Shown here piece by piece: positions 1 to 64,000 of a DNA stretch of 64,000 bases. Below the pieces are notes generated by a model. That model saw only the letters and a list, made by a program, of their open reading frames with translations. It was not told where the DNA came from and did no database searches. Numbering within the stretch: position 1 is the first letter of the stretch; the number at the start of each line of letters is the position of its first letter. The position numbers were made by a program, and so were the translations under genes. Source of the DNA: Candidatus Omnitrophota bacterium (GTDB lineage Bacteria; Omnitrophota; Gorgyraeia; Duberdicusellales; 4484-171); NCBI GenBank assembly GCA_037146775.1, contig JBAWWL010000004.1, forward strand, positions 22,471 through 86,470, read 5' to 3'.

Positions 1-511
1 AGATCTGCTTCGGAGTATTGGGAATATGGTCTTCTCCCCGAATAACATGTGTCAGTTGCATAAGCGCATCGTCTATAACACAACTAAAATTGTAAGTGGG
101 TGTACCGTCTTTTTTGATAATTACTTCTTCATTTTTTGGCAGTTCGGTAAAAACTATTTTGCCGCGGATAAGATCGTCTATTTCTATGCTGGTGAATTCA
201 TATTTAAAAAATATTGCACCATCTTTTTGGTAGGCATTGCCGCTTGCGATCAACTTTTGCGCATAATCACGGTACAAATCAAATCGCTTTGACTGGTAAT
301 AAATCTCATCCCAATCCATTTCCAGCCATTTTATGCTTTCTAAAATTTCTTCTAAATACTCCTGTTTAGAACGCTGTAAATCCGTATCTTCAATGCGCAG
401 GATAAAGGTTCCTCCGGTATGACGCGCATACAACCAGTTAAAAAGACATGTGCGTGCGCCGCCGATATGTAAATATCCTGTCGGTGAAGGCGCAAATCTT
501 ACTTTTACCAT
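1..511 (-). CDS. gltX: Glutamyl-tRNA synthetase, N-terminal fragment (start codon in window, 3' end beyond window start)
   Basis: Reverse-complement translation from the ATG at 511..509 gives MVKVRFAPSPTGYLHIGGARTCLFNWLYARHTGGTFILRIEDTDLQRS..., the class I HIGH-motif N-terminus of GltX. An AAAGGAG Shine-Dalgarno lies about 8 nt upstream on the minus strand. Absent from the ORF track because it is truncated at the window edge. Confidence 0.9.
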   Translation of the reverse strand, partial: MVKVRFAPSPTGYLHIGGARTCLFNWLYARHTGGTFILRIEDTDLQRSKQEYLEEILESIKWLEMDWDEIYYQSKRFDLYRDYAQKLIASGNAYQKDGAIFFKYEFTSIEIDDLIRGKIVFTELPKNEEVIIKKDGTPTYNFSCVIDDALMQLTHVIRGEDHIPNTPKQI

Positions 512-553
512 AGGAAGCTCCTTTTGGTAGACGTTGTTTTTCTTACCAACAAA

Positions 554-1099
554 CTAACCCTTTGCCGCGTTAACGTATTCCATTCCTTTATTAAAAGCTT
601 TTATGTTCTGCGTTAACAACTCGCCAGAGATAAATGCTTCATTGAGAAATTCTAGAATTGTTTCTTTTTTTAGAAGTTCTGGTTTGAGCGCAATCAGTAT
701 CCCCAGGGCAACCGTGTTAGCCACTTTGGCATTGCCACATTCTAACGCCATAGCGTTAAGGGGCGCACACACCATCTGTATATCTTTACGCGCTGGTGCG
801 CGGGTAATTAAATCTGAATTTGCTATTACTAAACATCGTTTTTTTAATCCCTTTTCAAATTTATCCAGCGCTGGCTGGTTTAAGATAATAGCGATGTCGG
901 GATTTTCTATTAATGGCGATGCGATGAACGCCTCGGATATTTTTACAAAACAATACGCAGTGCCGCCCCTTACTTCCGCGCCGTATGAAGGAAAATAAAT
1001 AGGATATTTGCCTTCTTTGAGGGCAACGCTTGCCAACGCCTTACCTAAACTCATTATCCCTTGGCCGCCGAAACCGGAAAGAAGTATTTCCGTAATCAT
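554..1099 (-). CDS. korC: 2-oxoacid:ferredoxin oxidoreductase gamma subunit
   Basis: 181 aa with LSGFGGQGI...YGAEVRGG, typical of POR/KOR gamma subunits. Terminal gene of a four-gene operon with overlapping stop/start codons. Confidence 0.8.
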   Translation of the reverse strand: MITEILLSGFGGQGIMSLGKALASVALKEGKYPIYFPSYGAEVRGGTAYCFVKISEAFIASPLIENPDIAIILNQPALDKFEKGLKKRCLVIANSDLITRAPARKDIQMVCAPLNAMALECGNAKVANTVALGILIALKPELLKKETILEFLNEAFISGELLTQNIKAFNKGMEYVNAAKG

Positions 1100-1833
1100 C
1101 TTTCTTTTATGACCCCCAGAGGGAATGCTTTCACCATTTCTTCTTCAATCCACTTCATGGCCTGCAAAGGCTCTTTCTGCCATACCGTAGGACAGGGACT
1201 TAAAATTTCTACGAGAGAAAACCCTTTTTTCTCGAGCTGATTACTAAAAGCTTGTTTTATGCACCGTGCAGTGTTAATAATTTCTTTCGGGTTGGCAAGA
1301 GATGTGCGGGCAACAAAACTAACGCCTTCAAGACCAGCAAGAATTTCGCTCACTCTTATCGGCCAGCCTTCGCCGAAAAGAGGATTCCTGCCCCGTGGTG
1401 TGGTGGCGGTTTTCTGGCCAATAAGCGTTGTCGGAGCCATTTGCCCGCCGGTCATCCCATAACAGGCATTATTTACGAAAACACAGGTAAGCTGTTCGCC
1501 GCGATTAGCAGCATGGAAAGTCTCGGCAAAGCCAATAGAAGCCAGATCTCCGTCTCCCTGATAAGTAAAAACAATTTTATCTGGCCGGCAACGCTTTATA
1601 CCGGTAGCAACGGCAAGGGCCCTACCGTGGGCGGCCTCGCAGACATCAAAATCCCAATAATCATAAGCCACTACCGCACAACCAACCGGCGCAATACCGA
1701 TAACTTGCTCACGTATACCCAACTCGTCGATCGTTTCGGCGACTAAACGATGTAATATGCCATGGCCACAGCCAGGACAATAGTGCGTGCTGGTTTCTTT
1801 AAGAGACTGTGGGCGAGAGAACTTCTTACTCAT
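1096..1833 (-). CDS. korB: 2-oxoacid:ferredoxin oxidoreductase beta subunit (TPP-binding)
   Basis: The ORF-track ORF 1096..2028 was trimmed to the internal Met of MSKKFSRPQSL...HYCPGCGHG...GDGD...NNACYGMTGGQ, which carries the TPP-binding and CPGCGH Fe-S motifs. The ATG at 1833 overlaps the korA stop (ATGA coupling). Confidence 0.85.
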   Translation of the reverse strand: MSKKFSRPQSLKETSTHYCPGCGHGILHRLVAETIDELGIREQVIGIAPVGCAVVAYDYWDFDVCEAAHGRALAVATGIKRCRPDKIVFTYQGDGDLASIGFAETFHAANRGEQLTCVFVNNACYGMTGGQMAPTTLIGQKTATTPRGRNPLFGEGWPIRVSEILAGLEGVSFVARTSLANPKEIINTARCIKQAFSNQLEKKGFSLVEILSPCPTVWQKEPLQAMKWIEEEMVKAFPLGVIKER

Positions 1834-2891
1834 ACCAGTTTCTCCAGTGCCTGAACAATTTCCTGCGGCCGTGGTATACCACCGCCGGCTTTTCCTAGAA
1901 AATGGATGTCTTTCTCGGGTAAGCTCAGGCGGACATCCTCTATCATTTGCCCCAATGATTGTTCGACGACTAAAACTCTTTTTATTTTTTTTGCCACTTG
2001 GCGCAAACCCTTTTCGGGATACGGCCATAAGCTTATCGGCCGGAAGAGGCCGGCGCGTATACGCTTCTCTCTCAAAATATCAACCGCTTCACGGGCAATT
2101 CGCGCCTGCGAACCATATGCAACCACCAGACACGTTGCGTCCGAAACCTTGTAGGTATGGTATCTTTGCTCGTTCTTACGCAGCATATCCCATTTTTTCT
2201 TTAATAATTCGTTATGCATCTCCAAACGGCCTTCTTGCAGAAAAAAAGATTTTACTATATTGGCGGCTCTATTTTTTGCTCCCGCTAAAGCCCACGGCTT
2301 AGACGGCATTGTTTTTTTAAAACCGCTTTTTATGACAGGGGTGGCTGGTTCCATCATCTGGCCAATAATCGCATCCGCCAATACGACGACCGGGGTACGG
2401 TAATAATCCGCCACATCGAAAGAAAGACAGACCAGTTGCCCCGCCTCCTCAACGCTTGCGGGAGCGAATGCCGGAGTAAAATAATCTCCATGCCCGCCGC
2501 CTCGAGTAGTCTGAAAATAATCGCTCTGACCAGAAGCAATATTGCCTAAGCCAGGGCCGCCGCGCATTACATTAATAATTACCGCGGGAAGCTCGGCGCC
2601 GGCTAAATATGAAATACCTTCCTGCTTTAAGGAAATGCCTGGACTGGACGAACTGGTCATGGCTCGGTAACCAGCGGCTGAGGCACCAAAAACCATATTA
2701 ATTGCCGCAAGTTCGCTTTCAGCCTGTATAAAAATTTTATTTTCTTGATACATTCGTTTTGCCATGTACGCGATGAGCTCATTCTGAGGTGTAATAGGAT
2801 AACCGGCATAAAAATGACAGTGCGCCGCTATGGCAGCTTCCGCCATTGCTTCGTTTCCGGAAATTAATACTTTATTATTCGTCTTTTTCAT
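1830..2891 (-). CDS. korA: 2-oxoacid:ferredoxin oxidoreductase alpha subunit
   Basis: Trimmed to MKKTNNKVLISGNEAMAEAAIAAHCHFYAGYPITP..., the typical KorA/PorA N-terminus. The longer 380-aa ORF would overlap korD. An 11-nt gap to korD remains. Confidence 0.85.
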   Translation of the reverse strand: MKKTNNKVLISGNEAMAEAAIAAHCHFYAGYPITPQNELIAYMAKRMYQENKIFIQAESELAAINMVFGASAAGYRAMTSSSSPGISLKQEGISYLAGAELPAVIINVMRGGPGLGNIASGQSDYFQTTRGGGHGDYFTPAFAPASVEEAGQLVCLSFDVADYYRTPVVVLADAIIGQMMEPATPVIKSGFKKTMPSKPWALAGAKNRAANIVKSFFLQEGRLEMHNELLKKKWDMLRKNEQRYHTYKVSDATCLVVAYGSQARIAREAVDILREKRIRAGLFRPISLWPYPEKGLRQVAKKIKRVLVVEQSLGQMIEDVRLSLPEKDIHFLGKAGGGIPRPQEIVQALEKLV

Positions 2892-2902
2892 ATATCTGCG
2901 CT

Positions 2903-3112
2903 CTATGTTTCTGTATAGATCTCTAAACAAGCGTCCGGGCAGACCAGAAAACAAAACCCGCAAGCAACACATTTCGTTTCTTCTTTAGCCTTAGCGTAAC
3001 GCACGCCGCGTTTATTTAGTTCGCGAGAAAGCACCAAGTGCTTTGTCGGACAAAAAGCGATGCAAAGTTGACAGCCTTTACAGGCGTCTTTGGTTATCGA
3101 AACTTTTCCCAT
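2903..3112 (-). CDS. korD: 2-oxoacid:ferredoxin oxidoreductase delta subunit (2x[4Fe-4S] ferredoxin)
   Basis: 69 aa with two CxxCxxCxxxCP motifs (CKGCQLCIAFCP and CVACGFCFLVCP). It sits immediately upstream of korA. Confidence 0.8.
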   Translation of the reverse strand: MGKVSITKDACKGCQLCIAFCPTKHLVLSRELNKRGVRYAKAKEETKCVACGFCFLVCPDACLEIYTET

Positions 3113-4971
3113 AACACTTCCTGTCTCAGCGCCTTTTCAATTCTCATTTTCAGGCTAAGCGAATCTAGGCCGTACATCTTCATCAGATCTTCGCGCTTAG
3201 CCGAGGGAATAAATTCGTCGGGAAAGCCCGCCCTAATAAGCTTCGAGCGATCCAACAAGCCTTCTTTTTCGTAAAATTCCATTACCGCGCTCCCGAATCC
3301 TGCGGCCAAACTTCCTTCTTCCATAGTCACCAGCAGTGTGTGGCTCTCGGCGAGAGTACGCAATAGCGCTTCATCTAACGGCTTAATAAATCGCGCATTC
3401 ACCACAGTAGCGTCAATATTTTCTTCTTTCAGCAAGGTTGCCGCTTCTAGAGCGGTTTTCACCATGGAACCAAGCGCGATAATACAGACGTCTTTTCCTT
3501 CCAAAAGCAACTGGGATTTACCAAGTACAACTTTTTTTCTCATCCCCAGCGAATAGGCTTCTCCTTTAGGGTAACGAATACTTACGGGCGAGTCGAGATG
3601 GCAGGCCAATTCAAGCATATCCTCGAGTTCCTCTTTATCCTTGGGGGCCATGCACACCATATTCGGAATCAAACGCAAGTAGCCTATATCAAACACCCCG
3701 TGATGGGTAGGCCCGTCTTCACCAACCACTCCCGCGCGATCAATAGCAAAAATAACCCCTGCGTTCTGTAGGGCAACATCATGGACTATCTGATCAAACG
3801 AGCGCTGTAAAAATGTCGAATAGATTGCTACTACCGGCTTCATGCCGCCCTTAGCAAGGCCGCTGGCAAATCCTACCGCATGCTCTTCCGCAATACCGAC
3901 ATCGAAAAACCGGCGCGGAAAACGTTCCTTAAAAAGATGCAGCCCCGTACCTGTAGGCATGGCCGCGGTAATAGCAACGATTCGTTCGTTAACTTCGGCT
4001 AAAGAGATTAGTTTTTTGGCCAATATTTCATTAAAAGGATCTTTGCTTTCCTTTAAAGGCGCTCCCGTATTAATAGAAAAAGGAACCGCGCTATGAAAAT
4101 TTTCAGGGTTGGTTTCGGCAGGAACATACCCTTTTCCTTTTTTGGTTATCACATGCAAAATCCGTGGGCCCTTTAAGGGAAGAACATTGGCAAGCATGGG
4201 AATAAAGACGTTAAAATCGTGCCCGTCAATCGGACCGAAATACCTAAAACCAAGTTCTTCGAAAAATATGCCGGGAACAAGCAGCCCCTTGAGCGCTTCT
4301 TCAAACTTCCTTACTCGAGAAGCAAAATGCTGCACTACGGAAAATTGTTTTAAAAAACTTTCCAGTTCACCCTTGATACGGTTGTAAACCGGCGTGGAGA
4401 TGAGTTTCACGAAATAATTGCTTAAGGCTCCCACCGAAGGAGCGATACTCATTTCGTTATGATTAAAAATAATCAATACATTGCTCTGTGTATGCCCACA
4501 GCTGTTTAAGGCTTCGAAACACATACCACCGGTTAAAGAACCGTCACCGATGACTGCGATGGTTTTAGAATCGTGCGCGCGCAATTTCTTGGCATCAGCC
4601 ATTCCTTGTGCCCAAGAGATAGCTGTTGAGGCGTGCCCTGAAGTATAGACGTCATACGCTGACTCTGCAATATTGGGAAAACCGCTCACTCCTTTATACT
4701 CGCGTAACGTCTTAAATGCATCTTTGCGACCGGTAATAATCTTGTGAGCATATGCCTGGTGCCCAACATCAAAGATGACGGTATCGGAAGGGGTGTGAAG
4801 ACAATAGTGCAGTGCGACACACAACTCTACTGCCCCCAATGAAGAGGCTAGATGGCCACCGCGCAGAGAAACAACCGAAAGGATAAGTTGGCGTATCTCG
4901 TTACTTAGGATTTTGAGTTCTTCGACGGATAAACTTTTGAGATCTTGAGGAGAATTTACTTTCTCTAACAT
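3094..4971 (-). CDS. dxs: 1-deoxy-D-xylulose-5-phosphate synthase
   Basis: 625 aa. N-terminal LDxIxxPxDLK, a TPP-binding GDGxxxxG motif (IGDGSLTGGM) and transketolase-like pyrimidine-binding and C-terminal domains. Confidence 0.95.
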   Translation of the reverse strand: MLEKVNSPQDLKSLSVEELKILSNEIRQLILSVVSLRGGHLASSLGAVELCVALHYCLHTPSDTVIFDVGHQAYAHKIITGRKDAFKTLREYKGVSGFPNIAESAYDVYTSGHASTAISWAQGMADAKKLRAHDSKTIAVIGDGSLTGGMCFEALNSCGHTQSNVLIIFNHNEMSIAPSVGALSNYFVKLISTPVYNRIKGELESFLKQFSVVQHFASRVRKFEEALKGLLVPGIFFEELGFRYFGPIDGHDFNVFIPMLANVLPLKGPRILHVITKKGKGYVPAETNPENFHSAVPFSINTGAPLKESKDPFNEILAKKLISLAEVNERIVAITAAMPTGTGLHLFKERFPRRFFDVGIAEEHAVGFASGLAKGGMKPVVAIYSTFLQRSFDQIVHDVALQNAGVIFAIDRAGVVGEDGPTHHGVFDIGYLRLIPNMVCMAPKDKEELEDMLELACHLDSPVSIRYPKGEAYSLGMRKKVVLGKSQLLLEGKDVCIIALGSMVKTALEAATLLKEENIDATVVNARFIKPLDEALLRTLAESHTLLVTMEEGSLAAGFGSAVMEFYEKEGLLDRSKLIRAGFPDEFIPSAKREDLMKMYGLDSLSLKMRIEKALRQEVLWEKFR

Positions 4972-5330
4972 TATTTTTCTTCGACCACGATACTGTTAAT
5001 AAACCCTTCAATAAAAATGCGGTCGGGTTCGTTGATCTCATAAAATTCTATGCCGGTATCGCTGTAAGTGACGCCTTTACGGTAGGGGCTTTCTTTGCCG
5101 ACTACCCAGACGATACGGCCCTTACAATGGATGACGGCGTCTTTCAGGTGTACTTCCAGACCTACGATAGTTGCAAGTTCTAGTTGTTCCTCAATGATTA
5201 CCCGCACGCCGCCGGCCGATATGTTTTCCGTATGAGTTGAGATGACATGCTGGCGAGAAGGAAGAATAAATATTTTACAGGGGAACCTTGCCCTGACAAA
5301 TCTTCTTTTTTCTGTTCCGCCAAAATCCAT
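4971..5330 (-). CDS. PilZ domain protein (c-di-GMP receptor)
   Basis: 119 aa with RRFVRARF (RxxxR) followed by NISAGGVRV (D/NxSxGG), the canonical PilZ c-di-GMP binding motifs. Its stop overlaps the dxs start. Confidence 0.7.
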   Translation of the reverse strand: MDFGGTEKRRFVRARFPCKIFILPSRQHVISTHTENISAGGVRVIIEEQLELATIVGLEVHLKDAVIHCKGRIVWVVGKESPYRKGVTYSDTGIEFYEINEPDRIFIEGFINSIVVEEK

Positions 5331-5362
5331 ATCTCTCCTTGCTTGTTACCGAAAGATAAAAA

Positions 5363-6160
5363 TCAGACGCCTGTTTTCTGTTGGCATTCAACCCTTTTTA
5401 TAGAAAATGCCCGGCCAGTCGCCTCATCCACTTCGATAATAACACCCTGCATACGCACGTCGCCCTCGGCCAAATTGAAACGTACCGGCATATTCGTTAC
5501 AAACCGTTCGATAATTTGATGTTTCTCTCTGCCCAAGACCGAATCAAAACTACCGGTCATGCCTACGTCGGTAATGTAAGCGGAGAAGTTGTCGATAATA
5601 CGCTCATCAGCCGTGGGTATGTGTGTATGCGTACCAACAACTGCACTTACTTTTCCGGCAAGAAAATAGCCGAGTGCTAATTTTTCGCTGGTCGCCTCAG
5701 CATGAATATCTACCAGGATTATCTTTGCTTTACTCCTAATGTCATCAAGAATTGCCTTGGCGGCCCTAAAAGGGCATTCCGCCGGTTGCATAAAAACTCT
5801 GCCCAAAAGATTAATAATACCTATTTTTTTACCGTTTACCTCTTTTACCATATAGCCTCTACCGAAAGCTAGATCACCGTAATTAAGCGGCCTGATCACA
5901 TCCATCGTTTCCAGAACTTCGCGGGCCTCCTGTTTCTTAAAAATATGGTCGCCGGTAGTAAGCATATCTATGCCGGCGGCAAAAAGGTCTTTTGCGGTAG
6001 CGATGGTAAGGCTCGAGCCTCCAGCAGCATTTTCTCCATTGGCTATAATAACATCCAGGCCAATGCTTTCACGCAATGATGGCAGCAACTCTTTGAGGTA
6101 TAACCGTGCGGGCTTGCCTACAATATCACCGATAAATAATAACTTTACCGTGTTAGACAT
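5363..6160 (-). CDS. ymdB: YmdB-family metallophosphoesterase (2',3'-cyclic-nucleotide phosphodiesterase, TIGR00282)
   Basis: 265 aa with LFIGDIVGKPAR...NGENAAGG...GDH...GTHTH, a calcineurin-like phosphoesterase signature. Conserved position downstream of rny. Confidence 0.85.
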   Translation of the reverse strand: MSNTVKLLFIGDIVGKPARLYLKELLPSLRESIGLDVIIANGENAAGGSSLTIATAKDLFAAGIDMLTTGDHIFKKQEAREVLETMDVIRPLNYGDLAFGRGYMVKEVNGKKIGIINLLGRVFMQPAECPFRAAKAILDDIRSKAKIILVDIHAEATSEKLALGYFLAGKVSAVVGTHTHIPTADERIIDNFSAYITDVGMTGSFDSVLGREKHQIIERFVTNMPVRFNLAEGDVRMQGVIIEVDEATGRAFSIKRVECQQKTGV

Positions 6161-6383
6161 ACCTATGCATTGTATACCTCGTCATGGATTTCCTCAATAA
6201 CTTTATACAACATCGGTTATCTGGCCGGATAAGGCATGAAGATCTCCCGAAAACCTTCCGGAGTTACCCGGATGTTACCCTGAATTTTTCCAGACCCCAG
6301 GCCATACGCAACAAAATTAAAGCTTTTTGGCGGAACCAAGAACGAATAAACAACATTGCACAATAACCTGCCCCGGATGCCGG

Positions 6384-7964
6384 CTACTTAGCGTAGTCTA
6401 CCGCTCGGGTTTCTCTAATAGCGGTAATTTTTATGTTCCCGGGATAATCCATTTCTTGTTCGATTTTTTTCTTTATTTCGTGAGCAAGCAACGCAACCTC
6501 TTCATCTTTCACTTTACTCGGCTGCACAATAACACGTATTTCTCTTCCTGCTTGAATCGCGTAACTTTTATCGACTCCGGCGAAAGAGTTTGCCAATGTT
6601 TCCAGCTGACGCAGACGTTTAATATAACTCTCCAGAGTTTCCCGGCGCGCGCCAGGACGCGAGGCCGAAATAGCATCGGAAATTAAAGCAAGCAGAGAGT
6701 AGATGGAAGTAAATTCTTTTTCTTCATGGTGAGCTTCTGCGGCATTAATAACTGTTTCATTCTCGCCGTATTTTTTTAAAAGCTCGGCACCTATCTGCGC
6801 ATGCGTTCCTTCTACCTGATGGTCCACCGCTTTCCCAATATCGTGCAGCAACCCGGCGCGTTTGGCAAGGCGCGGATCAAGCTCCATCTCTGCTGCCAAA
6901 ATTCCCATGATAAACGCTACTTCTTTAGAATGTTGTAATGCATTCTGGCCAAAGCTGGTACGGTATTTTAGCTTACCTAAAAGCTTTATCAGCTCGGGGT
7001 GAAGATTATGAATCCCAACATCAAAAGCAGCAGCTTTTCCCTCTTCCATTAATTGTTTGTCAAAATCCTGTTTTGTTTTCTCGACGATTTCCTCGATACG
7101 GGCGGGGTGAATTCTGCCGTCCTGAACCAGGCGCTCAAGAGAAATACGAGCTACCTCCCTTCTCACGGGATCGAAACTGGAAAGGTTAACTGCCTCCGGA
7201 GTGTCGTCGATCACCAAATCTACCCCGGTTGCCATTTCAAAAGCGCGGATGTTACGGCCTTCACGGCCGATAATTCTACCCTTTATTTCGTCGTTAGGAA
7301 GCTGTACAACGCTTACCGTACTTTCTGTTGTCTGCTCAACGGCGCAGCGCTGAATCGCCAACGAAACCATTTCGTGAGCTTTCTTGTCCGCTTCCTCCTT
7401 AATTTCATCCTCCATCATCTTAATCATCTTTGCTTTTTCCATACGCAGCTCTTCTTCGTAACGCTTAAGCAACAATTCGCGCGCTTCTTGGGGCGTAAGA
7501 GAAGATATTCTTTTTAACTTTTCTTTTTCTTCCTCAATGAGCTGTTTCAGGGAATTATTTTTATCTTCTAAGTCTTGAGAGAGCCGTTTTAGGTCGGTTT
7601 CGCGGCGACCGATCTCCTGCTCTTTGCTTTCGATAAAATCCAGCCTTTTTTCAAGATTTTCTTCGCGCTGGATAAGCCGCTTTTCCATCTGGAAAAGTTC
7701 TTCTTTTTTGCCAGCATTTTGCTTTTCGAAATCTACGCGCAGTTTATACAACAGCTCTTTACCGTCCAAGTCTGCTTTACGTACGATTTCTTCGCCTTTT
7801 AGCTTGGCTTCTTTAATGATCTTTTCCGCATCTTCCTTTGCCTTTTTCAGTTTATTTTTTTCAAAAATTTCACCTAGCCACCAACCAGCGACTAAGCCGG
7901 CTCCGACACCGCCGATTACACAAAGAATAGCCTGTAACATAATGACCTCCTTCAAAGACGACAC
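6384..7964 (-). CDS. rny: Ribonuclease Y
   Basis: 526 aa with an N-terminal TM helix, a long coiled-coil, a KH domain and an HD domain ([21 protein letters not shown]). GGAGGT Shine-Dalgarno upstream. Confidence 0.95.
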
Positions 7965-8002
7965 GTCTTAAGTAGTAACACAATTACGCTCAAAAACCGA
8001 GG

Positions 8003-8584
8003 TTAGATAGTGAAATGTTCGCTGACAATGAGATCGACTTTTTCGTCGAAAGGAGGATGAATAGGAAGGTCGTCGCAGATTTGGAAATCAAACGCAATCC
8101 CAACCTTGCTGGTTGGGGGATGTATGTTTTTCAGGAAACGGTCGTAGAAACCAGCGCCTCTGCCCAGCCGGTTTTTCTCTCGATCAAACGCGAGAGCCGG
8201 CACGATAATCATGTCTATCTCACTTGTGGTAACTTTTCTTGTCCGTGAGGACAAAGGCTGTCTTACGCCAAATGGCCCAACTGCAAAATCATCTTCTAAA
8301 TTACTGACCTGAAAAGCCTGTAATTCTTTTTTGGCTACATCCATAACCGGAAAACAGAACCGTTTTGATTTCAAATCTTTCCTAATCATCCTCAGAATAT
8401 CTACTTCTCCCTTTAGAGGAAAATACGCCATAATAACTTTTGCTTTTTTATATAAAGGTAAGTTCGATAGTCTTTCCGTAACATTGTCGCTCCTCCTTTT
8501 TAATTCCTCTGCAGTTAGCGATAAAAGTTTCGCCAATAATTTTGCCCTTAATTCTTTCTTTTCGCCACTTATAGCCATTAGCAT
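8003..8584 (-). CDS. 5-formyltetrahydrofolate cyclo-ligase
   Basis: 193 aa with KxxLRxxL... and the GxGxGYYDR motif region (RLGRGAGFYDRFL) typical of MTHFS. Confidence 0.8.
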   Translation of the reverse strand: MLMAISGEKKELRAKLLAKLLSLTAEELKRRSDNVTERLSNLPLYKKAKVIMAYFPLKGEVDILRMIRKDLKSKRFCFPVMDVAKKELQAFQVSNLEDDFAVGPFGVRQPLSSRTRKVTTSEIDMIIVPALAFDREKNRLGRGAGFYDRFLKNIHPPTSKVGIAFDFQICDDLPIHPPFDEKVDLIVSEHFTI

Positions 8585-8758
8585 GTTTTATAGTATACCA
8601 TTTTTCTCGAAATAAGTAAACTCTGGGTAGAAATTATCTTTTATCGCTTTTTACCTAAAAATAGATGGTATACCGATTTTTTACAAAATATGCTTACTGT
8701 ATGTGGTTTTTTTCTTATGAGCGCCTTGCAATATATACCTATCTAAAGACTGGTTTGG

Positions 8759-10255
8759 CTAAAAACCATACCAATAATTCACCAAAGGCTTACCGTCAGT
8801 AGTGTTGTCCGCTAAAACATTCTTGAGGCGGGTGTATTCAAAAAAACCTTCCCTGCCTAACTCTTTGCCGAAACCGCTTTGTTTAAATCCGCCATACGGT
8901 AATTCATTAAAAAACATGCCGTAAGTGTTAACCCACACGGTGCCGGCATTAATTTTCTTTGCTGTCGATTGAGCGATAGAATCGTTGCTTGTCCAGATGG
9001 CTGCAGCCAGCCCGAATTCAGAATCGTTGGCTAATTGAATGGCTTGTTCTGCGGTAGTAAATTTCCCGATACACACAACCGGGCCGAAAACCTCTTCCCG
9101 GAAAATATCCATTTCTGGAGTCGTTGCAGCTAAAACCGTAGGTTCAAAGAAAAAGCCTTTTTTGAGTTTTTCGTCAGCAGGAACCTTTCCACCGCATAAA
9201 ACTTTTGCCCCTTGTTTTTTTGCCTGTTCAATCAAACTTATTACTTTATCGCGCTGCTGCTTCGAAATTAACGGGCCCATTTGTGTTTCAAAATCAAGAC
9301 TGTTGCCTAATTGGATACGCTGCGTTTTCTTAACAAAATCATTTATGAATCGTTCGTAAATACTGCTTTGCACAAAAATACGCGACATTGCCGTACACAT
9401 TTGCCCTTGATTTAAGAAAACGGAACAAAGCGAGCCGTTAACTGCCGCTTCCATATCCGCATCATCCATAACGATACTGGCGGATTTTCCTCCTAACTCC
9501 ATAATTGTTTTTTTGACATTATCGGAAGTATATTCTAATATTTTTCTCCCCACACTGTTACTTCCGGTAAAAGAAATCATATCCACACGGTTATCGCGGC
9601 ATAGATGTGCGCCAACAACCTCTCCGGGGCCCGTAATGACATTCACTACTCCGGCAGGCAAACCTGCCCCAAGACAAATTTTTCCGAGTTCCAGGGCGGT
9701 GAGGGGTGTCAGCGTTGATGGTTTTAAAATGACGGTATTTCCGGCAGCAAGCGCCTGAGCCATTTTCCAAGAAGCAATTAAAAGCGGGTAATTCCAAGGG
9801 ACAATTAAAACAACCACCCCACGCGGTTCGCGGATAAGCGTACTTTTAGCGTTTGCTATTTGTGAATTAATTAATATCTCTTCTTCTTCTAAAAAACGCT
9901 CTAAATTATTAGCAAAATACTCAAAAGTGGCGGCGGACGAAGGGATGTCCATAAAAGTTGTTTCTTTAATGGGTTTCCCGGTGTTTAAACTTTCTAGATT
10001 TGCCAATTCGCCGGCTTTTTCTAAAATACCCTGCGATATTTTAAGTAGGTAATTTTTGCGTTCGCTAAAACTTATACTATTCCACGCTCCTCTATCGTAG
10101 GCTTTGCGTGCAGAGCTTATTGCCAGCTCCACTTCTTTTTTATCCGCCACAGAAACCGTAGCAATAGCTTCGCCTGCACAAGGATTAATAATGTCCTGTC
10201 TCTCTTTTGAGTCTTTAAGTTCACCGTTAATGAATAATGAATAATGTGAAATCAT
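8759..10255 (-). CDS. NAD(P)-dependent aldehyde dehydrogenase
   Basis: 498 aa. ELGGKSA (catalytic Glu region) and FLNQGQMCTA (catalytic Cys) are ALDH-family signatures. Confidence 0.9.
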   Translation of the reverse strand: MISHYSLFINGELKDSKERQDIINPCAGEAIATVSVADKKEVELAISSARKAYDRGAWNSISFSERKNYLLKISQGILEKAGELANLESLNTGKPIKETTFMDIPSSAATFEYFANNLERFLEEEEILINSQIANAKSTLIREPRGVVVLIVPWNYPLLIASWKMAQALAAGNTVILKPSTLTPLTALELGKICLGAGLPAGVVNVITGPGEVVGAHLCRDNRVDMISFTGSNSVGRKILEYTSDNVKKTIMELGGKSASIVMDDADMEAAVNGSLCSVFLNQGQMCTAMSRIFVQSSIYERFINDFVKKTQRIQLGNSLDFETQMGPLISKQQRDKVISLIEQAKKQGAKVLCGGKVPADEKLKKGFFFEPTVLAATTPEMDIFREEVFGPVVCIGKFTTAEQAIQLANDSEFGLAAAIWTSNDSIAQSTAKKINAGTVWVNTYGMFFNELPYGGFKQSGFGKELGREGFFEYTRLKNVLADNTTDGKPLVNYWYGF

Positions 10256-10296
10256 TTTACTGCTCTCTTTAAAATGGTAAGAGTGGTTTTCCCGAT

Positions 10297-11190
10297 CTAC
10301 TCGAGATACGCTCCCGAGCCCACGATAAATGTTTCGTTGTTGTAGACGGCCTTACGCACATATGCATGTTTGCGGGATAGCGTAGACTCTCCCGGTTTTG
10401 GCCACATATAATCTATCCAGCCCAAGCCTTTATTAAGCGCAAGCGCAATATATTCCTGCACAAGTAACTTGCCGGTTGAATCCTGGTAGTCCATTAAGTT
10501 TTTTCCTTCTACATTTGGAAAGGCGGGATTAACCAGCTCTACGCCTTTGGGATCATCGACAAATATATATATGTTCATAAAGAGAAACGGGCCGGATTTG
10601 TCCCGAAGAACCGGGAAGGCGTTTTTTCCTTCCTTCTCAATCAAAGCAACTGCATCGTCTACCGCGCTGATAATAAAACATTTTTCTATCTTCATATTAT
10701 ATAATCCGCTGCCAATGACATATGTTTTGCCTGAAGGAGCAACGCAGCGTTTCGCAAAAGTGGTCTTCCACATCGGAAAAATACTTCCCGGCTCTGGCCA
10801 CTGATAATGAAACCATCCTTCGCCCTTATTATCATAACCGGTTGCCACCTCAAGAATATTCTTAATAATCGGCTTATTATTGATGTCTTTCAAGTCAATT
10901 TCGTTCTTGCCTGAAAGTGCGGGGTCGGGATGAACCAGCATATTGCCGTCGGTATCCAAGACAAAAATATACAGATTTCCATGCCGCCAAGCGCTGCCCT
11001 CTTTTTTGAATTCGGTAAATGCGGCCTCGCCCTTACTTGTCACAAGACCGGCGGCGTTTCTTACTAAACTAACCAAGTCCTTGGTTGTCTTATACTGATA
11101 ATCCGATAAATCTTCTGCAGAATGAGCCGGCAGACTGAATAAAAAAATGAAAAGAAATACCCTCACTGCTAACTCAGCTAATTTCTTCAT
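10297..11190 (-). CDS. Secreted tandem Cache-like (sCache_2-type) domain protein
   Basis: 297 aa. N-terminal signal peptide (MKKLAELAVRVFLFIFLFSLPAHSA). Two internal repeats, each with the YIFVxDxxGxxLVHP/NP motif characteristic of single-Cache-2 ligand-binding modules. Confidence 0.5.
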   Translation of the reverse strand: MKKLAELAVRVFLFIFLFSLPAHSAEDLSDYQYKTTKDLVSLVRNAAGLVTSKGEAAFTEFKKEGSAWRHGNLYIFVLDTDGNMLVHPDPALSGKNEIDLKDINNKPIIKNILEVATGYDNKGEGWFHYQWPEPGSIFPMWKTTFAKRCVAPSGKTYVIGSGLYNMKIEKCFIISAVDDAVALIEKEGKNAFPVLRDKSGPFLFMNIYIFVDDPKGVELVNPAFPNVEGKNLMDYQDSTGKLLVQEYIALALNKGLGWIDYMWPKPGESTLSRKHAYVRKAVYNNETFIVGSGAYLE

Positions 11191-11294
11191 TCCAAGTCTC
11201 CTCTTCCTTTATCTGTCGCTAAAAAATAATATCGTAGAGCCCGGAAGAAATATAAGAATAAAACAAATTTCGTGGCCCGGTAAAGTTTTAACAC

Positions 11295-12341
11295 TTACGC
11301 CTTAATAAATTTTACCTGCCTAAATAACTGGAACAGACGGCTAAAAGGCACATACCACTTGGAAAGTTGCCCTAATTGGCCATGAAGCTTCATCTTGCCT
11401 TGAGTTACTGCCACAAAGGAGTCTAGTTTACCTAAAAATATCTGCTCCCAAACAGGGGCGGGACCGGAGATAATAAAAGGTGCGTCGGCATCACAATCTA
11501 ACCTGATAATTTTTCCTTTCTCAAAATTGAATCTGTATGCTTTGTCGGTATCATCCAATTTAATCGCTAATTTTAGCGTTAGATCGAGCTCTTTACCTTT
11601 CGTGGCGATAAATTCATCTTTATTCACCAAATCCACAATCGCCTGAACATGTTCTCGTGAAAACATCGGATAAGCCGATTCACTTTTTGTAAGATTTTCT
11701 TTTAATGCACTGTCTAATTCGTCGAACATTTCTTTGTTAAAAAGACGGGCCAGCGCAGCAACCCTGATCGCCTCTTCCAGCGTTTCAATTAAAGCTAAAA
11801 CATCTTCGAACTTCTCTCCCACAGAAATAACACCATGGTTTTTCAGGATAACCAGGTTATTGGATCTCAAAGCATCAATTACCAGCTGCGGTTTTGTCAC
11901 CGTAGGGGTATCCTGCGCTACAACAGGAATCTCGCCTAAATAAAATTTTGTTTCGAAAGTGAGCGCTTTTAAGTTTTTTTCGACCGCAAAATATCCGTTG
12001 ATTAAGGGCGGATGAGCATGCACAACTGTTTTGGCGGGGAAATTTTTATAGACCAAGCTGTGTAAAGGTAATTCCGAACTTGGTTTCTTTAACGCTGCTG
12101 AATTAAGGGTATTTAAATTAACTTTAACAATGTCTTCTTCTTTTAAATCGCCCAGAAAAGTACCGGTTGCGGTAATAAAAATATTTTCCGAGTCTAACGC
12201 AGCGCTGATATTTCCCGACTTAGCCACACAAAGGCCTGCCTGATAGAGCCGTCTACCAACCTTGATAATTGCATCTTTTATTAACGCTTCATTTGTCATT
12301 TGAATTTTTACATCTGTCATTCGTATTGCATTATTTGTCAT
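11295..12341 (-). CDS. Class II aldolase/adducin-family protein (MtnB-like methylthioribulose-1-P dehydratase candidate) fused to a C-terminal SCP2 sterol-carrier domain
   Basis: The N-terminal ~200 aa match the class II aldolase fold (GNISA..., HxHP metal ligands in VVHAHPP). The C-terminal ~110 aa resemble SCP2 (KLHGQLGQLSKW). The start is ambiguous (ATG at 12341, 12320 or 12299); 12341 overlaps the mtnA stop by 11 nt. Confidence 0.65.
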   Translation of the reverse strand: MTNNAIRMTDVKIQMTNEALIKDAIIKVGRRLYQAGLCVAKSGNISAALDSENIFITATGTFLGDLKEEDIVKVNLNTLNSAALKKPSSELPLHSLVYKNFPAKTVVHAHPPLINGYFAVEKNLKALTFETKFYLGEIPVVAQDTPTVTKPQLVIDALRSNNLVILKNHGVISVGEKFEDVLALIETLEEAIRVAALARLFNKEMFDELDSALKENLTKSESAYPMFSREHVQAIVDLVNKDEFIATKGKELDLTLKLAIKLDDTDKAYRFNFEKGKIIRLDCDADAPFIISGPAPVWEQIFLGKLDSFVAVTQGKMKLHGQLGQLSKWYVPFSRLFQLFRQVKFIKA

Positions 12342-13275
12342 TTATCTCTAAATAAATATGTTCCGTGATCAGATTATTCGGTGTTACATCAAATGCCGGA
12401 TAATAACCTTTGACGCCCTTTGCAGCCAACCGCAAACCTTGATATTCTAAAAGCTCGTTCTCCGGTCTTATTTCTATTTTTATGTCTTTTCCGGTTTTAG
12501 CGCGTGAAGGCGGAGGGCACAAAACATAAAAAGGAATACCGAAATGCTTGGCTAAAATTGCAATCTGATATGTCCCTATTTTATTGGCAATATCGCCGTT
12601 TAAAGCTAAATTATCCGCACCAACAATAACCTTGTTGGCTTTTTTCTCATACATTACCTGCGCCACCATATTATCGGCAATGACGGTAACGTCAAGACCG
12701 GCCTTTTTAAGTTCCCAGGCAGTTAAACGCGCGCCTTGTAAATACGGCCTGGTCTCGGTCACAAAAAAGCTGATATTTTTATTTCCGTGCCGGCAAAATT
12801 GTCCGATTAAGGACATCAGACCGCTGACGTTACAATGCGTAAGCACCACATCATTATCGTTAAGCAACAGACTGGCATCTTGTGCCTGTTGAATACGTTT
12901 CTGCTTTAATATTTCTAAAAAGCCAAGAATATTTTTTTCTAACGGCTCTCCGGCACAGTGCCAACCCAATACCATATCAGTCAGATATTTAAAAGAAAGG
13001 GTGGGCCGGGTAGCGTTAATCTGCGCTGCGGTTTCATGTAAAATCGGCGTAAGGTTCTTTTTATTTTTATTTTTTCTGATCACCAAAAGAAAAGTATATA
13101 ACACCAAGATAACCTGGCCGACTGCGCGCGTTTTCATTTCTTTAATTGCGCGGCAAGCCTGCTCACAATTGTCGGCTTTGATATATTTTATTTTGCGAGG
13201 AAGAAGTGTCTCGTCAAGAATATAAATAGCCTTATTTTTAAATTGGATCGGCCAAAATAATGGTGAAAACTTCAT
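12331..13275 (-). CDS. mtnA: S-methyl-5-thioribose-1-phosphate isomerase (eIF-2B alpha/beta/delta family)
   Basis: Trimmed to MKFSPLFWPIQFKNKAIYILDETLLP... and contains ...TETRPYLQGARLTAWEL...GADNLALNGDIANKIGTY, signature blocks of MtnA/eIF2B. The longer ORF-track N-terminus would overlap the next gene. Confidence 0.8.
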   Translation of the reverse strand: MKFSPLFWPIQFKNKAIYILDETLLPRKIKYIKADNCEQACRAIKEMKTRAVGQVILVLYTFLLVIRKNKNKKNLTPILHETAAQINATRPTLSFKYLTDMVLGWHCAGEPLEKNILGFLEILKQKRIQQAQDASLLLNDNDVVLTHCNVSGLMSLIGQFCRHGNKNISFFVTETRPYLQGARLTAWELKKAGLDVTVIADNMVAQVMYEKKANKVIVGADNLALNGDIANKIGTYQIAILAKHFGIPFYVLCPPPSRAKTGKDIKIEIRPENELLEYQGLRLAAKGVKGYYPAFDVTPNNLITEHIYLEINDK

Positions 13276-13286
13276 ATGTTTTTTGC

Positions 13287-14099
13287 TTAATGATTCGTTA
13301 AATGTTCTCGGTAGTGTGCTGATATTTTTTGTGTCAGCACACCGGGGGAACCTTGCCCTATTTTTTTGCTTCCACATTCTACCAAGGGCATTACCTCAAG
13401 GAGCGCGCTGGACAAAAATGCTTCATCGCTATCGTATAAATCTTCCAAAGTCAATTCCGCCTGACGGACTTTCAGCCGTAATTTTAATAAATCTTTCATT
13501 ATGATTTGCCTGGTAATACCGGCGAAAGCGCCCGACTTATCGGAAGAAGTAAAAATCTGTTTTCCCTTTACCAGAAATAAGTTGCTGCGCGAGCCGCCGA
13601 TAAGATAATTTTGCTGATTCAATAGAAGCGCTTCGTCTTTGTTTACTTTCTGCGCCTGATACCAAGACATTCTATTTTCCATAAAACTTAATGATTTTAT
13701 TTGCGCAAAAGGGCTTTGAGTAGCTTTGCGATAAGGGGAAACTATTGCCGTGAAACCCTTTGCGTAGGCACTCTCCGGATAATAGCCAAAAGTGTCGGCA
13801 TAAATGGTGACGCCGGTAGAATTTCTTTTCTTATACGCTGTGATACGAATATAGGCTTCACTTAAATCGTTTACCTTGAGTAATTCTCGAAGTATCTGTT
13901 CGAAATCCAACGCTACCTTATCCATGTCTAAGACGGCTAAGCCATCATTCAATCGCTGGATGTGTAAATCAAGAAATGGGATTGTACCGCCATAAGCCCG
14001 CAGTGTTTCAAAAACACCCCAGCCGAAAAGAAACCCCGGCTCAAATATTTCCGTAAGTGTTTCTTTTTCAACAAAAGCTGTATTACAAAAAACTTTCAT
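13287..14099 (-). CDS. Class IV aminotransferase (PabC / branched-chain / D-amino-acid aminotransferase family)
   Basis: 270 aa, fold-type IV PLP enzyme pattern (FGWGVFETLRAY..., EAFLSSALLEVMPL). The length favours aminodeoxychorismate-lyase-like. Confidence 0.7.
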   Translation of the reverse strand: MKVFCNTAFVEKETLTEIFEPGFLFGWGVFETLRAYGGTIPFLDLHIQRLNDGLAVLDMDKVALDFEQILRELLKVNDLSEAYIRITAYKKRNSTGVTIYADTFGYYPESAYAKGFTAIVSPYRKATQSPFAQIKSLSFMENRMSWYQAQKVNKDEALLLNQQNYLIGGSRSNLFLVKGKQIFTSSDKSGAFAGITRQIIMKDLLKLRLKVRQAELTLEDLYDSDEAFLSSALLEVMPLVECGSKKIGQGSPGVLTQKISAHYREHLTNH

Positions 14100-14130
14100 A
14101 AGAATGTGGTTGACCGGCTAAAAAAAGAAG

Positions 14131-15012
14131 CTATAAATGAAAGAGCGTAAGAAAATTTTTATGCGCGATTTTCTCGGCACAGCCGCTATCAAGCGCGGCA
14201 ACCGCTTTTAAACTTTCCTGGATGTTCATGTTTGCCGGATAATCGGATCCCCAAAGAATTTTGTCTTCCCCAAACATCTCAATAGCCAACCTGATATTTT
14301 GCAGCGATGAGCCGGAAGCATCAACATAAACTTTGCTTAAAATCTGAGAAGGAAGCTTGCCTAAATCTTTTACCATTTCGCGTTTGCGTAGCATCGTGTA
14401 CACCCGATCAAATCTATCTCTCAAAAATGGGGCAACGCCGCCTAAGGATGAAAAAATGAATTTTATGTTAAATTTTTCTAGGATTCCTTCCATCATCAAA
14501 AGGCCGAGAAACATAGTGCTGTCGAAGCTGTATTCGAGAACCGGCATCAACAGCGGGTCTTTGATGCGCTCGAAACCAATAGGATTTATGGTTTGCGGAT
14601 GAACAAAAATAACCAAATTGTTTTTTTCTGCCGCTTCGAACAAAGGTTGTAATTTCTCCAAAATAAATTTGCCGTCATCACTCGAGGCAATGCTAATTCC
14701 TCTGCATCCTTCTTCCCGTAAATGCCTTACTTGTATAGCTATGTTGCCGCTTAAATCCACTATACCACAAGCAACAAATCTCTGGTCATCTTCAATCAAT
14801 GCCCCCAAAGAAGAGTTATACACTTCGCAAAGCTTTGGCCAACCAAGCTTTAAATGTGCGTCGGTGGCAGGGTATACTAAGAGCGCTTTCTGAATATCGC
14901 TGGTATCCAAAAATTCCAGTAACCTCTTTTTATCCATCCAGATACCCTGGTAAAAAGAGGTGTGCTCTGCTATTGGCGGTGGAATAAAATGAATATGACT
15001 ATCACACAGCAT
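14131..15012 (-). CDS. Amidohydrolase_2 (PF04909) TIM-barrel metal-dependent hydrolase
   Basis: 293 aa with an N-terminal DSHIHF metal-binding motif and C-terminal WGSDYP, as in ACMSD-like amidohydrolases. No Shine-Dalgarno at 15012; the start is uncertain. Confidence 0.65.
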   Translation of the reverse strand: MLCDSHIHFIPPPIAEHTSFYQGIWMDKKRLLEFLDTSDIQKALLVYPATDAHLKLGWPKLCEVYNSSLGALIEDDQRFVACGIVDLSGNIAIQVRHLREEGCRGISIASSDDGKFILEKLQPLFEAAEKNNLVIFVHPQTINPIGFERIKDPLLMPVLEYSFDSTMFLGLLMMEGILEKFNIKFIFSSLGGVAPFLRDRFDRVYTMLRKREMVKDLGKLPSQILSKVYVDASGSSLQNIRLAIEMFGEDKILWGSDYPANMNIQESLKAVAALDSGCAEKIAHKNFLTLFHL

Positions 15013-15030
15013 AATTTTAGATGACCGATA

Positions 15031-15140
15031 ACAGAGGTCAGAAGACAGATGTCAGATGACAGAAGATAAAAAAATGATTTTGTCTTTATTCTGTTTTCTT
15101 AAGTCTGTCCTCTGACTTCTGATTTCTGACTTCTGTCTTT
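15031..15140. repeat. Intergenic imperfect inverted repeat, family 1 copy A (CAGANG(T)CAGA iterations ... ACAGAAGATAAA ... GTCTGTCCTCTG)
   Basis: The left arm cagaggtcagaagacagatgtcagatgacagaag (15031..15067) and the right arm gtctgtcctctgacttctgatttctgacttctgtcttt (15104..15140) are approximate reverse complements. Related copies occur at 20481..20548 and 24325..24416. Confidence 0.5.
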
Positions 15141-15143
15141 CGA

Positions 15144-16601
15144 CTATATGTGCTTCTCTCCCTTCACTGCTCCTGCTTCCCACTTAGAAACACCACGCAT
15201 AACATCCTGGAAGCAAAGTTTTGCCAGTTGATCAAAGTTACTGGTCATAATTCTCTGGATGCGTCCAGGCTTAGAGAAAAATTCCCGCATACACCACGCA
15301 CCGAGCCTTCCGTAATCTTCAAGAGAAAGATGCGTAGTGCGCATGACCGGATGGAGAAAATCCCATTTAAGAAAATCGATCTTTTTAATATCTATCTCTC
15401 CCCGCTTAACCCTCTGCCTCCAGATAGGTGAATTCGGGGCCGGAGTAACATAACCAACCCATAAAATATCCGGGTCTACCTCGTCGGTAAACTCGAATCT
15501 TTGCTTTATGGAGTACTCGGTATCATCATCAAAACCCATCATAATATCAGCCACAATAGCAATATTCTGGGCGCGCAAAATATCAATGGTTTTCTTAATC
15601 TGGTCAATCGTGATGCCTTTGGCTATTTTTTTAAGTTCCTCGGGCGTAGTAACCTCAATGCCAAATACCCCCATGAACATGCCGGTTTCTTTCATGAGGG
15701 GTAAAATCTTCTCGCAATTAACCCAATCAACGGCTCTGCCTAAAGAAACCCATTTAATGGGATTATTCTTCTCTTTTTTCAATTTACAGAATTTCTCAAC
15801 CCTGTCAGGATTGACATTAAAATTATCGTCCTGGATAACTACAACTTTGGTGCCCATTTTATGCAGAAGCTCCAACTCTTCAATCACACGCTGGGGAGAT
15901 TTTGCCCGCCAGGTAAGAAAATCCTGCGGAGAACGGGGATCATATTGATCCCATTCGTAACAAAATGTACAAGCCGAAGGGCAGCCACGAGAAGTCATCA
16001 TTTCTACAAATGGTTTCCAGAAAGTATGCCCGACGTATTTATCCATCGGAAATAAATCGTACGCGGGAAGAGGCAGTGTATCCAGATCTTGCAATAATGG
16101 TTTATGCGGGCCCATGACTGGTTTACCGTCTATCCGACTGGTAACGCCGGCAACGTCTTTCATGTTTTTCCCTTTATCTATCGCCGCAATCAAATCGCAG
16201 AAAGACTCTTCCTCTCCCATAACCACATAATCTATCGCCGGATTGTCTTCCAAGGTCTGAACCGGCAAAGCGGAATACCAGAGGCCTCCCATAACTATCT
16301 TTACTTTGGGTAAAACTTGTTTTATTCTTGCGGCAGCCTGGTTAAAATACCAGATTATACCAAAACCTACTGAACAATGAATCATATCGCCGAGGACAAC
16401 TACGTCAGGATTTTTTTCCTTAACTTTTGCGGCGAGCTCTTCAATGGGGATTCCTAAGACGGTCGCATCCAAGACTTCCAGATTATTATAACCTTTTTCG
16501 CGAATATACGCTCCCCACTGGGCATAAAGCTGGTTAGGTGCAAAGTGGTTACCATGCGTTGCCCAAGCGCCGACTTTTGGCATAACGAAAAGAATTTTCA
16601 T
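15144..16601 (-). CDS. B12-binding radical SAM protein (class B radical SAM)
   Basis: 485 aa. N-terminal cobalamin-binding Rossmann-like domain followed by a radical-SAM CxxxCxxC motif (SRGCPSACTFCYEW). Confidence 0.85.
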   Translation of the reverse strand: MKILFVMPKVGAWATHGNHFAPNQLYAQWGAYIREKGYNNLEVLDATVLGIPIEELAAKVKEKNPDVVVLGDMIHCSVGFGIIWYFNQAAARIKQVLPKVKIVMGGLWYSALPVQTLEDNPAIDYVVMGEEESFCDLIAAIDKGKNMKDVAGVTSRIDGKPVMGPHKPLLQDLDTLPLPAYDLFPMDKYVGHTFWKPFVEMMTSRGCPSACTFCYEWDQYDPRSPQDFLTWRAKSPQRVIEELELLHKMGTKVVVIQDDNFNVNPDRVEKFCKLKKEKNNPIKWVSLGRAVDWVNCEKILPLMKETGMFMGVFGIEVTTPEELKKIAKGITIDQIKKTIDILRAQNIAIVADIMMGFDDDTEYSIKQRFEFTDEVDPDILWVGYVTPAPNSPIWRQRVKRGEIDIKKIDFLKWDFLHPVMRTTHLSLEDYGRLGAWCMREFFSKPGRIQRIMTSNFDQLAKLCFQDVMRGVSKWEAGAVKGEKHI

Positions 16602-16650
16602 TGTACTCCCCCTTTTTGTGTTGTGCGACGGCGCATTAAAGCACCGGTAT

Positions 16651-17424
16651 TTATTTCTCTGGATGTTCCTGCTTATATGGTATCACCGGTTTGGTCCAGG
16701 GCGTTTGTTGATTTATAACTGCGATCTCTAAAGGACACACATTCGCCGGAACCGTCAAAGCAAACCGTACTGCATTTTCAATCGCTTCGGTGGTCATCAG
16801 ACGCGAAGCGTCTGCAGTTATTTCCTGCAATTTACCGGTTAAGTCGGTATCAGTAACCCCGGGTAAGATTGACGTAACCTTTATACCCCGATCGCGCAAT
16901 TCCCAAAATAATCCTTTTGAAAAAGCCCGTAAACCAACCTTAAGCGAACTATATACGATAAAGTTTCTGGGTAATGGGTCGCAAAGAGTCGAACCAGAAA
17001 CCATATTAATAATTGCTCCTGATTTCTTAGCTATCATATCATTGATCACTAGGCGGATTAAACGCACATAGCCCAGATAGTTAGTGTGCGCTAAGCGCTC
17101 AAAGTCCTCGATAGGCTGTTTCTCGAAAGGATACTGGCTGGAAACACCGGCGTTATTAATTAAAATATCAATATCGCCGAACGTTTCTTTCGCTTTGTTA
17201 ACCAGGTTTTCTAAGTCATTAAGCTTGGTTACGTCGCAGACTACTGGCAGAACTTTTACTTTGTATTTTTTTGCGAGCTCTTCGGCTGTTTCTTTAAGCG
17301 GGCCTTCCTGGCGCGCGGCAATAACTAGATTTATACCCAGGCTTGCGGCAGTCGACGCTATGGCTTTACCGATTCCGCGGCTTGCTCCGGTAACAACAGC
17401 AGTTTTATTCTTTAGGTTGCTCAT
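16651..17424 (-). CDS. Short-chain dehydrogenase/reductase (FabG-like ketoreductase)
   Basis: 257 aa with TGASRGIGKAIA (TGxxxGxG) and NNAG plus YxxxK catalytic motifs. Confidence 0.85.
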   Translation of the reverse strand: MSNLKNKTAVVTGASRGIGKAIASTAASLGINLVIAARQEGPLKETAEELAKKYKVKVLPVVCDVTKLNDLENLVNKAKETFGDIDILINNAGVSSQYPFEKQPIEDFERLAHTNYLGYVRLIRLVINDMIAKKSGAIINMVSGSTLCDPLPRNFIVYSSLKVGLRAFSKGLFWELRDRGIKVTSILPGVTDTDLTGKLQEITADASRLMTTEAIENAVRFALTVPANVCPLEIAVINQQTPWTKPVIPYKQEHPEK

Positions 17425-17875
17425 CCAATATCCCTCCTCTTATCGGAAATTTGCTCAATTCCGAACGTAGGTCCTCCGCCGCTTTCCGGAAATCTGCCTG
17501 GGTCAGCTGTAAATCTACCCAAAGATCGTTCATTTCTCCGTCATAAAGAGCCCAGGAAGGCCTTACGCTATATTCAAAATATATCCGCAAATTAATATAA
17601 TTTCCTGATTTACCATTTATAATAAATCGCAGGTGCGGCTTGGCAAATTTTTTTTCCGTTTCGGTTTCCTCGTCTGCCGCCAAAGCTTGGAACCAATTAA
17701 TTATACTGTCGATTTCGAATGTTTGCAGGGCCGGATCAAAAACCTTCCAGTAACCATAGGGAGTGCTGACATAGAGACCAACGATCAGCCAGTTATCTTT
17801 GCGCACGGGCGGAATTTCGTATGCGCGAATCATGAGCCCGAATTCCGAACCGTGAGGACCTTTTAAAATTAGCAT
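17405..17875 (-). CDS. Hypothetical protein (no recognisable domain)
   Basis: 156-aa ORF co-directional with the cluster and overlapping the SDR start by 20 nt. No motif recognised by eye. Confidence 0.45.
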   Translation of the reverse strand: MLILKGPHGSEFGLMIRAYEIPPVRKDNWLIVGLYVSTPYGYWKVFDPALQTFEIDSIINWFQALAADEETETEKKFAKPHLRFIINGKSGNYINLRIYFEYSVRPSWALYDGEMNDLWVDLQLTQADFRKAAEDLRSELSKFPIRGGILDEQPKE

Positions 17876-17948
17876 ATACTTACTACTCTTTACACGAAAA
17901 CTTTAGATAATATATTACCTGCAACATTGTATAATAATATCGTATTTA

Positions 17949-19070
17949 TTATGTTTTTACAACAAAATATCTGCTCGTAAATAATAATCCCGCCAGCCCT
18001 GAGCCCAGCGTTATAAAGCCGAGCATAAAACTTTTGTGCATAAGCCAGCCGGAAAAAACTACACCGCAGGCTCCGGCAATAAAACGTACTCCGCTGTTTA
18101 AGCTCGCGGCTTCGTTAAGCATATTCTTAGGTAAATCGGTAAGTGCCGCAGAAATGCCCGCGTGATTGAACGTCCAGCCCAAGCCCCACACAAGCATTAA
18201 GAGTACTAATATGGCGAGTGGACTTTTTACCAACAATAAGAATGCGCTTATAATCATAAGCGCTATCCCGACATCGGCGGTTTTCCTGCGGCCAAGTATA
18301 TCGGAAAGCCAACCACCGATCGCCTCTCCAAAAATACCGCTTAAGCTTGTCAATGTTATCAACATACTGATAAGAAACTGGTTCATTGAAAATGTGGCAG
18401 CAAAGTAAACGGAAAGCCATTGCTGTATGCCATGGTAGAATAAACTGACAAAAAATATGTAGGCAAATATCGAAATGATTGTCTTGTCTCGCAATACTGT
18501 CATGTATGGAATTTTTCTGCTGCTTCGCTGTACCACACACGAAGGCAGCCACAGATACATCAACAGCCATACTATAAAACCGATTATTGCGGGAATTAAA
18601 AAAATCATTCGCCACGGCATAATACCACTTGAGAATAATCCTGCCAGTGATGCGACAAAGGTGGCACTAAAAAATATCCCTACCAATTTTCCGCGATTTT
18701 TAGCTTCGACGCTATGGCCGATAAGAATCAAAATGAGCGGCACTACTGAAGCGCCAAAAATACCCATTAAAAAGCGTGCAAGAAATAACATATCAAGGGT
18801 GGGCGATAAAGCCGCCAGTAAGTTTGCTGCCGAAAAAAGGAAAAAACATACTAATTCGATCCTTTTTGCGTCAAACATATTCGCCAATGGCCCATAAAAA
18901 AGAGCGGCAACACCGTAAGGGAGCATATAAAGCCATACAATTCTGCCGGCAACGAAGAACTCGACGCCGAAATCACCGGCTATTGAAGGGATAAGAGCGG
19001 CGCAGGCGGCAACATTGAAAGATAAAACCGCGCCCTCTAAACAAAGTATTATAAAAGTAAGTTTTCTCAT
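17949..19070 (-). CDS. Major facilitator superfamily transporter
   Basis: 373 aa with about 11-12 predicted hydrophobic helices. MFS signature-like GxLaDrxGrkxxl region (GGWLSDILGRRKT). Confidence 0.8.
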   Translation of the reverse strand: MRKLTFIILCLEGAVLSFNVAACAALIPSIAGDFGVEFFVAGRIVWLYMLPYGVAALFYGPLANMFDAKRIELVCFFLFSAANLLAALSPTLDMLFLARFLMGIFGASVVPLILILIGHSVEAKNRGKLVGIFFSATFVASLAGLFSSGIMPWRMIFLIPAIIGFIVWLLMYLWLPSCVVQRSSRKIPYMTVLRDKTIISIFAYIFFVSLFYHGIQQWLSVYFAATFSMNQFLISMLITLTSLSGIFGEAIGGWLSDILGRRKTADVGIALMIISAFLLLVKSPLAILVLLMLVWGLGWTFNHAGISAALTDLPKNMLNEAASLNSGVRFIAGACGVVFSGWLMHKSFMLGFITLGSGLAGLLFTSRYFVVKT

Positions 19071-19096
19071 TTATTATTGATTGCGTTGATTAGATA

Positions 19097-19150
19097 CAGA
19101 TTACACAGATTTTTATAATCGGTGCAATCATTGTCCTAATCTGTGTAATC
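19097..19150. repeat. Perfect 12-bp-stem hairpin (gattacacagat/atctgtgtaatc), family 3; shares the 18-mer tcctaatctgtgtaatca with 26089..26106
   Basis: Stem arms at 19099..19110 and 19139..19150. The right arm overlaps the stop codon of the SRPBCC gene. An identical 18-mer recurs 7 kb away. Confidence 0.45.
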
Positions 19151-19619
19151 ATTTCATCGTAGAGATTTCTTTTTCAATTACTTCCTTAAAAATTTTTAAA
19201 TTGTCTTTTGAATGTTTATTAATAAAGCCTTCGACCTGTTCATCATTGAATTTCGCTTTTTCATCCATCTCAAAATGCTGGATCCAAGTCATCTCAATGC
19301 CTGTGGTGCGCGGGGTATACAACCAGATGATTTTCATAAACTTAAAAGGAAACTTCGGCTCTTCTCTTTCGGCATAGGCAAGATATTTATCTTTAAATAA
19401 TAAGCGCCATGATTGCCAACTGCGATTTTCGTCATCGGTAAGTTTAAAAGTAATTTTATTGTTTTCCTTTTTAACAACCTCGGCCTTTTTATATTCTCCG
19501 CCGAACAGCTCTGTCCAGCGCGTAATATCATTAGAAATATCAAAGATCTTTTCGTAGGGTGCATTGATAACAATTGAATTAACTGTATGTCCCATTTGTT
19601 CCTCCTTTATATTGTTCAA
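19149..19619 (-). CDS. SRPBCC (START/Bet v1-like, polyketide cyclase/dehydrase family) protein
   Basis: 156 aa, the size and pattern of Polyketide_cyc2-type proteins. Lies adjacent to the cyclase, ACP and KS genes. Confidence 0.6.
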   Translation of the reverse strand: MNNIKEEQMGHTVNSIVINAPYEKIFDISNDITRWTELFGGEYKKAEVVKKENNKITFKLTDDENRSWQSWRLLFKDKYLAYAEREEPKFPFKFMKIIWLYTPRTTGIEMTWIQHFEMDEKAKFNDEQVEGFINKHSKDNLKIFKEVIEKEISTMK

Positions 19620-19626
19620 AGTTTAG

Positions 19627-19678
19627 AGTTCAATGTTCAATGAATACTCTCTGAACACTGAACGTTTAACATTGAACT
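19627..19678. repeat. Hairpin with 11-bp perfect stem (agttcaatgtt/aacattgaact), family 2 (GTTCAAYG half-sites); related copy at 41609..41639
   Basis: Seen directly in the sequence. The right arm overlaps the stop codon of the cyclase gene. Confidence 0.4.
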
Positions 19679-20474
19679 ATAATATTGCTACTACTCTCGC
19701 CCAGGCAGCTCCGGTAGTTTTAATTTTTACCGGAAAACAAATTACTTTAAATCCGAAATCCGGCAATTGCTCCAAATGAGCTAAGCGTTCTATATGGATA
19801 AACTCTCTTTTACGGCCGTAGAAATGCGTAGGGTATAGCTTCTTGGGATCTTTTGTTTCTAAAAACTCTTTGAGCATAAATTTATAAGGCCGGTCTATAC
19901 CCATGGTATCTACTCCAAAGATCGTAATACCTTTATCTAAAAGATAATCTATCGCCGAAATATCTACTCCTGGATAATCGCTAAAATATTTTTGCCCGCC
20001 GTATAATTTATCCGCCCCGGTACGTAAAAGTACAATGTCTAAGGCTTTGAGCGAATAATTTATTTTCTTTAATGCTGCCTCGATGTCGGCAGCAATAATG
20101 ACTTCATTTGGTTTTTTATGCGAAACGTCAAGTTTTACACCGTTTTGATAACACCACTGGAGAGGAATTTCTTCGGCGGTCTTTGAGGCGCGGCCTTCGG
20201 ACTTTGAACCGTAATGAAATGAGTAATCCAAGTGTGTTCCGATGTGTACTGGCGAATGCACTATTTCCAAAGACAAGAACTCTTCGTCGGGCAAGTCTTC
20301 TTTTCTTACAATACGCTTACCTAATATATATTGGAGTTTACCTTTAAGGGTTTTACCCATCAATACGCGGTTGAATTTTTCAACGCCTGCCTGATGAGAC
20401 ACACGCTCAATCTCCACATGGTGGACTTCAAAGGCCTTATCGTCTATGGGAAGGCTTAGGTCGATTATTTGCAT
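19677..20474 (-). CDS. PF04199 'putative cyclase' family protein (kynurenine formamidase-like fold)
   Basis: 265 aa with the HxGTHxD metal motif (HIGTHLDYSFH) characteristic of the cyclase/arylformamidase family. Confidence 0.75.
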   Translation of the reverse strand: MQIIDLSLPIDDKAFEVHHVEIERVSHQAGVEKFNRVLMGKTLKGKLQYILGKRIVRKEDLPDEEFLSLEIVHSPVHIGTHLDYSFHYGSKSEGRASKTAEEIPLQWCYQNGVKLDVSHKKPNEVIIAADIEAALKKINYSLKALDIVLLRTGADKLYGGQKYFSDYPGVDISAIDYLLDKGITIFGVDTMGIDRPYKFMLKEFLETKDPKKLYPTHFYGRKREFIHIERLAHLEQLPDFGFKVICFPVKIKTTGAAWARVVAIL

Positions 20475-20480
20475 ATTTTG

Positions 20481-20548
20481 TTTCTGAAGTCAGAAGACAG
20501 ACGTCAGAAGTCAGATTTTTCTGTCCTCTGTTTTCTGTCATCTGTCAT
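20481..20548. repeat. Intergenic inverted repeat, family 1 copy B
   Basis: The left arm tctgaagtcagaagacagacgtcagaagtcaga, then tttttc, then tgtcctctgttttctgtcatctgtcatct. It shares cagaagtcaga and ctgtcctctg blocks with copies A and C. It sits between the ACP stop and the cyclase start, ending 6 nt before the cyclase ATG. Confidence 0.5.
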
Positions 20549-20557
20549 CTAATTTTA

Positions 20558-20788
20558 TCACTTCTTCTTTTCAATTAGTTGTGCAATTTCAAGTGGTGTT
20601 GAAAATTTAGAGATCTCATTAGCCGCGAGTTTAACGCCAAAACGCTTGCCCAACGAAACACAAAGCTCAACCATTTCGGTTGAATCCACTCCTATAGAAT
20701 CGTATAATTTTTCACTTTCGCCAATTTCATCCACTTTCACATCCAAGATATCTGCGATTGCGTTTACGACATCCTCTTTTGAAGCCAT
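20558..20788 (-). CDS. Acyl carrier protein
   Basis: 76 aa with a phosphopantetheine-attachment motif (GVDSTEMVEL) in the standard helix II position. Confidence 0.85.
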   Translation of the reverse strand: MASKEDVVNAIADILDVKVDEIGESEKLYDSIGVDSTEMVELCVSLGKRFGVKLAANEISKFSTPLEIAQLIEKKK

Positions 20789-20821
20789 ATTCCCTCCTTT
20801 GATATAAGTAATTTTAATTTT

Positions 20822-21826
20822 TTATTTCAAACTATGTTTCTTGAAAAATTCCCAAATCTGCTCGAATGATATATCGCAAGAAACAGGTCCAACCATATTC
20901 GCTGGTAAATACTGCGCTCCACTGGGATACGCGTGCCCCATTCCTTCTACCATACATAACACAACTTCTGAACCTTGTGCGCAATCGTTATAGATCACGC
21001 ACCTCGCTGCGCCGTTTTCGTATCCGGCGACCTGTTTATCTGAACATTGGTTTATCTTTTTCCATACATCCACCACTTGATAAGGAGTCATCCTTTGATA
21101 GGGCATAGCAAAACCTGTACCACTATCTTTAGCAAAAATACTTCTTGGTTCGCTACCGTCGGGAGGATTGGCTGGATCAGCCGTACCGTGGATATTCATT
21201 ACCGGCATTGACCGGGACGGTTGGCATTCTGATTTTACTGCAGCGGGAGTCACAGTAGCAATAGCTGCTATTTTTTCTGAAAGTTCGCAGCCAAGCCGAT
21301 TAGTCATCAAACCACCGTTCGAAATACCGGTAGCATAAATCCTTCTGGCATCAACTTTAAATTTCGCTTTCAATTCGTCTATCATTTTGGAAATAAAGCC
21401 TACGTCGTCGGCGGAACCGCAACATTCGCCGGTTGCCCATTTCCCACCATTCCAAACTCCTCTTAAATGCCCAAATGTTAACTCGCCGGTTCCTTCCGGA
21501 ACCGCCAAGATAAAACCAAATTTATCTGCTGCTTTATCTACACCATCCATATAGACTGCTCGCATATCGCCAGAGCCTCCATGGATATAGATAACAACTG
21601 CAAAAATCGTTTTTCCGTCATAGGCTGGCGGGAGATGAACCTTATATTTTCTAATTATTCCGTCATGCGCTAAAGAAAATTCCGGATCGTCAGCACCGTA
21701 AGACTTTTCTTTCTTTTCTTGTGGGCGTTTCTTTATTTTTTCCTTCAAAATATTTTGAGCGGAAACGCTGGAAGAAAATACAAATAAAATACTCAATATC
21801 GCAATTATAGCTTTGTGCTTTTCCAT
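20822..21826 (-). CDS. Secreted alpha/beta-hydrolase esterase of the PHB-depolymerase (LpqC/Esterase_PHB) type
   Basis: Trimmed to MEKHKAIIAILSILFVFSSSVSA... (signal peptide). IYIHGGSG and GISNGG (GxSxG nucleophile elbow) motifs. Its ATG overlaps the KS-beta stop as TAATG. Confidence 0.65.
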   Translation of the reverse strand: MEKHKAIIAILSILFVFSSSVSAQNILKEKIKKRPQEKKEKSYGADDPEFSLAHDGIIRKYKVHLPPAYDGKTIFAVVIYIHGGSGDMRAVYMDGVDKAADKFGFILAVPEGTGELTFGHLRGVWNGGKWATGECCGSADDVGFISKMIDELKAKFKVDARRIYATGISNGGLMTNRLGCELSEKIAAIATVTPAAVKSECQPSRSMPVMNIHGTADPANPPDGSEPRSIFAKDSGTGFAMPYQRMTPYQVVDVWKKINQCSDKQVAGYENGAARCVIYNDCAQGSEVVLCMVEGMGHAYPSGAQYLPANMVGPVSCDISFEQIWEFFKKHSLK

Positions 21827-23070
21827 TACTTCTCTACTGCCAACACCACATTTATCCCGCCGCGGCCGCGCGCCAACAACAATGCTTTTTTTATCTTCTT
21901 TTCGCGGGCAACGTTCGGCGTATAGTCGAGATCGCAATAAGGGTCTGCCATTTCATAATTGACGGTAGGAAGAACTAAATTATTGTTCATGGAAAGCAGA
22001 GTTATGATCAAATCTAGGGCTGTTTGTGCACCCAAGAGATTTCCGTACATACTTTTCGGCGCACTGAGACTAATGTGTTCTAATTCTTTACCGAATACAT
22101 GTTTTAAGGCTTGCGTCTCCAGATAATCGCCCATCACGGTCGCCTCAGCATCAAGACAAATATAATCTATTTCTTTCTTGGTCCAACCCGCATCCCGAAG
22201 GCATTCCTCTATCGCATATTCGAGCATATCCGGGGTTGGGCTATAGCGCTGGTAATGATACCCGTCTGAAGAAAATCCAACACCCCTCAAAAATCCGTAA
22301 ATATGCGCGCCTCGGGACTTGGCGTGTTCTTCTTTTTCTAAATTGACTATGCCTGAGCCTTCGCCCAAAACAAAACCATCACGGTATAAATCATAGGGTT
22401 TATACGCTTTTTTCGGATTAAGGTTGTTCTTAGACAATTGTCCGCAGGAATTTGAACTTAAAAGCGCGTAAGGCGTGATGGGCGCTTCCATTCCTCCGGC
22501 TAAAATATAATCATTTTTTCCTTCACTAATATTTTTCGCGCCATACCACAGGGCAAGCGCCGAAGAAGCTTTATCGCATACAACCGTTTTGCTGTAACCC
22601 TTAAAACCGTAATAAATAGTGATCTGACCTTGCGGAGCTGCAGGAAACCATGCGCTGGCCATATAGGGTGAGACCCCTTCTCTACCTTCAATATACATAT
22701 CGCGCAGTTCTGTTTCCGCAAAAAGCCAACCCCCTATCGCATTACCCATAAAAACACCGACACGTTTTTTATCTACTTTATCCAAATCTACTTTTGCATC
22801 CTGCAACGCTTGCTCGCTGGCAACAAGTGCCATATGTGAAAACACGTCTATTTTTTTCACCAAGCGGCTGGGCAGATGCGAATAATGGTCAAGTTCGTGA
22901 ACTTGGCCGGCAATACGTGAAGGATACAAAGAAGCATCAAAACGCGTAATCTCGTCTATAAAGGATTTGCATTTTTTTAGGTTCGCCCAAAAAGTTTCTT
23001 TTTTTAAACCCGCGGGAGAAACAACGCCGATGCCGGTTATAGCAACTCTTTCTTTCATCATACTCTCCAT
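21826..23070 (-). CDS. Ketosynthase paralogue lacking the catalytic His-His pair (chain-length-factor-like KS-beta)
   Basis: 414 aa with a thiolase/KAS fold. The HGTGT and GHxxGAAG His motifs present in the adjacent KS are replaced by CLDAEATVMGDY and NLLGAQTALD. The active-site Cys region is altered (VVCDKASSAL). 13-nt overlap with the upstream KS. Confidence 0.75.
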   Translation of the reverse strand: MESMMKERVAITGIGVVSPAGLKKETFWANLKKCKSFIDEITRFDASLYPSRIAGQVHELDHYSHLPSRLVKKIDVFSHMALVASEQALQDAKVDLDKVDKKRVGVFMGNAIGGWLFAETELRDMYIEGREGVSPYMASAWFPAAPQGQITIYYGFKGYSKTVVCDKASSALALWYGAKNISEGKNDYILAGGMEAPITPYALLSSNSCGQLSKNNLNPKKAYKPYDLYRDGFVLGEGSGIVNLEKEEHAKSRGAHIYGFLRGVGFSSDGYHYQRYSPTPDMLEYAIEECLRDAGWTKKEIDYICLDAEATVMGDYLETQALKHVFGKELEHISLSAPKSMYGNLLGAQTALDLIITLLSMNNNLVLPTVNYEMADPYCDLDYTPNVAREKKIKKALLLARGRGGINVVLAVEK

Positions 23071-24308
23071 TTTTTGAATATAATAGACGAATGTATTCCG
23101 GAAAATCCACTGCTGGTTTTCAAAATATAATTAGGCATATATTGCCTTTTTACATTGGGAATATAATCTAAGTCACATTTCGGGTCAGGTTCTTCCTGGT
23201 TTATCGTGGGAGGTAAATAGCCTTTTTCGAAAATCATCGCGCATAAAACACTTTCTACTGCGTTCGCCGCAGCCAAGGGGTGTCCGATCATCGACTTCAC
23301 TGAACTGATAGGCAATTTATATGCGTAATCGCCGAATACTGCCTTATAGGCGTTAGTCTCAAAAACGTCGTTTTGACGGGTAGATGACCCGTGAGTGTTG
23401 ATATAATCTATATCTTCATTTTTTATTCCTGCGTCTTTAATTGCGTCTTTAATGCAGCGCTCCATTGCTTCGCCATCTTCCGGCAGATCGGTCATATGAA
23501 AGGCATTGCAACTGGTACCGTAACCGACTAATTCTCCATAAATATGCACACCTCTTTTTTTGGCGTGTTCAAGTTCTTCCAAAACTAAAACCCCGGCGCC
23601 TTCGGAAATTACAAAACCATTTCTCTTGTTATCAAAGGGACGGCTGGCTTTGTGTGGTTCGTCGTTGTTCTTAGCCAAAACATTAACTACGTCAAACGCG
23701 CCAAAGGTAATCGGACACACCGGCGCCTCCGTGCCTCCGGCGATAATCATGTCTTGCCGGCCTTCTCGGATAAGTTCGAAAGAAAATCCGAGCGAATCCG
23801 TTGCGGCGGTACAGCCGGTAGAAACTGTACAATTGAGTCCCTGTGTATGATAGAGAGCTCCTATTTCGGCACTCGGCGTATTAAACATGGCTGCATCATA
23901 AAGATATGGCCGGCCCTTACGCGGATCGATAGGTTTTTTACCCCAATCGGTTACCAACAAGAATTCCTCTTCCATGAAGCGCGTACCGCAGATAGCGTTA
24001 GCCAAAACGACTCCGCATCTTTTCCTGTCTATCTTGTTAAAATCAATATGGCTGTCCTCAACTGCCTGCTTGGCCGCGGCAATACCAAACTGTACATATC
24101 TATCCATGCGTATATGGTCTTTTATTCCGAATTTTAACGGGTCAAAACCTAAATCTTGTGAGGCTATTTTTGAGACAAATAAGCTTACGTCAAAATTTTC
24201 AACCCTTTCAACAAAAGGTTTACCCGCAATAAGGTTGTCGTAAAAAGTATTCTTATCTTCTCCTGCCGCGCTGATTACCCCGATTCCTGTTATAACTACA
24301 CGTTTCAT
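23058..24308 (-). CDS. Beta-ketoacyl synthase (KS-alpha; FabF/type II PKS KS family)
   Basis: 416 aa. Active-site Cys in VSTGCTAATDSLG, His in YINTHGSST and His in MIGHPLAAA. Confidence 0.85.
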   Translation of the reverse strand: MKRVVITGIGVISAAGEDKNTFYDNLIAGKPFVERVENFDVSLFVSKIASQDLGFDPLKFGIKDHIRMDRYVQFGIAAAKQAVEDSHIDFNKIDRKRCGVVLANAICGTRFMEEEFLLVTDWGKKPIDPRKGRPYLYDAAMFNTPSAEIGALYHTQGLNCTVSTGCTAATDSLGFSFELIREGRQDMIIAGGTEAPVCPITFGAFDVVNVLAKNNDEPHKASRPFDNKRNGFVISEGAGVLVLEELEHAKKRGVHIYGELVGYGTSCNAFHMTDLPEDGEAMERCIKDAIKDAGIKNEDIDYINTHGSSTRQNDVFETNAYKAVFGDYAYKLPISSVKSMIGHPLAAANAVESVLCAMIFEKGYLPPTINQEEPDPKCDLDYIPNVKRQYMPNYILKTSSGFSGIHSSIIFKKWRV

Positions 24309-24324
24309 TTTTTACCTCTTATTA

Positions 24325-24416
24325 TCAGAAGTCAGACGTCAGAGGACAGAGAACAGAAGATAAATTTTTCTGTCGTCCACCATCTGTCACCTATCGTCTG
24401 TCCTCTGTTTTCTGCT
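24325..24416. repeat. Inverted repeat, family 1 copy C (left arm intergenic, right arm overlapping the last 8 codons of the ApbA-fusion gene)
   Basis: atcagaagtcagacgtcagaggacagagaacagaagataaa ... gtctgtcctctgttttctg. It shares acagaagataaa and gtctgtcctctg with copy A. Confidence 0.5.
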
Positions 24417-26027
24417 CACCTTAAACACTATATTTCCTCCGTCAGGACAAGTCACTGTATTAATACCGTCCGGATCATCCATAAAGAAAAACTTTGCGCC
24501 GAAGTTAAGAGCAAATAACGCAGGAAAAGCGCAATGATATGCCGCACCACAGAAACCTTCCGAACATTTCAGCCCCTTAACTTCAAATTTATCTCCCAGC
24601 TTATACTGATACGCACATTTTCCTTTTGCTTGCACTACTTCTAAAACCATATCTTTAGGGTTGGGCCCTTTATGATTCGGGTCTTTTTCTATTGTTTCTA
24701 TATTTCCTTCTTTGTCAAATATTTCCGCTTTAAACTCTAATTTTCCTCCATCAGGACAAGTCACTAAAAGCGATCGTTGATTATCTCTAAAAGGAAATTT
24801 TGCGCCAAAACTTAAAGCATAAATAACAGGAAATAATGCGTGCGCCAGCCCCAGACAAAAATGCTTGGGGGGATGAGTGAAATCTTCCAAGATAATTTCA
24901 TCACCAATCTTGTAGCCGTGGTAACAATCTCCTTCTACTTTATTGACGGTAAGTTTCAAGCGTGGAAAGGGCGTATTAACTCTTTCTTCGCCCGCCAAAG
25001 TGGCTGCCTGAGGAATCAAATTCTTGGTTTTTGCAACAAGCTCGTCTATGGTTAGAAACTTTTTATCTTTCTCTACTTTATGCACAAGTTCAGCAAGTTT
25101 TTTATTGAGCGGGGTGTGGTAAGAGCATTCTTTTCCTAATTCCATAAAAGCTCCATTTAAATAATCAATTTCTGAAGGCCGGTCCCGCTTGATACTTTGC
25201 AATATTGAGCCATAAAGCGGCTCCTTGCTTAAACCGACCATGATGCCAGAAAATATTTTAGCTGCGTCTTTTATCGGCAAAGACGTTAATTTTACTATTT
25301 GTTCAATGCGAAAATCGGGTAAATCAAACAGCTTTATTCCCGCTTTTCTTACGACACCAAGGCCCTCCTGCCATATGCCGATACTTATTTCGCATAAATC
25401 CAAATTAGCGAAACACTCCTGCATACTTTTTCCGGTAATGGCGGGAATGCAGTTGTTGGCGTTAGCAAAAACTTTCAGCCACTTCATTCCCATAATATTA
25501 TCGCTCACTTCAACGGGAAAAATTTTGCTTAGTATATTCTTTACCTCTGCAACGCTGCTGTCGTTTTTAGCGTAAGGCTTGCCTATTACCCATTTTCTGT
25601 CGAAGTTATGCACCACCTTCCCCGGCTCTAAATAGGTTGAGCCAAACATCACAATGCTAGAAATAATATTTTCTCGAGCGGTATACCTGGAAACAATTTC
25701 ATCAGCTTTTACGCCATTTTGGGTGGTTACAATAGGCGTATTTTCTAAATATTTTCGGTTTTGTTCCAAAGCATTTTCTATATCCTGGGTTTTGGTTGCC
25801 AAAATAATAAGGTCTACCTGAGTATTAAGTTTTTCAAAAACATCGATTTTGATTTTGAAATTTCCCCTCACACCGGAGATTTGCAGACCATTTTTAACTA
25901 TAGCGCTGACAGAGTCTTTATGCCCAACCAAAAAGATATCTTGGTTGGCTTCCTTTAGATACCCAGCAACCAAACCTCCAATAGCCCCCGAACCTATAAC
26001 CGCTATTTTCATACTCGCTCCGCTCAT
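24387..26027 (-). CDS. Ketopantoate reductase (ApbA/PanE)-family NAD(P) oxidoreductase fused to two C-terminal Cys/His-rich ~85-aa repeats (motif C-x2-[YH]...FC...FP...FGAKF.F.D...CPDGG..FK)
   Basis: The N-terminal IAVIGSGAIGG Rossmann motif and ApbA-like body cover roughly residues 1-330. Two tandem repeats cover residues about 375-455 and 460-540, each ending in an invariant V-T-CPDGG block. Confidence 0.65.
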   Translation of the reverse strand: MSGASMKIAVIGSGAIGGLVAGYLKEANQDIFLVGHKDSVSAIVKNGLQISGVRGNFKIKIDVFEKLNTQVDLIILATKTQDIENALEQNRKYLENTPIVTTQNGVKADEIVSRYTARENIISSIVMFGSTYLEPGKVVHNFDRKWVIGKPYAKNDSSVAEVKNILSKIFPVEVSDNIMGMKWLKVFANANNCIPAITGKSMQECFANLDLCEISIGIWQEGLGVVRKAGIKLFDLPDFRIEQIVKLTSLPIKDAAKIFSGIMVGLSKEPLYGSILQSIKRDRPSEIDYLNGAFMELGKECSYHTPLNKKLAELVHKVEKDKKFLTIDELVAKTKNLIPQAATLAGEERVNTPFPRLKLTVNKVEGDCYHGYKIGDEIILEDFTHPPKHFCLGLAHALFPVIYALSFGAKFPFRDNQRSLLVTCPDGGKLEFKAEIFDKEGNIETIEKDPNHKGPNPKDMVLEVVQAKGKCAYQYKLGDKFEVKGLKCSEGFCGAAYHCAFPALFALNFGAKFFFMDDPDGINTVTCPDGGNIVFKVSRKQRTDDR

Positions 26028-26030
26028 ATT

Positions 26031-26106
26031 GATTACACTGATTGAGAAAAGATTACAGTGATTTTAATTGCTATTGCTGTAATCACTCTCCTAATCTGTG
26101 TAATCA
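26031..26106. repeat. Nested hairpins, family 3 copy (gattacac/gtgtaatc outer stem, gattacag/ctgtaatc inner stem; contains the 18-mer tcctaatctgtgtaatca)
   Basis: Seen directly in the 82-bp spacer between the 26110 stop and the 26027 start. Confidence 0.4.
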
Positions 26107-26109
26107 ATT

Positions 26110-26373
26110 TTATGTTTGTATGTATTTTTCGTATTCAATACCAAGCTTAGTAAATAATCTTTTCATCATATCCTTGAATGCCGGAGGAATTTCCTTGAAA
26201 AATGCTTCCACCAGCTCTTTCTCTTCTACGCTTGTCAGATTTTTACTTTTGGCAATTTCTTCCGCCGACTCCTTAACCAATCTTTCGGCAATAGTACGGT
26301 GAAATTGCGGCAAATTGCTGATTACTTTATCGAATATTTCTTTTGCCTTTGGACTCCATTGCATATCAGACAT
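26110..26373 (-). CDS. Small alpha-helical protein of unknown function (weak resemblance to PCP_red-type domain)
   Basis: 87 aa. The W-SPKA-E...LPQFHRTIAERLVKESAE pattern resembles the W..EA...PxFVR motif of the protochlorophyllide-reductase C-terminal (PF08369-like) module. Low confidence. Confidence 0.4.
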   Translation of the reverse strand: MSDMQWSPKAKEIFDKVISNLPQFHRTIAERLVKESAEEIAKSKNLTSVEEKELVEAFFKEIPPAFKDMMKRLFTKLGIEYEKYIQT

Positions 26374-26464
26374 ATTTTAACTCCTTAATTCGCAGAAATC
26401 TAACCGATATATAGGATAGGCGCGAGGGATAATGGCAGAAGCGGATTGCCGCGGATATCCGCTT

Positions 26465-27190
26465 CTAAATTATTTCAAATACCGCCCTGGTCATCTTTTC
26501 TTCCGCATCGAATAGCCGAAAATCAGCGAAACCCATTTCACCGGTAAGCAAGTTATCCGAAGCTACCAATACCGCGGCTACTTTCCTTTTGTAGACATTA
26601 GCAATAGTCACGAACGGACTGGTCACCATGTCGACACAAATAGCGCCTTTTTCTATGTAAGGATTTACGATCTCTTTGGTTTCCCTAAACATCGCGTCCG
26701 TTGTCCAACAGCCGCCCTGATACACCGTTCCTTCTTTCTTGAAGATTGCCGCTAATTTACCGGTTAATTCTTTATCTACCTGAGAAACAAACTTTTCATC
26801 CACATAGTAACGCGTAGCGCCGTCGCCCCTGATAACTTTATCGACTACAACAAAATCTCCCACAGTCATTTCCTGCAACATCCCTCCGCAAGAACCCAAA
26901 CGAATAAGCGTCTGTATTCCTCCTACGCATAATATTTCTGTAACGAACGCTGAATCGGGGGCATAGAAGCCGCCGTTACCTACGGTGACTTTTTTTCCTT
27001 TGTACGTTCCGGTCCAAAAGGTATATCCTAAAAATGTAAAATTTTTTACGGGGTTTCCCAGATATTGAAGGCAACGCTGAGCTCGCTGCATTTGACCGCT
27101 GATAATACCGATTTCGCCAAAGTCTCCCGGCCTAAACTGTAAAGACTCTAGTAACCCCTTCGCATGCAGATGAACATCTCTTTGCATCAT
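26465..27190 (-). CDS. PNP_UDP_1 family nucleoside phosphorylase/nucleosidase (MTA/SAH-nucleosidase or futalosine-hydrolase-like)
   Basis: 241 aa with GxGGxxTL-type phosphate-binding and a fold pattern (TVGNGGFYAPDS..., VGGIQTLIRLGSCGG) typical of PF01048. Confidence 0.7.
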   Translation of the reverse strand: MMQRDVHLHAKGLLESLQFRPGDFGEIGIISGQMQRAQRCLQYLGNPVKNFTFLGYTFWTGTYKGKKVTVGNGGFYAPDSAFVTEILCVGGIQTLIRLGSCGGMLQEMTVGDFVVVDKVIRGDGATRYYVDEKFVSQVDKELTGKLAAIFKKEGTVYQGGCWTTDAMFRETKEIVNPYIEKGAICVDMVTSPFVTIANVYKRKVAAVLVASDNLLTGEMGFADFRLFDAEEKMTRAVFEII

Positions 27191-27243
27191 AAGCGCAACT
27201 CCTTTGTAAATAGAAATAAATCCTCGTTAATATACTCGCGGTT

Positions 27244-28788
27244 TTATACTGACCCCGCGCTGTTTTCTCGTTTAGTTTTGCGTGTATTCGCTGCTATTAA
27301 TTTTGTTTTATCGATCTTGCCTACCCTATTTTTTGGCAATTCTTTTACATATTCAAAGTAGTGTGGGATCTTAAAATGCGCCAGGTGAACTTTTAAAAAT
27401 TCTTTCAGCTCATCCAGGGCTATCGGTTCGCCGTCCTTGGTTACGATAAATGCCTTGGGTACTTCGCCGCGCAACTCATCGGGCAAACCGATCACTGCAA
27501 CTTCTTTTATGTTCGGATGACGCTGCATCTTTTCTTCTACCTCGGCTGAGAATACAATCTCTCCCGCGACTTTTATCATATCCTTTTTCCTTCCTACCAG
27601 ATAAAAAAGCCCCTCCTTACAATAGGCGACATCGCCGGTTTTAAGCCATCCGTCGCCGGTCAAAACAGCCTGTGTCATCTGCGGCGCTTTATAATAACAT
27701 ACCATCACGCCATCGCCCTTCACCAAAAGCTCCCCTGTTTCGCCATACAATAATTTATTTCCTTTGTCATCCACTACTTTTGCGTCCATCCGGAAACCGA
27801 AGCTACCAATACTGTCTATGGCTTTTCCGTCCGGGGGCGAATAGGTGTTCGGAGCTGCTGTTTCTGTCATTCCCCAGCCGTTTAGTAATATCGCCTTGGG
27901 GCAAGAACGATGGAATTTTTTCAAAAGTTCCGGTGATGACGGTGCGCCAAAAACTACCGCATAGCGTAATGATGCCAACTCATAATAATCGTATTCTTTC
28001 AACGATAAAATCGCCACATACATCGCCGGTACGATACAAAATATGGTTACTTTATATTTTTCGATGTTTTTGAGAAACTCTAGCGGATGAAAGCGCTCCA
28101 TAAGCACCATTGTGGAAGCAAAACGAAGCATTAAAAGAATATAATCAAGGCCTCCGATGTGAGAGAAAGGTACGCCACCAGTAAGAAAAATATCTTTATC
28201 CGAAACTCCTAAAAAATGGTTGATGGTATCAACCGGGTTATCCAGATGCTTGTAACTAAGCATGACCCCTTTGGGATTACCAGTTGAGCCCGAGGTATAA
28301 AATAAAGAAGAAATATCGCTGTCTTTAATCTCTATCTTTGGCTCTGCCTCGGTATTATTAGCTAAAACATCATCCCAAAGAAGACACCCTCTCACCCTTT
28401 CCTTGCACACAATTACGTCTTTGAGCGAAGAGCAGGCGTTTTTAATATTCATGATATTGATATCTTTTCTCGGCTGGATAATTAATATTTTCGCTTCGCA
28501 ATGGTTTAAGATATCAATAATTTCTTCTTCGGTAAGCATAAAGTCGAGTGGAACAAGTGTTAACCCGGCACAAAAAACCGCTATGTAGCTATAGACCGCT
28601 TCGGGGATATTTGAAAGAAAAAGCGCTACCTTGTCTGGTTTTCTAACTCGCGCGCCGTAAAGATAATTAGCCAATCTAAAAGAAGGCCCCTTAAGTTGCG
28701 CAAAAGTAATATTCTGTCCCTCGAAAATAATTGCTGGTTTTTCGGGATACGAAGAAACTTGTTTGAGTAATAATTCTTTTACATTCAT
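27244..28788 (-). CDS. AMP-dependent synthetase/ligase (acyl/aryl-CoA or acyl-ACP ligase)
   Basis: 514 aa with the AMP-binding motif YTSGSTGNPKGV, the TGD motif (LKTGD) and the C-terminal PKNRVGKIDK lysine motif. Confidence 0.85.
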   Translation of the reverse strand: MNVKELLLKQVSSYPEKPAIIFEGQNITFAQLKGPSFRLANYLYGARVRKPDKVALFLSNIPEAVYSYIAVFCAGLTLVPLDFMLTEEEIIDILNHCEAKILIIQPRKDINIMNIKNACSSLKDVIVCKERVRGCLLWDDVLANNTEAEPKIEIKDSDISSLFYTSGSTGNPKGVMLSYKHLDNPVDTINHFLGVSDKDIFLTGGVPFSHIGGLDYILLMLRFASTMVLMERFHPLEFLKNIEKYKVTIFCIVPAMYVAILSLKEYDYYELASLRYAVVFGAPSSPELLKKFHRSCPKAILLNGWGMTETAAPNTYSPPDGKAIDSIGSFGFRMDAKVVDDKGNKLLYGETGELLVKGDGVMVCYYKAPQMTQAVLTGDGWLKTGDVAYCKEGLFYLVGRKKDMIKVAGEIVFSAEVEEKMQRHPNIKEVAVIGLPDELRGEVPKAFIVTKDGEPIALDELKEFLKVHLAHFKIPHYFEYVKELPKNRVGKIDKTKLIAANTRKTKRENSAGSV

Positions 28789-28913
28789 ATTTTACCTCCC
28801 GGAAATACAATACACACACGCCGCAGCCTTGTATACAAGAGCATATACCAGGTTAGCCCATAATAACTTCACCCTAAAGCAGGGTTATGTTATAGTAAAA
28901 TTTAAATAGTAAA

Positions 28914-28941
28914 ATTTTACTATTATTTGTTTTTTAGTCAA
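28914..28941 (-). promoter_or_regulatory. Putative sigma70-type promoter (TTGACT-16 nt-TAAAAT on the minus strand) in the 335-bp leader upstream of the AMP-ligase gene, overlapped by the perfect palindrome tagtaaaattttacta
   Basis: Minus-strand reading gives ...gccTTGACTaaaaaacaaataatagTAAAATtttacta.... The palindrome at 28903..28918 overlaps the -10 element and its first 10 nt recur 10 bp upstream as tagtaaaatt (28893..28902). Confidence 0.3.
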
Positions 28942-29123
28942 GGCATTTTTTGATACGTTCGGCGGTGCGCAAACCGTGCCTTTTAAGGTACAGTTTATAT
29001 GGGCACCACTCAGTATCAACCCTGAGCGCAAACCCCGGGTTTTAACCCGAAAAAAGTCGAATGGGTTGATTATACTTTTTACACCACCTTAGGCAGGACG
29101 AAAATCATAATCATAAAAAGTAG

Positions 29124-29777
29124 CTAAGAAGCTTCCGCTTCCAATTTCTCAATCAGGCTTTCCGTCTCTTTAAGAAGTTCCGGGGGCAAGAGCCTCGTGA
29201 TCTCAATTTCGCGCTTCATCAACCTTAAGGTGTGTAAGAACCTTTTTATGGTCATACTTCTTGCCTTTTCCTGCTCTGCTTGAGGGTCGATGTCCTTTCT
29301 TTGACGAATAAGACTTACCAGGTCACGGCGTACCTGCGAGGGGTCTTTACCTTTTTCAAAAATATCTTTTTTAAGATTTACGTAGTCCTGATTGTCCAAT
29401 TCCTTATTGTTTTTTGCCTTTCGCAACAAATCGATATTTTCATAAGTCGGCATCGCCGCCGCATGGGTGGATTCGGTATAGTCTTTAGTCAAATAATGCG
29501 GCTCTTCTTTTTCTAAGAAATAATATGACCGCAAAAGTTTCATTGCAGTCGGCTTCCGTATCCCGACTTCTTTGGCTACATAACCTTCGATGGTATTATA
29601 TCCCCAATCTTTATAAAGTTTGTCTTTCCAAACCGAATACAAGGCCCTGCCTAAAGCGACCCACGATGTTTTAAAACTTTTTGTAACTTCCAGTACGTGA
29701 TACCGAACCGAGTTAGTATCCAGCCCTTCCATTTTCTGCTCAATATGCTTAATATCTTTTGTCTTATAGGTACTCAT
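29124..29777 (-). CDS. Hypothetical protein
   Basis: 217-aa ORF with coding-like composition and a charged C-terminal coiled-coil-like region. No domain recognised. Confidence 0.45.
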   Translation of the reverse strand: MSTYKTKDIKHIEQKMEGLDTNSVRYHVLEVTKSFKTSWVALGRALYSVWKDKLYKDWGYNTIEGYVAKEVGIRKPTAMKLLRSYYFLEKEEPHYLTKDYTESTHAAAMPTYENIDLLRKAKNNKELDNQDYVNLKKDIFEKGKDPSQVRRDLVSLIRQRKDIDPQAEQEKARSMTIKRFLHTLRLMKREIEITRLLPPELLKETESLIEKLEAEAS

Positions 29778-29799
29778 ATTTTATCCTCCTTTATTCTTG

Positions 29800-30948
29800 T
29801 TATTTTTTTCGTAACAACACTAAACATTCCACATGCGGCGTATGCGGAAAGAAATCAAAAGGTTCAACGCGCTCTATGGTGTAGTTTTTTAAAAACTCAC
29901 TGAGGTCGGAAAACAGGGTTGAAGGGTTACACGAAGAATAAATGATCCGGTGCGGAGTAAGACGCACTACCGCTCTTTTAATCTTGTTGGAAAGGCCTGA
30001 ACGCGGCGGATTCAACACCACCAGCTCGGTATCCTTATAAAACATACCCTGGCTGTTAAGAAATTTACGCACGTCCGAGGCAAAAAAAGAAATATTGTCA
30101 ATAGCGTTCATCCTGGCGTTTTCCCAGGCTGAAGCGATAACTTCTTCCTGTAACTCTACTGCCCACACAAACTTCGCGTCCCGCGCGAGAAAAATACCGA
30201 TACAGCCCATGCCGCAAAAAAGATCAAGCACTCGCTCTCCTCCGGTAAGCGCTGCGTAGCTCCTTATTTTGGAATAAAAATCCTGTATCGCTGTCGAATT
30301 TATCTGGAAAAAAGAATCTATGCCGATTGAAAACCGGAACCCGGATAATTCTTCCTGGATAAACGCAGAGCCGTAAAGCAGTTCCTTTTTCTCAAACATT
30401 ACCGCGTCAGACATTGAGTCGTTGATTATCCAATATATCGACTTAAGGCTTGGCGCCAGAGATAGGGAAAGTAAGGTTTTAATAAATTCATCCTTATTTA
30501 GTTTTTCTTTGCTTGTAGTGACTAAACCGATCATTATCTCGTTAGTAAATTGAGTTTTGCGTATAACGAGGTTGCGTAAAAAACCTTGAAAAGAAAACTT
30601 ATTATATGGGGTATAGTTTTTTTGAATAGCGAAATTTTTAACTGCCCCAAGAATTTCGCCCACATACGGAGAAAAAATAAGGCATTCTTCAAGATCGACA
30701 ACCTGGGCGTGATCGCCTTTTTTATACAAACCACAGCGCAATATACGATCTGACGAAAAACTAAATTCCATCTTATTGCGATAAAACCATTCCGGATAAG
30801 CGTTGATGGGTTGTACTGTGTGGTTAAAATCGTGGGCGCTCAACAGCTCCTTGATCAGCTTTTCTTTATTGTATAGCTGCTCTTGGTAAGGAATATCTTG
30901 ATATGAGCAACCGCCGCAAGAACCAAAATGTTTACATATGTTATGCAT
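29800..30948 (-). CDS. RNA (uracil-5)-methyltransferase, RumA/TrmA family (RlmD-like) with N-terminal Fe-S cysteine cluster
   Basis: 382 aa. CKHFGSCGGCSYQ near the N-terminus and SAM-binding DLFCGMGCIG (motif I). The C-terminal catalytic Cys is in SCNPSTL. Confidence 0.8.
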   Translation of the reverse strand: MHNICKHFGSCGGCSYQDIPYQEQLYNKEKLIKELLSAHDFNHTVQPINAYPEWFYRNKMEFSFSSDRILRCGLYKKGDHAQVVDLEECLIFSPYVGEILGAVKNFAIQKNYTPYNKFSFQGFLRNLVIRKTQFTNEIMIGLVTTSKEKLNKDEFIKTLLSLSLAPSLKSIYWIINDSMSDAVMFEKKELLYGSAFIQEELSGFRFSIGIDSFFQINSTAIQDFYSKIRSYAALTGGERVLDLFCGMGCIGIFLARDAKFVWAVELQEEVIASAWENARMNAIDNISFFASDVRKFLNSQGMFYKDTELVVLNPPRSGLSNKIKRAVVRLTPHRIIYSSCNPSTLFSDLSEFLKNYTIERVEPFDFFPHTPHVECLVLLRKK

Positions 30949-30996
30949 AGCGCTCGATAATCCTACATCGGTAGATCAATATAACTGCACAAAAAA

Positions 30997-31959
30997 TTAC
31001 TTGTAACCCAGCGCCGCAAATAAATCTTTGGATGCGCCGAGATAGCTACTGGCTTTTATTTTCTTAAGCCAGCGTTCTTTGATATACAAGTTATCCTGAA
31101 TACGGGCATTTCCCCAACCTTGATTCTTAAACATGGGAAGTTTCTCCCAATCACTGTTAATATAGCACACGGCTTTCACGTCGTTATGTTCAATAAAATC
31201 AAAAAAAGGAACAAACCACTTCTGCCACGAATTTTCGCCATCCTGAATTCCCATCCCGCGTGGAGTTGCCTCAGCAATCATTAAAGGTTTTTTATGTTCG
31301 CGAGCGATCTGCACAATAGCTTCTCTATAGGATTCGTAACTGGTGTCAAAATATGATAGTGCTACCCAATCCACATATTCGTCTCCCGGATACCAGTCAA
31401 CGGGTGATTTTACCGGGCCGGCATACGAATGCCAGACATACGCAACATTTTGTACGCCGCGACGACGGAGAAAATCAACAATATAGCGATATGCAATAAG
31501 ATACTGTGAAGACGAATAGTGGTTGGACGGTAAGTCGAATTCATAACCGATACGTAAATATACCGGCCGATCCACCGCATTAAACCAGTTGGCCAGCTGC
31601 TCAAGCTGAACATCATACGCGCCGGTGGGCACATACATGAGCGCACCGACTAAATAAAGTCCTATTTGCAGAACAGTAGTCGGATATGCACGTGCAAAAT
31701 ACTGCGCATGCTGAGTACCGGAACCATATTCGGCTGGCTGCAAAAGGCCTTCAAGATTTTGCAAAGACGTGTAGACCATAAAACCTGCGGGAATGGTTTT
31801 AGTGGCCGTGACATATTCCCGCATGGTATTTTTGTCCTGTCCGACGATAAAAATAACTTTTTTGTCCGGCGGAACAAACTTATTGTCTTGGGCAAAAGAA
31901 CTTAAGCCGGGCCAAATAAAAAATAATGCGACGAGGATTATATACAGAATTTTCTTCAT
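30997..31959 (-). CDS. Secreted glycoside hydrolase, (beta/alpha)8 clan GH-A-like (GH26/GH113 mannanase-type)
   Basis: 320 aa. Signal peptide. The blocks LRIGYEFD and MIAEATP are candidate acid/base and nucleophile Glu residues, as in GH26-like enzymes. The family assignment is tentative. Confidence 0.45.
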   Translation of the reverse strand: MKKILYIILVALFFIWPGLSSFAQDNKFVPPDKKVIFIVGQDKNTMREYVTATKTIPAGFMVYTSLQNLEGLLQPAEYGSGTQHAQYFARAYPTTVLQIGLYLVGALMYVPTGAYDVQLEQLANWFNAVDRPVYLRIGYEFDLPSNHYSSSQYLIAYRYIVDFLRRRGVQNVAYVWHSYAGPVKSPVDWYPGDEYVDWVALSYFDTSYESYREAIVQIAREHKKPLMIAEATPRGMGIQDGENSWQKWFVPFFDFIEHNDVKAVCYINSDWEKLPMFKNQGWGNARIQDNLYIKERWLKKIKASSYLGASKDLFAALGYK

Positions 31960-31974
31960 TGTGCTTTTCTTATT

Positions 31975-32469
31975 TTAATAAATTATGAGATTCTTTAATT
32001 TTATACGCGGCGATTTTCTGGGATATTTCTTAGGATAACCCATAGCTAAAACGGCGGTAAATATATATCGGGCAGGAAATCGAAAGTGCGCGGCAATTTC
32101 CTTGCTTTTATTAATGATTTCACCCAGCCAGCACGCACCTAATTTTTGCGAGTGAAGATATAAAAGCATATTCTGTATGCTTGCACCTATAGCCATAAAA
32201 TCTTTTTCGTAATGATAAGAAGCGGTTTTATCCAGAAACACCAGGATAACCCTGTCTGCCCCTTTGATGATATAAGAATATTTTGTATAAGCAGCTAATG
32301 CGTCTTTATCCTCGCCTTCTAATACCGCAAATCGCCAAGGCTGATTATTCAATCCTGACGGTGCCCAGCGACCTGCTTCCAATATTTTTCCTACAGTTCT
32401 TGGTGGAATTATTTTTTTACTGAATTTCCTAATTGACCTGCGGCTTTTTATCAATTCTAATGTATCCAT
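31975..32469 (-). CDS. Nitroreductase family protein
   Basis: 164 aa. N-terminal RRSIRKF and an APSGLNNQPWRF FMN-binding pattern. Confidence 0.8.
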   Translation of the reverse strand: MDTLELIKSRRSIRKFSKKIIPPRTVGKILEAGRWAPSGLNNQPWRFAVLEGEDKDALAAYTKYSYIIKGADRVILVFLDKTASYHYEKDFMAIGASIQNMLLYLHSQKLGACWLGEIINKSKEIAAHFRFPARYIFTAVLAMGYPKKYPRKSPRIKLKNLIIY

Positions 32470-32532
32470 GCTATATATGTCGGTCGATACCGAAATTAAT
32501 GATTTTTGTGTTCGGAGGTATGTTTGTTTGGG

Positions 32533-33585
32533 TTAAGTATTGGAATATCCGAGCTCTTTTAATATTCTCGGCTTATCCTGCCAATTACTCAAAACCCCCA
32601 CCCACACATCAAGATATACTCTCCGGGAAAAAAGCGTCTCCATTTCTTTACGTGCCTGGGTGCCGATACTTTTGAGTAATTTTCCTTTTTCGCCGATAAC
32701 AATTTTCTTCTGGGAAGTTCTATTCACATATATTTTTACCTTTATATACATGAATCCGCCCTTGGGGCTATCCTTGAACTGTTCGAGCGACGATAACGCG
32801 AAATCGTCTTCCATACCTTCTTCTTCGATATCATCCTCTTCTACATCCTCGTCTTGTACAAAATCTTCCTCTTTTGCTAATTTATCCGGAGCGTTCCTCT
32901 TTTCGATAGTTTCAACTTCTACCGCGAGCGAATGCGGTAATTCCTCTTTTAGGTTTAAGAATAATTTTTCCCGCACGATATCGGCAACACGAAATTTTAA
33001 CGGAAAATCGGTCTGGGTGTTTGTGTCATAAAAAGGCACCTGCACAGGAAGGTGTTCAAGAATAATACTTTTAAGCGTATCAATATTCTTACCGCTTCGT
33101 GCGGAAAGAGGCAGGTAGGAAATAACCGGATCGTTGGATATTTTCTTTTTCTCAAGGCGCGTTTTCCAGGCAGAAACATATTCGCCCAAAAACCTCTGTC
33201 CCAAATCCATCTTATTCAGCGCCATTATAATTTTTATCTTCTGTGTCCCCAAAAATTTCATTATCTCGTATTCTTCTTTTCCGGGTGCGCGGGAAACATC
33301 CGCCACATAGAGAATCATATCGCAACCTTCCACCGACTGCCTGGCTACGGTATTTAGCTGTGTAACTAAGCTGTCGCGGAACGAGTGTATACCCGGAGTA
33401 TCCACAAAAACAATTTGCGCGCCCGGCATATTCAAAATGCCTTTTATCTGGTGCCGGGTAGTTTGTGGGATAGGAGAAACAATACTGATCTTATTGCCGA
33501 TTAACGCATTAAGGATGGTCGATTTCCCCACGTTGGGTCGACCCATAATAGCCACAAAGCCGGATTTAAACTGTTCATTATGCAT
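32533..33585 (-). CDS. era: GTPase Era (with acidic insertion)
   Basis: 350 aa. G1 GRPNVGKST, G3 DTPG and G4 NKMD motifs, plus a C-terminal KH domain. An unusual about 30-aa Glu/Asp-rich insert (EEDFVQDEDVEEDDIEEEGMEDD) precedes the KH domain. Confidence 0.9.
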   Translation of the reverse strand: MHNEQFKSGFVAIMGRPNVGKSTILNALIGNKISIVSPIPQTTRHQIKGILNMPGAQIVFVDTPGIHSFRDSLVTQLNTVARQSVEGCDMILYVADVSRAPGKEEYEIMKFLGTQKIKIIMALNKMDLGQRFLGEYVSAWKTRLEKKKISNDPVISYLPLSARSGKNIDTLKSIILEHLPVQVPFYDTNTQTDFPLKFRVADIVREKLFLNLKEELPHSLAVEVETIEKRNAPDKLAKEEDFVQDEDVEEDDIEEEGMEDDFALSSLEQFKDSPKGGFMYIKVKIYVNRTSQKKIVIGEKGKLLKSIGTQARKEMETLFSRRVYLDVWVGVLSNWQDKPRILKELGYSNT

Positions 33586-33588
33586 AGG

Positions 33589-33969
33589 TTATATTTTCGT
33601 TAATCGAACTTCAATCTGTTCGCCGAGCTGAATTTTTTTCAGTTCCACGGGTGAGATATTGGTTCTTCCGATAATGACCACCGGGCTGGCCGGAAGGGGC
33701 TTCTCGGTTATGCTGGCCGGAGTAGCGCCGAAAAACACACACAAACATTTACCCTGGCTCCAATAAGCGATATCTCCCACCTCTACCTCCATAGTTGCAC
33801 CGGCTGCGGAGGCTTTAAAACCTATCTCGAAATAAATTTCATCTCCCCAGCGCGACACCACGCCCGTGATGGGTAGGCGTTGCGCTAATTCTTTGGCTGT
33901 CAGGGTATCATTAAGTTGTGCGTCAAAAGTACAACTTTTTGTTTCAAAAACCACTCTCATCTTTTTCAC
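33589..33969 (-). CDS. Cyclophilin-like-fold protein (TM1367/DUF369-like), unknown function
   Basis: 126 aa. The resemblance in length and pattern to the cyclophilin-like family is weak (IAYWSQGKCLCVFFG). Confidence 0.3.
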   Translation of the reverse strand: MKKMRVVFETKSCTFDAQLNDTLTAKELAQRLPITGVVSRWGDEIYFEIGFKASAAGATMEVEVGDIAYWSQGKCLCVFFGATPASITEKPLPASPVVIIGRTNISPVELKKIQLGEQIEVRLTKI

Positions 33970-35096
33970 CTCCCTAAGAAGGTATCCAGTGCTTTTACAT
34001 AATCTTCCAACACCGCCACTCCCTTATAGAGATTATCTATCTTAACAGATTCGTTCTTTATGTGCGCGTTGCCTTTCGAGCCGAAACCGAACGCAAAACT
34101 TTCTATCCCTTGCTCCTGCAAAAAATTTATGACAGTCGCCCCGAACGAAGGGCTTAACCGCGAAACAATATTGTGCTTTTTCAAAACACGCCGCAAAATC
34201 GCGATTGAGGGCGTGTTCCGTTCTATCTCAATCGGCGTCTGATGAGCCAATATTTTTATTTTATATTTTATTTTCTGCGTTCGTATTATTTTCTCGATAT
34301 CGCGGATAATGGTATCTTTATGCATTGAAGGCAGATAACGGATGTCCAATTCAAAAAAAGCGTACCCGGCGACAATATTCACTTTATCCCCGCCGGAAAA
34401 TCTTCCGACATTCAGTGTGGGCTTTTTTAAAAGCGAGTGGGGCTGATACGGAAAATGGTGTGACAGGATCTGCGTCAACGCAGACACACCCTTCTCTACC
34501 GCGTTTACCCCGCGATGAGGATAAGCTCCGTGCGCTTCTTTGCCATAGAGCTCCACCCGAAGGTGCAAAAGCCCTTTTTGCGCAACTATAATGTTGAAAT
34601 CATCGGCGTCTAGCACGGCGGCATAATCGATATGTTTGAAGAATCGGGCTAAAGGAATTATTCCATGATGGCTCCCGGTTTCTTCGTCTCCGGTAAAAGC
34701 AAAAACTAAGTCAATATTTTTTAAAGTAATCTTTTCCTCTTTTAATTTTTTTATAAGATAGAGGGCCACGGCGACATTTATTTTACAATCCGTAGCGCCC
34801 CGGCCATAGAGCTTGCCGCCACGAACCGTAGCCCCTAACGGCGGGAAACGCCATTTCCCCGTGACCGGAACAGTATCGACATGAGGAGTAAAAAGAATTT
34901 TTTTCTTGGCATGCGTGGCCGGTAAAATACAGGTGAGATTCAACCGATTTTTTTTAAATTCGTATATGCGCGAAGGAACGCCGAGATATTTGAGATAGTC
35001 GCGGATAAAAAGAATAATTTGCTTTTCGCTACCCGGTGGATTCTGCGAATCTATCCTAATAAGTGTCTGCAGCAGCCTGATTAAATCCTTTTTCAT
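33966..35096 (-). CDS. M20-family metallopeptidase (ArgE/DapE-like deacylase)
   Basis: 376 aa with HVDTVP, GRGATDCK and GDEETG metal-binding motifs. Confidence 0.8.
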   Translation of the reverse strand: MKKDLIRLLQTLIRIDSQNPPGSEKQIILFIRDYLKYLGVPSRIYEFKKNRLNLTCILPATHAKKKILFTPHVDTVPVTGKWRFPPLGATVRGGKLYGRGATDCKINVAVALYLIKKLKEEKITLKNIDLVFAFTGDEETGSHHGIIPLARFFKHIDYAAVLDADDFNIIVAQKGLLHLRVELYGKEAHGAYPHRGVNAVEKGVSALTQILSHHFPYQPHSLLKKPTLNVGRFSGGDKVNIVAGYAFFELDIRYLPSMHKDTIIRDIEKIIRTQKIKYKIKILAHQTPIEIERNTPSIAILRRVLKKHNIVSRLSPSFGATVINFLQEQGIESFAFGFGSKGNAHIKNESVKIDNLYKGVAVLEDYVKALDTFLGR

Positions 35097-37053
35097 ATAG
35101 TTTTTTTAACGAAGTGCTTATAAATTCTCCCTTGAGGGGATTATAACCTTGATAGGCGATTAAAAAGTAGGCTGTAGCCGCCAGAGAACCTGTCCGGCTG
35201 CCCGAAGGCGTACGCCAGCCATGTCCAGTATCTACCGAGGCGGCTGAAGCATAAGGAAGACACGGCTCTTCCCTGCCGATCTTTGAAGGAGAAGTAATCA
35301 GCATTTTTTGCAATTCACCGAAATAGAATAGAGCCAACTTTGCATACGCATGATATTTATCTCGATTGGTATCTTTATAATAGTCGGCCATAATTTCAAA
35401 AGCTAAAATCATCTGGGCTGTCCATTCACACGATATAACCCCTCCCCTGGCAACGTGGCGAGACTTGGCAAAATCAAACCCGCGTACCGTAACGTCAGTT
35501 TCTTGACGGGGAAAAATAGTTTGAACCTCACAATTTTCTATGGCAAACTCCACGATCCTTTCCGGATTCATTTGCAGCGCTGCGAGTGCCTGCGGGCCAA
35601 ATGCCGTTATCGACCAGGTATAGGTATCGGTAGCTATTGTTGAATCTCCTTTACCCCGCATAACCGGCAACTCTTGGCTTGTGTAAGAATAACGTACAAT
35701 CCAGGACTGCACTTTTTGTGCGAGGCTACGATATTTTTCTTCTCCGGTTAACTCATAGAATAATGTAAAGAATGCAAAAGCATCCAGATTGTGTTCGGTC
35801 GCATACCAACTTTCGTTGGGCCCGCCCTTAATACCGCCTTCCTTGTCCATCATTTTTGTAAGAAAATCGGCTACGGCCTCAGCAAGAAAAATATACTTTT
35901 TACTCTTTGTTTGTTTCGTATATTGCAGACTCGCCAAGCCGATCCAAGCATTTGGCCCGCTATGCACCACGTATTCCGCCACGTCTCCGGCAGTATAATA
36001 TGCGTTATATATAGGCTCCTTATTCGCGATCTTACGTACATAAAAATCTAAAACAGCCTCTGCATTTTTTGTGTCGTGACCGATGAGAAAAGCGATTGCC
36101 GCCAATGCCTGGTCATAGGTAAAAGAAATTTTGTGCAAGTTGTTGTCGCCTTCGTAACTAAGCACAAGACCGCTTTTTATATCTTGGCGATTTTTTATCC
36201 AGCTATATACGCCTTCGAGTATCTTTTCCGAGACAGAAATCCTGGTTTTTTCTAAATCGCCGATTTCTTTCTTAAGAATACGAGTGGTCGCCTGCTGCTC
36301 CTTTTCTTTTGCTTCCAAGAATGTTCTTTCTCTGCGTAGGGCGGCGAGTTCGTTTTCCCGCTGAAAAATCTGCTCCTTTATGCTCGCTTGTTCATCCTGA
36401 TTCTTGGAGGCAGGACGAGACATTTGCTCGTGAAGACGCGCAATATTTTCCTCTATAACCTTGATGATCTCTCCAAGAGAGGCTGTTTCCTGTTTAAAAA
36501 ATAAGCCGCTTTTTTCCTGATGCGCTAATAGTGTTGTATACTGCGAACTTTTCGCAACAAGCGTAACATATTCGTTGACAAGTTCTCTATTGGCCCGAAT
36601 AAGCGCGAACGTTTTGAGCCCAAAAGAGAATGCCGAGAGAGAAAGAACAATTATGACCGTTGCAATTACCAGCGGCAGCGACTTTTTAAGGATGGCGTAA
36701 CGAAAAAGCACGCTGCGTTCTCTTTTATGCGAGGGGATAAATTCTAACCCTACGATATACTGGTTAAAATCTTTGAGTTTCTCTTGACTGGTCCAGGCAA
36801 CTTTGGCTTTTGTCGCAAGCGGTTTTTTTCTGAAAGGAACATGTATGTTAAGATGAAGCTGGGTGTTTTTGCAGTTTACTTTATCCCAGAACCCCCACCA
36901 AAGATCGTTCACCACAAGGCAGATGCCGCCCTTGCTAATATCCTGAGTAAAACCCTGGAACCACGGGGTAGTGCGCTTGCCCTGTTCGTCAATAACAAAA
37001 AATTCGACCGGCAAAACAGTGGTAATTCTAATATATTGTCTTCTGTTTTCCAT
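35056..37053 (-). CDS. PilZ domain - transmembrane - coiled-coil - (alpha/alpha)6 six-hairpin glycosidase-like domain protein
   Basis: 665 aa. N-terminal RRQYIRI ... DISKGGICL (PilZ motifs), a TM helix around residues 125-147, a coiled-coil around 150-270, and a C-terminal ~390 aa whose pattern resembles GH8 / N-acylglucosamine-epimerase-like toroid folds. Confidence 0.55.
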   Translation of the reverse strand: MENRRQYIRITTVLPVEFFVIDEQGKRTTPWFQGFTQDISKGGICLVVNDLWWGFWDKVNCKNTQLHLNIHVPFRKKPLATKAKVAWTSQEKLKDFNQYIVGLEFIPSHKRERSVLFRYAILKKSLPLVIATVIIVLSLSAFSFGLKTFALIRANRELVNEYVTLVAKSSQYTTLLAHQEKSGLFFKQETASLGEIIKVIEENIARLHEQMSRPASKNQDEQASIKEQIFQRENELAALRRERTFLEAKEKEQQATTRILKKEIGDLEKTRISVSEKILEGVYSWIKNRQDIKSGLVLSYEGDNNLHKISFTYDQALAAIAFLIGHDTKNAEAVLDFYVRKIANKEPIYNAYYTAGDVAEYVVHSGPNAWIGLASLQYTKQTKSKKYIFLAEAVADFLTKMMDKEGGIKGGPNESWYATEHNLDAFAFFTLFYELTGEEKYRSLAQKVQSWIVRYSYTSQELPVMRGKGDSTIATDTYTWSITAFGPQALAALQMNPERIVEFAIENCEVQTIFPRQETDVTVRGFDFAKSRHVARGGVISCEWTAQMILAFEIMADYYKDTNRDKYHAYAKLALFYFGELQKMLITSPSKIGREEPCLPYASAASVDTGHGWRTPSGSRTGSLAATAYFLIAYQGYNPLKGEFISTSLKKLYEKGFNQAAADTY

Positions 37054-37144
37054 TCCTTTTATGCCTGGAATCGCGTAAACATATGCACCATTATTCTTTA
37101 CGCAATATGGCTATCTCTGCATAGGAGTAACGCGTGGGGTGTCT

Positions 37145-37522
37145 TTAGGTTTTTTTTACCTTATGTACCTTATCAAAAAAATCGTGGAATTGGGAATGTT
37201 TACGCAGGTTGTCCAAATCAGGATCCTGCAAAATATACGGGATATCATCATAGCCGAATACTATTGCTTTCTTTAGTTCCCGCAAGGCATGGTCAATTTC
37301 GCCCGTGAGCGATAAACTGCAGGCCAGATTGTAGCGAACGACTGGGTCCTCTGGTTTGAGTTTAACTAACTTTTTATCCACCTCCAAACCTTCCTGATAA
37401 AATCCCCTACGCGTGTAAGCGTCACCTAAAGAAATAAGCGCTTGCACAAAGTTTGGTTTTTTTTCTAACAACCCTTCGTAAAATTTTATTTCAAAATCCT
37501 TTTTTCTTTTTTTCGGCATCAC
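37145..37522 (-). CDS. TPR-repeat protein
   Basis: 125 aa with a basic N-terminus and 2-3 TPR-like repeats (ALISLGDAYTRRGFYQEGL...). Confidence 0.55.
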   Translation of the reverse strand: MMPKKRKKDFEIKFYEGLLEKKPNFVQALISLGDAYTRRGFYQEGLEVDKKLVKLKPEDPVVRYNLACSLSLTGEIDHALRELKKAIVFGYDDIPYILQDPDLDNLRKHSQFHDFFDKVHKVKKT

Positions 37523-39899
37523 GAGTCATGCTCCTTTCTAAAATAGCTTCTTCCCGTAAAAGATATAATACCTCTTCCAGATGTTTTTTAAATTCTTTGT
37601 ATTCGGTAATTTCCACAAATCTTTTCTTTATGGCAAATTCCCGTTGAAAATCGAGAGTATTGCCGGACTGAGCATACGATGCGCTGAAGGTAAACCATGG
37701 AGTAATCACCTGCTGGTTCTGCGGAAGGTATTTTATCCGTAAAGTCGTGGGAAGATTTATTTTCACCCGGGAAACTTCTCTAAAAAGCCCGTTGAACTCT
37801 ATGGGATACTTACGATCTTCCTTACCAAGATATGAGGTATCAACGTCAACATCGTTAAGCGGAGGAACAATGCGTAAGTTCTGGGCGGGGTTCAAAAACT
37901 TCTTTGCTTGAAAGCGGTATTGTAAAACCGGGGTCTTGTCAAAATCATCTTCATAAATAATACGGTAATCAAACAGTTTAGAAAAAGGGTTAATCTGTGT
38001 CATTCTTCTTTGGATGTCTTCTTTGATGGTTTGCGGATGCGTATTTTTTAAGTAATAGCGCTGGAAGGCAGCAAAAAAACCTTTTGTATTCACTGTTCGC
38101 TCTATAAGAGCGTCTTCCGCTTCGTCGATCGTAATCGTCATCTCATAACTGGCTTCATTATCGCTTATCTGAGGAGTAGATACAATCTTGTATCCGTCGT
38201 CCAAAATCACTAAAACATTCCTTTCCTGGTCGTCGAGCGGCAAATCGAACAACGGTACGGTCGAAGCGGTGGCATCCATAAAAATAAGTTCATTGTTATA
38301 GTCAAGGGCGGCAATCGCATGGTTAAAATACACCGTAGGAAAATTTTCTTCGATAGGATAAATTTGCCGCGTAGGGATCAACACGGGGTATGCCTTAAGG
38401 CCGGCCTCTCGCAGCATGCCAACCAACAGTATAGCTTTATCCTTACAGTCTCCGTAGCGATTAACAAATATTTCGTCTGCCCGATGCGGCTCGTGGCCGC
38501 TTTCTCCGTACTCAACCGCTACATAACGTATATTTTTTGTGCAGAATTCGTAAATTTTTTTTGCTTTTTCTAAATCGTTTTTTGTACCTTTGGTAAGTTC
38601 CTTTACAAATGCTTTCAATTCGGAATTCAAAATTATTTTATCTTTGTATAAGTTAAACCACCAACGATAGATTTCATCCCATGATGTAAAGTTTGAAATA
38701 CTGACAGCCGGATTAATTAAAGACAGTTCGGGCATGTTCGGTTCGGGAATAATAGGCGACACCTCTTGCCATTGCCAGCTATAGATCGTTTTCCCCGGTT
38801 GCTCTTCTTTTGTCGGCTCAAGCGATATGTCTTTAGCATATTGTTCGTTGAAGAATTTTTTGCGCACGACCGATTTTTGAGGAATCGTCAGCCGAAAACG
38901 TGCTTTTGCGATCGGATAACGCTGGCGCACATCATACACAAACGCAAATTTGTCCTCTTTAATCAGTTTGGAAGAATAGATTTTGGCTTTATATTCAATA
39001 ATCGAGCCCACGTCTACCGAAGGCATGGAGATAATAAAAACTCTCGCATTACTATAGAGAGGGAAATTCAAGTATTTACTCACATCCCGGATATTGCTCT
39101 CTCCGGCATACACCATTTTACCGTCAGCGGTGATCGTACGTGCATACTCGAGCTCGACCCTCTCGTCGGTGGAATCATAATCAATCTGAACTTCCGCCAA
39201 CTCTTTACCTTTTTCTTTCAACACCTTTTGCAGAATATAGATAGTGGCGACCGAGGTATTATCTTCCTTAACCTCAATTGCCTCGTCCATTAAAAGAGTG
39301 ACTGCTTCTTCTTTATCTACACGCGAAACAAAATTCTCCTCCTGCCGTAGAAGCATTTTAATGTCCTCGGGAATCTGCTCTTCAACCTTCGTGCCAATCT
39401 TTGCGAGACGTTCATCACCCAATTGTTTAAAAGGCGGTTTTAGTTTTTTATATATCGCGACAGCCTTAGGGAAAAGGTTTTGCTCTTCCAGGGCTTTGCC
39501 ATACCAATATAGGTATTCGCTATCCTCCCGTTCTCCCACTTGCTGAAAAAGCTCAAGCGCCTGATTATAATTTTTCTCTTTGGCGTATGTTTTAGCGAGC
39601 ATGATTTTCGCGGTGGTATCGTTACTATCTTTCAGGAGAGATTTAACTTTTTGAAAATCATTAAAATTATAATAGAATTGGGCTAACCGAAGCCGTAAGG
39701 CAGTATCGCGAGGATTTTTTGCAAGAAGCACCTCATAATGGGCGGTACTTTTTTCATAGTCTTTAGAAACGGTGTCCAGCGCGGGACTACATCCGGCGCA
39801 CAGCAGCGCGAGTAGTATGCCGATACCCACACCACACGAGCCCACTATTTGTTTTCCTCGATAGCTCATAATTATACACATAATGTTTAGTGATAGCAC
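37491..39899 (-). CDS. Lipoprotein with N-terminal TPR repeats and a C-terminal DUF3857/transglutaminase-like/DUF3858 module
   Basis: 802 aa with a lipobox LLALLCAGCS and TPRs in the first ~170 aa. The transglutaminase-like Cys core is RYGDCKDKAILLVGMLREAGL. Confidence 0.65.
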   Translation of the reverse strand: MLSLNIMCIIMSYRGKQIVGSCGVGIGILLALLCAGCSPALDTVSKDYEKSTAHYEVLLAKNPRDTALRLRLAQFYYNFNDFQKVKSLLKDSNDTTAKIMLAKTYAKEKNYNQALELFQQVGEREDSEYLYWYGKALEEQNLFPKAVAIYKKLKPPFKQLGDERLAKIGTKVEEQIPEDIKMLLRQEENFVSRVDKEEAVTLLMDEAIEVKEDNTSVATIYILQKVLKEKGKELAEVQIDYDSTDERVELEYARTITADGKMVYAGESNIRDVSKYLNFPLYSNARVFIISMPSVDVGSIIEYKAKIYSSKLIKEDKFAFVYDVRQRYPIAKARFRLTIPQKSVVRKKFFNEQYAKDISLEPTKEEQPGKTIYSWQWQEVSPIIPEPNMPELSLINPAVSISNFTSWDEIYRWWFNLYKDKIILNSELKAFVKELTKGTKNDLEKAKKIYEFCTKNIRYVAVEYGESGHEPHRADEIFVNRYGDCKDKAILLVGMLREAGLKAYPVLIPTRQIYPIEENFPTVYFNHAIAALDYNNELIFMDATASTVPLFDLPLDDQERNVLVILDDGYKIVSTPQISDNEASYEMTITIDEAEDALIERTVNTKGFFAAFQRYYLKNTHPQTIKEDIQRRMTQINPFSKLFDYRIIYEDDFDKTPVLQYRFQAKKFLNPAQNLRIVPPLNDVDVDTSYLGKEDRKYPIEFNGLFREVSRVKINLPTTLRIKYLPQNQQVITPWFTFSASYAQSGNTLDFQREFAIKKRFVEITEYKEFKKHLEEVLYLLREEAILERSMTRDAEKKKKGF

Positions 39900-39908
39900 A
39901 AAATAACT

Positions 39909-40205
39909 CTAAGCGATTATTTTGAGAACATCTCTAATGGCTTGCCCCTTATAAATACCCAATTGCTTTGCGGGATACGTACAAGAGTGGACACATGCTT
40001 TTAGGGCATCTCCGACAGTAGACACCCCTGTTATTTTTATTGCCACATCTTGAAAAGTATTTGCCACTTTCAAGTTTAAATAACCGCACATCACATACCC
40101 TTTACGGCCCTTAATCACAATAAGATTCTTGGCCTGTAAAGGCATGAAAGCCGCCCAAAGCGTATGTTTTCCGATGATAATTTTTTTTACCGTTATTTTA
40201 CTCAT
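39909..40205 (-). CDS. Small conserved protein, DUF1805 (YunC)-like
   Basis: 98 aa. The assignment rests only on size and a GYLN-type pattern, so confidence is low. Confidence 0.3.
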   Translation of the reverse strand: MSKITVKKIIIGKHTLWAAFMPLQAKNLIVIKGRKGYVMCGYLNLKVANTFQDVAIKITGVSTVGDALKACVHSCTYPAKQLGIYKGQAIRDVLKIIA

Positions 40206-40421
40206 GATCGTGGCATATTGCCCGAGGTCCGCTCTGGCCTTTTATCGAGCATTCACCTTGCGCGGTGTCACCATGAACCATTCGCACACTTTACCTATAT
40301 GTATATTGAAGCTTTATTATCAACACTGTCGCGTTGCCAAAGAAGAGAACCATGATTTTACTGGATATCTGCGCTAAGACGCCAAAAACTAAAGGCCAAG
40401 CTATGTGCAGCCCGGAAAACT

Positions 40422-41582
40422 TTATTGCAATTTTTTCAAAAATTTCTCTATCGCAATCACTGCCTGTTTCAGTTCGTCCAACGAAGTGGCATACGAGATA
40501 CGGATATACGAGTCATATTCTTTACCAAACGCTCTGCCGGGAACCACCGCTACTTTTTCTTCGAAAAGAAGACGTTTGGCAAAATCCATTGAATTGATTT
40601 TGAAATTTTTTATCGAAGCAAAACAGTAAAAGGCACCTTGCGGCCGGTCGAGAGAAAAACCCAGCCGCTTCAATTCTCTTACCATAAAATCCCTTCTGCG
40701 TTTATAATCGAGCCTCATCTGGACTACTTCCTTTTGTGCTTTAAGAGCCTCATTCGCAGCTACCTGAGAAATAACAGATGCGCACATCATGGAAAAAGAA
40801 TGTACCTTAGTCATCGCGGCAATAATTTGTTCATGAGCGCACGCATAACCGATGCGAAAACCGGTCATTGCGTAAGCCTTTGAAAAACCGTTGAGTAAAA
40901 TTGTCCTTTCTTGAGCTTTCTTATCCAGAGAGGCAAAGCAGGTGTGCCTGCCTTCATACATCAGTTCTTCATACACTTCGTCGCTGATAACAATGGTTTC
41001 CTTACGTTTGATGACGTTCCAAATCCTTTGCAATTCTCCCCGCGTATACGCCGTTCCGGTAGGATTGGAAGGATTATTCAAAATAATGGCTTTGGGCTGC
41101 TGCGACATAAGCGCTTGTAATTTTTTTACATCAATCTTAAATCCTTCCTCTTCCCGCGTCGGCAAATAAAGCACGCGGCCGCCGATGATTTCCGTCAAGG
41201 CGGGATAAGCGACAAAATACGGACTTATCACGATTACCTTATCCCTGGGCTCCAAAATAGCGCGCAGGGCCAGATCCAACCCTTCACTTACGCCCACGGT
41301 AATTAATATTTCTGTGTCCGGATTATAAGAAAGCGCGTGTTTTTTTTCTAAAAAATTGGCGATGCTTTGGCGTAAAACAAACAACCCTTTATTTGAGGTA
41401 TAAGATGTAAACCCCTCTTCCAAGGCCGTAATCGCCCGCTCCCTGGCTCTCCATGGTGCGATGAAATCCGGCTCGCCCACACCCAGAGAAATAACATCAG
41501 GCATCCCTAATACTAAATCAAAAAATTCACGAATGCCTGATGGAGCCACTTTTTCGATATGTTTTGCGATCGTATTTTTCAT
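40422..41582 (-). CDS. PLP-dependent aminotransferase class I/II (AspC family)
   Basis: 386 aa with the PLP-lysine block GFSKAYAMTGFRIGY. Confidence 0.85.
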   Translation of the reverse strand: MKNTIAKHIEKVAPSGIREFFDLVLGMPDVISLGVGEPDFIAPWRARERAITALEEGFTSYTSNKGLFVLRQSIANFLEKKHALSYNPDTEILITVGVSEGLDLALRAILEPRDKVIVISPYFVAYPALTEIIGGRVLYLPTREEEGFKIDVKKLQALMSQQPKAIILNNPSNPTGTAYTRGELQRIWNVIKRKETIVISDEVYEELMYEGRHTCFASLDKKAQERTILLNGFSKAYAMTGFRIGYACAHEQIIAAMTKVHSFSMMCASVISQVAANEALKAQKEVVQMRLDYKRRRDFMVRELKRLGFSLDRPQGAFYCFASIKNFKINSMDFAKRLLFEEKVAVVPGRAFGKEYDSYIRISYATSLDELKQAVIAIEKFLKKLQ

Positions 41583-41608
41583 GGGAAAGTTCTAAGTTCA
41601 ATGTCCGA

Positions 41609-41639
41609 AGTTCAACGTTTTTGTCTCTTGGCGTTGAAC
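41609..41639. repeat. Hairpin (gttcaacg/cgttgaac), family 2 copy with upstream gttcaatg half-site
   Basis: aagttcaatgtccgaagttcaacgtttttgtctcttggcgttgaacg lies between the Lrp stop and the aminotransferase start. Related to 19627..19678. Confidence 0.35.
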
Positions 41640-41640
41640 G

Positions 41641-42123
41641 TCAATAAGTAATTGCTAACCGCTTATTCTTCTCGCCTTGCGTTAAAATTATGCCGTCCTC
41701 TTTGTATTTTTTCAGCATAAAATGCGTAACAGTCCCTTTTACCGTACTTAAGGGAGATAACTTTTCCGAAACAAACCCCGCCACCGTGTGCATGTTTTTT
41801 CCTTCTACAATGAGCAGCAAATCGTAGGTTCCGGATATAAGATAACAAGTTTTGACTTCAGGAAATTTATATATCCGTTCCGCCACTAAATCAAAGCCGA
41901 CGTCTTTTTGCGGGCTGACTCTTACTTCGATTAATGCGATAATACCGTTTTCATTTTTTATTTTCGCTTTATTAATCATGGTCTTATATTTTATAATGAC
42001 ACCTTTTTTCTCATACTGCGCGATTGATTTCTCAAGCTCTTTTTTACTTTTTCCGGTAAGTTTTTCCAAGTCTTCTAAAGAAATACGGGCGTTAGCTTCT
42101 AAGATCTCTAATATCTCATCCAT
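41641..42123 (-). CDS. Lrp/AsnC-family transcriptional regulator
   Basis: 160 aa with an N-terminal HTH (ILEILEANARISLEDLEKLTGKS) and a C-terminal RAM domain. Confidence 0.8.
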   Translation of the reverse strand: MDEILEILEANARISLEDLEKLTGKSKKELEKSIAQYEKKGVIIKYKTMINKAKIKNENGIIALIEVRVSPQKDVGFDLVAERIYKFPEVKTCYLISGTYDLLLIVEGKNMHTVAGFVSEKLSPLSTVKGTVTHFMLKKYKEDGIILTQGEKNKRLAITY

Positions 42124-42183
42124 AATTGCCTCCTTTTTTCCCTATTGTAAATAAATAAAGGGCTCTTGTAAAGACAATTCCGC

Positions 42184-43278
42184 TCAAGCGGGACGGCCAT
42201 AGGCGTGCCAAATACGGCAGCTGCCCTCAAAAGAAACCATACAAGGACCGAGAGGATTGTCCGGCGAACAAGCATGGGCAAACTGAGGACATTGAAATGG
42301 TGTTATTTTTCCTTTTACAACCTCTGCGCAAAGACACTCTTTTTTTTGTTTTGGCTCAGTACAGGCCGCCTTTGACAATAAACGAATTGCATCAAATGTT
42401 TTATAGCTATCTCTTAGGACTAACCCGCTTTTTTTAATCTTCCCGAAGCCCCGCCACGAAGCGTCTGACACGGTAAAAACCTGATCAACAATTTTACGCG
42501 CCACAGGGTTACCTTCCGGCTGAACAACCCGGCTATATTCATTTTCCACGCAAGGTGAGTCATTTTTGAGCTGTTTTAATAACATATACATGGCTACCAC
42601 CATATCCAGCGGTTCGAAACCGCAGATCACGCAACCTTTATGGAAACGCCGAGCAATAACCCGATAGGGCTTTGTTCCGATCACTACCGAAACATGCCCC
42701 GGACAAATAAAACCGTCTACTTTTATATCGCGATCTTTACATAGCTCCTTCATAGCCGGGGGAATCAGACGGTGAGAACAAAGCGCAAACACATTTTTCA
42801 GCTTTTGTTCCCGTGCTTCTTTAATGACCAAAGCGGTCAAGGGAGCTGTTGTTTCGAAACCAACCGCCAAAAATATAGCTCTCTTTTGCGGATGTGCGCG
42901 CGCAATATCAAGAACCTGTGCGGGCGAATACACTATTTCGATATGGCCACCACGGGCACGCTCATCCTCCAAGGAAGATTGCGTTCCTTTTACCCGTATT
43001 AAATCTCCGAATGTCGCTATGATGTTACGTTTATCTCTCGCCAAAGCCACTGCCTGGTCGATAAACGTGTCCTCGGTGATACATACCGGACACCCCGGCC
43101 CGGAGAGGAGCTGAACCGAAGGCGGAACGATATTGCGCAAACCGAATCGGAAAAAAGTATAGGTATGAGTTCCGCACACTTCCATCAGCCGCACCGTTCT
43201 TTTAATGCGTAAAGCCTCTATACGGCGGATAATTTCTTTTATAGCGTGTTTATTTCTTAGAAATTTTTCGTAGAGCAT
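42184..43278 (-). CDS. hypD: [NiFe]-hydrogenase maturation factor HypD
   Basis: 364 aa with CGTH, GPGCPVC, GFETT and C-terminal CPVC motifs. Confidence 0.9.
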   Translation of the reverse strand: MLYEKFLRNKHAIKEIIRRIEALRIKRTVRLMEVCGTHTYTFFRFGLRNIVPPSVQLLSGPGCPVCITEDTFIDQAVALARDKRNIIATFGDLIRVKGTQSSLEDERARGGHIEIVYSPAQVLDIARAHPQKRAIFLAVGFETTAPLTALVIKEAREQKLKNVFALCSHRLIPPAMKELCKDRDIKVDGFICPGHVSVVIGTKPYRVIARRFHKGCVICGFEPLDMVVAMYMLLKQLKNDSPCVENEYSRVVQPEGNPVARKIVDQVFTVSDASWRGFGKIKKSGLVLRDSYKTFDAIRLLSKAACTEPKQKKECLCAEVVKGKITPFQCPQFAHACSPDNPLGPCMVSFEGSCRIWHAYGRPA

Positions 43279-43486
43279 TTTTATATTCCCTAACGTAGCG
43301 TAACGTATCTTTTACCATTTCCGGTTTAAATTTTTCTATAGCGAACCCGGCATGCACCATGACATATTCTCCTACCTGTAAATCTTTCATGAGACCAATA
43401 TTGATTTTTTTTCTAATACCGTCGGCGTCAACGATAGCACCGTCAGCTTTGATATCAACGACCTTCATTGGATATGCTAAACACAT
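43250..43486 (-). CDS. hypC: Hydrogenase maturation factor HypC/HupF
   Basis: 78 aa with the N-terminal MCLAYP (MC(L/I)(A/G)(I/V)P) motif. Confidence 0.85.
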   Translation of the reverse strand: MCLAYPMKVVDIKADGAIVDADGIRKKINIGLMKDLQVGEYVMVHAGFAIEKFKPEMVKDTLRYVREYKNALRKISKK

Positions 43487-43527
43487 TTTTTATTCCTTTT
43501 TTTAGTGTAGATAAATATACGTGTATC

Positions 43528-45843
43528 TTATATATTCTCGTTTGCCACAACTGCCTGGCCTATTGATATCGCGCCATCGTTGAAGGGTGTGCGGTGGTGC
43601 CACGCAACCGAAAACCGCGAGGCTTTTAAAAGCTTTGCGGTTAAGGCAAGCAGCAAACAATTTTGGAATACTCCCCCCGAGAGCACTACCGTATTAATCC
43701 CGGAATCATTGCGCAGACGTTGCGCCATGTTTTGTATTATTTTTGCCATGGTAAAATGAAACGCATGGGCGACTAAACGACTGTCTTCCTTGCAAGAATA
43801 CGCTCTGGCCATGGCAGAAAACACAGGCCGCCAGTCAATACGGTAACTATTATACATTCTTTTGATGACCACCGGATAACTGTGCGCTTTACCTCTATAT
43901 TGCATAGCAAGCATCTCCAAAAGTATCGCTGCCTCAGCTTCGTAAGTAATTTTATGCTTCAACCCCAAGAGGCTTGAGGCTGCATCAAACAATCTGCCCG
44001 CCGAAGACGTAACAGTATATGTTTTATTCTGAATGAGACGAATAAATATATCGACTTCTTTTTTAGTAAAAGCCTCGAGAAAACTCATGCGTGTATCAAA
44101 CAGCCTTCCCCTGAAAAGCGCATATAAAAGATAGAGCGTAACCCGGGCTGGTTCTTGAATGGCTTTATCGCTGCCAAGAAGCCCGAAATAATCAAAATAC
44201 CCTTTGCGCACAAATGTTTTTCTATCCGCAATAAAAAACTCCCCTCCCCATACAGCATTATCCATACCCAGCCCCGTCCCGTCAAAACATACTCCGATGA
44301 CCTTCTCAAAAATCCTGTTCTCAAAAAGACAGGCAGCAATATGCGCATGATGATGCTGCACGGCTATTTTTTTTACATCTTTTAGCGAAAGTGCGTACTC
44401 GCTCGACATATAACCCGAATGATAATCATACGCGACAACATGCGGCTCGAAATTAAATATTTTTTTGTAATGAGCGAGCGCGGAAAGATAATATTCGTAA
44501 TTTGCGTAGTTCTTCAGGTCTCCGATATGCGGCGAAGCAATAAGATGATTGTTCTTGACGATAGAAAAGGTGTTTTTCAGTTCTGCGCCGCAGGCAAGTA
44601 TATTTTCTTTGTTGGCACATTCCATTACTTCGGGGGTATAGCCCCGCGCCGACCTGATAATAATTTCTTTATGCGCAAAAATTCTTACAATAGAATCGTC
44701 ACAGCGCATATGAATAGGACGATTATGAACAAGAGAATAATCTGTATAATTTTTAAGACGTGCCAGTTCTCTTTCGTTGGCGGCAAGAGGAAAGTCTTTT
44801 GCATTCCCCGAAGTCATCACCAAGACAGGTGACTTCGTATACGCTCTCAGGTAATGAAAAATAAGATAGTGTAACGGCGCATAGGCACACATCACCCCTA
44901 AGTATCCTTGTCCGGGCGCAACAGCCTCTACCCAAGGGGTCTTCCTTTTGATTTTCAAAAGTACGATAGGCCGGCGAGAAGAAAACAGAAGCTTTCTTTC
45001 TTCTTGGGTGATAGCGCAGATGTTTTTTAGCGTCCGTAAGTCATCGAGCATGACCGCAAAGGGTTTGGCTGGCCTTAATTTCTTTTCTCGTAAACGCATA
45101 ACGGCGCTTATGTTTTTTGCGTCGCACCCAAGATGATATCCGCCGATACCTTTTATCGCGACTATTTTTCCTCGATAAAGTAGTTTTGCCGTTTTCATTA
45201 ATAACGCTCTGTGGGGAGCAGAAAAATTTCCGGTACCCAGCGATACTGAGCGCCTTAAAGCAAGGCCGGGACCACAGCTAAAACAGGCGTTGGGCTGGGC
45301 GTGAAACCTGCGATTGGCCGGCTGATTATATTCTTCTCTGCATTGCGCACACAAAGAAAAACTATCCATGGTGGTAACACGCCGATCGTAAGGCACGTCT
45401 TTGGTGATCGTAAAACGAGGGCCGCAATTTGTACAGTTGATAAAAGGATATAAATATCTTCTATCGTTTTTACTGAATAATTCTTCCCGGCAATCTTCGC
45501 AGATAGACAAATCATGCGATATAAACGTGAACGCATCTTTGTCTGCGCGGCTTTCCCGGATACAAAACGTGGTTTCGCCTTGGCGTGCGAGCGACTTTTG
45601 GGTTATTGTGGCGATAGAGCTCGCGGGGGGAGGGTTATTTTTCATCTCCTTTATATATGCACTAATATCTTTTCTTTCTCCCTCAACCTCTGCGACGACG
45701 CCTTGTGGGTTATTAAAAACAAAACCGCCCAGGCGAAATTTTTTAGACAGATTATAGAGGTACGGCCGAAAACCTACGCCCTGGACAATACCGTTAATGT
45801 GTAGCCTTACACGCTGTTTCATTTTTTCACTATCCAGAAACAA
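43528..45843 (-). CDS. hypF: Carbamoyltransferase HypF
   Basis: 771 aa with an acylphosphatase domain, two CxxC...CxxC zinc fingers, a YrdC domain and a Kae1-like domain. Confidence 0.9.
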   Translation of the reverse strand: MFLDSEKMKQRVRLHINGIVQGVGFRPYLYNLSKKFRLGGFVFNNPQGVVAEVEGERKDISAYIKEMKNNPPPASSIATITQKSLARQGETTFCIRESRADKDAFTFISHDLSICEDCREELFSKNDRRYLYPFINCTNCGPRFTITKDVPYDRRVTTMDSFSLCAQCREEYNQPANRRFHAQPNACFSCGPGLALRRSVSLGTGNFSAPHRALLMKTAKLLYRGKIVAIKGIGGYHLGCDAKNISAVMRLREKKLRPAKPFAVMLDDLRTLKNICAITQEERKLLFSSRRPIVLLKIKRKTPWVEAVAPGQGYLGVMCAYAPLHYLIFHYLRAYTKSPVLVMTSGNAKDFPLAANERELARLKNYTDYSLVHNRPIHMRCDDSIVRIFAHKEIIIRSARGYTPEVMECANKENILACGAELKNTFSIVKNNHLIASPHIGDLKNYANYEYYLSALAHYKKIFNFEPHVVAYDYHSGYMSSEYALSLKDVKKIAVQHHHAHIAACLFENRIFEKVIGVCFDGTGLGMDNAVWGGEFFIADRKTFVRKGYFDYFGLLGSDKAIQEPARVTLYLLYALFRGRLFDTRMSFLEAFTKKEVDIFIRLIQNKTYTVTSSAGRLFDAASSLLGLKHKITYEAEAAILLEMLAMQYRGKAHSYPVVIKRMYNSYRIDWRPVFSAMARAYSCKEDSRLVAHAFHFTMAKIIQNMAQRLRNDSGINTVVLSGGVFQNCLLLALTAKLLKASRFSVAWHHRTPFNDGAISIGQAVVANENI

Positions 45844-45875
45844 TGGTGGGTTTACTTCTGCCGTGTTATATATTG

Positions 45876-46700
45876 CTATAATGCCGAGATAACGACGACA
45901 TCTAAGATACAGTTTACGTTGACGCGCCAGGACTGTTGTTGGTAGTTTTGATATAAAAGATAAAGATGATTGTTTTCTTGCACAAGACGTGTGGGTTTTA
46001 TTTTTTGTTCTTCGATTATATTCGCAGAAGAAAAATGGCGCATCTTTATGAAGTATTGTTTATCGATCGCCTCTTGCATTGAGGAAACCTTAATAGCCTT
46101 CCTGGTTTGAAACAAGTCGTTGCTAAATCCGTAGAGCGATAAAAAATCTTCCAAGCGTGCCAGTTGTTTTTCTTTCAAAATATCCGCCAGTTTAAAAAAT
46201 ACCTCAGATGCCATAAACGCATCATCGAGTGCTCGATGTGCCTTAGGAAAAGGTATGTTAAACGATGCAGCTACCGCGGCTAAATTATATTTTTCTAATC
46301 GCACTGTTTTTCGCGCCATAGCAAGAATATCTATGGCAGGAAATTGCGCAAGGCTGTGATTGACTTTTTTGAGTTCGTATTCCAAAAAGCCAGCGTCAAA
46401 TTCAATATTATAGGCAAAAATTACACAACCATCAAGAAACCCTAAAAGATTCTGCGCAAGATATTCAAAGGCCGGTGCATCCTTCACTGTTTCGTTGGAA
46501 ATACCGTGGATACGGTATGCTTCTTGAGGAATATCTCTTTTCGGATTCACTAAGTTATGAAACGTGTCGACAACTGTCCGGTTTCGTATCTTCACGACCC
46601 CCACCTCACATATCGCATCCCCTCTCGCCGGTTCCAAACCCGTAGTTTCGAGGTCAAGAAAAGCTAAATCATGACTTTCGATCTGCTGCTTAAATTCCAT
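45876..46700 (-). CDS. DEDDh 3'-5' exonuclease (DnaQ/Pol III epsilon-like) with ~100-aa C-terminal extension of unknown function
   Basis: 274 aa with FLDLETTGL (Exo I), an Exo II region and HRALDDA (Exo III). Confidence 0.7.
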   Translation of the reverse strand: MEFKQQIESHDLAFLDLETTGLEPARGDAICEVGVVKIRNRTVVDTFHNLVNPKRDIPQEAYRIHGISNETVKDAPAFEYLAQNLLGFLDGCVIFAYNIEFDAGFLEYELKKVNHSLAQFPAIDILAMARKTVRLEKYNLAAVAASFNIPFPKAHRALDDAFMASEVFFKLADILKEKQLARLEDFLSLYGFSNDLFQTRKAIKVSSMQEAIDKQYFIKMRHFSSANIIEEQKIKPTRLVQENNHLYLLYQNYQQQSWRVNVNCILDVVVISAL

Positions 46701-46744
46701 GTATTTTTTGTATTGCGAAAGGTTTTTACGCGTAACGATATCGA

Positions 46745-47167
46745 TTACGCTACTATCTTTACCACAATGGTCCGTTCCCTTTTTCGAATATCAAAATCAA
46801 TCAAAACAACCTGCTGCCACGTGCCTAAATCAAGCTTACCCGCAGTTATCGAAACAAATAAATTTGTCTTAAGCAATGAGCTGCATAAATGCGAGTGGGC
46901 ATTGTTATCATTCCAGGTAAAATTGTGAGCATAATCATTTTGAGCGGGAACAGTGTGCTCAAAAAATTTTTTTACGTCTTTTTCTAGGCCGGGCTCATAT
47001 TCCATGGTAGTAATTCCGGCAGTAGAACCAATTACTGATATAAATAAAATGCCGTCTTGTACATTTTCTTCGTCAATAATACCCTCTAACTGCGATGTGA
47101 TATTGATAATATCGGCGTTGCCTTTGGTTGAGAGCTTTATATACCTGGTTTTCATGGTACACAGCAA
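46745..47167 (-). CDS. YjbQ-family (UPF0047) protein
   Basis: 140 aa, a TIGR00149-like pattern. The start may be the internal Met at 47155. Confidence 0.7.
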   Translation of the reverse strand: MLCTMKTRYIKLSTKGNADIINITSQLEGIIDEENVQDGILFISVIGSTAGITTMEYEPGLEKDVKKFFEHTVPAQNDYAHNFTWNDNNAHSHLCSSLLKTNLFVSITAGKLDLGTWQQVVLIDFDIRKRERTIVVKIVA

Positions 47168-47178
47168 TAAAAATAGTG

Positions 47179-47499
47179 TTAGCGAATTTTACTGCCTGGC
47201 TCAACTGCGTTTAGAGGGATAAGAATGCTGGTGGTACTGCTGCCTTGCGCGGCGAGCAACATTCCTTCAGACATACATCCCCGGATCTCTCTTGGTTCTA
47301 GGTTGATTATAATAATGCCGCATTTATCCTTTAAATCTTCAGCGGTATAATAAGGCCTTATCCCAGCCACCAGTTGGACAACCTTTTCTCCTATATCCAC
47401 CTTTAAAAGATATAGCTTATCCGCGTTGGGATGCGTTGTGACTTCTACGATTTTTCCCACCCTTATATCCAGTTTAGCAAAATCATCAAAAGTGACCAT
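47179..47499 (-). CDS. tRNA-binding (EMAP/CsaA/MetG-C-like) domain protein
   Basis: 106 aa. DIRVGKIVEV...HPNADKLYLLKVDIGE is the canonical tRNA-binding OB-fold signature. Confidence 0.75.
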   Translation of the reverse strand: MVTFDDFAKLDIRVGKIVEVTTHPNADKLYLLKVDIGEKVVQLVAGIRPYYTAEDLKDKCGIIIINLEPREIRGCMSEGMLLAAQGSSTTSILIPLNAVEPGSKIR

Positions 47500-47649
47500 G
47501 ACCCCCTCCTTTTAGACTCCATTACGCTCGCTACCCAATCCATGTATGCCCCATTGGCATACAGAGTGGCATATTGGGATAGTATTGTAGCAACTTTGTC
47601 GATTTACGCAATATTTATTATAAGTACCGGGAGGAACTTATGAACCGCT

Positions 47650-48609
47650 TTACGGTCCGGGGTGAATTATTTTGTAGTCGCGGATAAATACTATTTTTTC
47701 AATCAGAGACTGCGGGCCAGTTTTAATTAATAACTCGTCAAGATAAGGATCGGCGGAAGAAATACCTAACTCCAGTTGATACATGTTCATATTTTCTTTT
47801 TCGCCAATCCAGCGAAAATCCGCGTAAAAACTGTTGTTTCTATAAAGTTTTACCGTAGTCAGCGGTTTGTTGAGATATGCTATTATTTTGAATGGCACTT
47901 TTTCGTATGGGAAACCGTATGCGTGAAGTTTAAAATCGCTGGCGCCAGGATATGCCACAAAATGTATACTCATGTCTCCCCACTTACTGTGAACTTCCGC
48001 TTTTATGGGGATGGTATCCGACAACAGTTTAAAATAGTCTCTCACTCTTTCCCACTGATTTGCATAGGCAAGAAACAATATCATGTGGTTAAAGGCTTTT
48101 TTATAATCTTGTTTTTGAATATAATATTGAGCTAAATACCGGTGTGGTTTATAGTTTTTCCAACTCAATTGTGCGGCCCTTAACAACTCCCCTTCCGCGT
48201 GAGGATTCTCCTTTTGGGCATAATAATACCCAAGTTTTAAATGATATTCCCAATTGATAGGATTTAAATCAATGGCCTGCCTGTAAAGCCCCTCTATCTC
48301 GTCATCTTTGATTACTAAGGCATTTGCCAGGCCCTCCCCGGATGCTTGCAGCATAGTATCGGCCTTGAGAACAATATATTCAGCGTTACCATTATGGTAC
48401 GCTATCGCTTTGGTTAAAAAAGAAAGTACGGTAGTATAATAATCATTCTCCGCATAATCAAGTGCGGTTTTTTTATGGTTGACGGCTTTTTCAAAAAGGA
48501 ACATCGATGCTGTATTGGTATAAAGAAAACATGCACAGACAGCGATCGCAAGGATAACTATGCTGGATAACCAATAAAGCATTTTTGTTTCAAATATCTT
48601 TTCTCTCAT
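47650..48609 (-). CDS. Membrane-anchored TPR-like protein, unknown function
   Basis: 319 aa with an N-terminal TM helix followed by helical-repeat content. The first gene of an EPS-type operon. Confidence 0.45.
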   Translation of the reverse strand: MREKIFETKMLYWLSSIVILAIAVCACFLYTNTASMFLFEKAVNHKKTALDYAENDYYTTVLSFLTKAIAYHNGNAEYIVLKADTMLQASGEGLANALVIKDDEIEGLYRQAIDLNPINWEYHLKLGYYYAQKENPHAEGELLRAAQLSWKNYKPHRYLAQYYIQKQDYKKAFNHMILFLAYANQWERVRDYFKLLSDTIPIKAEVHSKWGDMSIHFVAYPGASDFKLHAYGFPYEKVPFKIIAYLNKPLTTVKLYRNNSFYADFRWIGEKENMNMYQLELGISSADPYLDELLIKTGPQSLIEKIVFIRDYKIIHPGP

Positions 48610-49928
48610 GTCTCCTCTTCGTTATCGGAAGAAGGGTGCAAGAAACGAGTGTAAGCACATTTATAGCTTAAGCCCATAATAAGCCAAAACAAAAAGGTAA
48701 CCGCAGGAATATGAAAATTGAACTCAAAAATGCTATGAAATAATACACCAATGAGGCCACACCATCCTCCTAAGACAATATTTTGCACAAAAGGATCGTG
48801 TCGTTTCGTTATTTGCCCGAAGATATCTTTTAGTATCTTAAAAATAAAAAAGAAATAGAATAAGGCACCGATTAACCCGATTTCTACGATCATTTGCAAG
48901 TATTCGTTATGCAAATATTTATAATAGACGGGAAATGTCGCGAATGTTTGATAGATAGGGAATATATACGAAAAATTACCCAATCCGCACCCACACAAAG
49001 GAAAATCACGCGTTATCGCAAGAGAGTCCCTGGAAATAGCCCACCTTCCCAGCAAGCCTTCCTTTAAAAAAATGAATGTCTTTTTTAGCGGGCCGGGACC
49101 GGCAACCGCCAATAAAAGCATACTTACCGCAACCACTAAAATAATGACTCCGTATTTTGCCATATCGGCATTTTGCCGAAACAGCAGATAGCACATCACC
49201 ATTAAAGACAACAAAAGACTGAAGGATCCGGCACGGGAAAGCGAAAGGAAAATACTAGCCGAAATCATCGCGGCAATAAAGCCGAAAATGAGCTTTACAA
49301 AAATATTGCGGCACGATAAGCCGTACCCGATAGCTAAAGGTACAACCATAATCATATATCCGGCGAAATGATTGGCATTACCGAAGGTACTGAATGATTG
49401 CGTTTCTACTGCTCCAAGCACAGTGTATTTCTTAAAGAGGCCATAAAAAGATAGGAGGAGGCCCCAAAATATAATCACCAGGACGATCCTTTGAAATTGG
49501 CGTTTTTTTTCCAACACATTCATTGCAATTATAAATACACTGAAAATTGAAAAGAATTTTACTGCTTCCTCCTTGAGAGGCAGCGTGTAAAAAGCTATTC
49601 GTAAAAATTCTTGTGCTTTTGCAGAAAGTGCGTTATGTTCCACCAAGGCAGCCGTATGAGGAGAAAAAATCCGCAGTATAAAGGCGGGTAAAGAAATTAA
49701 CTGCAAGACGATTGTGCAAAGAAAAAAACCAATAAGGCATAGGTACGGAGGATATAGAATTTTATGCGGTCTGGAAAAAAGTAATCTGCCAATAAATAAT
49801 ATTATCAGGAGCAGGCAAACAAGCTGAAGAATAGCCGCGGATAACGGCGTAACCGCAGCGTAAAAAAGAGGAGAAAAGATAATAAGAAAGAGTAGGACAC
49901 ATTCGCAAGATACAGACCAACTCATCAT
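48606..49928 (-). CDS. O-antigen ligase/polymerase family (Wzy_C) membrane protein
   Basis: 440 aa and polytopic. Wzy_C-like block with LSLSRAGSFSL and H..EYLQMIVEIG. Confidence 0.7.
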   Translation of the reverse strand: MMSWSVSCECVLLFLIIFSPLFYAAVTPLSAAILQLVCLLLIILFIGRLLFSRPHKILYPPYLCLIGFFLCTIVLQLISLPAFILRIFSPHTAALVEHNALSAKAQEFLRIAFYTLPLKEEAVKFFSIFSVFIIAMNVLEKKRQFQRIVLVIIFWGLLLSFYGLFKKYTVLGAVETQSFSTFGNANHFAGYMIMVVPLAIGYGLSCRNIFVKLIFGFIAAMISASIFLSLSRAGSFSLLLSLMVMCYLLFRQNADMAKYGVIILVVAVSMLLLAVAGPGPLKKTFIFLKEGLLGRWAISRDSLAITRDFPLCGCGLGNFSYIFPIYQTFATFPVYYKYLHNEYLQMIVEIGLIGALFYFFFIFKILKDIFGQITKRHDPFVQNIVLGGWCGLIGVLFHSIFEFNFHIPAVTFLFWLIMGLSYKCAYTRFLHPSSDNEEET

Positions 49929-49937
49929 CGTTGGATA

Positions 49938-51782
49938 TCAGGGCTTTTCACGGGTGGAAGAGTAATAATAGTGGTGATAATAGTAGCGGTCGTGTGCCAC
50001 CTCTGTATTGTTCAACACTGCACCAACCACTTTGACTTTAGTATCAATAATCTTTTTCGCTTCCAAGATATATTTTATAGAGGTGGAGCCAGTTTTTATA
50101 ACAAATACCACACCATCACATTTGTCTCCTAAAATCAGCGCTTCAGCGACGTTTAAAATCGGTGTGGAATCAATCACAACTCTTCGAAATTTCTTTTCCA
50201 GTTCTCGCAAAATATTCGGCAGCCGTTCCGAACTGATAAGTTCGGTGGGATTCGGCGTGTAAGGACCCGCTGAAAGCAGAAACAGGTTGGGAATAAAGGT
50301 AGGAGTAACCGCCTCATCCAGAGAAGCCGTTCCTGCCAAAACACTGCTTAAGCCATGTTTTGGTTTAAGGTCGAATGTCTTGTGCAGGTTGCCTTTACGC
50401 ATATCTCCATCGACCAATATCGTCGGTTCTTTGGCTTGAGCGAATATGATTGATAAATTACAAGAAATCAATGTTTTGCCTTCGCCAGGGACTGAACTGG
50501 TTATCACCATAGTGCGTAAAGGCTTGTCTTCGGGAAATGAGAAAATCAAAGAGACCTTTAAGTTTCTAAACGCTTCAGCAATGCGTGACTTTGGTTTGAT
50601 ATGAGAAACTAAATTTCTGTGTTTTGGTTCTCTTAATTCTCTTTTTGCGGAAGGCAGATATCCCAAGAATGCGAATTTCGCATAAAACTCAACGTCGTCG
50701 GATGTTTTTAGGCTGGAATCTATCCTTTCTAAAAACAAAGAGAGGAATATACCAAACATTAAACTTCCCAACATGGCCACGGGAATATCGGTAAAAGGCC
50801 GGGGCCGATAAGGGCTTTTTGGTTCTACTGCTGCGTCCAGCACCCGCATACTCGAGAGAGTTAACTCCTTAGACACATCTAATTCCTTGGCGCGTGTTAA
50901 GAAATCGTCATAGAGAGACTTGTAGGTTTCAACCTTTCTTTTTAAGATTCCGTATTCGGCCATTTTCTCCTGTAACGCAAGGCGGATATTGGTTTCTTCT
51001 GTTAATTTATCCACAACCGACTTCGCCTGGCTTGTTAACGCAAGCATTTTAGGATGTTTGTTTTTGTACCGTTTTGACGCCTCTGCAATTTGCGTATCGA
51101 GCTGCGCTTTCTGCGCTTTCAAGCTCTCAATGAGCGCTTCGGTTTTTGATTCGATATCCGGAACGGTGACTATTTTGTTTATCCGGAGAAAATTATTCAA
51201 TAATTTTTCTGCCTCATTCAACTTTAACAGCGTATCCGTCAGTTGATTTTCTAAGAACGAGACGCCATACTTAGCAGTGCCTACCCTTCGCTCCACATCC
51301 TGGTAGATGAATTCGCGTGTCCACGTATTCGCTATAGCGGTAATTTTTAAAGGGTTTGCGCCTCTTACCGAGACAACAGCAATATTACTGAATTTTAGCT
51401 GTGATACCTTTACCATAGCAAGCAGTTGTCCGGCGGGGTCGGGAGAGTGTATGAATTCCGGGTCGCGGTCTAATTCTAATTTTTTTATTACCCGCTCGGC
51501 TAACGAACGTGACTCCAGAATATTTAATTGCGTGAGATAATAGTCTCGGCCAACTACGGGCTGCCCCTGATATACATCTTCAACTTTTCCGGTAATTTTT
51601 GGTTTTTCATATTCAATGATTACCGTTGATTTTACCTCGTATTTTTTTGGTGTTGAAAAATCGTAGAATGCGACCGTCCCGGTTGCAAATACAAAAATAG
51701 CGAAAATAAGCCATATGTGCTTCGTTAGTATGGCAACATAATCGTTTGCCGTTAATTCTTTTACTTCCGGTGGTGGTATCAT
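49938..51782 (-). CDS. Polysaccharide co-polymerase / BY-kinase (Wzc-like tyrosine autokinase)
   Basis: 614 aa with an N-terminal Wzz domain containing a TM helix, a Walker A motif (SSVPGEGKT) and a C-terminal Tyr cluster (YYYHHYYYSS). Confidence 0.85.
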   Translation of the reverse strand: MIPPPEVKELTANDYVAILTKHIWLIFAIFVFATGTVAFYDFSTPKKYEVKSTVIIEYEKPKITGKVEDVYQGQPVVGRDYYLTQLNILESRSLAERVIKKLELDRDPEFIHSPDPAGQLLAMVKVSQLKFSNIAVVSVRGANPLKITAIANTWTREFIYQDVERRVGTAKYGVSFLENQLTDTLLKLNEAEKLLNNFLRINKIVTVPDIESKTEALIESLKAQKAQLDTQIAEASKRYKNKHPKMLALTSQAKSVVDKLTEETNIRLALQEKMAEYGILKRKVETYKSLYDDFLTRAKELDVSKELTLSSMRVLDAAVEPKSPYRPRPFTDIPVAMLGSLMFGIFLSLFLERIDSSLKTSDDVEFYAKFAFLGYLPSAKRELREPKHRNLVSHIKPKSRIAEAFRNLKVSLIFSFPEDKPLRTMVITSSVPGEGKTLISCNLSIIFAQAKEPTILVDGDMRKGNLHKTFDLKPKHGLSSVLAGTASLDEAVTPTFIPNLFLLSAGPYTPNPTELISSERLPNILRELEKKFRRVVIDSTPILNVAEALILGDKCDGVVFVIKTGSTSIKYILEAKKIIDTKVKVVGAVLNNTEVAHDRYYYHHYYYSSTREKP

Positions 51783-51785
51783 AGT

Positions 51786-52841
51786 TTAGAAAAATCCCTC
51801 ATCTACCATTACTACATCGCCCTCGCCCAAAAGTATATCTTTTGATTTATCGCCGCTTTTCAGAAGATAACCAACCGGTACATTAAACGTTTGCCGCTTC
51901 CCTTTTATCTCTTCTCGAATTACCCGTACCGCGTTTTGATTTGCAGTCTCAGTAAAACCCCCTGCTCTTGCGATGGCATCGGTCACGGTAATACCGCGCT
52001 TAAAATCGTAGCTACCCGGTTTCTTTACCTGCCCAAGAACAGAAAATTGTTTGTATGCGGTGACAAAAACCGTATCGTTGTTTTTTAATAAAAACGATTT
52101 GCCCTGTTGATCCAAATTTATTATGTACGCGTTGATTCCTTTTTGTTCTTGCCTTTCAACTTTAATCTTGGTAACATCGGCGTCTTCTTTCGCTCCGCCG
52201 GCAAGAGCAACGACATCAAGCAACGCGGCATCTTTTGTGAGATAATAATTTCCGGGTCTATTCACTTCGCCCAATACAGAGACTTTTCCGTATTCGCCTA
52301 CGATAATCCTGTCGGAAGAATTGATAAGAAAATCCCTTCCTTGTGTTTCTAGGTTCAAAATATATTCCCGTTCAACATTATTTTCTTTCCTGACGACTTT
52401 TATTTTAGAAAGATCAGCGGACTCTTTCGCTCCGCCGGCAAGAGCTATGGCATCCAATAACGTTAAATTACCTTTAAGCTCATAGCCGCCTTCGCGGTTG
52501 ACCTTGCCTACAAGGTAAAACTTTGAATATTCACGTACAAATATGCTTACCTGCGGATTCACTAAATACTCTTTTTCAAGCAATTCCCCTATATTGGTCG
52601 CCGCTTCCTTTACGTTAAAGCCGACGACGGTTATTTCTCCGATGAAAGGATATGTAATTTTTCCGTCCTCGGAAACTTTTACGGTTTTATTTAAATCGGG
52701 CTCGTCATATACAGAAATCTCCAGAGTGTCGCCTGGTTTGATCGTATACGTTGTGTTACTATTTTGAGAGAACAGCAATGCTTCTTGATTACAAAAAAAC
52801 ACGATAACGAAAAGCGCAAGTATAGAAATTATTTTTTTCAT
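51786..52841 (-). CDS. Polysaccharide export protein (Wza-like; Poly_export + SLBB repeats)
   Basis: 351 aa. Signal peptide, a PGDTLEISVYDEPDL Poly_export motif and repeated soluble-ligand-binding beta-grasp segments. Confidence 0.8.
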   Translation of the reverse strand: MKKIISILALFVIVFFCNQEALLFSQNSNTTYTIKPGDTLEISVYDEPDLNKTVKVSEDGKITYPFIGEITVVGFNVKEAATNIGELLEKEYLVNPQVSIFVREYSKFYLVGKVNREGGYELKGNLTLLDAIALAGGAKESADLSKIKVVRKENNVEREYILNLETQGRDFLINSSDRIIVGEYGKVSVLGEVNRPGNYYLTKDAALLDVVALAGGAKEDADVTKIKVERQEQKGINAYIINLDQQGKSFLLKNNDTVFVTAYKQFSVLGQVKKPGSYDFKRGITVTDAIARAGGFTETANQNAVRVIREEIKGKRQTFNVPVGYLLKSGDKSKDILLGEGDVVMVDEGFF

Positions 52842-54280
52842 TAGAATTCTGCGGTTAGCTCCAAATCCCCAAGATTATTCTTATATTTGTTTGTTGCTAT
52901 ATTAGACATCCTGGTACCATACAAGTATCCGATTCCAATTGTCAACCACTTTTTTAATTTATATTCCGGCTTTAAGGTAACATAAAGATATTTGTCTCTG
53001 GTATCCGGTTCTGAATTCTGCTCTTTGTAGCCGACACCCGTAGCAAAACGAAGGCGTTTATTAAAAAGAGGCAGGTAGTTGCAGCCAAGCAAAACACCAT
53101 GGATCTTTGCCGTACCCTCATCAAGCAAATTTGCCTCGCCCAATCCGTTAACAAGTTCCAAGTTATATACTAACCGCGGTGTTTGTTGATAGTCGAATCT
53201 CATTTTGACGGTAGGGCCTGCGTATTTTCTTTGGCCTGAGGTGGGATCGGTACTTCTATAGCCATATTTTAGCGAACCGCTTAATTTGTTGAAAGCGCTG
53301 CTTACGCCCCACCAGTATTTGTTATAGGTCCAGCGGCCCGGCTTGGACTTTATCGTATCTATCCAGCCATGTACATAATCAAATAGTAAATTCGTTTTGG
53401 GAGTTATTTGCAATGAACTTACCAGCGCCAGATTATTACGCTTGCGGTTGCTGGAAACATAATCGTCTTGTTGGTATACCGTGTAGTTATGATAATATTG
53501 CAGCCCCCATTTAAGTTTCTTAAAACTCGTCTCAAAACTGCTGCCGTAATCAAAGAACCACATATCGATAAATTCACGGTTAGTTGCCTCGTTGTATACC
53601 TCAAGCTCGCCACTGGTAGCCCTTCGTCTGTAGATATTGGTCGTCACCGACACCCCATAGTTTTTCGCATTATATTTTACGAAACCGCCACCATAAGGAA
53701 GCTGGGTATCCTTCGCATGATTACGCACATAGCTGACAAGTTCCGTTCCGGCAACAAGACGATAATCGAGGCCTCCTTTGGAAATTTTATTTTTAATCTC
53801 TATACCGGGATCCGCTATGGTAACAAAATCGGACATTTCGTTGTCGTTATCCAGCAAAATATTATCGGTAAATTGTTCTTTTACCTTTAGATACGGACTT
53901 ACATTTTTCAAGAAACGCTTGACCTTAAGTAACTTTTCTTCCTGCCAGAGACGACGTTCTTTTTTTTCAACGACCGCGTCGGTTTCTGCCGGAATAGTCT
54001 CGGGGACCGGGGATACCGCACCTTGTTGTTCTTCCGGCGCAAGAGTCGATGATGCAGTGACCGTACTCATCTCAAAATTTTTACTGGGAGTGGTTTCGTT
54101 CGCGTAATAATCCAGAGTGTAAGAAACAAGGTCTTTTCGGGGTATGCCCGCAAACGCCGGCATGCACAGTAAACCTATTATACCGAGAAAAAATATGACT
54201 CTCAATTTTATATTTCCCAAACAAATATGCCCCGCTTCATAATAAATACCGCAAAGGATTATCAAAGCAATCAACAACAA
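52841..54280 (-). CDS. Outer-membrane beta-barrel protein (C-terminal Phe), EPS-locus associated
   Basis: 479 aa with alternating amphipathic beta-strand-like segments and a terminal ...LTAEF. The true start may be the internal TTG at 54204, giving the signal peptide MRVIFFLGIIGLLCMPAFA. Confidence 0.45.
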   Translation of the reverse strand: MLLIALIILCGIYYEAGHICLGNIKLRVIFFLGIIGLLCMPAFAGIPRKDLVSYTLDYYANETTPSKNFEMSTVTASSTLAPEEQQGAVSPVPETIPAETDAVVEKKERRLWQEEKLLKVKRFLKNVSPYLKVKEQFTDNILLDNDNEMSDFVTIADPGIEIKNKISKGGLDYRLVAGTELVSYVRNHAKDTQLPYGGGFVKYNAKNYGVSVTTNIYRRRATSGELEVYNEATNREFIDMWFFDYGSSFETSFKKLKWGLQYYHNYTVYQQDDYVSSNRKRNNLALVSSLQITPKTNLLFDYVHGWIDTIKSKPGRWTYNKYWWGVSSAFNKLSGSLKYGYRSTDPTSGQRKYAGPTVKMRFDYQQTPRLVYNLELVNGLGEANLLDEGTAKIHGVLLGCNYLPLFNKRLRFATGVGYKEQNSEPDTRDKYLYVTLKPEYKLKKWLTIGIGYLYGTRMSNIATNKYKNNLGDLELTAEF

Positions 54281-54295
54281 AACTATTTTTGGTGA

Positions 54296-54835
54296 TTACT
54301 TTTTTAGCAAGCTGGCCGCGATAGAGAACAATAAAAATGTATGTGCCAGGCGCATTAACACAAACGAGCTTATCAGTGCCGGGATGCCAAGATTCAATTT
54401 CATGGCGAAAGCTAAAGCAACGCTCAGTATCGCCAAAAGGAAACAGGTAATTGCTACAATCCGCATACTTTTACCTCCTTTTGTTTTTTCGAACACATTA
54501 AGAATTCTTCTGTTGATAAAATCTTTCGCCTCGTCATCGACGTTAATAAATTCAACCGCAACGTCGAAACCGCCTACAAGCTTAAGTGGAATTGCGCGCA
54601 AAATCTTTCCTACTGCTTTTACCGGCTTTGGATAAGAAGGAAAGTTAATCTGCAATTCTATAAATTTCCCCGGAGTCACGGTAACATCCGAATGGAAGAG
54701 CACGCCGCCGGCCGAAATGTTTCTGATAAAACAAAGCGTGTCCTTACTTTCTTTTTCGTCCAACACCCGATATTTCACAAGATGATGTACGCCTAAGCGT
54801 ACAAATTTTCTTCTTTCTTGAGGAAAGTTACCCAT
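54296..54835 (-). CDS. PilZ domain protein with C-terminal transmembrane segments
   Basis: 179 aa with RRKFVRL and NISAGGVLF PilZ motifs. The C-terminal 60 aa are hydrophobic (two TM helices). Confidence 0.65.
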   Translation of the reverse strand: MGNFPQERRKFVRLGVHHLVKYRVLDEKESKDTLCFIRNISAGGVLFHSDVTVTPGKFIELQINFPSYPKPVKAVGKILRAIPLKLVGGFDVAVEFINVDDEAKDFINRRILNVFEKTKGGKSMRIVAITCFLLAILSVALAFAMKLNLGIPALISSFVLMRLAHTFLLFSIAASLLKK

Positions 54836-54846
54836 AGCTTTTATGC

Positions 54847-56493
54847 CTAATAACCTATGTATTTTTTAATCTGTTCCAAATACCACTCCGTGCGCCTAAA
54901 TTTCGGACGTAATTCTCTGACACGCAGAAATTTTTCCCTGGATTCTTCATAGTTACTGAGTGTATAATACACCACGCCTAAATTATAGAGCGCATCAACG
55001 TAATCGTCCCTTAAGGTGACTGCTTTTAAAAAGTTTTCTTTTGCTTCGCTGAATTTTCCCGCCTCCCAAAGAACGTACCCCAAATTATTATACGCAAAAG
55101 CATAGGCCTGGTCAATATGAATTGCTTGTACGAAGTACTTTTCTGCCTTGATATAATTTTCTTTCAGCGTATAGAGGGTGCCTAAATTATACACATACAC
55201 GGAAGAATAAGGATTGGCCGTAACAACTTGCTCGTACCGAGCTATCGCTCTATCAAGCATGTTGAGCTTATAATATACGAAGCCGGTATTTGCGCTGGCT
55301 CGCACATTTCCGGGGGCGATTTTCTCGGCGGCCGATGCTGCTTGTTTTGCTTCTTGCGGTTGATTCAAAAAATAAAATGCCAGCGCCTTACCACTGTACG
55401 ATACTGCGTCGGTAGGATCAAAACTTATTGCAATATCAAATTGTTCCTGTGCTTCGTGATATTTACCTTCTATTAACAACCGTATTCCTTCTTCTAAGAA
55501 TATGAACCCTTTTTCCCGGTGATAACGCGCCGGCAAGGGCATTAGATTTTTTTTGATATAGGTACGGAACCTTGCGTCAGGAACTGACTTATACAGATCC
55601 ATAAAGGCATTGTAGGCTTTTTGTTCTTTTCCTCCTTCGTAAAAGTAGCTGCAACCTACGCGAAATTTCGAAAACTGGTTTAAACTCGACGAAGGGTCTT
55701 CTTGAAATGCTTCTTCCCATATCTGCCTTGCTTTATCACTCTCCCCCATCCGATTTAACGTATCTGCGTGCTCATATCTAATGAAATCATTCATCTGGCG
55801 GGAAAGCTTTCCTTTTATCTGCGCAAATATCTCCTCAGCTTTTTCGTATTTACCCTGCAATTTATAAATAAGAGCTGCATACAATTTTGCCTTCAACCCA
55901 ATTTTACCCTCAGGCGATACTTCTGTCGCCTTAGCGAGATAAACTTGCGCATTATCAAATTCTTTGAGCAAAATATAACTGCGGCCGATTTCTAACAACT
56001 TGTTTTGTAGATTGTCGCCTTTATATGTCGGCAGTGCGTCCTTAATGCGTTGGATTGTCCGGCGCACGGTTTCTTTGTCAATTTTTCTTTCTTGAGGAGC
56101 TATGTTGGTTAAAAAATTATCCAGCATGGCAGTAAATGGTGTGCCTGCCGACTTCTTTTCTCCGGCGGCGCCGGAAAGAAAATATCTTATATCGCGCCGT
56201 TGGTCAACAGTAGAAGTTGTTGACAATGTTTGCGCTGAAAATTCAATCTTAGCAAGCGTAACAGTGTCTAGGTCGGCTTTTGCCAGCTCCATAAGAAATG
56301 TCTCGTCGAGAATTTCTTTTATAGTCGCTATATCTTTTTCGTTCTCTATTGTGCTTAATTTTTTTAATGAGAGTCTGATGTTGGACAAAGAAGCATCCAG
56401 AAGGAAGCGGTTGTAAGTTATAAAAAATAAGGCAGCGACAGCCAGGGTAATAAGTAAGGGAATAAAGTGCTTAAAGATGTTTTTTTTTCCCAT
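54847..56493 (-). CDS. Multi-TPR repeat protein with N-terminal membrane anchor
   Basis: 548 aa with at least 8 TPR-like 34-mers (W-LG-Y-A-F-P motifs in the C-terminal half). Confidence 0.7.
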   Translation of the reverse strand: MGKKNIFKHFIPLLITLAVAALFFITYNRFLLDASLSNIRLSLKKLSTIENEKDIATIKEILDETFLMELAKADLDTVTLAKIEFSAQTLSTTSTVDQRRDIRYFLSGAAGEKKSAGTPFTAMLDNFLTNIAPQERKIDKETVRRTIQRIKDALPTYKGDNLQNKLLEIGRSYILLKEFDNAQVYLAKATEVSPEGKIGLKAKLYAALIYKLQGKYEKAEEIFAQIKGKLSRQMNDFIRYEHADTLNRMGESDKARQIWEEAFQEDPSSSLNQFSKFRVGCSYFYEGGKEQKAYNAFMDLYKSVPDARFRTYIKKNLMPLPARYHREKGFIFLEEGIRLLIEGKYHEAQEQFDIAISFDPTDAVSYSGKALAFYFLNQPQEAKQAASAAEKIAPGNVRASANTGFVYYKLNMLDRAIARYEQVVTANPYSSVYVYNLGTLYTLKENYIKAEKYFVQAIHIDQAYAFAYNNLGYVLWEAGKFSEAKENFLKAVTLRDDYVDALYNLGVVYYTLSNYEESREKFLRVRELRPKFRRTEWYLEQIKKYIGY

Positions 56494-56762
56494 ATATAAG
56501 GTACTATAGCATGGTTTTATCCACTGTCAATAAAACACGTCTTAAACACGGTAATAGTGTTTTTCTGTCACGCATTTTTTGACGGTAAATAACTCATAGC
56601 TTCGTATAAAGCGCGTATTGCGCCTCTCGTAGGTTTTGCCTCCAGTGCGTTTTTTGTTGGTGGGGCTTGCACACATTTTAAGCGGCACAGAAGTTGAGCG
56701 TATAATTTTTTGGGGGGGGTATTTTTTAATCATAAGTCTTTGTTCACCAACCAGTTAGCCAA

Positions 56763-56791
56763 TTGACAAAAGCATAAACTAATGTTATATT
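56763..56791 (+). promoter_or_regulatory. Putative sigma70 promoter TTGACA-17 nt-TATATT for the plus-strand small gene; strong Shine-Dalgarno GAGGGGG at 56798..56804
   Basis: Seen directly. Spacing to the ATG at 56811 is consistent with a short leader. Confidence 0.35.
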
Positions 56792-56810
56792 TAATATAGA
56801 GGGGGTTATT

Positions 56811-57128
56811 ATGAATAAAAAAATATACTTTGTGTGGTTAGTATGTATATTTGTGAGTGTGGGTATTGCGTTGCCGCTCGTAGGCCAGTCATCCCGACCA
56901 GCCAAAAAAGTGGATGGGAACCAATCCTCAATGTTTAGCGAACCAATGGTGCAGGATACAGAAAAAAGCGATTCGTCTCCTGCCGGCCCGGGGAAAGAGA
57001 AAAAAGTAGAGCCAAAGAAAGAAGAGTCGTTGAAGGATTTGGTTATTACCGATATAGTAGTGCCTATCACTAAAGATGAGGTATCAAAAGAAGAAGAGCC
57101 TGGAAAAGAAGACCAAGAAAAATATTAA
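56811..57128 (+). CDS. Small secreted Lys/Glu-rich protein (only plus-strand gene in window)
   Basis: 105 aa with a signal peptide (MNKKIYFVWLVCIFVSVGIALPLVG), followed by a low-complexity K/E/P-rich region. Strong RBS and candidate promoter. Confidence 0.5.
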   Translation: MNKKIYFVWLVCIFVSVGIALPLVGQSSRPAKKVDGNQSSMFSEPMVQDTEKSDSSPAGPGKEKKVEPKKEESLKDLVITDIVVPITKDEVSKEEEPGKEDQEKY

Positions 57129-58429
57129 TCTTTACGCTGATCCAAGATAAAACAACTTCTACATTCCTGTTTAGCTCTCTTTTTCACTTCGGCGGCAATA
57201 TTCGTTACTTCCGCATAGCTGGCGATGGCGCGGCATTCATTCGTGACTCCGGCGAGCGATATGGTCATAAGAGGAAATTGTTGGATAGTGTTATCGCGGC
57301 CATGCGCGATTATATAGCCCCTTTCTAAGTCTTCCTTGTCGTACAACGTACGAATACGGCTGTTGAAAGCTTCTATGATAGCGGAAGCAATGGCTTGTGT
57401 TCGTTGGGGAGTGGTAAGAATAATGAAATCATCTCCTCCCTCGTGACCGAGAAAATCATCGGTATTGCCTTGAGATTTAAGTGCTTCTTTAAAAACATTG
57501 CTGGTCAACTTTATTGCTTCATCGCCCTTAGCAATTCCGTATTTATCGTTAAAGGCCTTGAAATTATCCAAATCACAGTAGACTACCGTAAATTTCTTTT
57601 GGGTCTTTATTCTTTCTTCAACAGCCTCCCTAATGACGATGTTACCGGGCAACTTGGTTAAAGGGTTGGCATTTTCGGCGCGCTCTTTCATTTTTATCAA
57701 TGCCTGAGTCATAAAATTAAATGTGCTCGCCAATTCCTCAAGTTCATCGCTAGTCAGTATGTTAACTCGCAAATCGAGACGGCCGGATGCGATAAGTTTC
57801 GCCGCGCTATTAAAAACTTTTATTGGTGCAATAATTAAGCGGGAGAGAGAAAAACCTAAAATGATATTTACGATAATAAATAGAATTCCGATGAGAAACG
57901 CCGGCTGATATACCTGCTGGTATACCCCCCAAATTCCTGCCAAGGAAAAGAAAATTTTCCCTATATAATTTACCTTCCCGCCTTCGGCAAGGGGGATATA
58001 CACGGAAAACGTTTTCCGTGACTCATCAATAACCACCTCCCCCTCTATCGACTCGTTTCTTTTCAATTTATCCAACATTAACACATCATCGAAATTTACT
58101 CTATCGCCCTGCAATGTCTTTTCGGTAGAAAAAACTATTTTTTCCTGTCGGTTATATATATATCCGTGAGTAATTTCTTCGGACTGTTTCAAAGCAAGTA
58201 TTCTTTTGCGCAAAAAATCGAGCTTCTTTTCTTCGGGAAGAGGAAAGGCGGCCATATTATCCCACGTACTCTTTAGGACCGAATAAATAATCTGGGCATG
58301 TGAGCGGTGGAATCTGTTGAGCAGGTTTATCTCGTGAGAAAGCTGCACCGCCACGAACAAGGCAACAGTAACCACCGTAAAGATAGTAAGCAGTATAAAA
58401 ATTCTGCTTTTCAGTGTAATCGTTTTCAT
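57125..58429 (-). CDS. Membrane sensor diguanylate cyclase-type protein (GGDEF domain, GGDDF variant)
   Basis: 434 aa with an N-terminal TM helix, a periplasmic region, a second TM helix, a HAMP-like linker and a GGDEF domain (NPLTKLPGN..., GHEGGDDFIIL). Confidence 0.75.
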   Translation of the reverse strand: MKTITLKSRIFILLTIFTVVTVALFVAVQLSHEINLLNRFHRSHAQIIYSVLKSTWDNMAAFPLPEEKKLDFLRKRILALKQSEEITHGYIYNRQEKIVFSTEKTLQGDRVNFDDVLMLDKLKRNESIEGEVVIDESRKTFSVYIPLAEGGKVNYIGKIFFSLAGIWGVYQQVYQPAFLIGILFIIVNIILGFSLSRLIIAPIKVFNSAAKLIASGRLDLRVNILTSDELEELASTFNFMTQALIKMKERAENANPLTKLPGNIVIREAVEERIKTQKKFTVVYCDLDNFKAFNDKYGIAKGDEAIKLTSNVFKEALKSQGNTDDFLGHEGGDDFIILTTPQRTQAIASAIIEAFNSRIRTLYDKEDLERGYIIAHGRDNTIQQFPLMTISLAGVTNECRAIASYAEVTNIAAEVKKRAKQECRSCFILDQRKD

Positions 58430-58474
58430 ATATACCCTCTTCCTGTCAGGAAAGGAGATTCGACGCGTGCATCT

Positions 58475-59596
58475 CTAAAAACGCTCGATAGATTCGAAAT
58501 TCGTCTTGACCATTTTAAAAAAAATACCGAGAACTTCTCTGGAAATACTCGGATACTTCAAGAACTCCCACAAAAGAAGGGAGTGGTTTTCAAAGTCAGC
58601 AGCCTTTTCGATAATGTCGGTTTTTTTCTTGATGAAAGAAAAAAGCTTTTCGATATCTATATCGTTGAGCTGCGAAAAAACTTGACGCGCCTTAAGGCTC
58701 ACTTCAATTTCTTTCCCGAATTTTTTGAACCAGCGCGAGCTATATTTGTCGTTCTCTCCTTTTACTATACACTCGGCAAGTATTTCCGCTGCGCGCATAC
58801 CCATATAGATCCCTCCATAGCTTAACGGCTTTACCTGGGAAGCGCTGTCTCCAACCAAAAATATGCCATCCTTCGCCAGTGGTTTAAAATAAGCCAGAGG
58901 AACGATTCCGGCAAATTTTTCCAAAACCTCACCGGATAATTTCCTTTCTTTGATGAAGCTAAGTAAATCGTGGTAGGGATTCTTGGAGAGGACACCGACA
59001 CGTACCACACCGTCAGTTTCCGGAATAATCCAATAGAAATAAGGCTTTTTTAAATACACTTCCACCATATCGCTATGTTGCAGCTTCAGCTTCATTCGAA
59101 ACTGTACACCTTTTAAGTAATCCATATGATTATCGGTAACAAATTCTCTGACCGCCGAACGCGCCCCATCTGTACCCACCACAATATCCGCTTCCATCGA
59201 ACCCCTGTCGGTTTCGATAAGGTAGTGGTTATTTTCTTTCTCCAGCCCCAAAAACCTGCTCTCAAAACTAATTTGCAATCCTTCGCCTAACTTTTTATCG
59301 AATTTTTCTCGGTCAATTACATATGCAACTTCTTTTCTGTGAATAGGAATAACTTCTTTACCTATATAGATCACTGCTCCGTTAATGGTATTAAGCACGC
59401 AGTCTTTGGGGAGCGGAAGCTCGGCATCATCGAAGACTTTCTTTCCCACCAGACCCGCACAATGAACGGGCCGGCCGATTTCTTTATGTTCCTCGATCAA
59501 TAATGACCTTATACCGGCCTTCGATAAAAGCTGGGCGAGATAACATCCAACAGGCCCCGCCCCAACAATAATTATTCTCTGTTTTTTCTCATGCAT
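58475..59596 (-). CDS. Geranylgeranyl reductase family FAD-dependent oxidoreductase
   Basis: 373 aa with GAGPVGC (FAD) at the N-terminus and GDSASQVKPLSYGGI, matching the GDAAG...GGGI signature of the GGR family. Confidence 0.75.
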   Translation of the reverse strand: MHEKKQRIIIVGAGPVGCYLAQLLSKAGIRSLLIEEHKEIGRPVHCAGLVGKKVFDDAELPLPKDCVLNTINGAVIYIGKEVIPIHRKEVAYVIDREKFDKKLGEGLQISFESRFLGLEKENNHYLIETDRGSMEADIVVGTDGARSAVREFVTDNHMDYLKGVQFRMKLKLQHSDMVEVYLKKPYFYWIIPETDGVVRVGVLSKNPYHDLLSFIKERKLSGEVLEKFAGIVPLAYFKPLAKDGIFLVGDSASQVKPLSYGGIYMGMRAAEILAECIVKGENDKYSSRWFKKFGKEIEVSLKARQVFSQLNDIDIEKLFSFIKKKTDIIEKAADFENHSLLLWEFLKYPSISREVLGIFFKMVKTNFESIERF

Positions 59597-59662
59597 AATG
59601 TTTTCTTAATGACTGTGTGCTTGTAATTCTTGATTCGCGATGTTCTTTGCTGAAACCGGAAT

Positions 59663-60259
59663 TTATAATTTGTTATTCCTATGCTCCCATCTTCCTACAA
59701 AACTAATCCAAATGGATAAAAAAATAATTTTTAAATCTAGTAAAAAACTTCGCTCTTTTATATATTGCACATCCCACCTCAGCACTTCCTCGTCGCACGC
59801 GTGTTTTGGAGCAAATACCTGGGCTAAGCCGGTTAAACCCGGTTTTATTTTAAGTCGGCGGGCAAAAATTTCCATATCTTTTCTTCCTAAGGAAGACTGG
59901 AATATTTTTCCCTGGAAATCTTTTGAAATACCGTAATAATCAATACTGTATGGCCGGGGGCCCACAAAAGACATTTCGCCTTTTATAATATTGGTCAGCT
60001 GCGGTAGCTCATCCAAAGCAGTCGCACGCAGAATCCTTCCGACTTTTGTAACACTTAAGGTACCGCCTTTCATCGAGCGAAATTTAAGCATGTTGAATAA
60101 TTTCCCGTCCATACCTAAAGATTTTTTAATATACAATATCGGCAGGCCGTCTTCCAAAAATATAAGTACCGCGACTATGCTTATGACAGGAAAAAATAAA
60201 AATAGGCCAACAGACGAAAGAATACAATCAAAGATTCTTTTGGCGAGTAGATAACTCAA
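59663..60259 (-). CDS. Small monotopic phosphoglycosyl transferase (bacterial sugar transferase, PglC/WcaJ-C type)
   Basis: 198 aa with an N-terminal re-entrant helix and a KRxFD...DELPQ...GxMSxVGPRP signature (KFRSM, LDELPQL, GEMSFVGPRP). Confidence 0.85.
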   Translation of the reverse strand: MSYLLAKRIFDCILSSVGLFLFFPVISIVAVLIFLEDGLPILYIKKSLGMDGKLFNMLKFRSMKGGTLSVTKVGRILRATALDELPQLTNIIKGEMSFVGPRPYSIDYYGISKDFQGKIFQSSLGRKDMEIFARRLKIKPGLTGLAQVFAPKHACDEEVLRWDVQYIKERSFLLDLKIIFLSIWISFVGRWEHRNNKL

Positions 60260-60586
60260 GTATTACACCTTTTTTGTTTCTTGTATTGTTTTATTCTCTT
60301 AACCACAATTCTCTTTCGCATAAATAAAGTTCCCTTCAGCCACCGTACGTAATACTCAAAAACTGCGGGTGAAAATGGACGGCCCCGAAGATTTCAGACA
60401 TCCTACCCTGATTTTTTTGAATATGTTGGCATAGATATCCGGCACAACCTCGATTGGTGTGACGTGGCGGTGTTTTGCGTTGAATCGGGAACATGTTATG
60501 CCATATTAAAAAGAGCTGATACAACGTATTGTACCACGCGAATGACCTTTAAGAAAATGTTTCATTTTCATATTACAGATATGATA

Positions 60587-61621
60587 CTACAAGAATCTCT
60601 TGGCAAAAGCGAGTATACCCTGGTGCCAGGCAACCCTATGTGTGATCCCTGTAGTGTGTAACTCATTTTTGTGCTCCAAATACCACTGGTACGATTTTAT
60701 GAGCGCTTCTTTGTTGCTATATTTTGGGGCCCACCCTGCTATAGTTTTTATTTTATCTACACACACAAAAGAATCTTTGTCCGCCGTTGCATAAATCCAT
60801 TTATAGAGGGGCGATATTTTTAATTTTTCAAATATCGCCAACAACATCTTTACGCCCCGGGCGGGAGTACACATAACCCGTGATCCTGTGTGTGCATAAT
60901 TGCATAAGGCACCGACATCCTCTTCTACTGTTCTAAATTCCGCTGCGCCGATATTGAAAACGTCGTTTACTTGCTCTTCGGGGGCAACAAGAAGCAGGTA
61001 TATTGCATCGGCCAAATCTTCAACCTCTAACAACTGATAACGATTCTTACCATTTCCTATAATAGGTATTCTTTTGCCGCTTTCTATCCAATCATATAAT
61101 ATCTGAAAAACGCCCAGCCTGCCGGGACCAATAAAACTTTTCGGCCGCACAATCGGAATACACATTCCTTTTTGTCTATATTCCTGACAAATCAGTTCGG
61201 CCTCTATTTTACTCGAACCATAGGGGCCAACACCGACAAGCGCGCTGTTTTCGTAAAGAGGATGTGTTTTAGGAATACCATATACGGCCGTGGACGACAC
61301 AAAAATTACCTTCCGTATCTGCAGGGTTAAAGCAGTTTCTAATATATTTTTTGTACCGGTAACGTTTATCTCGAAAATTTCTTTCCGTTTCCACAATGGC
61401 AGGGCTGCGGCAGCGTGAACGATCACATCGCCTTTTCGTAATACTCCTTCAAGTTGTTTTCTGTCTCTTACGTCTACGTTGTAATAGATTGCGTGAGCGG
61501 GATATTCTTGAGGATCTATGGGGGCGATATCTAGAACAGCGATACTTTCATATTTATCTGCTAGTTGCCTGCACAAATGGTAGCCCAAAAACCCAGCGCC
61601 GCCGGTTACAACTAATCTCAT
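60587..61621 (-). CDS. NAD-dependent epimerase/dehydratase (extended SDR)
   Basis: 344 aa with VTGGAGFLG (Rossmann) and YGSSK (YxxxK). Confidence 0.85.
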   Translation of the reverse strand: MRLVVTGGAGFLGYHLCRQLADKYESIAVLDIAPIDPQEYPAHAIYYNVDVRDRKQLEGVLRKGDVIVHAAAALPLWKRKEIFEINVTGTKNILETALTLQIRKVIFVSSTAVYGIPKTHPLYENSALVGVGPYGSSKIEAELICQEYRQKGMCIPIVRPKSFIGPGRLGVFQILYDWIESGKRIPIIGNGKNRYQLLEVEDLADAIYLLLVAPEEQVNDVFNIGAAEFRTVEEDVGALCNYAHTGSRVMCTPARGVKMLLAIFEKLKISPLYKWIYATADKDSFVCVDKIKTIAGWAPKYSNKEALIKSYQWYLEHKNELHTTGITHRVAWHQGILAFAKRFL

Positions 61622-61809
61622 GGTACCCTCCCAAGAAAGTTTGTGGTATATGATGCATAAAATTGAAAAATATTTTTTGAGGCAAGTTTGAGCCGGTTTT
61701 ATTTTTACTAACGTTATTGTAGCAAATAAATCGCTTCAATTAAAATCAATCTTGGATCTTCTTGCCATCTAAAATTCAGCAAACCATACTTCCCTAGTAC
61801 TACAAACTG

Positions 61810-62682
61810 CTAAAACCCAAGATAAATTACCGCAACGCAGACGCTCACCCACAATAACAGATTTATTTGCAACTTGCGGTCAGAAAGTAAAATACGAGTG
61901 GGGTCGCCGTCGAGATAAATCTTATGAATAAGATAAAGATAACGAAAAAGTCCGTAGTATACAAAGGGAATACTGTAAAGCAAGTGGGTTGTCCCGAATT
62001 CTTTTAGCGTTCTCGCATCTACCGTATAAAGAGCATAAAATACCACGATTGAGGAAGTAATTACCGCAATCATTTGATCGATAAAATAAACGTTATATTT
62101 TGCGAGTATTTGGCGATGTGCGGCGGCTTTGTGTTCTAACAACCGCAATTCTTGCCGTCGCTTATTAAATCCCAGGAAAAGCGCCAGCAAAACAATCATA
62201 ATAACGATCCAATGAGACATGTGTACCGCCGCAATGACACTGCCAGCCAATATGCGCAAAAGGAAAAAACCACTGATACAGAATACATCGATGATTACTT
62301 CTTGTTTTAGCCATTTTGAATAAAATAAATTAAATATAAAATATATAATAATTATTGCACCAAAATATCTGTCGACCATCAAGGATAATACGAATGCAGT
62401 GACGCATAAAATGAATGCTGTGGTTTTCGCTTTTGATATACTGAGTTTTCCTGAAGCGAGCGGCCTCAGGCGTTTCGTAGGATGCACTTTATCTTTTTCT
62501 ATATCGAAGAGGTCGTTCACCACATATACCGCCGAAGATATCATAGAAAATAAAACAAAAGCAAGTGCAGTTTTCAGATTAAAGGGGAACACGAACATTT
62601 TTTTTCCAAAAAGCAATGGGAGAAAAATGAAAAGATTTTTAATCCACTGCTGCGGTCTTAAGGAAATTAGTAAATAGTTCAT
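61810..62682 (-). CDS. UbiA-family prenyltransferase, decaprenyl-phosphate 5-phosphoribosyltransferase (DPPR synthase)-like
   Basis: 290 aa and polytopic. NDLFDIEKDKVHPTKRLRPLASG matches the NDxxDxxxD motif region and the PTKRxRP block typical of DPPR synthases (Rv3806c-like). Confidence 0.65.
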   Translation of the reverse strand: MNYLLISLRPQQWIKNLFIFLPLLFGKKMFVFPFNLKTALAFVLFSMISSAVYVVNDLFDIEKDKVHPTKRLRPLASGKLSISKAKTTAFILCVTAFVLSLMVDRYFGAIIIIYFIFNLFYSKWLKQEVIIDVFCISGFFLLRILAGSVIAAVHMSHWIVIMIVLLALFLGFNKRRQELRLLEHKAAAHRQILAKYNVYFIDQMIAVITSSIVVFYALYTVDARTLKEFGTTHLLYSIPFVYYGLFRYLYLIHKIYLDGDPTRILLSDRKLQINLLLWVSVCVAVIYLGF

Positions 62683-63932
62683 CGTATATTTTTACTCTTT
62701 ATGCTCCGGATATTGTGCATTTCTAAACAACTCTCTATGCTTAAAACAAAAATAAAGTAAAGCAATATATGCGAGTATAATCCCAGCCTCATATCGCCGG
62801 TCAGGCCGAAAGAAGAAACAAAGTTATCATACAGAAATAATAATGATAAAAATACAAAATCAATTCTTTTCCCAAGAAACAAGAATCTTTTTTTAACAAC
62901 TAAACACCACCCGATACCGAGAAACAAAAATATATTTTTTACCGTTACAAGGCGCCTCAAAAAAGAGATGTGTTTCTTGGAATCCAATGCGCGTAAAGGG
63001 AAATTTAATCTTACGAAATTACCAATATAGTTCTTTGTTGCCCTCAAAGGATGCCTATAAATATCTTCAAAGAATAATTTGAAATATTCACTATCTTCCT
63101 GGGCCAACGTAGGTATTGCCTCTTTATTCGTTTTGTGTAATTTTTCTTTGGTTGAGCACTTCATACCCAAATAAAAAAAGTTCCCGCCATGAAATGAAAG
63201 CTTATATTGGCCAAAGGCGTTCTTGTTTCTTATTAAAACCGGTGAAATAATTATAACCGATACTAAGAAAAATAAAACTGCTTCTTTAAAAAAATACTTT
63301 CGGTGCGTAATGAGCGAGGCGAGTAGAAAGAATAAAGGCAGCAACTGAAATTTGTTTCTTACCAAAATTAAACATCCAAAAAAAATACTGGCAATAAAAA
63401 TATGCCTTTTCTTATAAGATATAAAATATCTTAGGCTAAACAATAAAAACAAGAAAAACAAGAAAATGCCCAGGGTCTCGGAAAGAATAAGGCTTGGAAA
63501 ATAAACTATTATATGGTTGGTAAAATACAAAAAAATAGAAATATATCTTACGGGTTCCGATGCAACTATCAGACGCACTATCTGCAAAAATAGAAAAAAA
63601 TTAGCTATTCCTAAAACATACTGGGTTATTACCACCGGAACGATCTTGTGCCCGAATATTTTAAACAGCGCACCTAAAAAAATCGGGTAACCGATTTGAT
63701 ATATTCCGTGCGGCGTTTTCCCGTCAAACGTATATCCCAATCCACGCGCCAGGTTACCTCCCGTTACTCTATAAACTAACTGATCGCCGGGCAATAAGCG
63801 ATCGTTATTTAAGAAACCTTTTGCAATCCCATACCCAACCATCGAAAAACCGTACACAAGAAAAATTATCAATAATATTTTCCTTGAATTTTTTTTGCCG
63901 GTAAAGATGTTTCGCAAATACTTTAAGAACAT
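62679..63932 (-). CDS. GT-C fold membrane glycosyltransferase (GT39/GT83 ArnT/PMT-like)
   Basis: 417 aa with about 10 TM helices. N-terminal loop-helix architecture of dolichyl/undecaprenyl-phosphate-sugar-dependent transferases. 4-nt overlap with the DPPR-synthase-like gene. Confidence 0.55.
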   Translation of the reverse strand: MFLKYLRNIFTGKKNSRKILLIIFLVYGFSMVGYGIAKGFLNNDRLLPGDQLVYRVTGGNLARGLGYTFDGKTPHGIYQIGYPIFLGALFKIFGHKIVPVVITQYVLGIANFFLFLQIVRLIVASEPVRYISIFLYFTNHIIVYFPSLILSETLGIFLFFLFLLFSLRYFISYKKRHIFIASIFFGCLILVRNKFQLLPLFFLLASLITHRKYFFKEAVLFFLVSVIIISPVLIRNKNAFGQYKLSFHGGNFFYLGMKCSTKEKLHKTNKEAIPTLAQEDSEYFKLFFEDIYRHPLRATKNYIGNFVRLNFPLRALDSKKHISFLRRLVTVKNIFLFLGIGWCLVVKKRFLFLGKRIDFVFLSLLFLYDNFVSSFGLTGDMRLGLYSHILLYFIFVLSIESCLEMHNIRSIKSKNIR

Positions 63933-64000
63933 AGACTATTTATATCCATAGTGCGCGGTTTTTTTACTGCTTTATGTCGTAGGTTATCTTCGATTTTATT

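Follow-up and report, generated by a model that had tools for sequence, protein, structure and literature searches.

To our knowledge, no long simple-sequence repeats of bacteria are more over-represented than heptamer repeats, for which neither a function nor an origin has been accepted. The literature on such repeats (PMC4679880, PMC4692102) includes the cyanobacterial STRRs (Mazel 1990; Mrazek 2007) and, as further heptameric long simple-sequence repeats (LSSRs), GGGAATC of Xanthomonas and GGGGAYT of Nostoc (PMC4692102). A related set, the TAACTGA direct repeats of marine Beggiatoaceae, Cyanobacteria and Bacteroidetes, is intergenic (MacGregor 2015, PMC4679880), and a post-transcriptional role is suspected for it (PMC4679880). 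In Coxiella burnetii, the VNTR loci ms24 and ms33 consist of 7-bp units, and their primers carry CAGAGGACAG (PMC1488860); copy number differs among isolates, with 7 to 13 and 27 units at ms24 and 4 and 6 to 9 units at ms33 (PMC1488860), and thus the CAGA-type unit behaves as a slippage-prone repeat.

Here, we analyze three CAGA-rich elements, A, B and C, in a 64,000-nucleotide stretch of DNA from a Candidatus Omnitrophota bacterium (the window). DXS has a 100% identical match under the name Candidatus Omnitrophota, with relatives at 65 to 73%, and the source is a metagenome-assembled genome of this group. Each consists of a run of four to eight head-to-tail 7-nt WCAGARG units, an A/T-rich spacer of decayed units and an inverted run, which confirms the iterated CAGA units and inverse arm described at these places in the first-pass annotation. 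Element A (hairpin 15025 to 15143, minus strand; −45.4 kcal/mol, z −6.7; gap z −8.5) comprises, read on the plus strand, a CAGA-unit arm (15031 to 15066), a decayed A/T-rich center (15067 to 15086) and a TCTG-unit arm (15087 to 15140); it occupies the 131-nt gap that follows the B12-radical-SAM stop (15144) and precedes the amidohydrolase start (15012). Element B (20486 to 20549, minus strand; arms 20491 to 20518 and 20517 to 20544; −27.2 kcal/mol, z −4.7; gap z −8.6) takes up the gap from the ACP stop (20558) to the cyclase ATG (20474). Element C (24325 to 24416, minus strand; arms 24326 to 24360 and 24366 to 24414; −38.1 kcal/mol, z −4.7) lies at the junction of the ApbA-fusion and KS-alpha genes. 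Tandem Repeats Finder detects arrays of period 7 in the two arms of both A and B and in the left arm of C, and a unit-chaining script finds CAGA-phased units in opposite orientation in all three (5+6 in A, 4+4 in B and 5+5 in C). All 16 occurrences of CAGANGNCAGA in the window fall within the three elements, compared with an expectation of 0.24 ± 0.53, and none of 100 shuffles reaches 16. Similarly, none of 200 dinucleotide shuffles folds as well as A, B or C on the coding (minus) strand. A/U and G.U pairs abound in the stems, which are interrupted by a mismatch roughly once per 7 nt, and unit number and loop are different in every copy.

In 69.6 kb of the genome, i.e., the window and a further 5.6 kb, there are three CAGANGNCAGA-type elements and none outside this operon; the only other contig of the organism (L001) is 100% identical. 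It had been proposed that three copies with weak folds would indicate cluster-specific regulatory sites; the copy number is as supposed in these 69.6 kb, but folding is strong, at −27 to −45 kcal/mol (z −4.7 to −6.7). Against Rfam, the elements gave no match at the gathering threshold, and sub-threshold generic microRNA-precursor hairpin models match A only. The loop-proximal block reported to be shared by A and C is present as ACAGAAGATAAA in both (15059 to 15070 and 24352 to 24363) but is not a family signature, because CAGANGNCAGANNACAGAAGATAAA is found in 32 metagenome stretches in unrelated contexts; the block is simply CAGAAGA decaying into the A/T-rich loop.

The placement of the elements at gene boundaries holds, in that each fills or overruns a gene junction. 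A and B adjoin start codons that lack a Shine-Dalgarno sequence. By the limits first drawn, 6 nt separate copy B from the cyclase ATG; by the fold, the foot of its stem lies 11 nt before the ATG. In line with the displacement of any Shine-Dalgarno sequence claimed earlier, there is no similar run between stem and ATG. In the mRNA sense, the 5' arm of C covers the end of the ApbA-fusion gene, encoding its last nine codons (SRKQRTDDR), rather than the eight counted previously, and the stop codon (within 24387 to 24416). Six of the nine (QRTDDR) are lineage-specific relative to the ancestral ending ...FKVSRKK-stop, and element-encoded C-terminal tails of ApbA have originated independently in four lineages. 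In the predicted fold of C, the KS-alpha Shine-Dalgarno sequence AGAGGU is paired with ACUUCU, the outermost unit of the 3' arm, and this anti-Shine-Dalgarno-like unit may also mask the KS-alpha ribosome-binding site.

A, B and C lie in an operon (14131 to 28788, minus strand) delimited by ORF and domain calls. Its genes, all on the minus strand, are in the direction of transcription AMP-ligase, PNP_UDP_1, DUF2621, ApbA fusion, KS-alpha, KS-beta, esterase, ACP, cyclase, SRPBCC, MFS, WapI-like, SDR, B12-radical SAM and amidohydrolase. Upstream of the AMP-ligase gene, a promoter-like site (28907 to 28941, minus strand; TTGACT at 28941 to 28936, a 16-nt spacer and TAAAAT at 28919 to 28914) overlaps the palindrome TAGTAAAATTTTACTA (28907 to 28922), which is matched exactly in all eight orthologous loci compared, i.e., in nine of nine including the source. 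Because A, B and C are downstream of this conserved promoter/operator and lack terminator features, they should be transcribed in the polycistronic mRNA, in which, as modeled, they can fold into imperfect stem-loops of 60 to 120 nt. The three copies do punctuate the cluster, as first described, but are not its only hairpins. Three more, of other families and all on the minus strand, lie in the MFS/SRPBCC gap (19071 to 19148; GATTACAC/CAGATTA units with a period of about 9; gap z −4.7; −20.2 kcal/mol, z −5.3), the SRPBCC/cyclase gap (19620 to 19676; GTTCART heptamer units; gap z −5.6) and the ApbA/DUF2621 gap (26028 to 26109; GATTACAC family; gap z −7.3; −29.1 kcal/mol, z −8.6); the GATTACAC-type unit of the last is also present in L123. 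Altogether, 6 of the 11 gaps in the operon are structured at z ≤ −4.7, and element C adds a seventh if the arm overrunning the ApbA coding end is counted. By contrast, there were no structured gaps among the 21 in the rest of the window or the 6 in the further 5.6 kb.

Comparison with eight orthologous loci of the same gene order (L122 to L129) separates the position of the hairpins from their sequence. KS-alpha has 76 to 82% nucleotide identity and 95 to 96% amino acid identity to its relatives, figures that indicate old divergence and not recent transfer. No CAGA arrays are present in L122 to L125, and A, B and C are lineage-specific. Nevertheless, periodic-unit hairpins of other units occur at the same junctions in seven of the eight orthologous operons, with a period of 7 (18 hairpins), 10 (8 hairpins) or 9 (4 hairpins), and the relatives with 95 to 96% identical KS-alpha have hairpins at the three junctions of A, B and C built from other 7-, 9- or 10-nt units. 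Thus, hairpin occupancy recurs while the sequence turns over; within this one conserved operon, at least ten unit families are represented among the hairpins of the same few junctions. In the compact orthologs L128 and L129, the genes that flank A, B and C overlap or abut. L128 has no hairpins at its junctions and L129 has them at only three; therefore, the hairpins are dispensable for the operon.

CAGA-type arrays are widespread. They occur in at least 120 genome stretches from many phyla, where by our own estimate about 0.5 would be expected, and in at least 120 viral stretches compared with 28 to 32 for three permuted control heptamers, i.e., they are at least 4 times commoner. Other genomes have 4 to 7 arrays per 7 to 13 kb, and at 120 genome loci the arrays overlap long stop-to-stop ORFs in 48% of cases versus 84% for random positions. 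In inverted pairs, the unit array nearly always precedes its complement (107:7 in total; 48:2, 51:3 and 8:2 in the three unit families examined), and every case of reversed polarity involves neighboring elements 83 to 116 nt apart. Hairpins have no significant preference in stability for the sense strand (22 vs. 12 hairpins, Wilcoxon p = 0.13), and therefore an RNA-level role is not told apart from a DNA-level palindrome. Since thermodynamics and transcription direction do not account for the pair polarity, it constrains how the elements arise.

These findings favor, by our judgment slightly better than evenly, a model in which the elements are palindromic heptamer simple-sequence repeats (WCAGARG) that would act as intercistronic RNA hairpins. 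We suggest that the arrays arise and change length by replication slippage, as exploited in the Coxiella VNTRs. Because the polarity of the inverted pairs is fixed, whole hairpins may be copied as units or made by a directional process. The hairpins would be tolerated, and perhaps retained, at junctions because a folded insert brings the upstream stop and the downstream start together. By analogy, the stem-loops probably govern how stable the segments of the mRNA are, as barriers or processing sites between cistrons; the ApbA/KS-alpha and ACP/cyclase hairpins bracket the minimal KS-alpha/KS-beta/ACP unit. Such a role would resemble that of REP elements in E. coli operons, which have a documented function in stabilizing mRNA 3' ends. 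The elements overrun coding ends and differ in every lineage, a pattern as compatible with tolerated selfish or neutral DNA as with selected function.

Other explanations account for parts of these observations. The elements could be non-autonomous, REPIN- or MITE-like elements copied as whole hairpins by an enzyme encoded elsewhere, with an incidental effect on the operon. Fixed polarity in three unit families fits such copying, whereas independent local inverted duplications should give about 50:50; so do the occurrence of the same family in many phyla and viral contigs, the different families at the same junctions in relatives, the intrusion into coding ends and the presence of such hairpins in L122 also in gaps outside the operon. 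However, A, B and C lack a REP-type head, a conserved core outside the repeats and terminal inverted repeats that could be distinguished from the arms; no target-site duplication flanks any of them; and the window contains no IS and, among its ORFs scanned against Pfam, no transposase, RAYT (Y1 transposase) or reverse transcriptase. Moreover, unit number and loop vary from copy to copy, the three copies in 69.6 kb are all in one operon, and the Y1 transposase gene adjoining the L123 operon has its own, non-periodic hairpin. The first-pass suggestion of a REP/MITE-like dispersed repeat is therefore upheld for intergenic, intra-operon, lineage-specific imperfect palindromes with similar arrays in many genomes, but not for the 7-nt units, the ends or a nearby transposase, and we regard mobile elements as an unlikely explanation. 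Somewhat less likely still, in our estimation, is that the elements are selectively neutral slippage products without a role, building up wherever gaps can be tolerated. Among the long simple-sequence repeats of bacteria, heptamers are the commonest and are credited to polymerase slippage (Mrazek 2007 via PMC4679880), heptamer arrays of any kind greatly exceed random expectation (28 to 32 viral stretches even for the control heptamers), and L128 works without hairpins. Slippage alone, however, makes neither inverted partners nor a fixed polarity, and it does not explain why structured gaps in this genome are confined to one operon (6 to 7 of 11 vs. 0 of 27 elsewhere) or why the same three junctions are filled in most relatives despite complete sequence turnover.

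Two further readings, developed from the first-pass annotation, fared worse. In one, the elements are a protein-bound cis-regulatory array, recognized either by a transcription factor on the CAGA direct repeats in DNA or by an S1-, CsrA- or cold-shock-type protein on the pyrimidine-rich RNA arm next to the start codon. The abutment of A and B on start codons without a Shine-Dalgarno sequence, which parallels the TAACTGA repeats of Beggiatoaceae (PMC4679880), and the viral contig L230, in which each of seven direct (CCTCTGA)n arrays lies just 5' of a start codon, agree with this. Yet the unit is absent at the same junctions of close relatives, which carry other units, and CAGA units occur in unrelated contexts across phyla; unpaired arrays upstream of start codons have no orientation preference (6 vs. 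7 and 15 vs. 14); the candidate single-stranded binding arm is paired in the hairpin form; and the real conserved operator of the operon lies elsewhere, at 28907 to 28922. We consider such an array very unlikely. We give hardly any credence to the other reading, i.e., that the cluster is split into transcription units by shared intrinsic terminators or attenuators that are leaky. The stem-loops are strong and the 3' arm is U/C-rich whichever strand is read, but the A/U- and G.U-rich stems with their regular mismatches are not the G+C-rich stems of intrinsic terminators and no U-tract follows any of them (the tails of A, B and C are UUAUCGGUCAUC, AGAAACAAAAU and AUAAUAAGAGG). In addition, a terminator scan makes no call at any of the three sites, there is no convincing promoter downstream of them, and they sit inside an operon kept compact in relatives, between genes that overlap or abut in L128 and L129.

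The conserved Omnitrophota operon provides a natural comparison series in which position, structure and sequence are separable for testing, and the strict pair polarity in three families offers a handle on the origin of the repeats. In genomes of uncultivated phyla, gene calling and operon models are affected by such arrays, as these run over gene ends and eliminate Shine-Dalgarno sequences. More speculatively, and with what we judge a small chance of being correct, polar palindromes of short tandem units, 5'-(..YAG..)n, loop, (..CTR..)n-3', could be a widespread, undescribed class of bacterial and phage intercistronic elements that a dedicated directional mechanism generates or copies. At fixed operon junctions, they would be RNA hairpin modules that can be interchanged, with structure and position kept while the unit is replaced.

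Among known systems, REP, BIME and REPIN elements (PMC3116915) resemble A, B and C: they are lineage-specific imperfect palindromes, lie in transcribed intergenic DNA inside operons or behind them, and have a hairpin doublet as the evolving unit. They differ in consisting of unique palindromes of 20 to 40 nt with a GTAG-type head and a RAYT partner, whereas the arms here are tandem 7-nt units, with no head or foot shared by A, B and C and no RAYT among the window ORFs scanned. The TAACTGA repeats share a heptamer with a CTGA/TCAG core, a patchy spread across phyla and a position just upstream of start codons without canonical ribosome-binding sites; however, they comprise 169 direct sets and one indirect set, whereas the window elements are self-folding inverted pairs of another unit, and only the nearness of A and B to starts without a Shine-Dalgarno sequence is held in common. 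Coxiella ms24 and ms33, compared here by their primers, which read ...GGACAGAGGACAGT and TAGGCAGAGGACAGAGGACAGT, have the same unit, but they are direct arrays used for typing, with no described hairpin partner or operon-junction role. The heptameric LSSRs and STRRs are likewise tandem 7-nt intergenic units that also occur in operon gaps (pecE-pecF) and vary in length and sequence between related genomes, and A, B and C agree with them in having tandem 7-nt units longer than expected by chance and in all filling gene gaps. In Xanthomonas, occasional inverted pairs with potential stem-loops were noted (PMC4692102). By contrast, in the Omnitrophota elements described here, with their WCAGARG unit, the inverted form is the rule, the polarity of the pairs is fixed, and the same operon junctions hold hairpins in different genomes even though the units differ.

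The elements A (15031-15140), B (20481-20548) and C (24325-24416) are a palindromic variant of heptameric simple-sequence repeats, a known kind of repeat. They lie where the first-pass annotation placed them, as confirmed by checking the sequence at all three positions. Each comprises a head-to-tail run of 7-nt units, an A/T-rich centre of decayed units and the run inverted; the units of A read ACAGAGG, TCAGAAG, ACAGATG, TCAGATG and ACAGAAG. Tandem Repeats Finder returned a period of 7 in both arms of A and B and in one arm of C, and a unit-chaining script found 5+6, 4+4 and 5+5 phased units in A, B and C, respectively. All 16 copies of CAGANGNCAGA in the 64-kb window fall within the three elements (expected, 0.24; 0/100 shuffles reach 16). 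On the coding (minus) strand, the predicted folds are strong, with energies of -45.4, -27.2 and -38.1 kcal/mol and z-scores of -6.7, -4.7 and -4.7 for A, B and C. None of the three was picked up by a generic inverted-repeat finder seeded with 9 nt, because the mismatch recurs every 7 nt, and Rfam gave no match at gathering and E-value thresholds, only sub-threshold generic hairpin models. The loop-proximal block ACAGAAGATAAA is indeed present in A and C; however, we dropped it as a family signature because 32 unrelated metagenome stretches also carry it after CAGA units.

The elements reach into their neighbouring genes. C holds the final nine codons, rather than the eight first counted, and the stop codon of the ApbA-fusion gene, and in the predicted fold its outermost 3'-arm unit pairs with the Shine-Dalgarno sequence of KS-alpha. 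B ends a few bases before the cyclase ATG with no Shine-Dalgarno sequence in between, in agreement with the displacement described earlier; the genes downstream of A and B are both left without one.

The minus strand carries every window ORF of at least 100 aa in which a domain is recognisable. The window DXS has a 100% match labelled Candidatus Omnitrophota, and its next relatives are Omnitrophota proteins, 65-73% identical. The host operon (14131-28788, minus strand) runs from AMP-ligase through PNP_UDP_1, DUF2621, the ApbA fusion, KS-alpha, KS-beta, esterase, ACP, cyclase, SRPBCC, MFS, WapI-like, SDR and B12-radical SAM (rSAM) to amidohydrolase. With KS-alpha, KS-beta, ACP, two cyclase types, SDR and B12-radical SAM, the cluster is type II PKS-like in the window and in eight loci with orthologous operons (L122-L129), and its ApbA is fused to a duplicated C-terminal domain. 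The cluster is kept across the phylum, with KS-alpha amino-acid identities of 76-96%. The best promoter-like score on the strand belongs to a site at 28941-28914 (minus; TTGACT, 16-nt spacer, TAAAAT), the -10 region of which is overlapped by the 16-nt palindrome TAGTAAAATTTTACTA (28907-28922). This palindrome is identical 5' of AMP-ligase, the first cluster gene, in 9/9 Omnitrophota loci, the coding DNA of which is only about 70-80% identical (L122 5261-5276, L123 2013-2028, L124 5491-5506, L125 6011-6026, L126 5348-5363, L127 4312-4327, L128 5748-5763 and L129 5620-5635). We consider it a candidate operator, probably of a repressor. Because promoter and palindrome are kept 5' of AMP-ligase, A, B and C are internal to one operon.

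Comparison of the window with the eight orthologous loci indicates that hairpin occupancy of these junctions is recurrent, that the sequence is not conserved and that the insert is dispensable. By our reading of hairpin scans, a hairpin is present in 7/9 loci at the ApbA/KS-alpha junction, in 7/9 at ACP/cyclase and in 6/9 at rSAM/amidohydrolase; these three most consistently occupied junctions are the ones holding the CAGA copies in the window. L128 is compact with zero hairpins, and L129 has three only. In the orthologs, the junctions of A, B and C are occupied by hairpins of other tandem units, including some with periods of 7 (TCAGCYN, AYAGTCS, AGCGCAW, GTAAGCY, GTTGTRA, GATGCTN and CACAAAT), 9 (GTTACGAAN) and 10 (CRCAGATNNN, GCGGATNNNN and CACGAATNNN); the best period of 30 such hairpins was most often 7 (18 hairpins), followed by 10 (8) and 9 (4). 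The ancestral ApbA C-terminus, ...FKVSRKK*, is found in L126 and L127, and the element-encoded tails differ in four lineages (QRTDDR in the window, VSL, NADTRKSNADIRR and SP).

KS-alpha is 95-96% identical at the amino-acid level between genomes whose DXS is only 73% identical, and in one relative both genes are apparently on one 47,424-bp contig. We rejected recent horizontal transfer as the cause of the high identity, since KS-alpha of the window and its relatives is only 76-82% identical at the nucleotide level; therefore, the genomes diverged long ago, with strong purifying selection acting on the operon. Unrelated genes between the conserved cluster genes vary by genome and encode, among others, a WapI-like immunity protein, esterase, TPR proteins, signal peptidase, ORF6N and NucS-like proteins (window 17405-17875 and 20822-21937; L122 13880-14659; L123 9403-10272 and 11462-11695; L125 11507-12195 and 14980-16388). 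Thus, the operon junctions take whole genes as well as hairpins.

In the stretch of the source genome that was folded, strong structure is a property of this operon. When every window gap of at least 35 nt was folded, z-scores of -4.7 or below were confined to A, B, C, three further hairpins and the promoter region, with C reaching -4.7 only when its arm overrunning the ApbA coding end was counted. Two of the further hairpins (19071-19148 and 26028-26109) consist of GATTACAC/CAGATTA units with a period of about 9 and the third (19620-19676) of GTTCART heptamers. Outside the operon, 0/21 gaps in the window were structured, as were 0/6 in another 5.6 kb of this genome.

Three interpretations of the elements had been put forward in the first-pass annotation. 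Shared intrinsic terminators would fit the strong folds; however, this idea is not supported, as none of A, B and C was called terminator-like and no U-tract lies 3' of any. An array of CAGA repeats bound by a regulator finds no support in the orthologous operons, as scanning of L122-L125 returned no CAGA arrays and other units stand at those junctions. A REP-like dispersed repeat comes closest, although the window ORFs scanned against Pfam include no transposase, RAYT or reverse transcriptase. In L123, the operon is followed directly by a gene for a Y1 (IS200/IS605-type) transposase (17751-17986), with a perfect 16-bp hairpin of non-periodic sequence, AACCGCTTTCCACCTACGAGGTGGAAAGCGGTT, in front of the gene; no link between this hairpin and the periodic ones was found. 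Among the 120 genome matches listed, the CAGA arrays never have a cluster protein nearby and so do not move together with the cluster.

The inverted pairs have a polarity. Where two arrays of the same family lie in opposite orientation at most 150 nt apart, the unit array nearly always comes before its complement (unit first to reversed, 31:2 for CAGANGW in genomes and 17:0 in viral contigs; 51:3 for TCAGCNN and 8:2 for YAGTCNN, both viral). In each of the seven reversed cases, the two arrays stand 83-116 nt apart; these are, therefore, neighbouring elements rather than true pairs. Because the order reads alike on both strands, transcription direction is not the cause; nor is stability, because both polarities yield an identical duplex. 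The TCAGCNN family does not obey a purine-first rule (21 vs 14). Most simply, the polarity would mean that each hairpin spreads as a whole or is the product of a directional process.

We suggest that the arrays change by slippage and that a folded insert is tolerated because folding would draw the stop codon of one gene close to the start codon of the next; the same gene pairs abut or overlap in compact orthologs. The stem-loops may also determine how stable individual mRNA segments are. Those at ApbA/KS-alpha and ACP/cyclase bracket KS-alpha/KS-beta/ACP, and the source genome encodes RNase Y. The genes for RNase Y (6384-7964) and YmdB (5363-6160) are adjacent, and this pair bears on possible processing of intercistronic hairpins in the source organism. 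Fold energies of sense and antisense strands revealed no significant sense-strand bias and so do not distinguish action as RNA from action as DNA.

The unit family is widespread. CAGANGWCAGANGWCAGANGWCAGA occurs in at least 120 stretches of the genome collection, where we estimate about 0.5 by chance, in Verrucomicrobiota, Planctomycetota, Acidobacteriota, Desulfobacterota, Nitrospirota, Omnitrophota, Gallionella, Accumulibacter, Cyanobacteria and others, at loci of 32 to 72% G+C. Viral contigs with this pattern likewise number at least 120, compared to 28-32 stretches for each of three composition-matched permuted heptamers; thus, heptamer arrays are generally common and the CAGA-type unit is at least four times commoner than these controls. 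Unpaired arrays have no orientation bias relative to start codons; after stop codons, the CAGA sense prevails about 2:1, based on crude ORF calls. Composite elements bring arrays of different families together in one hairpin or gap, nested or side by side (L140 ~1227-1251, L133 ~5930-6050 and L155 ~947-971), combining AGTGATA outside CAGAAGN, CAGA followed by CRCAGATNNN and CAATAGT, or ACGCTGA followed by CAGAAGA; therefore, unit families co-occur in the same genomes.

Heptamer repeats are in general excess in bacteria and on record in cyanobacteria (PMC4679880, PMC4692102). New here are the host phylum, the polarity rule and hairpins that are position-conserved but sequence-replaced in a conserved operon. 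A literature search with the repeat strings matched only Coxiella primers and unrelated eukaryotic primers. The VNTR loci ms24 and ms33 of Coxiella burnetii have 7-bp units of variable copy number, and their primers carry CAGAGGA, a unit in common with the window elements (PMC1488860). GGGAATC/GGGGAYT repeats lie in operon gaps, now and then as inverted pairs (PMC4692102), and TAACTGA repeats adjoin start codons (PMC4679880). The latter, from Beggiatoaceae, are resembled by seven direct (CCTCTGA)n arrays in a viral contig of 58% G+C (IMGVR_UViG_3300033076_001536), including those at 58-99, 4176-4224, 7695-7750, 8375-8409, 8989-9016 and 12389-12416: these arrays of 4-8 units lie in short gaps between co-directional genes, each just 5' of a start codon and without a Shine-Dalgarno sequence.

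Follow-up and report, generated by a model that had tools for sequence, protein, structure and literature searches.

Which product does the minus-strand gene cluster in this window (the whole stretch of Candidatus Omnitrophota DNA that was analysed, 64,000 nucleotides) make, and where does the cluster end? The original prediction was a compact, orphan cluster of 14 co-directional, tightly packed genes around type II polyketide synthase (PKS) proteins, leading to an aromatic polyketide, an aryl polyene or an unusual lipid.

Extent and conservation of the operon

Fourteen open reading frames do lie between 28788 and 15144, all on the minus strand and either overlapping or separated by short gaps, and Pfam and NCBIfam confirmed the predicted domains of each. 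The unit itself is neither compact nor orphan. Beyond 15144 it continues for another 6.4 kb, as six further co-directional genes follow downstream as far as 8759 (Amidohydro_2, class IV aminotransferase, MtnA-like isomerase, class II aldolase with SCP2, Cache protein and aldehyde dehydrogenase, ALDH), all but the Cache gene belonging to the conserved unit. Window 8759-28788, ~20 kb on the minus strand, forms a single biosynthetic operon conserved in Candidatus Omnitrophota, and about 17 conserved genes of it recur in at least 80 Omnitrophota species genomes. Its invariant core consists of a KS-alpha, a chain-length factor (CLF), an acyl carrier protein (ACP), a PF04199 cyclase, a TcmN-type aromatase/cyclase and an MFS transporter. 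Four further enzymes are inherited along with this core (BchE-like B12 radical SAM enzyme, SDR, ACMSD/LigW-type decarboxylase, and a ketopantoate-reductase-like protein that bears TIGR04076 repeats), as is a five-enzyme series of ligase, nucleoside phosphorylase (PNP), MtnA-like isomerase, class II aldolase-SCP2 and ALDH. Genes for MCAT and PPTase are absent from the operon.

Identity of the CLF within Omnitrophota spans 55-100% (55-91% for the 80 species genomes), and the operon genes recur also in a lineage labelled Deltaproteobacteria. Four gene orders were found in total, three among the 80 species genomes and the fourth in a 57%-identical lineage. A chance neighbourhood of unrelated operons (a PKS, nucleoside catabolism and assorted enzymes) would account for genomes that carry the core alone (locus L002) or have no ligase, PNP or ALDH gene nearby (locus L003, with DeoC and a Zn-ADH instead), and three window genes are clearly inserts. 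Yet the gene set is kept despite its shuffled order, in 80 genomes and a second lineage, and among the 34 fully flanked loci each member gene occurs in 26-34, the exceptions being ALDH (21) and ligase (24), which are partly cut off by the 10-kb flank. Chance assembly is accordingly the least probable of the explanations, to be taken as extremely improbable.

The three inserts are:
20822..21826, minus strand, secreted PHB-depolymerase-family esterase with a signal-peptide-like N-terminus
17405..17875, minus strand, WapI-like immunity protein of 156 aa (PF24716, E = 3e-25)
10297..11190, minus strand, secreted double-Cache domain protein (PF08269 and PF17200)

All three are lineage-specific, and the latter two occur in this genome only. 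The esterase (NF050058, 139 bits, under the cut-off), which had been counted as a pathway member, sits between the KS2 and ACP genes in the window and is present in 6 of 80 related loci; its start was corrected to 21826, where its ATG overlaps the KS2 stop. No homologue of the WapI-like gene was found in the 87 related loci searched, and the Cache gene is absent from every related locus compared. Of the "two small unknown proteins" first described, the WapI-like one thus drops out, and the other, of 87 aa, stays as a conserved member.

Ketosynthase pair, carrier protein and cyclases

The core genes other than the transporter are:
23058..24308, minus strand, KS-alpha (KS1), with Cys166-His306-His343
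21826..23058, minus strand, CLF-type KS-beta (KS2), with the catalytic triad changed to Lys/Asp/Asn
20558..20788, minus strand, discrete acyl carrier protein (PF00550)
19677..20474, minus strand, PF04199 "OxyN-type" metal-dependent cyclase (103.4 bits)
19149..19619, minus strand, monodomain TcmN-type aromatase/cyclase (SRPBCC, Polyketide_cyc2), from PDB matches and pocket residues

The predicted coupling of a Cys-His-His ketosynthase to a paralogue lacking the histidines was borne out: the KS2 ATG at 23058, preceded by a GGAGAG Shine-Dalgarno sequence, overlaps the KS1 TGA. As KS2 has Lys/Asp/Asn at the triad positions, the cysteine is missing as well as both histidines, and Lys stands where a canonical CLF has Gln. 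The closest solved relative of KS1 is the anthraquinone KS-alpha AntD (6SMO_B; 364.7 bits, 45.5% identity); B. subtilis FabF scores 350 bits and Act KS-alpha 333.6. In the phylogenetic comparison with housekeeping FabF that had been proposed, both KS proteins fall apart from FabF. Of 200 bootstraps, 186 pair KS1 with AntD as its sister, and 193 split KS1, AntD and Act KS-alpha from FabF. KS2 lies within a split of triad-less CLF-like proteins (200/200), its nearest neighbours outside Omnitrophota being triad-less proteins of Clostridium beijerinckii/puniceum, Ktedonobacter and Archangium; this split takes in proteins from clostrubin-producing Clostridium species. The best solved matches of KS2 are FabFs (287 bits; Act CLF 220, AntE 134). 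KS1 exceeds the cut-off of the NCBI "FabF subfamily" (433 vs 387), so naming by HMM alone gives beta-ketoacyl-ACP synthase II.

Significant PDB matches of the SRPBCC protein are only to TcmN, WhiE, ZhuI and another polyketide cyclase (E ~1e-22 to 1e-20), and equivalents of the TcmN pocket residues Y35, W65, S67, R69, W108, Q110 and N136 are kept, in agreement with the predicted aromatase/cyclase type. The PF04199 cyclase shows the motif HIGTHLDYSFH, and sister type II PKS clusters contain copies 44-45% identical to it. Both cyclases, and the ACP with its GVDSTE serine motif, are present in 34/34 loci. Neighbourhoods in relatives consist of PKS genes, never fab genes. With both KS proteins apart from FabF, synteny of the PKS type and cyclases that match PKS families, the locus does not look like one for fatty-acid modification.

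A reduced or linear, lipid-like product (of the FAS type, the aryl-polyene type or the "ladderane type" of antiSMASH labels) has some points in its favor. FabF models give the top scores for KS1 and KS2; "ladderane"-labelled clusters have been reported, and are expressed, in Omnitrophota MAGs, a label that a KS next to a B12 radical SAM enzyme might plausibly attract in automatic annotation; the unit has MMPL and LolA-like genes on its flanks in locus L089 and, in order C, an RND transporter gene upstream. Against such a product stand, besides the trees and the two ever-present cyclases, the absence from all loci of FabH, FabD, FabZ/FabA, FabI, a second ACP, an acyltransferase and a thioesterase, and a score of 78.5 for TIGR04072, the ladderane radical SAM family (cut-off 360). 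We consider it very improbable. The aryl-polyene and unusual-lipid alternatives of the original prediction lack their defining genes, and the aryl-polyene, ladderane and fab-operon readings were rejected.

With KS-CLF-ACP-TcmN-OxyN, the core has exactly the architecture that was published as "ancestral" for type II PKS (PMC7693217), and a 2023 catalogue lists KS-CLF pairs in Candidatus Omnitrophica (PMC10132072). An aromatic-polyketide assignment to an ancestral-type type II PKS in a non-actinobacterial genome, as first predicted, is therefore well supported at the level of sequence by the KS trees, the SRPBCC matches and the synteny. The KS-alpha/CLF heterodimer would lengthen an ACP-bound chain by malonyl units, with the catalytically dead CLF shaping the chain-length cavity, and the two cyclases would make a polyphenol by folding a poly-beta-ketone that has undergone little or no reduction. 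None of this core chemistry would call for an oxygenase, as suits an anaerobe.

Tailoring and transport genes

The genes around the core are:
16651..17424, minus strand, classical SDR, candidate polyketide ketoreductase or tailoring reductase (PF00106 and KR match)
15144..16601, minus strand, B12-binding radical SAM enzyme, BchE/HpnJ-like (PF02310 and PF04055)
14131..15012, minus strand, Amidohydrolase_2 of ACMSD/IDCase/LigW type, candidate non-oxidative aromatic-acid decarboxylase (PF04909)
24990..26012, minus strand, ketopantoate-reductase-family (ApbA/PanE) NAD(P)H reductase domain (PF02558 and PF08546)
24387..24989, minus strand, two TIGR04076 ("CPDGG") repeats, each with three conserved Cys and a His
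26110..26373, minus strand, 87-aa helical protein (borderline DUF2621)
17949..19070, minus strand, MFS transporter with 12 TM (PF07690)
13287..14099, minus strand, class IV aminotransferase, accessory (PF01063)

The roles proposed for these proteins rest on family membership only. The SDR, with TGxxxGxG and YxxxK motifs (32/34 loci), may carry out a keto reduction. The radical SAM enzyme keeps CxxxCxxC, shares 74-94% identity with its counterparts in orders A and C and matches TIGR02026 (BchE) over almost its full length (201 bits) ahead of HpnJ (152 bits), both under the cut-off; it might perform an O2-independent C-methylation or oxidation. B12 radical SAM enzymes are recurrent in sister type II PKS clusters of anaerobes. 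The closest solved relatives of the Amidohydro_2 protein (30/34 loci; HxH and D ligands visible) are all decarboxylases, which suggests removal of an aromatic carboxylate. A further redox step could involve the ApbA reductase, the TIGR04076 repeats and the 87-aa protein. The ApbA domain passes TIGR00745 (166.6 vs 141.35) and is a stand-alone gene in most relatives; the repeats, fused to it in the window, are elsewhere a separate 200-aa protein coupled to KS1, and are absent in order B. The 87-aa protein (DUF2621, 27.6 bits vs a cut-off of 27.7; weak PCP_red match) occurs in 32/34 loci, always directly upstream of the ApbA gene; the sister cluster L091 encodes a U32/SCP2 protein with a DUF2621-like region fused to it. 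The transporter (32/34 loci), with weak matches to DHA2 efflux and aromatic-acid:H+ symporter models, may move product or precursor. The aminotransferase is confined to part of gene order A (13/34 loci), and in L089 a DAO-type oxidase takes its place.

A candidate nucleoside-to-acid module

The five genes of the series are:
27244..28788, minus strand, AMP-dependent ligase (PF00501 and PF13193)
26465..27190, minus strand, DeoD/Udp-like nucleoside phosphorylase, PNP_UDP_1 (PF01048, 108.8 bits)
12331..13275, minus strand, MtnA-like pentose-1-phosphate isomerase of the IF-2B family (PF01008)
11295..12299, minus strand, class II (Zn) aldolase (PF00596, 122 bits) fused to an SCP2 lipid-binding domain (PF02036, 23.6 bits; cut-off 21.3)
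8759..10255, minus strand, non-acylating NAD(P)+ aldehyde dehydrogenase (PF00171, 570 bits), the last conserved gene

The PNP family had been recognized correctly, but the protein is phosphorylase-like, and part of this module, rather than a nucleosidase: it has the R-x-G-S phosphate motif (LIRLGSCGG; DeoD-type model 78 bits, under the cut-off) and occurs in 30/34 loci. The isomerase passes TIGR00524 (191.5 vs 185.85), scores 235 against the MtnA equivalog (under 279) and shows the HCN Cys and GADN..NGD Asp motifs. The aldolase keeps its catalytic motifs, and its SCP2 fusion is retained in orders A-C; the L089 copy, which runs off the end of the locus, also has a weak SCP2 match. ELGGK and GQxC mark the ALDH as the non-acylating, oxidising type (BADH, ABALDH and StyD-like NCBIfam matches), and in L089 aldehyde:ferredoxin oxidoreductases replace it non-orthologously, so that the aldehyde-oxidising step is retained. 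The ligase, whose closest solved relatives are 4-coumarate-CoA ligase (228 bits), FadD5, feruloyl-CoA synthetase and MenE, probably activates an acid that is then loaded onto ACP or CoA. Its gene adjoins that of the phosphorylase in orders A and B, and in order B all five genes are contiguous.

We think it probable that the operon combines the type II PKS core and tailoring enzymes with a module that feeds the PKS; product identity and the part played by the module are what we infer. Phosphorylase, isomerase, aldolase-SCP2, ALDH and ligase, in this order and on the pattern of the DHAP shunt or the fluoroacetate pathway, would convert a SAM-derived 5'-deoxynucleoside to DHAP and a C2 aldehyde, then to an acid and its thioester, if phosphorylase and aldolase run in the directions presumed. 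Candidate substrates are the 5'-deoxyadenosine that the radical SAM step would release and, alternatively, methylthioadenosine. The module would clear an inhibitory by-product and supply the PKS, most plausibly with its starter unit. Taken on its own, this module is tentative, its chances somewhat short of even.

Rather less likely is that the same PKS core is accompanied by pure disposal: phosphorylase, isomerase, aldolase and ALDH would serve as a DHAP-shunt-type sink for 5'-deoxyadenosine/MTA and pass no carbon to the polyketide, and the 4CL-like ligase would prime the PKS with an aryl or fatty acid of other origin, which the MFS transporter might bring in. The enzyme order is that of the known 5-deoxyribose/MTA DHAP shunt, and a radical SAM enzyme, a potential source of 5'-deoxyadenosine, is in every locus. 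The DeoC and Zn-ADH that L003 has for ALDH are typical of acetaldehyde handling, and the ligase resembles aryl-acid ligases, as the transporter weakly does aromatic-acid symporters. However, general salvage is unlikely to stay operon-linked through four rearrangements, with CLF identity only 55-57% to that of the window; in order B the ligase gene directly adjoins the rest of the module, and the SCP2 fusion is left unexplained.

The SCP2 fusion would find a use if the module trimmed an adenosylated hydrophobic intermediate. Addition of a 5'-deoxyadenosyl radical, loss of the base by phosphorolysis, isomerisation of the sugar and cleavage by the SCP2-tethered aldolase would leave an aldehyde extended by two carbons, which would pass as the acid through the ligase to the PKS. 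Precedents for such adenosylation are the MqnE/MqnB futalosine route and the HpnH/HpnG hopanoid route. In line with it are a weak HpnG match of the PNP-family protein (31 bits), the rank of HpnJ as second-best family of the radical SAM enzyme, and the likeness of ligase and ALDH to aryl-acid and arylacetaldehyde enzymes. The known adenosylating radical SAM families (MqnE, HpnH) are absent, though, the sole radical SAM enzyme is of the B12-binding class B, a class not known to adenosylate, and all these family scores lie far under their cut-offs; we hold such trimming to be improbable.

Three observations sit awkwardly with a C2-acid module. The loci L003 and L002, described above, do without some or all of its genes; an SCP2 domain is odd on an aldolase for a small water-soluble substrate; and the closest solved relatives of the ligase activate aryl or arylpropenoid acids.

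Extent, gene content and setting of the operon

The original prediction described a compact orphan cluster, and neither adjective holds. The 14 minus-strand ORFs at 15144-28788 are separated by gaps of -20 to +91 nt after start-codon correction, and the domain calls made for them are borne out by Pfam and NCBIfam; six further co-directional genes continue the run beyond position 15144, and the same gene set recurs in at least 80 Omnitrophota species genomes. We treat the downstream genes other than the Cache gene as part of the unit because gene tables of related contigs show them together. In one related locus (L005), ligase through aldehyde dehydrogenase (ALDH) form a tight 18-gene operon without the esterase, WapI-like and Cache genes.

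Genes of the operon (window coordinates, strand, product)
15144-28788 (-): AMP-ligase; phosphorylase (PNP_UDP_1); 87-aa protein with a borderline DUF2621 match; ApbA/PanE-family reductase fused to two TIGR04076 repeats; two ketoacyl synthases (KS1, 23058..24308; KS2, 21826..23058); PHB-depolymerase-type esterase with a signal-peptide-like N-terminus; ACP; PF04199 cyclase; SRPBCC protein (Polyketide_cyc2); MFS transporter; 156-aa WapI-like immunity protein; SDR; B12-binding radical SAM enzyme
14131-15012 (-): Amidohydro_2 protein, downstream
13287-14099 (-): class IV aminotransferase, downstream
12331-13275 (-): MtnA-like isomerase, downstream
11295-12299 (-): class II aldolase fused to SCP2, downstream
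10297-11190 (-): secreted Cache protein, downstream
8759-10255 (-): ALDH, downstream

The 156-aa product, listed before as a small unknown protein, is related to polymorphic-toxin immunity proteins of the WapI type (PF24716, E = 3e-25). Its gene (17405-17875, minus strand) separates the MFS gene from the SDR gene, with a 20-nt overlap at the SDR start; no counterpart was found among the 87 related loci searched. The secreted esterase (20822-21826, minus strand) is inserted between the KS2 and ACP genes and is translationally coupled to KS2, its ATG overlapping the KS2 TAA. The insert is limited to a few close relatives (L012-L014, L016, L018 and L030; 6 of 80 loci), and we rejected an AntI-like chain-shortening role for this enzyme on the grounds of its secretion, its PHB-depolymerase type and this distribution. 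The secreted double-Cache protein encoded between the aldolase and ALDH genes is without an output domain and is confined to this genome; either a periplasmic ligand-binding protein or what is left of a sensor could be meant by it.

GC content does not differ between the cluster and its surroundings and thus gives no hint of recent acquisition. The neighbouring genes (RNase Y, YmdB, DXS, pyruvate:ferredoxin oxidoreductase, Era and HypD/HypF) point to an anaerobe. An Rfam scan of the whole window returned no riboswitch or other RNA.

Class of the synthase

Judged from sequence, the core of the operon is a minimal type II polyketide synthase (PKS) with two predicted cyclases. The catalytic triad, the dead partner, the ACP, the cyclases and phylogeny all support the type II interpretation proposed originally. 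Alignment with 44 KS-family proteins places the triad of KS1, the KS-alpha, at Cys166/His306/His343, and KS2, the chain-length factor (CLF, or KS-beta), carries Lys/Asp/Asn in the same columns. The partner had been described as lacking the catalytic histidines; both are indeed gone, and the cysteine is gone as well, so that all three residues are replaced. The proposed translational coupling of the pair is confirmed by the overlap of the KS2 ATG with the KS1 TGA, with a GGAGAG motif upstream. Canonical actinobacterial CLFs present in place of the cysteine a glutamine that serves decarboxylative priming; in KS2 this position holds Lys, preceded by Asp. Since CLF-like relatives from Clostridium, Ktedonobacter and Archangium carry Asp-Arg where KS2 has Asp-Lys, the KS2 group shares a non-Gln variant in which a basic residue follows Asp at the former cysteine.

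Among proteins of solved structure, KS1 is closest to AntD, the KS-alpha of the Photorhabdus anthraquinone (ant) cluster, at 364.7 bits and 45.5% identity; Bacillus subtilis FabF (350 bits), the other FabFs and Act KS-alpha (333.6 bits) score lower. The Omnitrophota KS2 family forms a single 50% cluster in a search of 1.84 billion cluster representatives. Its next full-length relatives, at 37-45% identity, are triad-less too, and the named ones come from Clostridium beijerinckii and C. puniceum (clostrubin producers; 43% identity), Ktedonobacter racemifer (39%) and Archangium. In a neighbor-joining rather than maximum-likelihood tree, with limited reference sampling, KS1 is sister to AntD in 186 of 200 bootstraps, KS1, AntD and Act KS-alpha fall in a clade of at most six taxa that holds no FabF in 193 of 200, and all 22 triad-less proteins including KS2 form one split in 200 of 200. 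Within that sampling, both proteins are placed with type II PKS proteins and apart from FabF.

The FabF of fatty acid synthesis (FAS II) has the same fold as both proteins and the same triad as KS1, and both give high FabF HMM scores. Nevertheless, both stay below the TIGR03150 equivalog cut-off of 493.75 (448.7 for KS1 and 375.2 for KS2), although KS1 passes the looser NF005589 subfamily cut-off. The window pair further differs from FAS II in its partner, predicted to be catalytically dead, and in the phylogeny, which separates both proteins from FabF. No fab synteny (fabH, fabD, fabG, fabZ or acpP) is present in the operon or in the 87 related loci, and a housekeeping origin, the outcome that would have overturned the original prediction, is thus not what we observe.

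Two other classes offered as alternatives were rejected. For an aryl polyene, the defining Pfam families are absent: hot-dog dehydratases, a second ACP, a thioesterase and lipid acyltransferase or glycosyltransferase genes were found neither among the 20 operon genes nor in the gene tables of L002, L003, L005 and L089, four related loci. For an unusual lipid of the ladderane type, the radical SAM enzyme reaches 78.5 bits against the TIGR04072 equivalog cut-off of 360 and matches BchE (201) and HpnJ (152) better. Automatic annotation could plausibly label the combination of KS and B12 radical SAM genes 'ladderane', and clusters so named have been reported as expressed in Omnitrophota MAGs. A pantothenate link through the ApbA reductase and the class IV aminotransferase was also discarded, with PanB and PanC missing and the aminotransferase present in 13 of 34 loci.

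The remaining core proteins agree with this class. The ACP (PF00550, E = 1e-11) has a GVDSTE motif with the phosphopantetheine-attachment serine. The only significant PDB matches of the SRPBCC protein are TcmN, WhiE, ZhuI and one further polyketide cyclase (E ~1e-22 to 1e-20), and it keeps the equivalents of Y35, W65, S67, R69, W108, Q110 and N136, with T133 changed to Ser, among the pocket residues reported for the TcmN structure; its assignment as an aromatase/cyclase therefore stands. The PF04199 protein retains the HxGTHxDxxxH motif, and its solved relatives, isatin hydrolase and kynurenine formamidase, are weak matches.

Comparison with known type II PKSs places the operon with the ancestral-type systems of non-actinomycetes. 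The dendrubin paper, after Hillenmeyer, gives KS-CLF-ACP-TcmN-OxyN as the most ancestral architecture (PMC7693217). The clostrubin (clr), dendrubin (den), Photorhabdus anthraquinone (ant) and pyxidicycline (pcy) clusters and the Ktedonobacter KS-CLF system share the KS-alpha, CLF, ACP, TcmN-type and OxyN/PF04199 set with the window operon. The TcmN-TcmN didomain of ant, den and pcy contrasts with the monodomain aromatase/cyclase of the window operon (PMC7693217). Like the window operon, clr and den come from anaerobes. The ant cluster also carries a ligase and a reductase gene, as the window cluster does. In the window operon the set is consistently linked to a nucleoside-to-acid module, a BchE-like B12 radical SAM enzyme, an Amidohydro_2 protein, a KPR-like reductase, TIGR04076 repeats and the 87-aa protein. 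In this system a type II PKS of ancestral type is tied to an accessory set that is conserved and undescribed, and the whole is widespread in a phylum that has not been cultured.

Candidatus Omnitrophica is one of the 14 phyla in a catalogue of KS-CLF pairs from 2023, which gives no further description (PMC10132072), and the main Omnitrophota genomics paper makes no mention of polyketides (PMC10066038). Our literature search found no paper describing the operon. To our knowledge, few type II PKSs outside actinomycetes have been characterised, and no candidate phylum that lacks cultured members has contributed one. The Ktedonobacter KS-CLF pair is reportedly soluble when expressed in E. coli, and the KS1-KS2 pair, which falls in the group that contains it, is therefore a practical experimental entry point.

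Conservation and reshuffling of the gene set

MAGs of Candidatus Omnitrophota account for every KS2 homologue at 72-100% identity. When one genome per GTDB species was scanned, at least 80 loci were recovered with KS2 at 55-91% identity, from Omnitrophota or from MAGs that are evidently mislabelled, and the KS1-KS2 pairing is kept in 76 of 80, the rest being truncated loci. Among the contigs filed under other taxa, L035 (JAIWAR010000044.1) belongs to a 'Methanosarcinales archaeon' MAG, and many, L021, L023 and L025 included, are filed as 'uncultured Planctomycetia/Planctomycetales' MAGs. The archaeal label may result from co-binning of an Omnitrophota cell attached to its methanogen host.

The window proteins, compared with the related loci by tblastn, define three gene orders.

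Gene orders of the related loci (parentheses as in the locus comparison; small, 87-aa protein; T4076, TIGR04076 repeats; ARO/CYC, SRPBCC protein; rSAM, B12 radical SAM enzyme)
Order A: ligase-PNP-small-ApbA-T4076-KS1-KS2-ACP-cyclase-ARO/CYC-MFS-SDR-rSAM-Amidohydro2-(aminotransferase)-isomerase-aldolase-ALDH
Order B: (ligase)-PNP-isomerase-aldolase-ALDH-rSAM-small-ApbA-KS1-KS2-ACP-cyclase-ARO/CYC-MFS-SDR-Amidohydro2
Order C: small-ApbA-T4076-KS1-KS2-rSAM-ACP-cyclase-ARO/CYC-MFS-SDR-Amidohydro2-PNP-isomerase-aldolase-ALDH

Occurrence of operon genes in the 34 loci whose 10-kb flanks are complete (the last few conserved genes frequently fall beyond this limit)
KS1, KS2, ACP, both cyclases: 34/34
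ApbA: 33/34
MFS, 87-aa protein, rSAM, SDR: 32/34 each
PNP, Amidohydro_2: 30/34 each
Isomerase, TIGR04076: 29/34 each
Aldolase: 26/34
Ligase: 24/34
ALDH: 21/34
Aminotransferase: 13/34
Esterase: 1/34

A fourth order with the same gene set occurs in a Deltaproteobacteria-labelled lineage (CLF 57% identical). There, aldehyde:ferredoxin oxidoreductases (AFORs) replace ALDH, a DAO-type oxidase takes the aminotransferase position, and MMPL and LolA-like genes flank the locus. The TIGR04076 double repeat is 75-94% identical wherever present and is absent from all 19 order-B loci. That the set is retained through repeated reshuffling is our chief reason to think that PKS genes and accessory genes act together.

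Small additions accompany individual orders. Order B, L003 and L089 (the Deltaproteobacteria-labelled locus) have a short second IF-2B-like ORF of ~130-160 aa after the MtnA-like isomerase (L003 18779-19255; L075 2945-3322; L089 20243-20689); it matches the C-terminal third of the isomerase only and is absent from the window. In order-B loci an additional ORF that resembles class I SAM methyltransferases also separates MFS from SDR (L075 14398-15264), and in order-C loci the operon is immediately preceded by genes for an RND (AcrB-like) transporter and a 96-aa P-II-like product (L084 3281-6744).

Omnitrophota are ultra-small, probably host-dependent bacteria with genomes of 1-2 Mb. At least 80 of their species carry the cluster, with sequence conservation at the level of core genes. 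This pattern across many species genomes (CLF 55-91%, TIGR04076 75-94%) resembles housekeeping proteins rather than a strain-specific antibiotic, and speaks for a product with a central, not an ornamental, place in physiology.

Proposed nucleoside-to-acid module and oxygen-independent tailoring

Five accessory genes, for the phosphorylase, isomerase, aldolase-SCP2, ALDH and AMP-ligase, make up the putative nucleoside-to-acid module and are contiguous in order B. The phosphorylase (PF01048, 108.8 bits) has an R-x-G-S phosphate motif; its best NCBIfam match is DeoD-type PNP at 78 bits against a cut-off of 230, and MTA/SAH nucleosidase models give 20-36 bits. The isomerase lies above the TIGR00524 subfamily cut-off (191.5 vs 185.85) and below those of the MtnA equivalogs (235 vs 279 and 255 vs 271), with the catalytic motifs HCN (Cys) and GADN..NGD (Asp) kept. 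The aldolase (PF00596, 122 bits) keeps the His ligand motifs, and its best equivalog match, NF006413, reaches 116 against 203. Its SCP2 fusion is found in orders A-C, with a weak SCP2 match in the truncated copy of L089, and the homologue search with the fused protein gave only Omnitrophota orthologues among the 120 matches listed. The ALDH is non-acylating, with BADH-, ABALDH- and phenylacetaldehyde-dehydrogenase-like matches. The aldehyde step is kept in L089 through the AFORs, a non-orthologous replacement; in L003, DeoC and a Zn-ADH stand in for ALDH, and ligase and PNP genes are absent nearby.

The same families in the same order (phosphorylase, MtnA-family isomerase, class II Zn aldolase, ALDH) are known from two routes: the DHAP shunt or 5-deoxyribose salvage (MtnP or Pfs plus kinase, MtnA/DrdI, Ald2/DrdA), and the fluoroacetate route of Streptomyces cattleya (PNP FlB, isomerase, class II aldolase, aldehyde dehydrogenase). 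The module differs from both in that its phosphorylase, isomerase and aldolase reach no equivalog cut-off, and in its place within a PKS operon, paired with an AMP-ligase. In comparison with the DHAP shunt, its phosphorylase is DeoD/Udp-like rather than MtnP-like and its aldolase carries the atypical SCP2 domain. By this parallel, a 5'-deoxynucleoside from SAM chemistry would be split into DHAP and a C2 aldehyde, the aldehyde oxidised to an acid, and the acid returned to the synthase by the ligase, most plausibly as starter. We tentatively favor this conversion of a SAM-derived 5'-deoxynucleoside with feedback of the acid as likely starter, and give it somewhat less than an even chance. The reverse, biosynthetic direction (aldehyde and DHAP to a 5'-substituted nucleoside) was rejected, as the ALDH motifs are of the non-acylating, oxidising type.

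The ligase bears on the main rival reading. Among solved structures it is nearest to 4-coumarate-CoA ligase, FadD5, feruloyl-CoA synthetase and MenE, and the module could serve only to salvage the by-product, the starter then being some unrelated aryl or fatty acid; we rate this somewhat below the favored reading. If the module instead trimmed a hydrophobic intermediate that had been adenosylated, in the manner of the futalosine and hopanoid pathways, the SCP2 domain would be explained and so would the aryl-type ligase; since an adenosylating enzyme is not evident, we consider this improbable.

The tailoring genes suggest how a product could be finished. The Amidohydro_2 protein has its metal ligands, and its nearest solved relatives, ACMSD, uracil-5-carboxylate decarboxylase and LigW, all decarboxylate (hetero)aromatic or vinylogous acids non-oxidatively; the obvious guess is that it removes a carboxylate from an aromatic ring. 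The radical SAM enzyme aligns nearly full-length with the BchE model and more poorly with that of HpnJ, both far below cut-off, and its solved relatives AprD4, TokK and CysS are remote. At least three non-orthologous B12 radical SAM enzymes occur in each of L091 and L092, two sister type II PKS clusters from anaerobes, and this recurrence fits oxygen-independent tailoring. TIGR04076 is matched at 95.7 bits (cut-off 33) over two repeats. We infer an aromatic polyphenolic polyketide that would be made without oxygen-dependent enzymes and tailored by reduction, a radical SAM step and decarboxylation.

We found no description in the literature of an aromatic PKS associated with phosphorylase, isomerase, aldolase, dehydrogenase and ligase, and likewise none of one with a BchE-like B12 radical SAM enzyme and the TIGR04076 protein, which is itself uncharacterised. 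Such a fixed association suggests either a new connection from a SAM by-product to polyketide priming or a new oxygen-independent tailoring of aromatic rings.

The nucleoside module was not found in L091 or L092, the two sister clusters inspected. L091 encodes U32-family proteins, one fused to SCP2-like and DUF2621-like regions, and L092 a UbiE-type methyltransferase; the Peptidase_U32 (UbiU/V-family), LuxE/LuxC and UbiE-type genes lie at L091 10693-13657 and at L092 2910-5562 and 13856-14629. These clusters point to a wider undescribed set of oxygen-independent tailoring enzymes for aromatic polyketides. UbiU and UbiV, of the U32 family, are oxygen-independent ubiquinone hydroxylases and UbiT is an SCP2 protein; polyketide quinones exist in mycobacteria. 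The window likewise has an SCP2 domain and a DUF2621-like small protein but, unlike the anaerobic ubiquinone set, no U32, UbiA or UbiE genes in the operon or elsewhere in the window, and no quinone genes were found in the rest of the window. Rather than a dispensable antibiotic, the operon might supply the whole lineage with an aromatic polyketide that is redox-active and made without oxygen, either a 'polyketide quinone' or the precursor of an aromatic head group, its chain primed or extended with ribose carbon of a SAM-derived nucleoside, which would parallel the logic of the futalosine pathway. We consider this a long shot, because no gene in the window ties the operon directly to prenylation. 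If true, it would explain the 55-95% protein identity across many carrier genomes in a phylum of streamlined nanobacteria, and the UbiU/V-type U32, SCP2 and UbiE-type genes of the sister anaerobe clusters. Seymour et al. report 4-hydroxybenzoate polyprenyltransferase without chorismate lyase in many Omnitrophota (PMC10066038); the source of the aromatic ring is left open there because the UbiA-type enzyme is present and chorismate lyase is missing, and the quinone reading would supply one.

Elsewhere in the window, two PilZ-domain proteins (35056-37053 and 54296-54835, minus strand), one fused to a GH76-like region, are encoded near polysaccharide export genes (Wzz/GNVR, Poly_export/SLBB, Wzy_C) and a GGDEF-HAMP protein, a neighbourhood that hints at c-di-GMP-controlled exopolysaccharide production. 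At the window end (62001-64000), GC content falls to 0.35, compared with 0.40-0.48 elsewhere.

Follow-up and report, generated by a model that had tools for sequence, protein, structure and literature searches.

The gene pair and its locus

The window analysed here, a stretch of 64,000 nucleotides from a Candidatus Omnitrophota bacterium (contig JBAWWL010000004.1, assembly GCA_037146775.1), carries two adjacent, co-oriented and paralogous genes encoding proteins of the ketosynthase (KS) type, surrounded by further genes on the same strand (Table 1). Both proteins, hereafter the KS and its partner, carry the ketoacyl-synt domains N and C in full length (Pfam, E 1e-24 to 1e-45) and are 36% identical across 414 residues. 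A sequence-only reading of this DNA had described the two open reading frames (ORFs), the partner ORF extending in its longest form to position 23070 (414 aa); both lie on the minus strand with the coordinates that it gave, and every peptide string that it quoted was found in the proteins.

That reading had also described a 13-nt overlap between the two genes, which holds only for the longest partner ORF. The KS stop codon (TGA) occupies positions 23060-23058, and possible partner starts are the ATG codons at 23070, 23061 and 23058, the last of which (23058-23056) shares a single nucleotide with the stop (TGATG). This ATG is the likely start, since it is favoured by the NCBI gene model (P0001, 410 aa), by the N-termini of homologues and by the spacing of a GGAG located 6 nt 5' of it; the overlap would then be 1 nt, 13 nt being the maximum. 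In at least 47 of 74 related loci, a rough heuristic places the nearest in-frame start no more than 13 nt away from the KS stop.

Table 1. Features of the locus, in order of position; fractions give occurrence among the 82 loci compared, and partner residues are numbered on the 414-aa ORF
Feature	Position	Strand	Basis and remarks
Co-conserved downstream block	8759..14099	-	Synteny
Aldehyde dehydrogenase	8759-10255	-	Downstream block
Cache-domain gene	10297-11190	-	Splits downstream block; 0/82
Class II aldolase+SCP2	11295-12341	-	Downstream block
MtnA-like isomerase	12331-13377	-	Downstream block
Class IV aminotransferase	13287-14099	-	Downstream block
Amidohydro_2 protein	14131..15012	-	47/82
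B12-binding radical SAM enzyme	15144..16601	-	Pfam; top named match BchE; 51/82
SDR	16651..17424	-	adh_short, E 1e-51; 55/82
MFS transporter	17949..19070	-	PF07690; 56/82
SRPBCC aromatase/cyclase, single-domain TcmN type	19149..19619	-	TcmN 2rez, 85 bits; 70/82
"Putative cyclase", DpsY/OxyN type	19677..20474	-	PF04199, E 1.6e-29; 74/82
Discrete acyl carrier protein (ACP), 76 aa	20558..20788	-	PF00550, E 1e-11; 78/82
Partner: probable KS-beta/chain-length factor, predicted catalytically dead	21826..23058	-	410 aa from ATG 23058
Partner His-site stretch	22039..22152	-	Asp307, Lys339, Asn344
Partner Asn344, second His site	22039-22041	-	
Partner Lys339	22054-22056	-	
Partner Asp307, first His site	22150-22152	-	
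Partner Asp166-Lys167	22570..22575	-	Lys at nucleophilic Cys site (codon 22570-22572); Gln161 in actinorhodin CLF
Partner helix GGWLFAETEL, putative gate	22705..22728	-	Aligned to actinorhodin CLF F109/T112/F116
KS/partner junction	23056..23070	-	Sequence read directly
KS: probable KS-alpha, predicted active ketosynthase, 416 aa	23058..24308	-	Pfam ketoacyl-synt N + C domains
KS His343	23280-23282	-	Gap-free alignment
KS Lys338	23295-23297	-	Gap-free alignment
KS His306	23391-23393	-	Gap-free alignment
KS Cys166	23811-23813	-	Gap-free alignment
ApbA/PanE-type NAD(P)H reductase fused to two TIGR04076 domains	24387..26027	-	ApbA part 73/82; C-terminal part 68/82
Conserved 87-aa protein	26110..26373	-	Weak DUF2621/PCP_red similarity only; 67/82
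PNP_UDP_1 nucleoside phosphorylase or nucleosidase	26465..27190	-	58/82
AMP-forming acyl ligase	27244..28788	-	44/82

Catalytic residues and their conservation

The catalytic columns were aligned, free of gaps, with those of FabF, AntD, ActKS and ActCLF as references. The KS retains Cys166, His306, Lys338 and His343, in agreement with the Cys and the two His previously read from its sequence, and this C/H/K/H set is invariant in its 75 orthologues. In the partner, Lys167 replaces the nucleophilic Cys, Asp307 and Asn344 occupy the two His sites, and Lys339 is kept. Since the alignment is gap-free, the histidines are truly absent, and not present but shifted as the sequence-only reading had allowed; its claims that both histidines are lost and that the Cys region is altered therefore stand. 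At the position of the classical Gln of chain-length factors (CLFs), to which it had also pointed, a residue could be assigned, namely Lys, but not the Gln itself, the partner having D-K as compared to E-Q in ActCLF. The putative gate helix carries W115/A118/L122 at the positions aligned with F109/T112/F116, which Tang et al. in 2003 reportedly found to be the gate residues of the actinorhodin CLF.

Among 81 partner orthologues, the Asp equivalent to residue 166 occurs in all 81, the Cys site is split between Lys (41) and Arg (40), Asp at the first His site and the retained Lys recur, and the second His site is Asn (80/81). Arg takes the Cys/Gln site in the relatives from Clostridium, Ktedonobacter and Archangium, and more distant relatives vary more at the Cys/His/His sites (R/E/H, R/H/H, T/D/H, A/D/R). 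Orthologue comparisons yielded dN values of 0.03-0.18 with saturated dS for the KS and the partner, both of which are under strong purifying selection. As the orthologue columns are fixed, and dN is low (0.06-0.18) where dS is saturated, the substitutions in the partner are not a matter of chance or decay.

The constellation D-K/R...D...K...N is conserved beyond the need of a pure scaffold: at each of its five positions, 80 or 81 of the 81 orthologues agree, with K/R exchange at the Cys site alone, the distant relatives vary more, and partner dN exceeds that of the KS by a factor of only ~1.2 to 2.8. This could mean that the partner is more than a passive tunnel wall and itself contributes chemistry or binding, as in starter selection, ACP docking, or stabilisation of the enolate or of the growing chain, any of which would be compatible with a KS/CLF heterodimer. 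We nevertheless regard such a function as distinctly unlikely, given that the partner retains neither the nucleophile nor the His dyad, that buried conserved charges can be purely structural, such as a salt bridge in an empty pocket, and that the actinorhodin CLF likewise has Asp at the first His site and keeps the Lys, residues for which, to our knowledge, no catalytic role has been demonstrated in that protein.

Phylogenetic placement of the pair

In a neighbour-joining (NJ) tree of 55 sequences, few of them characterised CLFs (410 columns, 100 bootstraps), the partner, the actinorhodin CLF (1TQY_B) and all other sampled Cys-less partners formed a single clade with 100% bootstrap support. 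The KS grouped with AntD (100%) and with ActKS (54-80%), and both proteins fell outside the FabF-like (Cys/His/His) sequences. The top PDB sequence match of the KS was AntD (6smo_B, 364 bits), ActKS (1tqy_A) scoring 334 bits. The partner shares with 1tqy_B motifs that are confined to CLFs, namely the AWF loop, xPK[ST], the ARG.G.N C-terminus, [DE]-x-A at the Cys position and Asp in place of the first His; the AWF loop, the xPK motif and the C-terminus are also common to the other Cys-less partners. Because its pairwise score was higher with FabF (287 bits) than with ActCLF (220) or AntE (134), the assignment of the partner to the CLF clade relies on the NJ tree and these motifs. Its AlphaFold monomer model has a mean pLDDT of 68, falling below 50 at residues 34-71, 107-160 and 193-229, and is of low confidence in segments expected at the dimer interface; searched with Foldseek, it did not distinguish CLF from FabF, FabF structures being the top structural matches.

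Gene cluster around the pair

The SRPBCC protein encoded beyond the ACP and cyclase genes also matches WhiE-ORFVI and ZhuI, and its WQSWR aligns with WVSHR of TcmN, the Arg coinciding with TcmN R69, which we take to be catalytic. The MFS transporter is probably an exporter, its efflux-type NCBIfam matches all lying under cut-off, and the SDR is a candidate polyketide ketoreductase, for which comparison revealed no specific resemblance to ActKR. The B12 radical-SAM protein scored 201 bits against the BchE model TIGR02026, under the cut-off of 481, and is up to 95% identical to its homologues in related loci. The Amidohydro_2 family includes aromatic-acid decarboxylases. By synteny, we infer that the downstream block may take part in the same pathway. 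On the other side of the pair, the AMP-forming acyl ligase may load the starter unit or the ACP, a candidate role for which AntG is the precedent (PMC6638757). No malonyl transferase or PPTase was found among the window ORFs scanned, from position 8759 onwards. The alpha/beta-hydrolase of the window is a secreted esterase-type insertion, and for this reason no AntI-type enzyme is evident.

An active KS is likewise combined with a Cys-less partner in reducing or non-aromatic type II systems (aryl-polyene, ladderane-candidate, ishigamide-type polyene, cispentacin-type), and the SDR and B12 radical-SAM genes would suit a pair of this origin. The aryl-polyene and ladderane context evoked by the sequence-only reading was, however, not borne out, and an origin of this type is very improbable: the cluster ORFs scanned against Pfam included neither a dehydratase (FabZ/FabA type) nor a second KR, two aromatic-polyketide cyclases are conserved beside the ACP, the KS clusters with AntD and ActKS, the radical-SAM protein reaches only 78.5 with the ladderane-type model TIGR04072 (cut-off 360), below its BchE score, and the AmcF model (NCBIfam, cut-off 325) scores 158.7 with the KS and 122.4 with the partner. 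The least probable explanation, an ordinary fatty-acid FabF next to a degenerate FabF duplicate devoid of any polyketide role, could draw on the strong fabF model matches (448.7 bits for the KS, 375.2 for the partner) and on the FabF proteins heading the PDB sequence matches of the partner, but it is contradicted by the tree, in which neither protein is FabF-like, and by a gene context with its own ACP, cyclases and exporter, in addition to which both scores lie under the TIGR03150 fabF equivalog cut-off (493.75) and the partner is highly conserved yet lacks all three catalytic residues.

Distribution among Omnitrophota

Across the 82 loci compared, the complete cluster recurs with conserved synteny in about 80 species-level genomes, almost all of which bear the label Omnitrophota, and the BchE-like B12 radical-SAM gene is co-conserved with it. 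Members of this phylum are mostly anaerobic and live as ultra-small epibionts and predators. The distribution of biosynthetic clusters tends to be patchy, and the contrasting breadth of the present one hints that its function is important to the lineage. Among the genomes carrying it is that of Ca. Velamenicoccus archaeovorus, for which metaproteomes exist; the literature surveyed names no other enrichment-cultured representative. We found no published description of the Omnitrophota cluster in the literature.

Proposed function

Overall, the locus, a conserved block resembling an operon, combines a KS with its triad and Lys, a Cys-less partner that groups with CLFs, an ACP and dedicated aromatase/cyclases. 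The earlier suggestion of a chain-length factor or inactive KS partner is thus supported by the CLF clade (100%), the CLF-only motifs and the adjoining ACP and two cyclases. We consider the two genes to be the KS-alpha/KS-beta (KS/CLF) pair of an aromatic type II polyketide synthase (PKS), with a probability of roughly 85%, the aromatic type being indicated by the genes that follow, for an ACP, an OxyN/DpsY-type cyclase and a TcmN-type aromatase/cyclase.

By analogy with the 1TQY and 6SMO structures, one tightly linked message would yield the KS and the partner as an obligate heterodimer, in which Cys166 of the KS would be the site of all Claisen condensations of malonyl-ACP. The dead partner would form the second half of the dimer, its helix GGW115-LF-A118-ETE-L122 closing the distal acyl tunnel and so setting the number of extensions. 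The two cyclases would then fold the resulting poly-beta-ketone, which the SDR may have reduced beforehand, and tailoring and export would follow. A role of the partner as a decarboxylative "chain initiation factor" is unlikely, since it has neither the Gln nor the histidines; with low confidence, priming may occur by decarboxylation of malonyl-ACP at the KS or with a starter provided by the conserved AMP-ligase.

A broader scheme, which we put forward as speculative and rather doubtful, is that of an Omnitrophota-wide, largely vertically inherited aromatic-polyketide pathway with CLF-independent priming by a non-acetate starter, oxygen-independent tailoring and a lineage-signature export product. 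In such a scheme, the class IV aminotransferase, the ApbA-type 2-keto-acid reductase and the AMP-ligase would supply the starter, and the BchE-like B12 radical-SAM enzyme would carry out the tailoring without oxygen, its by-product 5'-deoxyadenosine being recycled by the phosphorylase, the MtnA-like isomerase, the class II aldolase and the aldehyde dehydrogenase. The exported product might then serve host/prey interaction or redox shuttling, and not be a sporadic "secondary" metabolite.

The core that defines an aromatic (type II) PKS is its KS/CLF pair. Such PKSs, whose products include anthracyclines, tetracyclines and similar compounds, are mostly known from actinomycetes. The probable pair described here would extend them to an uncultured phylum with an example that is of full length and well conserved, and its partner lies in a poorly studied, "ancestral" non-actinomycete region of the CLF tree, with Lys/Arg where textbooks show Gln and a pseudo-active site that is frozen in its entirety over 81 orthologues. 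It also offers natural-product chemists a concrete target and, for work on CLF evolution and priming, a natural variant lacking both Gln and His.

Comparison with known systems

FabF (KAS II) of type II fatty-acid synthesis has the same fold and length as the two proteins and is 36-41% identical, but forms homodimers in which each subunit carries Cys-His-His. The actinorhodin KS/CLF (ActI-ORF1/ORF2, 1TQY) resembles the present pair in being encoded by adjacent paralogues, with Cys-His-His in the KS and a Cys-less partner; its CLF also shares the Asp at the first His site, the retained Lys, the AWF loop, ARG.G.N and the clade. It differs in having Gln161 instead of Lys (or Arg) and Arg instead of Asn at the second His site, in its gate (F/T/F versus W/A/L) and in its source, an actinomycete as opposed to a low-GC Omnitrophota bacterium, and identity to the partner is only 34%.

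The KS is closest to AntD of the Photorhabdus anthraquinone system AntD/AntE(/AntF) (6SMO, 6SMP), with 45% identity and a common 5-residue insertion and GFSGIHS motif. The Photorhabdus system likewise combines a CLF lacking the Gln (AntE) with an AMP-ligase gene in the cluster (AntG). In AntE, Asp occupies the Cys/Gln site and the C-terminal third is shortened and divergent, and it still forms a functional dimer with AntD (PMC6638757), whereas the partner is of full length and matches AntE over the N-terminal 260 residues only.

The closest relative of the partner in a cultured organism is the CLF P0128 of C. beijerinckii / C. puniceum (42-43% identical; KS 44%). This anaerobe shares the order KS-CLF, TIGR04076-like ORF, PF04199 cyclase (45% identical) and SRPBCC, as well as an Amidohydro_2 gene, and its CLF has Arg at the Cys site, akin to the K/R of the partner family, but its second His is retained (R/E/H). 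Gene calling over the 17-kb clostridial locus gave PPTases and other hydrolases, but neither a B12 radical-SAM nor an ApbA or MFS gene. Going by organism names, this is probably the clostrubin clr cluster, P0128 then being ClrB, which has been placed in a C20 clade (PMC7693217); the architecture KS-CLF-ACP-TcmN-OxyN is that of "ancestral" non-actinomycete type II PKSs (PMC7693217). The CLF of Ktedonobacter racemifer (P0142 cluster), whose KS-CLF has been expressed and purified (bioRxiv 10.1101/2020.05.18.102780), falls in the same broad CLF clade, with Arg at the Cys site and an identical W/A/L gate, but is 39% identical and keeps both histidines (R/H/H).

Catalytic residues and gene junction of the ketosynthase pair

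The sequence-only reading had described a coupled pair of ketosynthase genes, the downstream copy of which lacks the His-His dyad in the manner of a chain-length factor (CLF). Both ORFs were found on the minus strand where that reading had placed them (ketosynthase, KS, 416 aa; partner, 414 aa; Table), together with all the peptides it had quoted. The beta-ketoacyl synthase N- and C-terminal domains are full length in each, and the two proteins are 36% identical across their entire length. They were aligned with the FabF proteins of B. subtilis and Listeria, with AntD of the Photorhabdus anthraquinone pair AntD/AntE, and with the actinorhodin proteins ActKS and ActCLF, the sequences of which were checked residue by residue against PDB 1TQY. 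The alignment surrounding the catalytic motifs was gap-free, and at the sites occupied in the KS by Cys166, His306, Lys338 and His343 the partner displays Lys167, Asp307, Lys339 and Asn344. The histidines are thus truly absent and not merely shifted, and what had been noticed as an altered Cys region is the loss of the nucleophilic Cys itself. The CLF Gln position is Lys in the partner, according to the sequence alignment to 1TQY_B.

The 13-nt overlap reported for the two genes is true of the longest possible partner ORF, the likely start giving 1 nt. The KS stop is TGA 23060-23058, and in-frame partner ATGs occur at 23070, 23061 and 23058. The ATG at 23058 lies 6 nt downstream of a GGAG, is used by the NCBI gene model of an identical protein (P0001, 410 aa) and agrees with the N-termini of most homologues, which makes a 1-nt overlap (TGATG) likely. 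In at least 47/74 related loci the nearest in-frame start was ≤13 nt from the KS stop, a lower bound given that our rough script misplaced starts in some loci; the commonest spacing was -4 or -1. Judged from these loci, it is the tight linkage that is conserved, not the exact overlap.

Phylogenetic position of the partner

In pairwise comparisons, the partner scored higher with FabF (287 bits) than with ActCLF (220 bits) or AntE (134 bits), a ranking that raised the possibility of an independent, FabF-derived origin. A neighbour-joining tree (55 sequences, 410 columns, 100 bootstraps), in which few characterised CLFs were included, gathered all 24 Cys-less proteins, ActCLF and the Omnitrophota partners among them, into a single clade with 100% bootstrap. 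Moreover, the partner shares with ActCLF, and not with KS or FabF, (i) an AWF loop (ASAWFPAAPQGQ vs ESFAWFYAVNTGQ), (ii) an acidic residue preceding the Cys site, (iii) Asp at the first His site, (iv) the motif xPK[ST], and (v) a C-terminal motif (ARGRGGIN vs ARGRWGFN). Both the clade and these motifs speak against a separate derivation from FabF. So does a search among 1.84 billion 50%-identity cluster representatives, where most of the closest non-family relatives (38-57% identity) are Cys-less too, Asp-Arg or Asp-Lys being common at their Cys site, and full Cys/His/His sequences appear from ~39% identity down, interspersed with Cys-less relatives. The Omnitrophota KS, in turn, grouped with AntD (100% bootstrap), with which it has a 5-residue insertion and a GFSGIHS motif in common; its grouping with ActKS reached 54%, rising to 80% for a clade also holding two uncharacterised KSs. 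Taken together, the CLF clade, the CLF-only motifs and the KS-AntD features file the pair, on sequence grounds, as KS-alpha/CLF, in line with the chain-length-factor reading.

The representative search also returned several proteins of ~800-870 aa (P0122, P0126, P0130, P0144, P0147 and others) that matched at 28-34% identity and have two KS-like halves, which makes them natural KS-KS or KS-CLF fusions. An AlphaFold2 monomer model of the partner, built from 27 close homologues, had a mean pLDDT of only 68 and fell below 50 in the segments where the interface and tunnel are expected; its Foldseek matches in the PDB were all FabF/KS (TM ~0.70) and did not tell CLF and FabF apart.

Conservation across Omnitrophota

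With each GTDB species represented by one genome, a scan yielded 436 stretches encoding a relative. The best 80 of these 436 were 56-91% identical and nearly all labelled Candidatus Omnitrophota; some carried approximate labels, such as "uncultured Planctomycetia", and Ca. Velamenicoccus archaeovorus LiM, whose genome is closed and whose Omnitrophota identity was confirmed, was among them (locus L078, NZ_CP019384 1,648,548-1,669,780). A metaproteome (PXD025008), metatranscriptomes and a limonene enrichment culture exist for this organism. Among 81 partner orthologues we found (i) Asp before the Cys site in all 81, (ii) Lys (n = 41) or Arg (n = 40) at the Cys site itself, (iii) Asp at the first His site in 81/81, (iv) Lys at the Lys position in 81/81, and (v) Asn at the second His site in all except one, which has Ser. 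Cys/His/Lys/His were invariant in 75 KS orthologues. Against the nearest species, the KS had a dN of 0.03-0.12 and the partner one of 0.06-0.18, the latter evolving ~1.2 to 2.8 times as fast as the active KS. Every pair had a saturated or non-computable dS, which left only a few rough dN/dS ratios (~0.01 for the KS and ~0.04 for the partner). This pattern argues that the substitutions in the partner are fixed and do not represent decay, the dead copy being under strong purifying selection.

The cluster occurs in roughly 75 species-level genomes or more, and the true number is likely higher, as the count was drawn from the best 80 of 436 stretches; GTDB R232 holds about 700 Omnitrophota species. 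One contig binned as 'Methanosarcinales archaeon' (L030, JAIWAR010000044.1) encodes a partner homologue of 80% identity and, between the AMP-ligase and the SRPBCC cyclase, most of the upstream and core cluster genes. [quoted passage not shown]

Gene neighbourhood

The distribution of the neighbouring genes was determined by tblastn of the cluster proteins against 82 related loci, many of which end at contig ends (Table).

Table. Features of the window and number of related loci with a match
Feature	Coordinates	Strand	Position	Loci
KS (KS-alpha)	23058-24308	-		82/82
Partner (CLF), longest ORF	21826-23070	-		82/82
ACP, 76 aa			immediately downstream of pair group	78/82
PF04199 cyclase, DpsY/OxyN family			downstream	74/82
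SRPBCC, single-domain; TcmN, WhiE-ORFVI, ZhuI matches 77-85 bits			downstream	70/82
MFS transporter			downstream	56/82
SDR			downstream	55/82
B12-binding radical-SAM enzyme; best named match BchE, below cut-off	15144-16601		downstream	51/82
Amidohydro_2 protein			downstream	47/82
ApbA/PanE-type reductase + two TIGR04076 domains, 546 aa	24387-26027	-	upstream	ApbA part 73/82; TIGR04076 part 68/82
Conserved 87-aa protein	26110-26373	-	always upstream of ApbA gene	67/82
PNP_UDP_1 phosphorylase	26465-27190	-	upstream	58/82
AMP-forming ligase	27244-28788		upstream	44/82
MtnA-like isomerase	12331-13377	-		many
Class II aldolase-SCP2 fusion	11295-12341	-		many
Aldehyde dehydrogenase	8759-10255	-		many
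Alpha/beta-hydrolase, PHB-depolymerase / feruloyl-esterase type	20822-21937	-	between CLF and ACP	2/82
WapI-like immunity-protein gene	17405-17875	-	between MFS and SDR	0/82
Cache-domain gene				0/82
HypD + HypF hydrogenase maturation	42184-45843	-
Exopolysaccharide export: Wzy-like, Wzz/GNVR kinase, Poly_export/SLBB, porin-like	48606-54280	-
PilZ + GGDEF signalling proteins	35056-37053, 54296-54835, 57125-58429	-

The WQSWR of the SRPBCC protein aligned to WVSHR of TcmN, its Arg falling on the residue that we take to be the catalytic R69. The role of R69 in TcmN has been described (PMC12664062). PDB sequence searches gave isatin hydrolase as the sole match for the PF04199 cyclase and no ActKR-specific match for the SDR. 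For the 87-aa protein the only similarities, both weak, were with DUF2621 and with PCP_red, a domain of protochlorophyllide reductase. In one related locus (L002, 7160-8766) the ApbA/PanE-type reductase and TIGR04076 are separate genes (336 + 199 aa), and TIGR04076, an uncharacterised domain, seems to be a conserved but unexplained accessory in this lineage of PKSs.

'Ancestral' non-actinomycete type II PKSs have been described as having KS-CLF-ACP in this order together with TcmN- and OxyN-type cyclases (PMC7693217). With this architecture, no dehydratase among the ORFs scanned, and ladderane-type radical-SAM and cispentacin AmcF models scoring far under their cut-offs, neither the ladderane or aryl-polyene setting that had been mentioned nor a cispentacin cluster fits.

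Three genes are read as local insertions from their distribution: the alpha/beta-hydrolase, the Cache-domain gene and the WapI-like gene, the last absent from all related loci and lying within the conserved cluster. The probable start of the hydrolase is Met38, the ATG of which (21826-21824) shares 1 nt with the CLF stop, and a signal-peptide-like segment comes directly after it. The enzyme type of the hydrolase, this N-terminus and its rarity argue against an AntI-like role. In the listed parts of the window every ORF ≥120 aa is on the minus strand, as are all annotated ORFs ≥120 aa with a protein-family match over positions 1-64000, and GC skew is negative in 30/32 2-kb bins, so that the window looks like one long co-directional stretch. 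The Hyp, exopolysaccharide and PilZ/GGDEF genes showed no linkage to the PKS cluster in other genomes.

Proposed biosynthesis

By analogy with 1TQY and 6SMO, the KS and its partner would form an obligate heterodimer in which every decarboxylative condensation with malonyl-ACP takes place at KS Cys166, the partner supplying the other half of the dimer and closing the acyl tunnel. The chain is probably C16-C20, no finer prediction being possible. Priming through malonyl-ACP decarboxylation by the partner is unlikely, as it has neither the Gln nor the histidines; the KS may itself decarboxylate malonyl-ACP, or a starter may be loaded by the conserved AMP-ligase. More speculatively, a 2-hydroxy-acid starter could come from the ApbA-type reductase together with a class IV aminotransferase. 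In the anthraquinone system, AntG has been proposed to load AntF (PMC6638757).

The presence of HypD and HypF in the window indicates that the source organism is probably an anaerobe, which makes the BchE-like radical-SAM enzyme a candidate for methylating or oxidising the aromatic core without O2. Four genes flanking the PKS genes are co-conserved in many loci, namely those for the phosphorylase, the MtnA-like isomerase, the class II aldolase and the aldehyde dehydrogenase; as a group they resemble a set for 5'-deoxyadenosine/MTA salvage ('DHAP shunt'), which may be paired with the B12 radical-SAM gene. A futalosine/menaquinone role for the phosphorylase is disfavoured by the lack of MqnA/C/D/E-type genes and by the radical-SAM enzyme being of the B12-binding BchE/HpnJ type.

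Comparison with known systems

A 2023 catalogue lists Candidatus Omnitrophica, without further analysis, among 14 phyla with KS-CLF pairs (PMC10132072); apart from it, none of the literature searched connects ketosynthases or type II PKSs with Omnitrophota or Velamenicoccus, and polyketides go unmentioned in two genomic overviews of the phylum. The KS-CLF pair is of a kind already known. Less ordinary are the breadth with which the entire cluster is conserved in an uncultured phylum and the apparent co-conservation of radical-SAM and salvage genes with it, which makes follow-up worthwhile.

Relatives were named by exact look-up of the representative proteins. P0128, 43% identical to the partner and with Arg/Glu/His at the three sites, is a protein of C. 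beijerinckii / C. puniceum, the clostrubin producers; judged only by the names of the organisms, P0128 is very probably ClrB. The C. beijerinckii locus and the window have six components in common: KS (44% identity), CLF (42%), PF04199 cyclase (45%), SRPBCC (43%), Amidohydro_2 (29%) and a TIGR04076-like ORF, which in C. beijerinckii immediately follows the CLF (L083, 9260-9787). The Ktedonobacter racemifer CLF (P0142; Arg/His/His) has been expressed and purified (bioRxiv 10.1101/2020.05.18.102780), and P0146, from Archangium, has Arg/Asp/His. With Arg at the Cys site of all three, a basic residue in place of the textbook Gln is a trait of the non-actinomycete CLFs in this region of the tree and not new here. 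AntE has Asp at the Gln site and forms a working dimer with AntD regardless (PMC6638757).

At the positions aligned with the gate, the partner has W115/A118/L122 vs the actinorhodin gate residues F109/T112/F116 in ActCLF. The K. racemifer CLF has exactly the W/A/L of the partner, and the W/G/L of the clostridial protein comes close to it; the CLF clade of the clostridial protein has been labelled C20 (PMC7693217).
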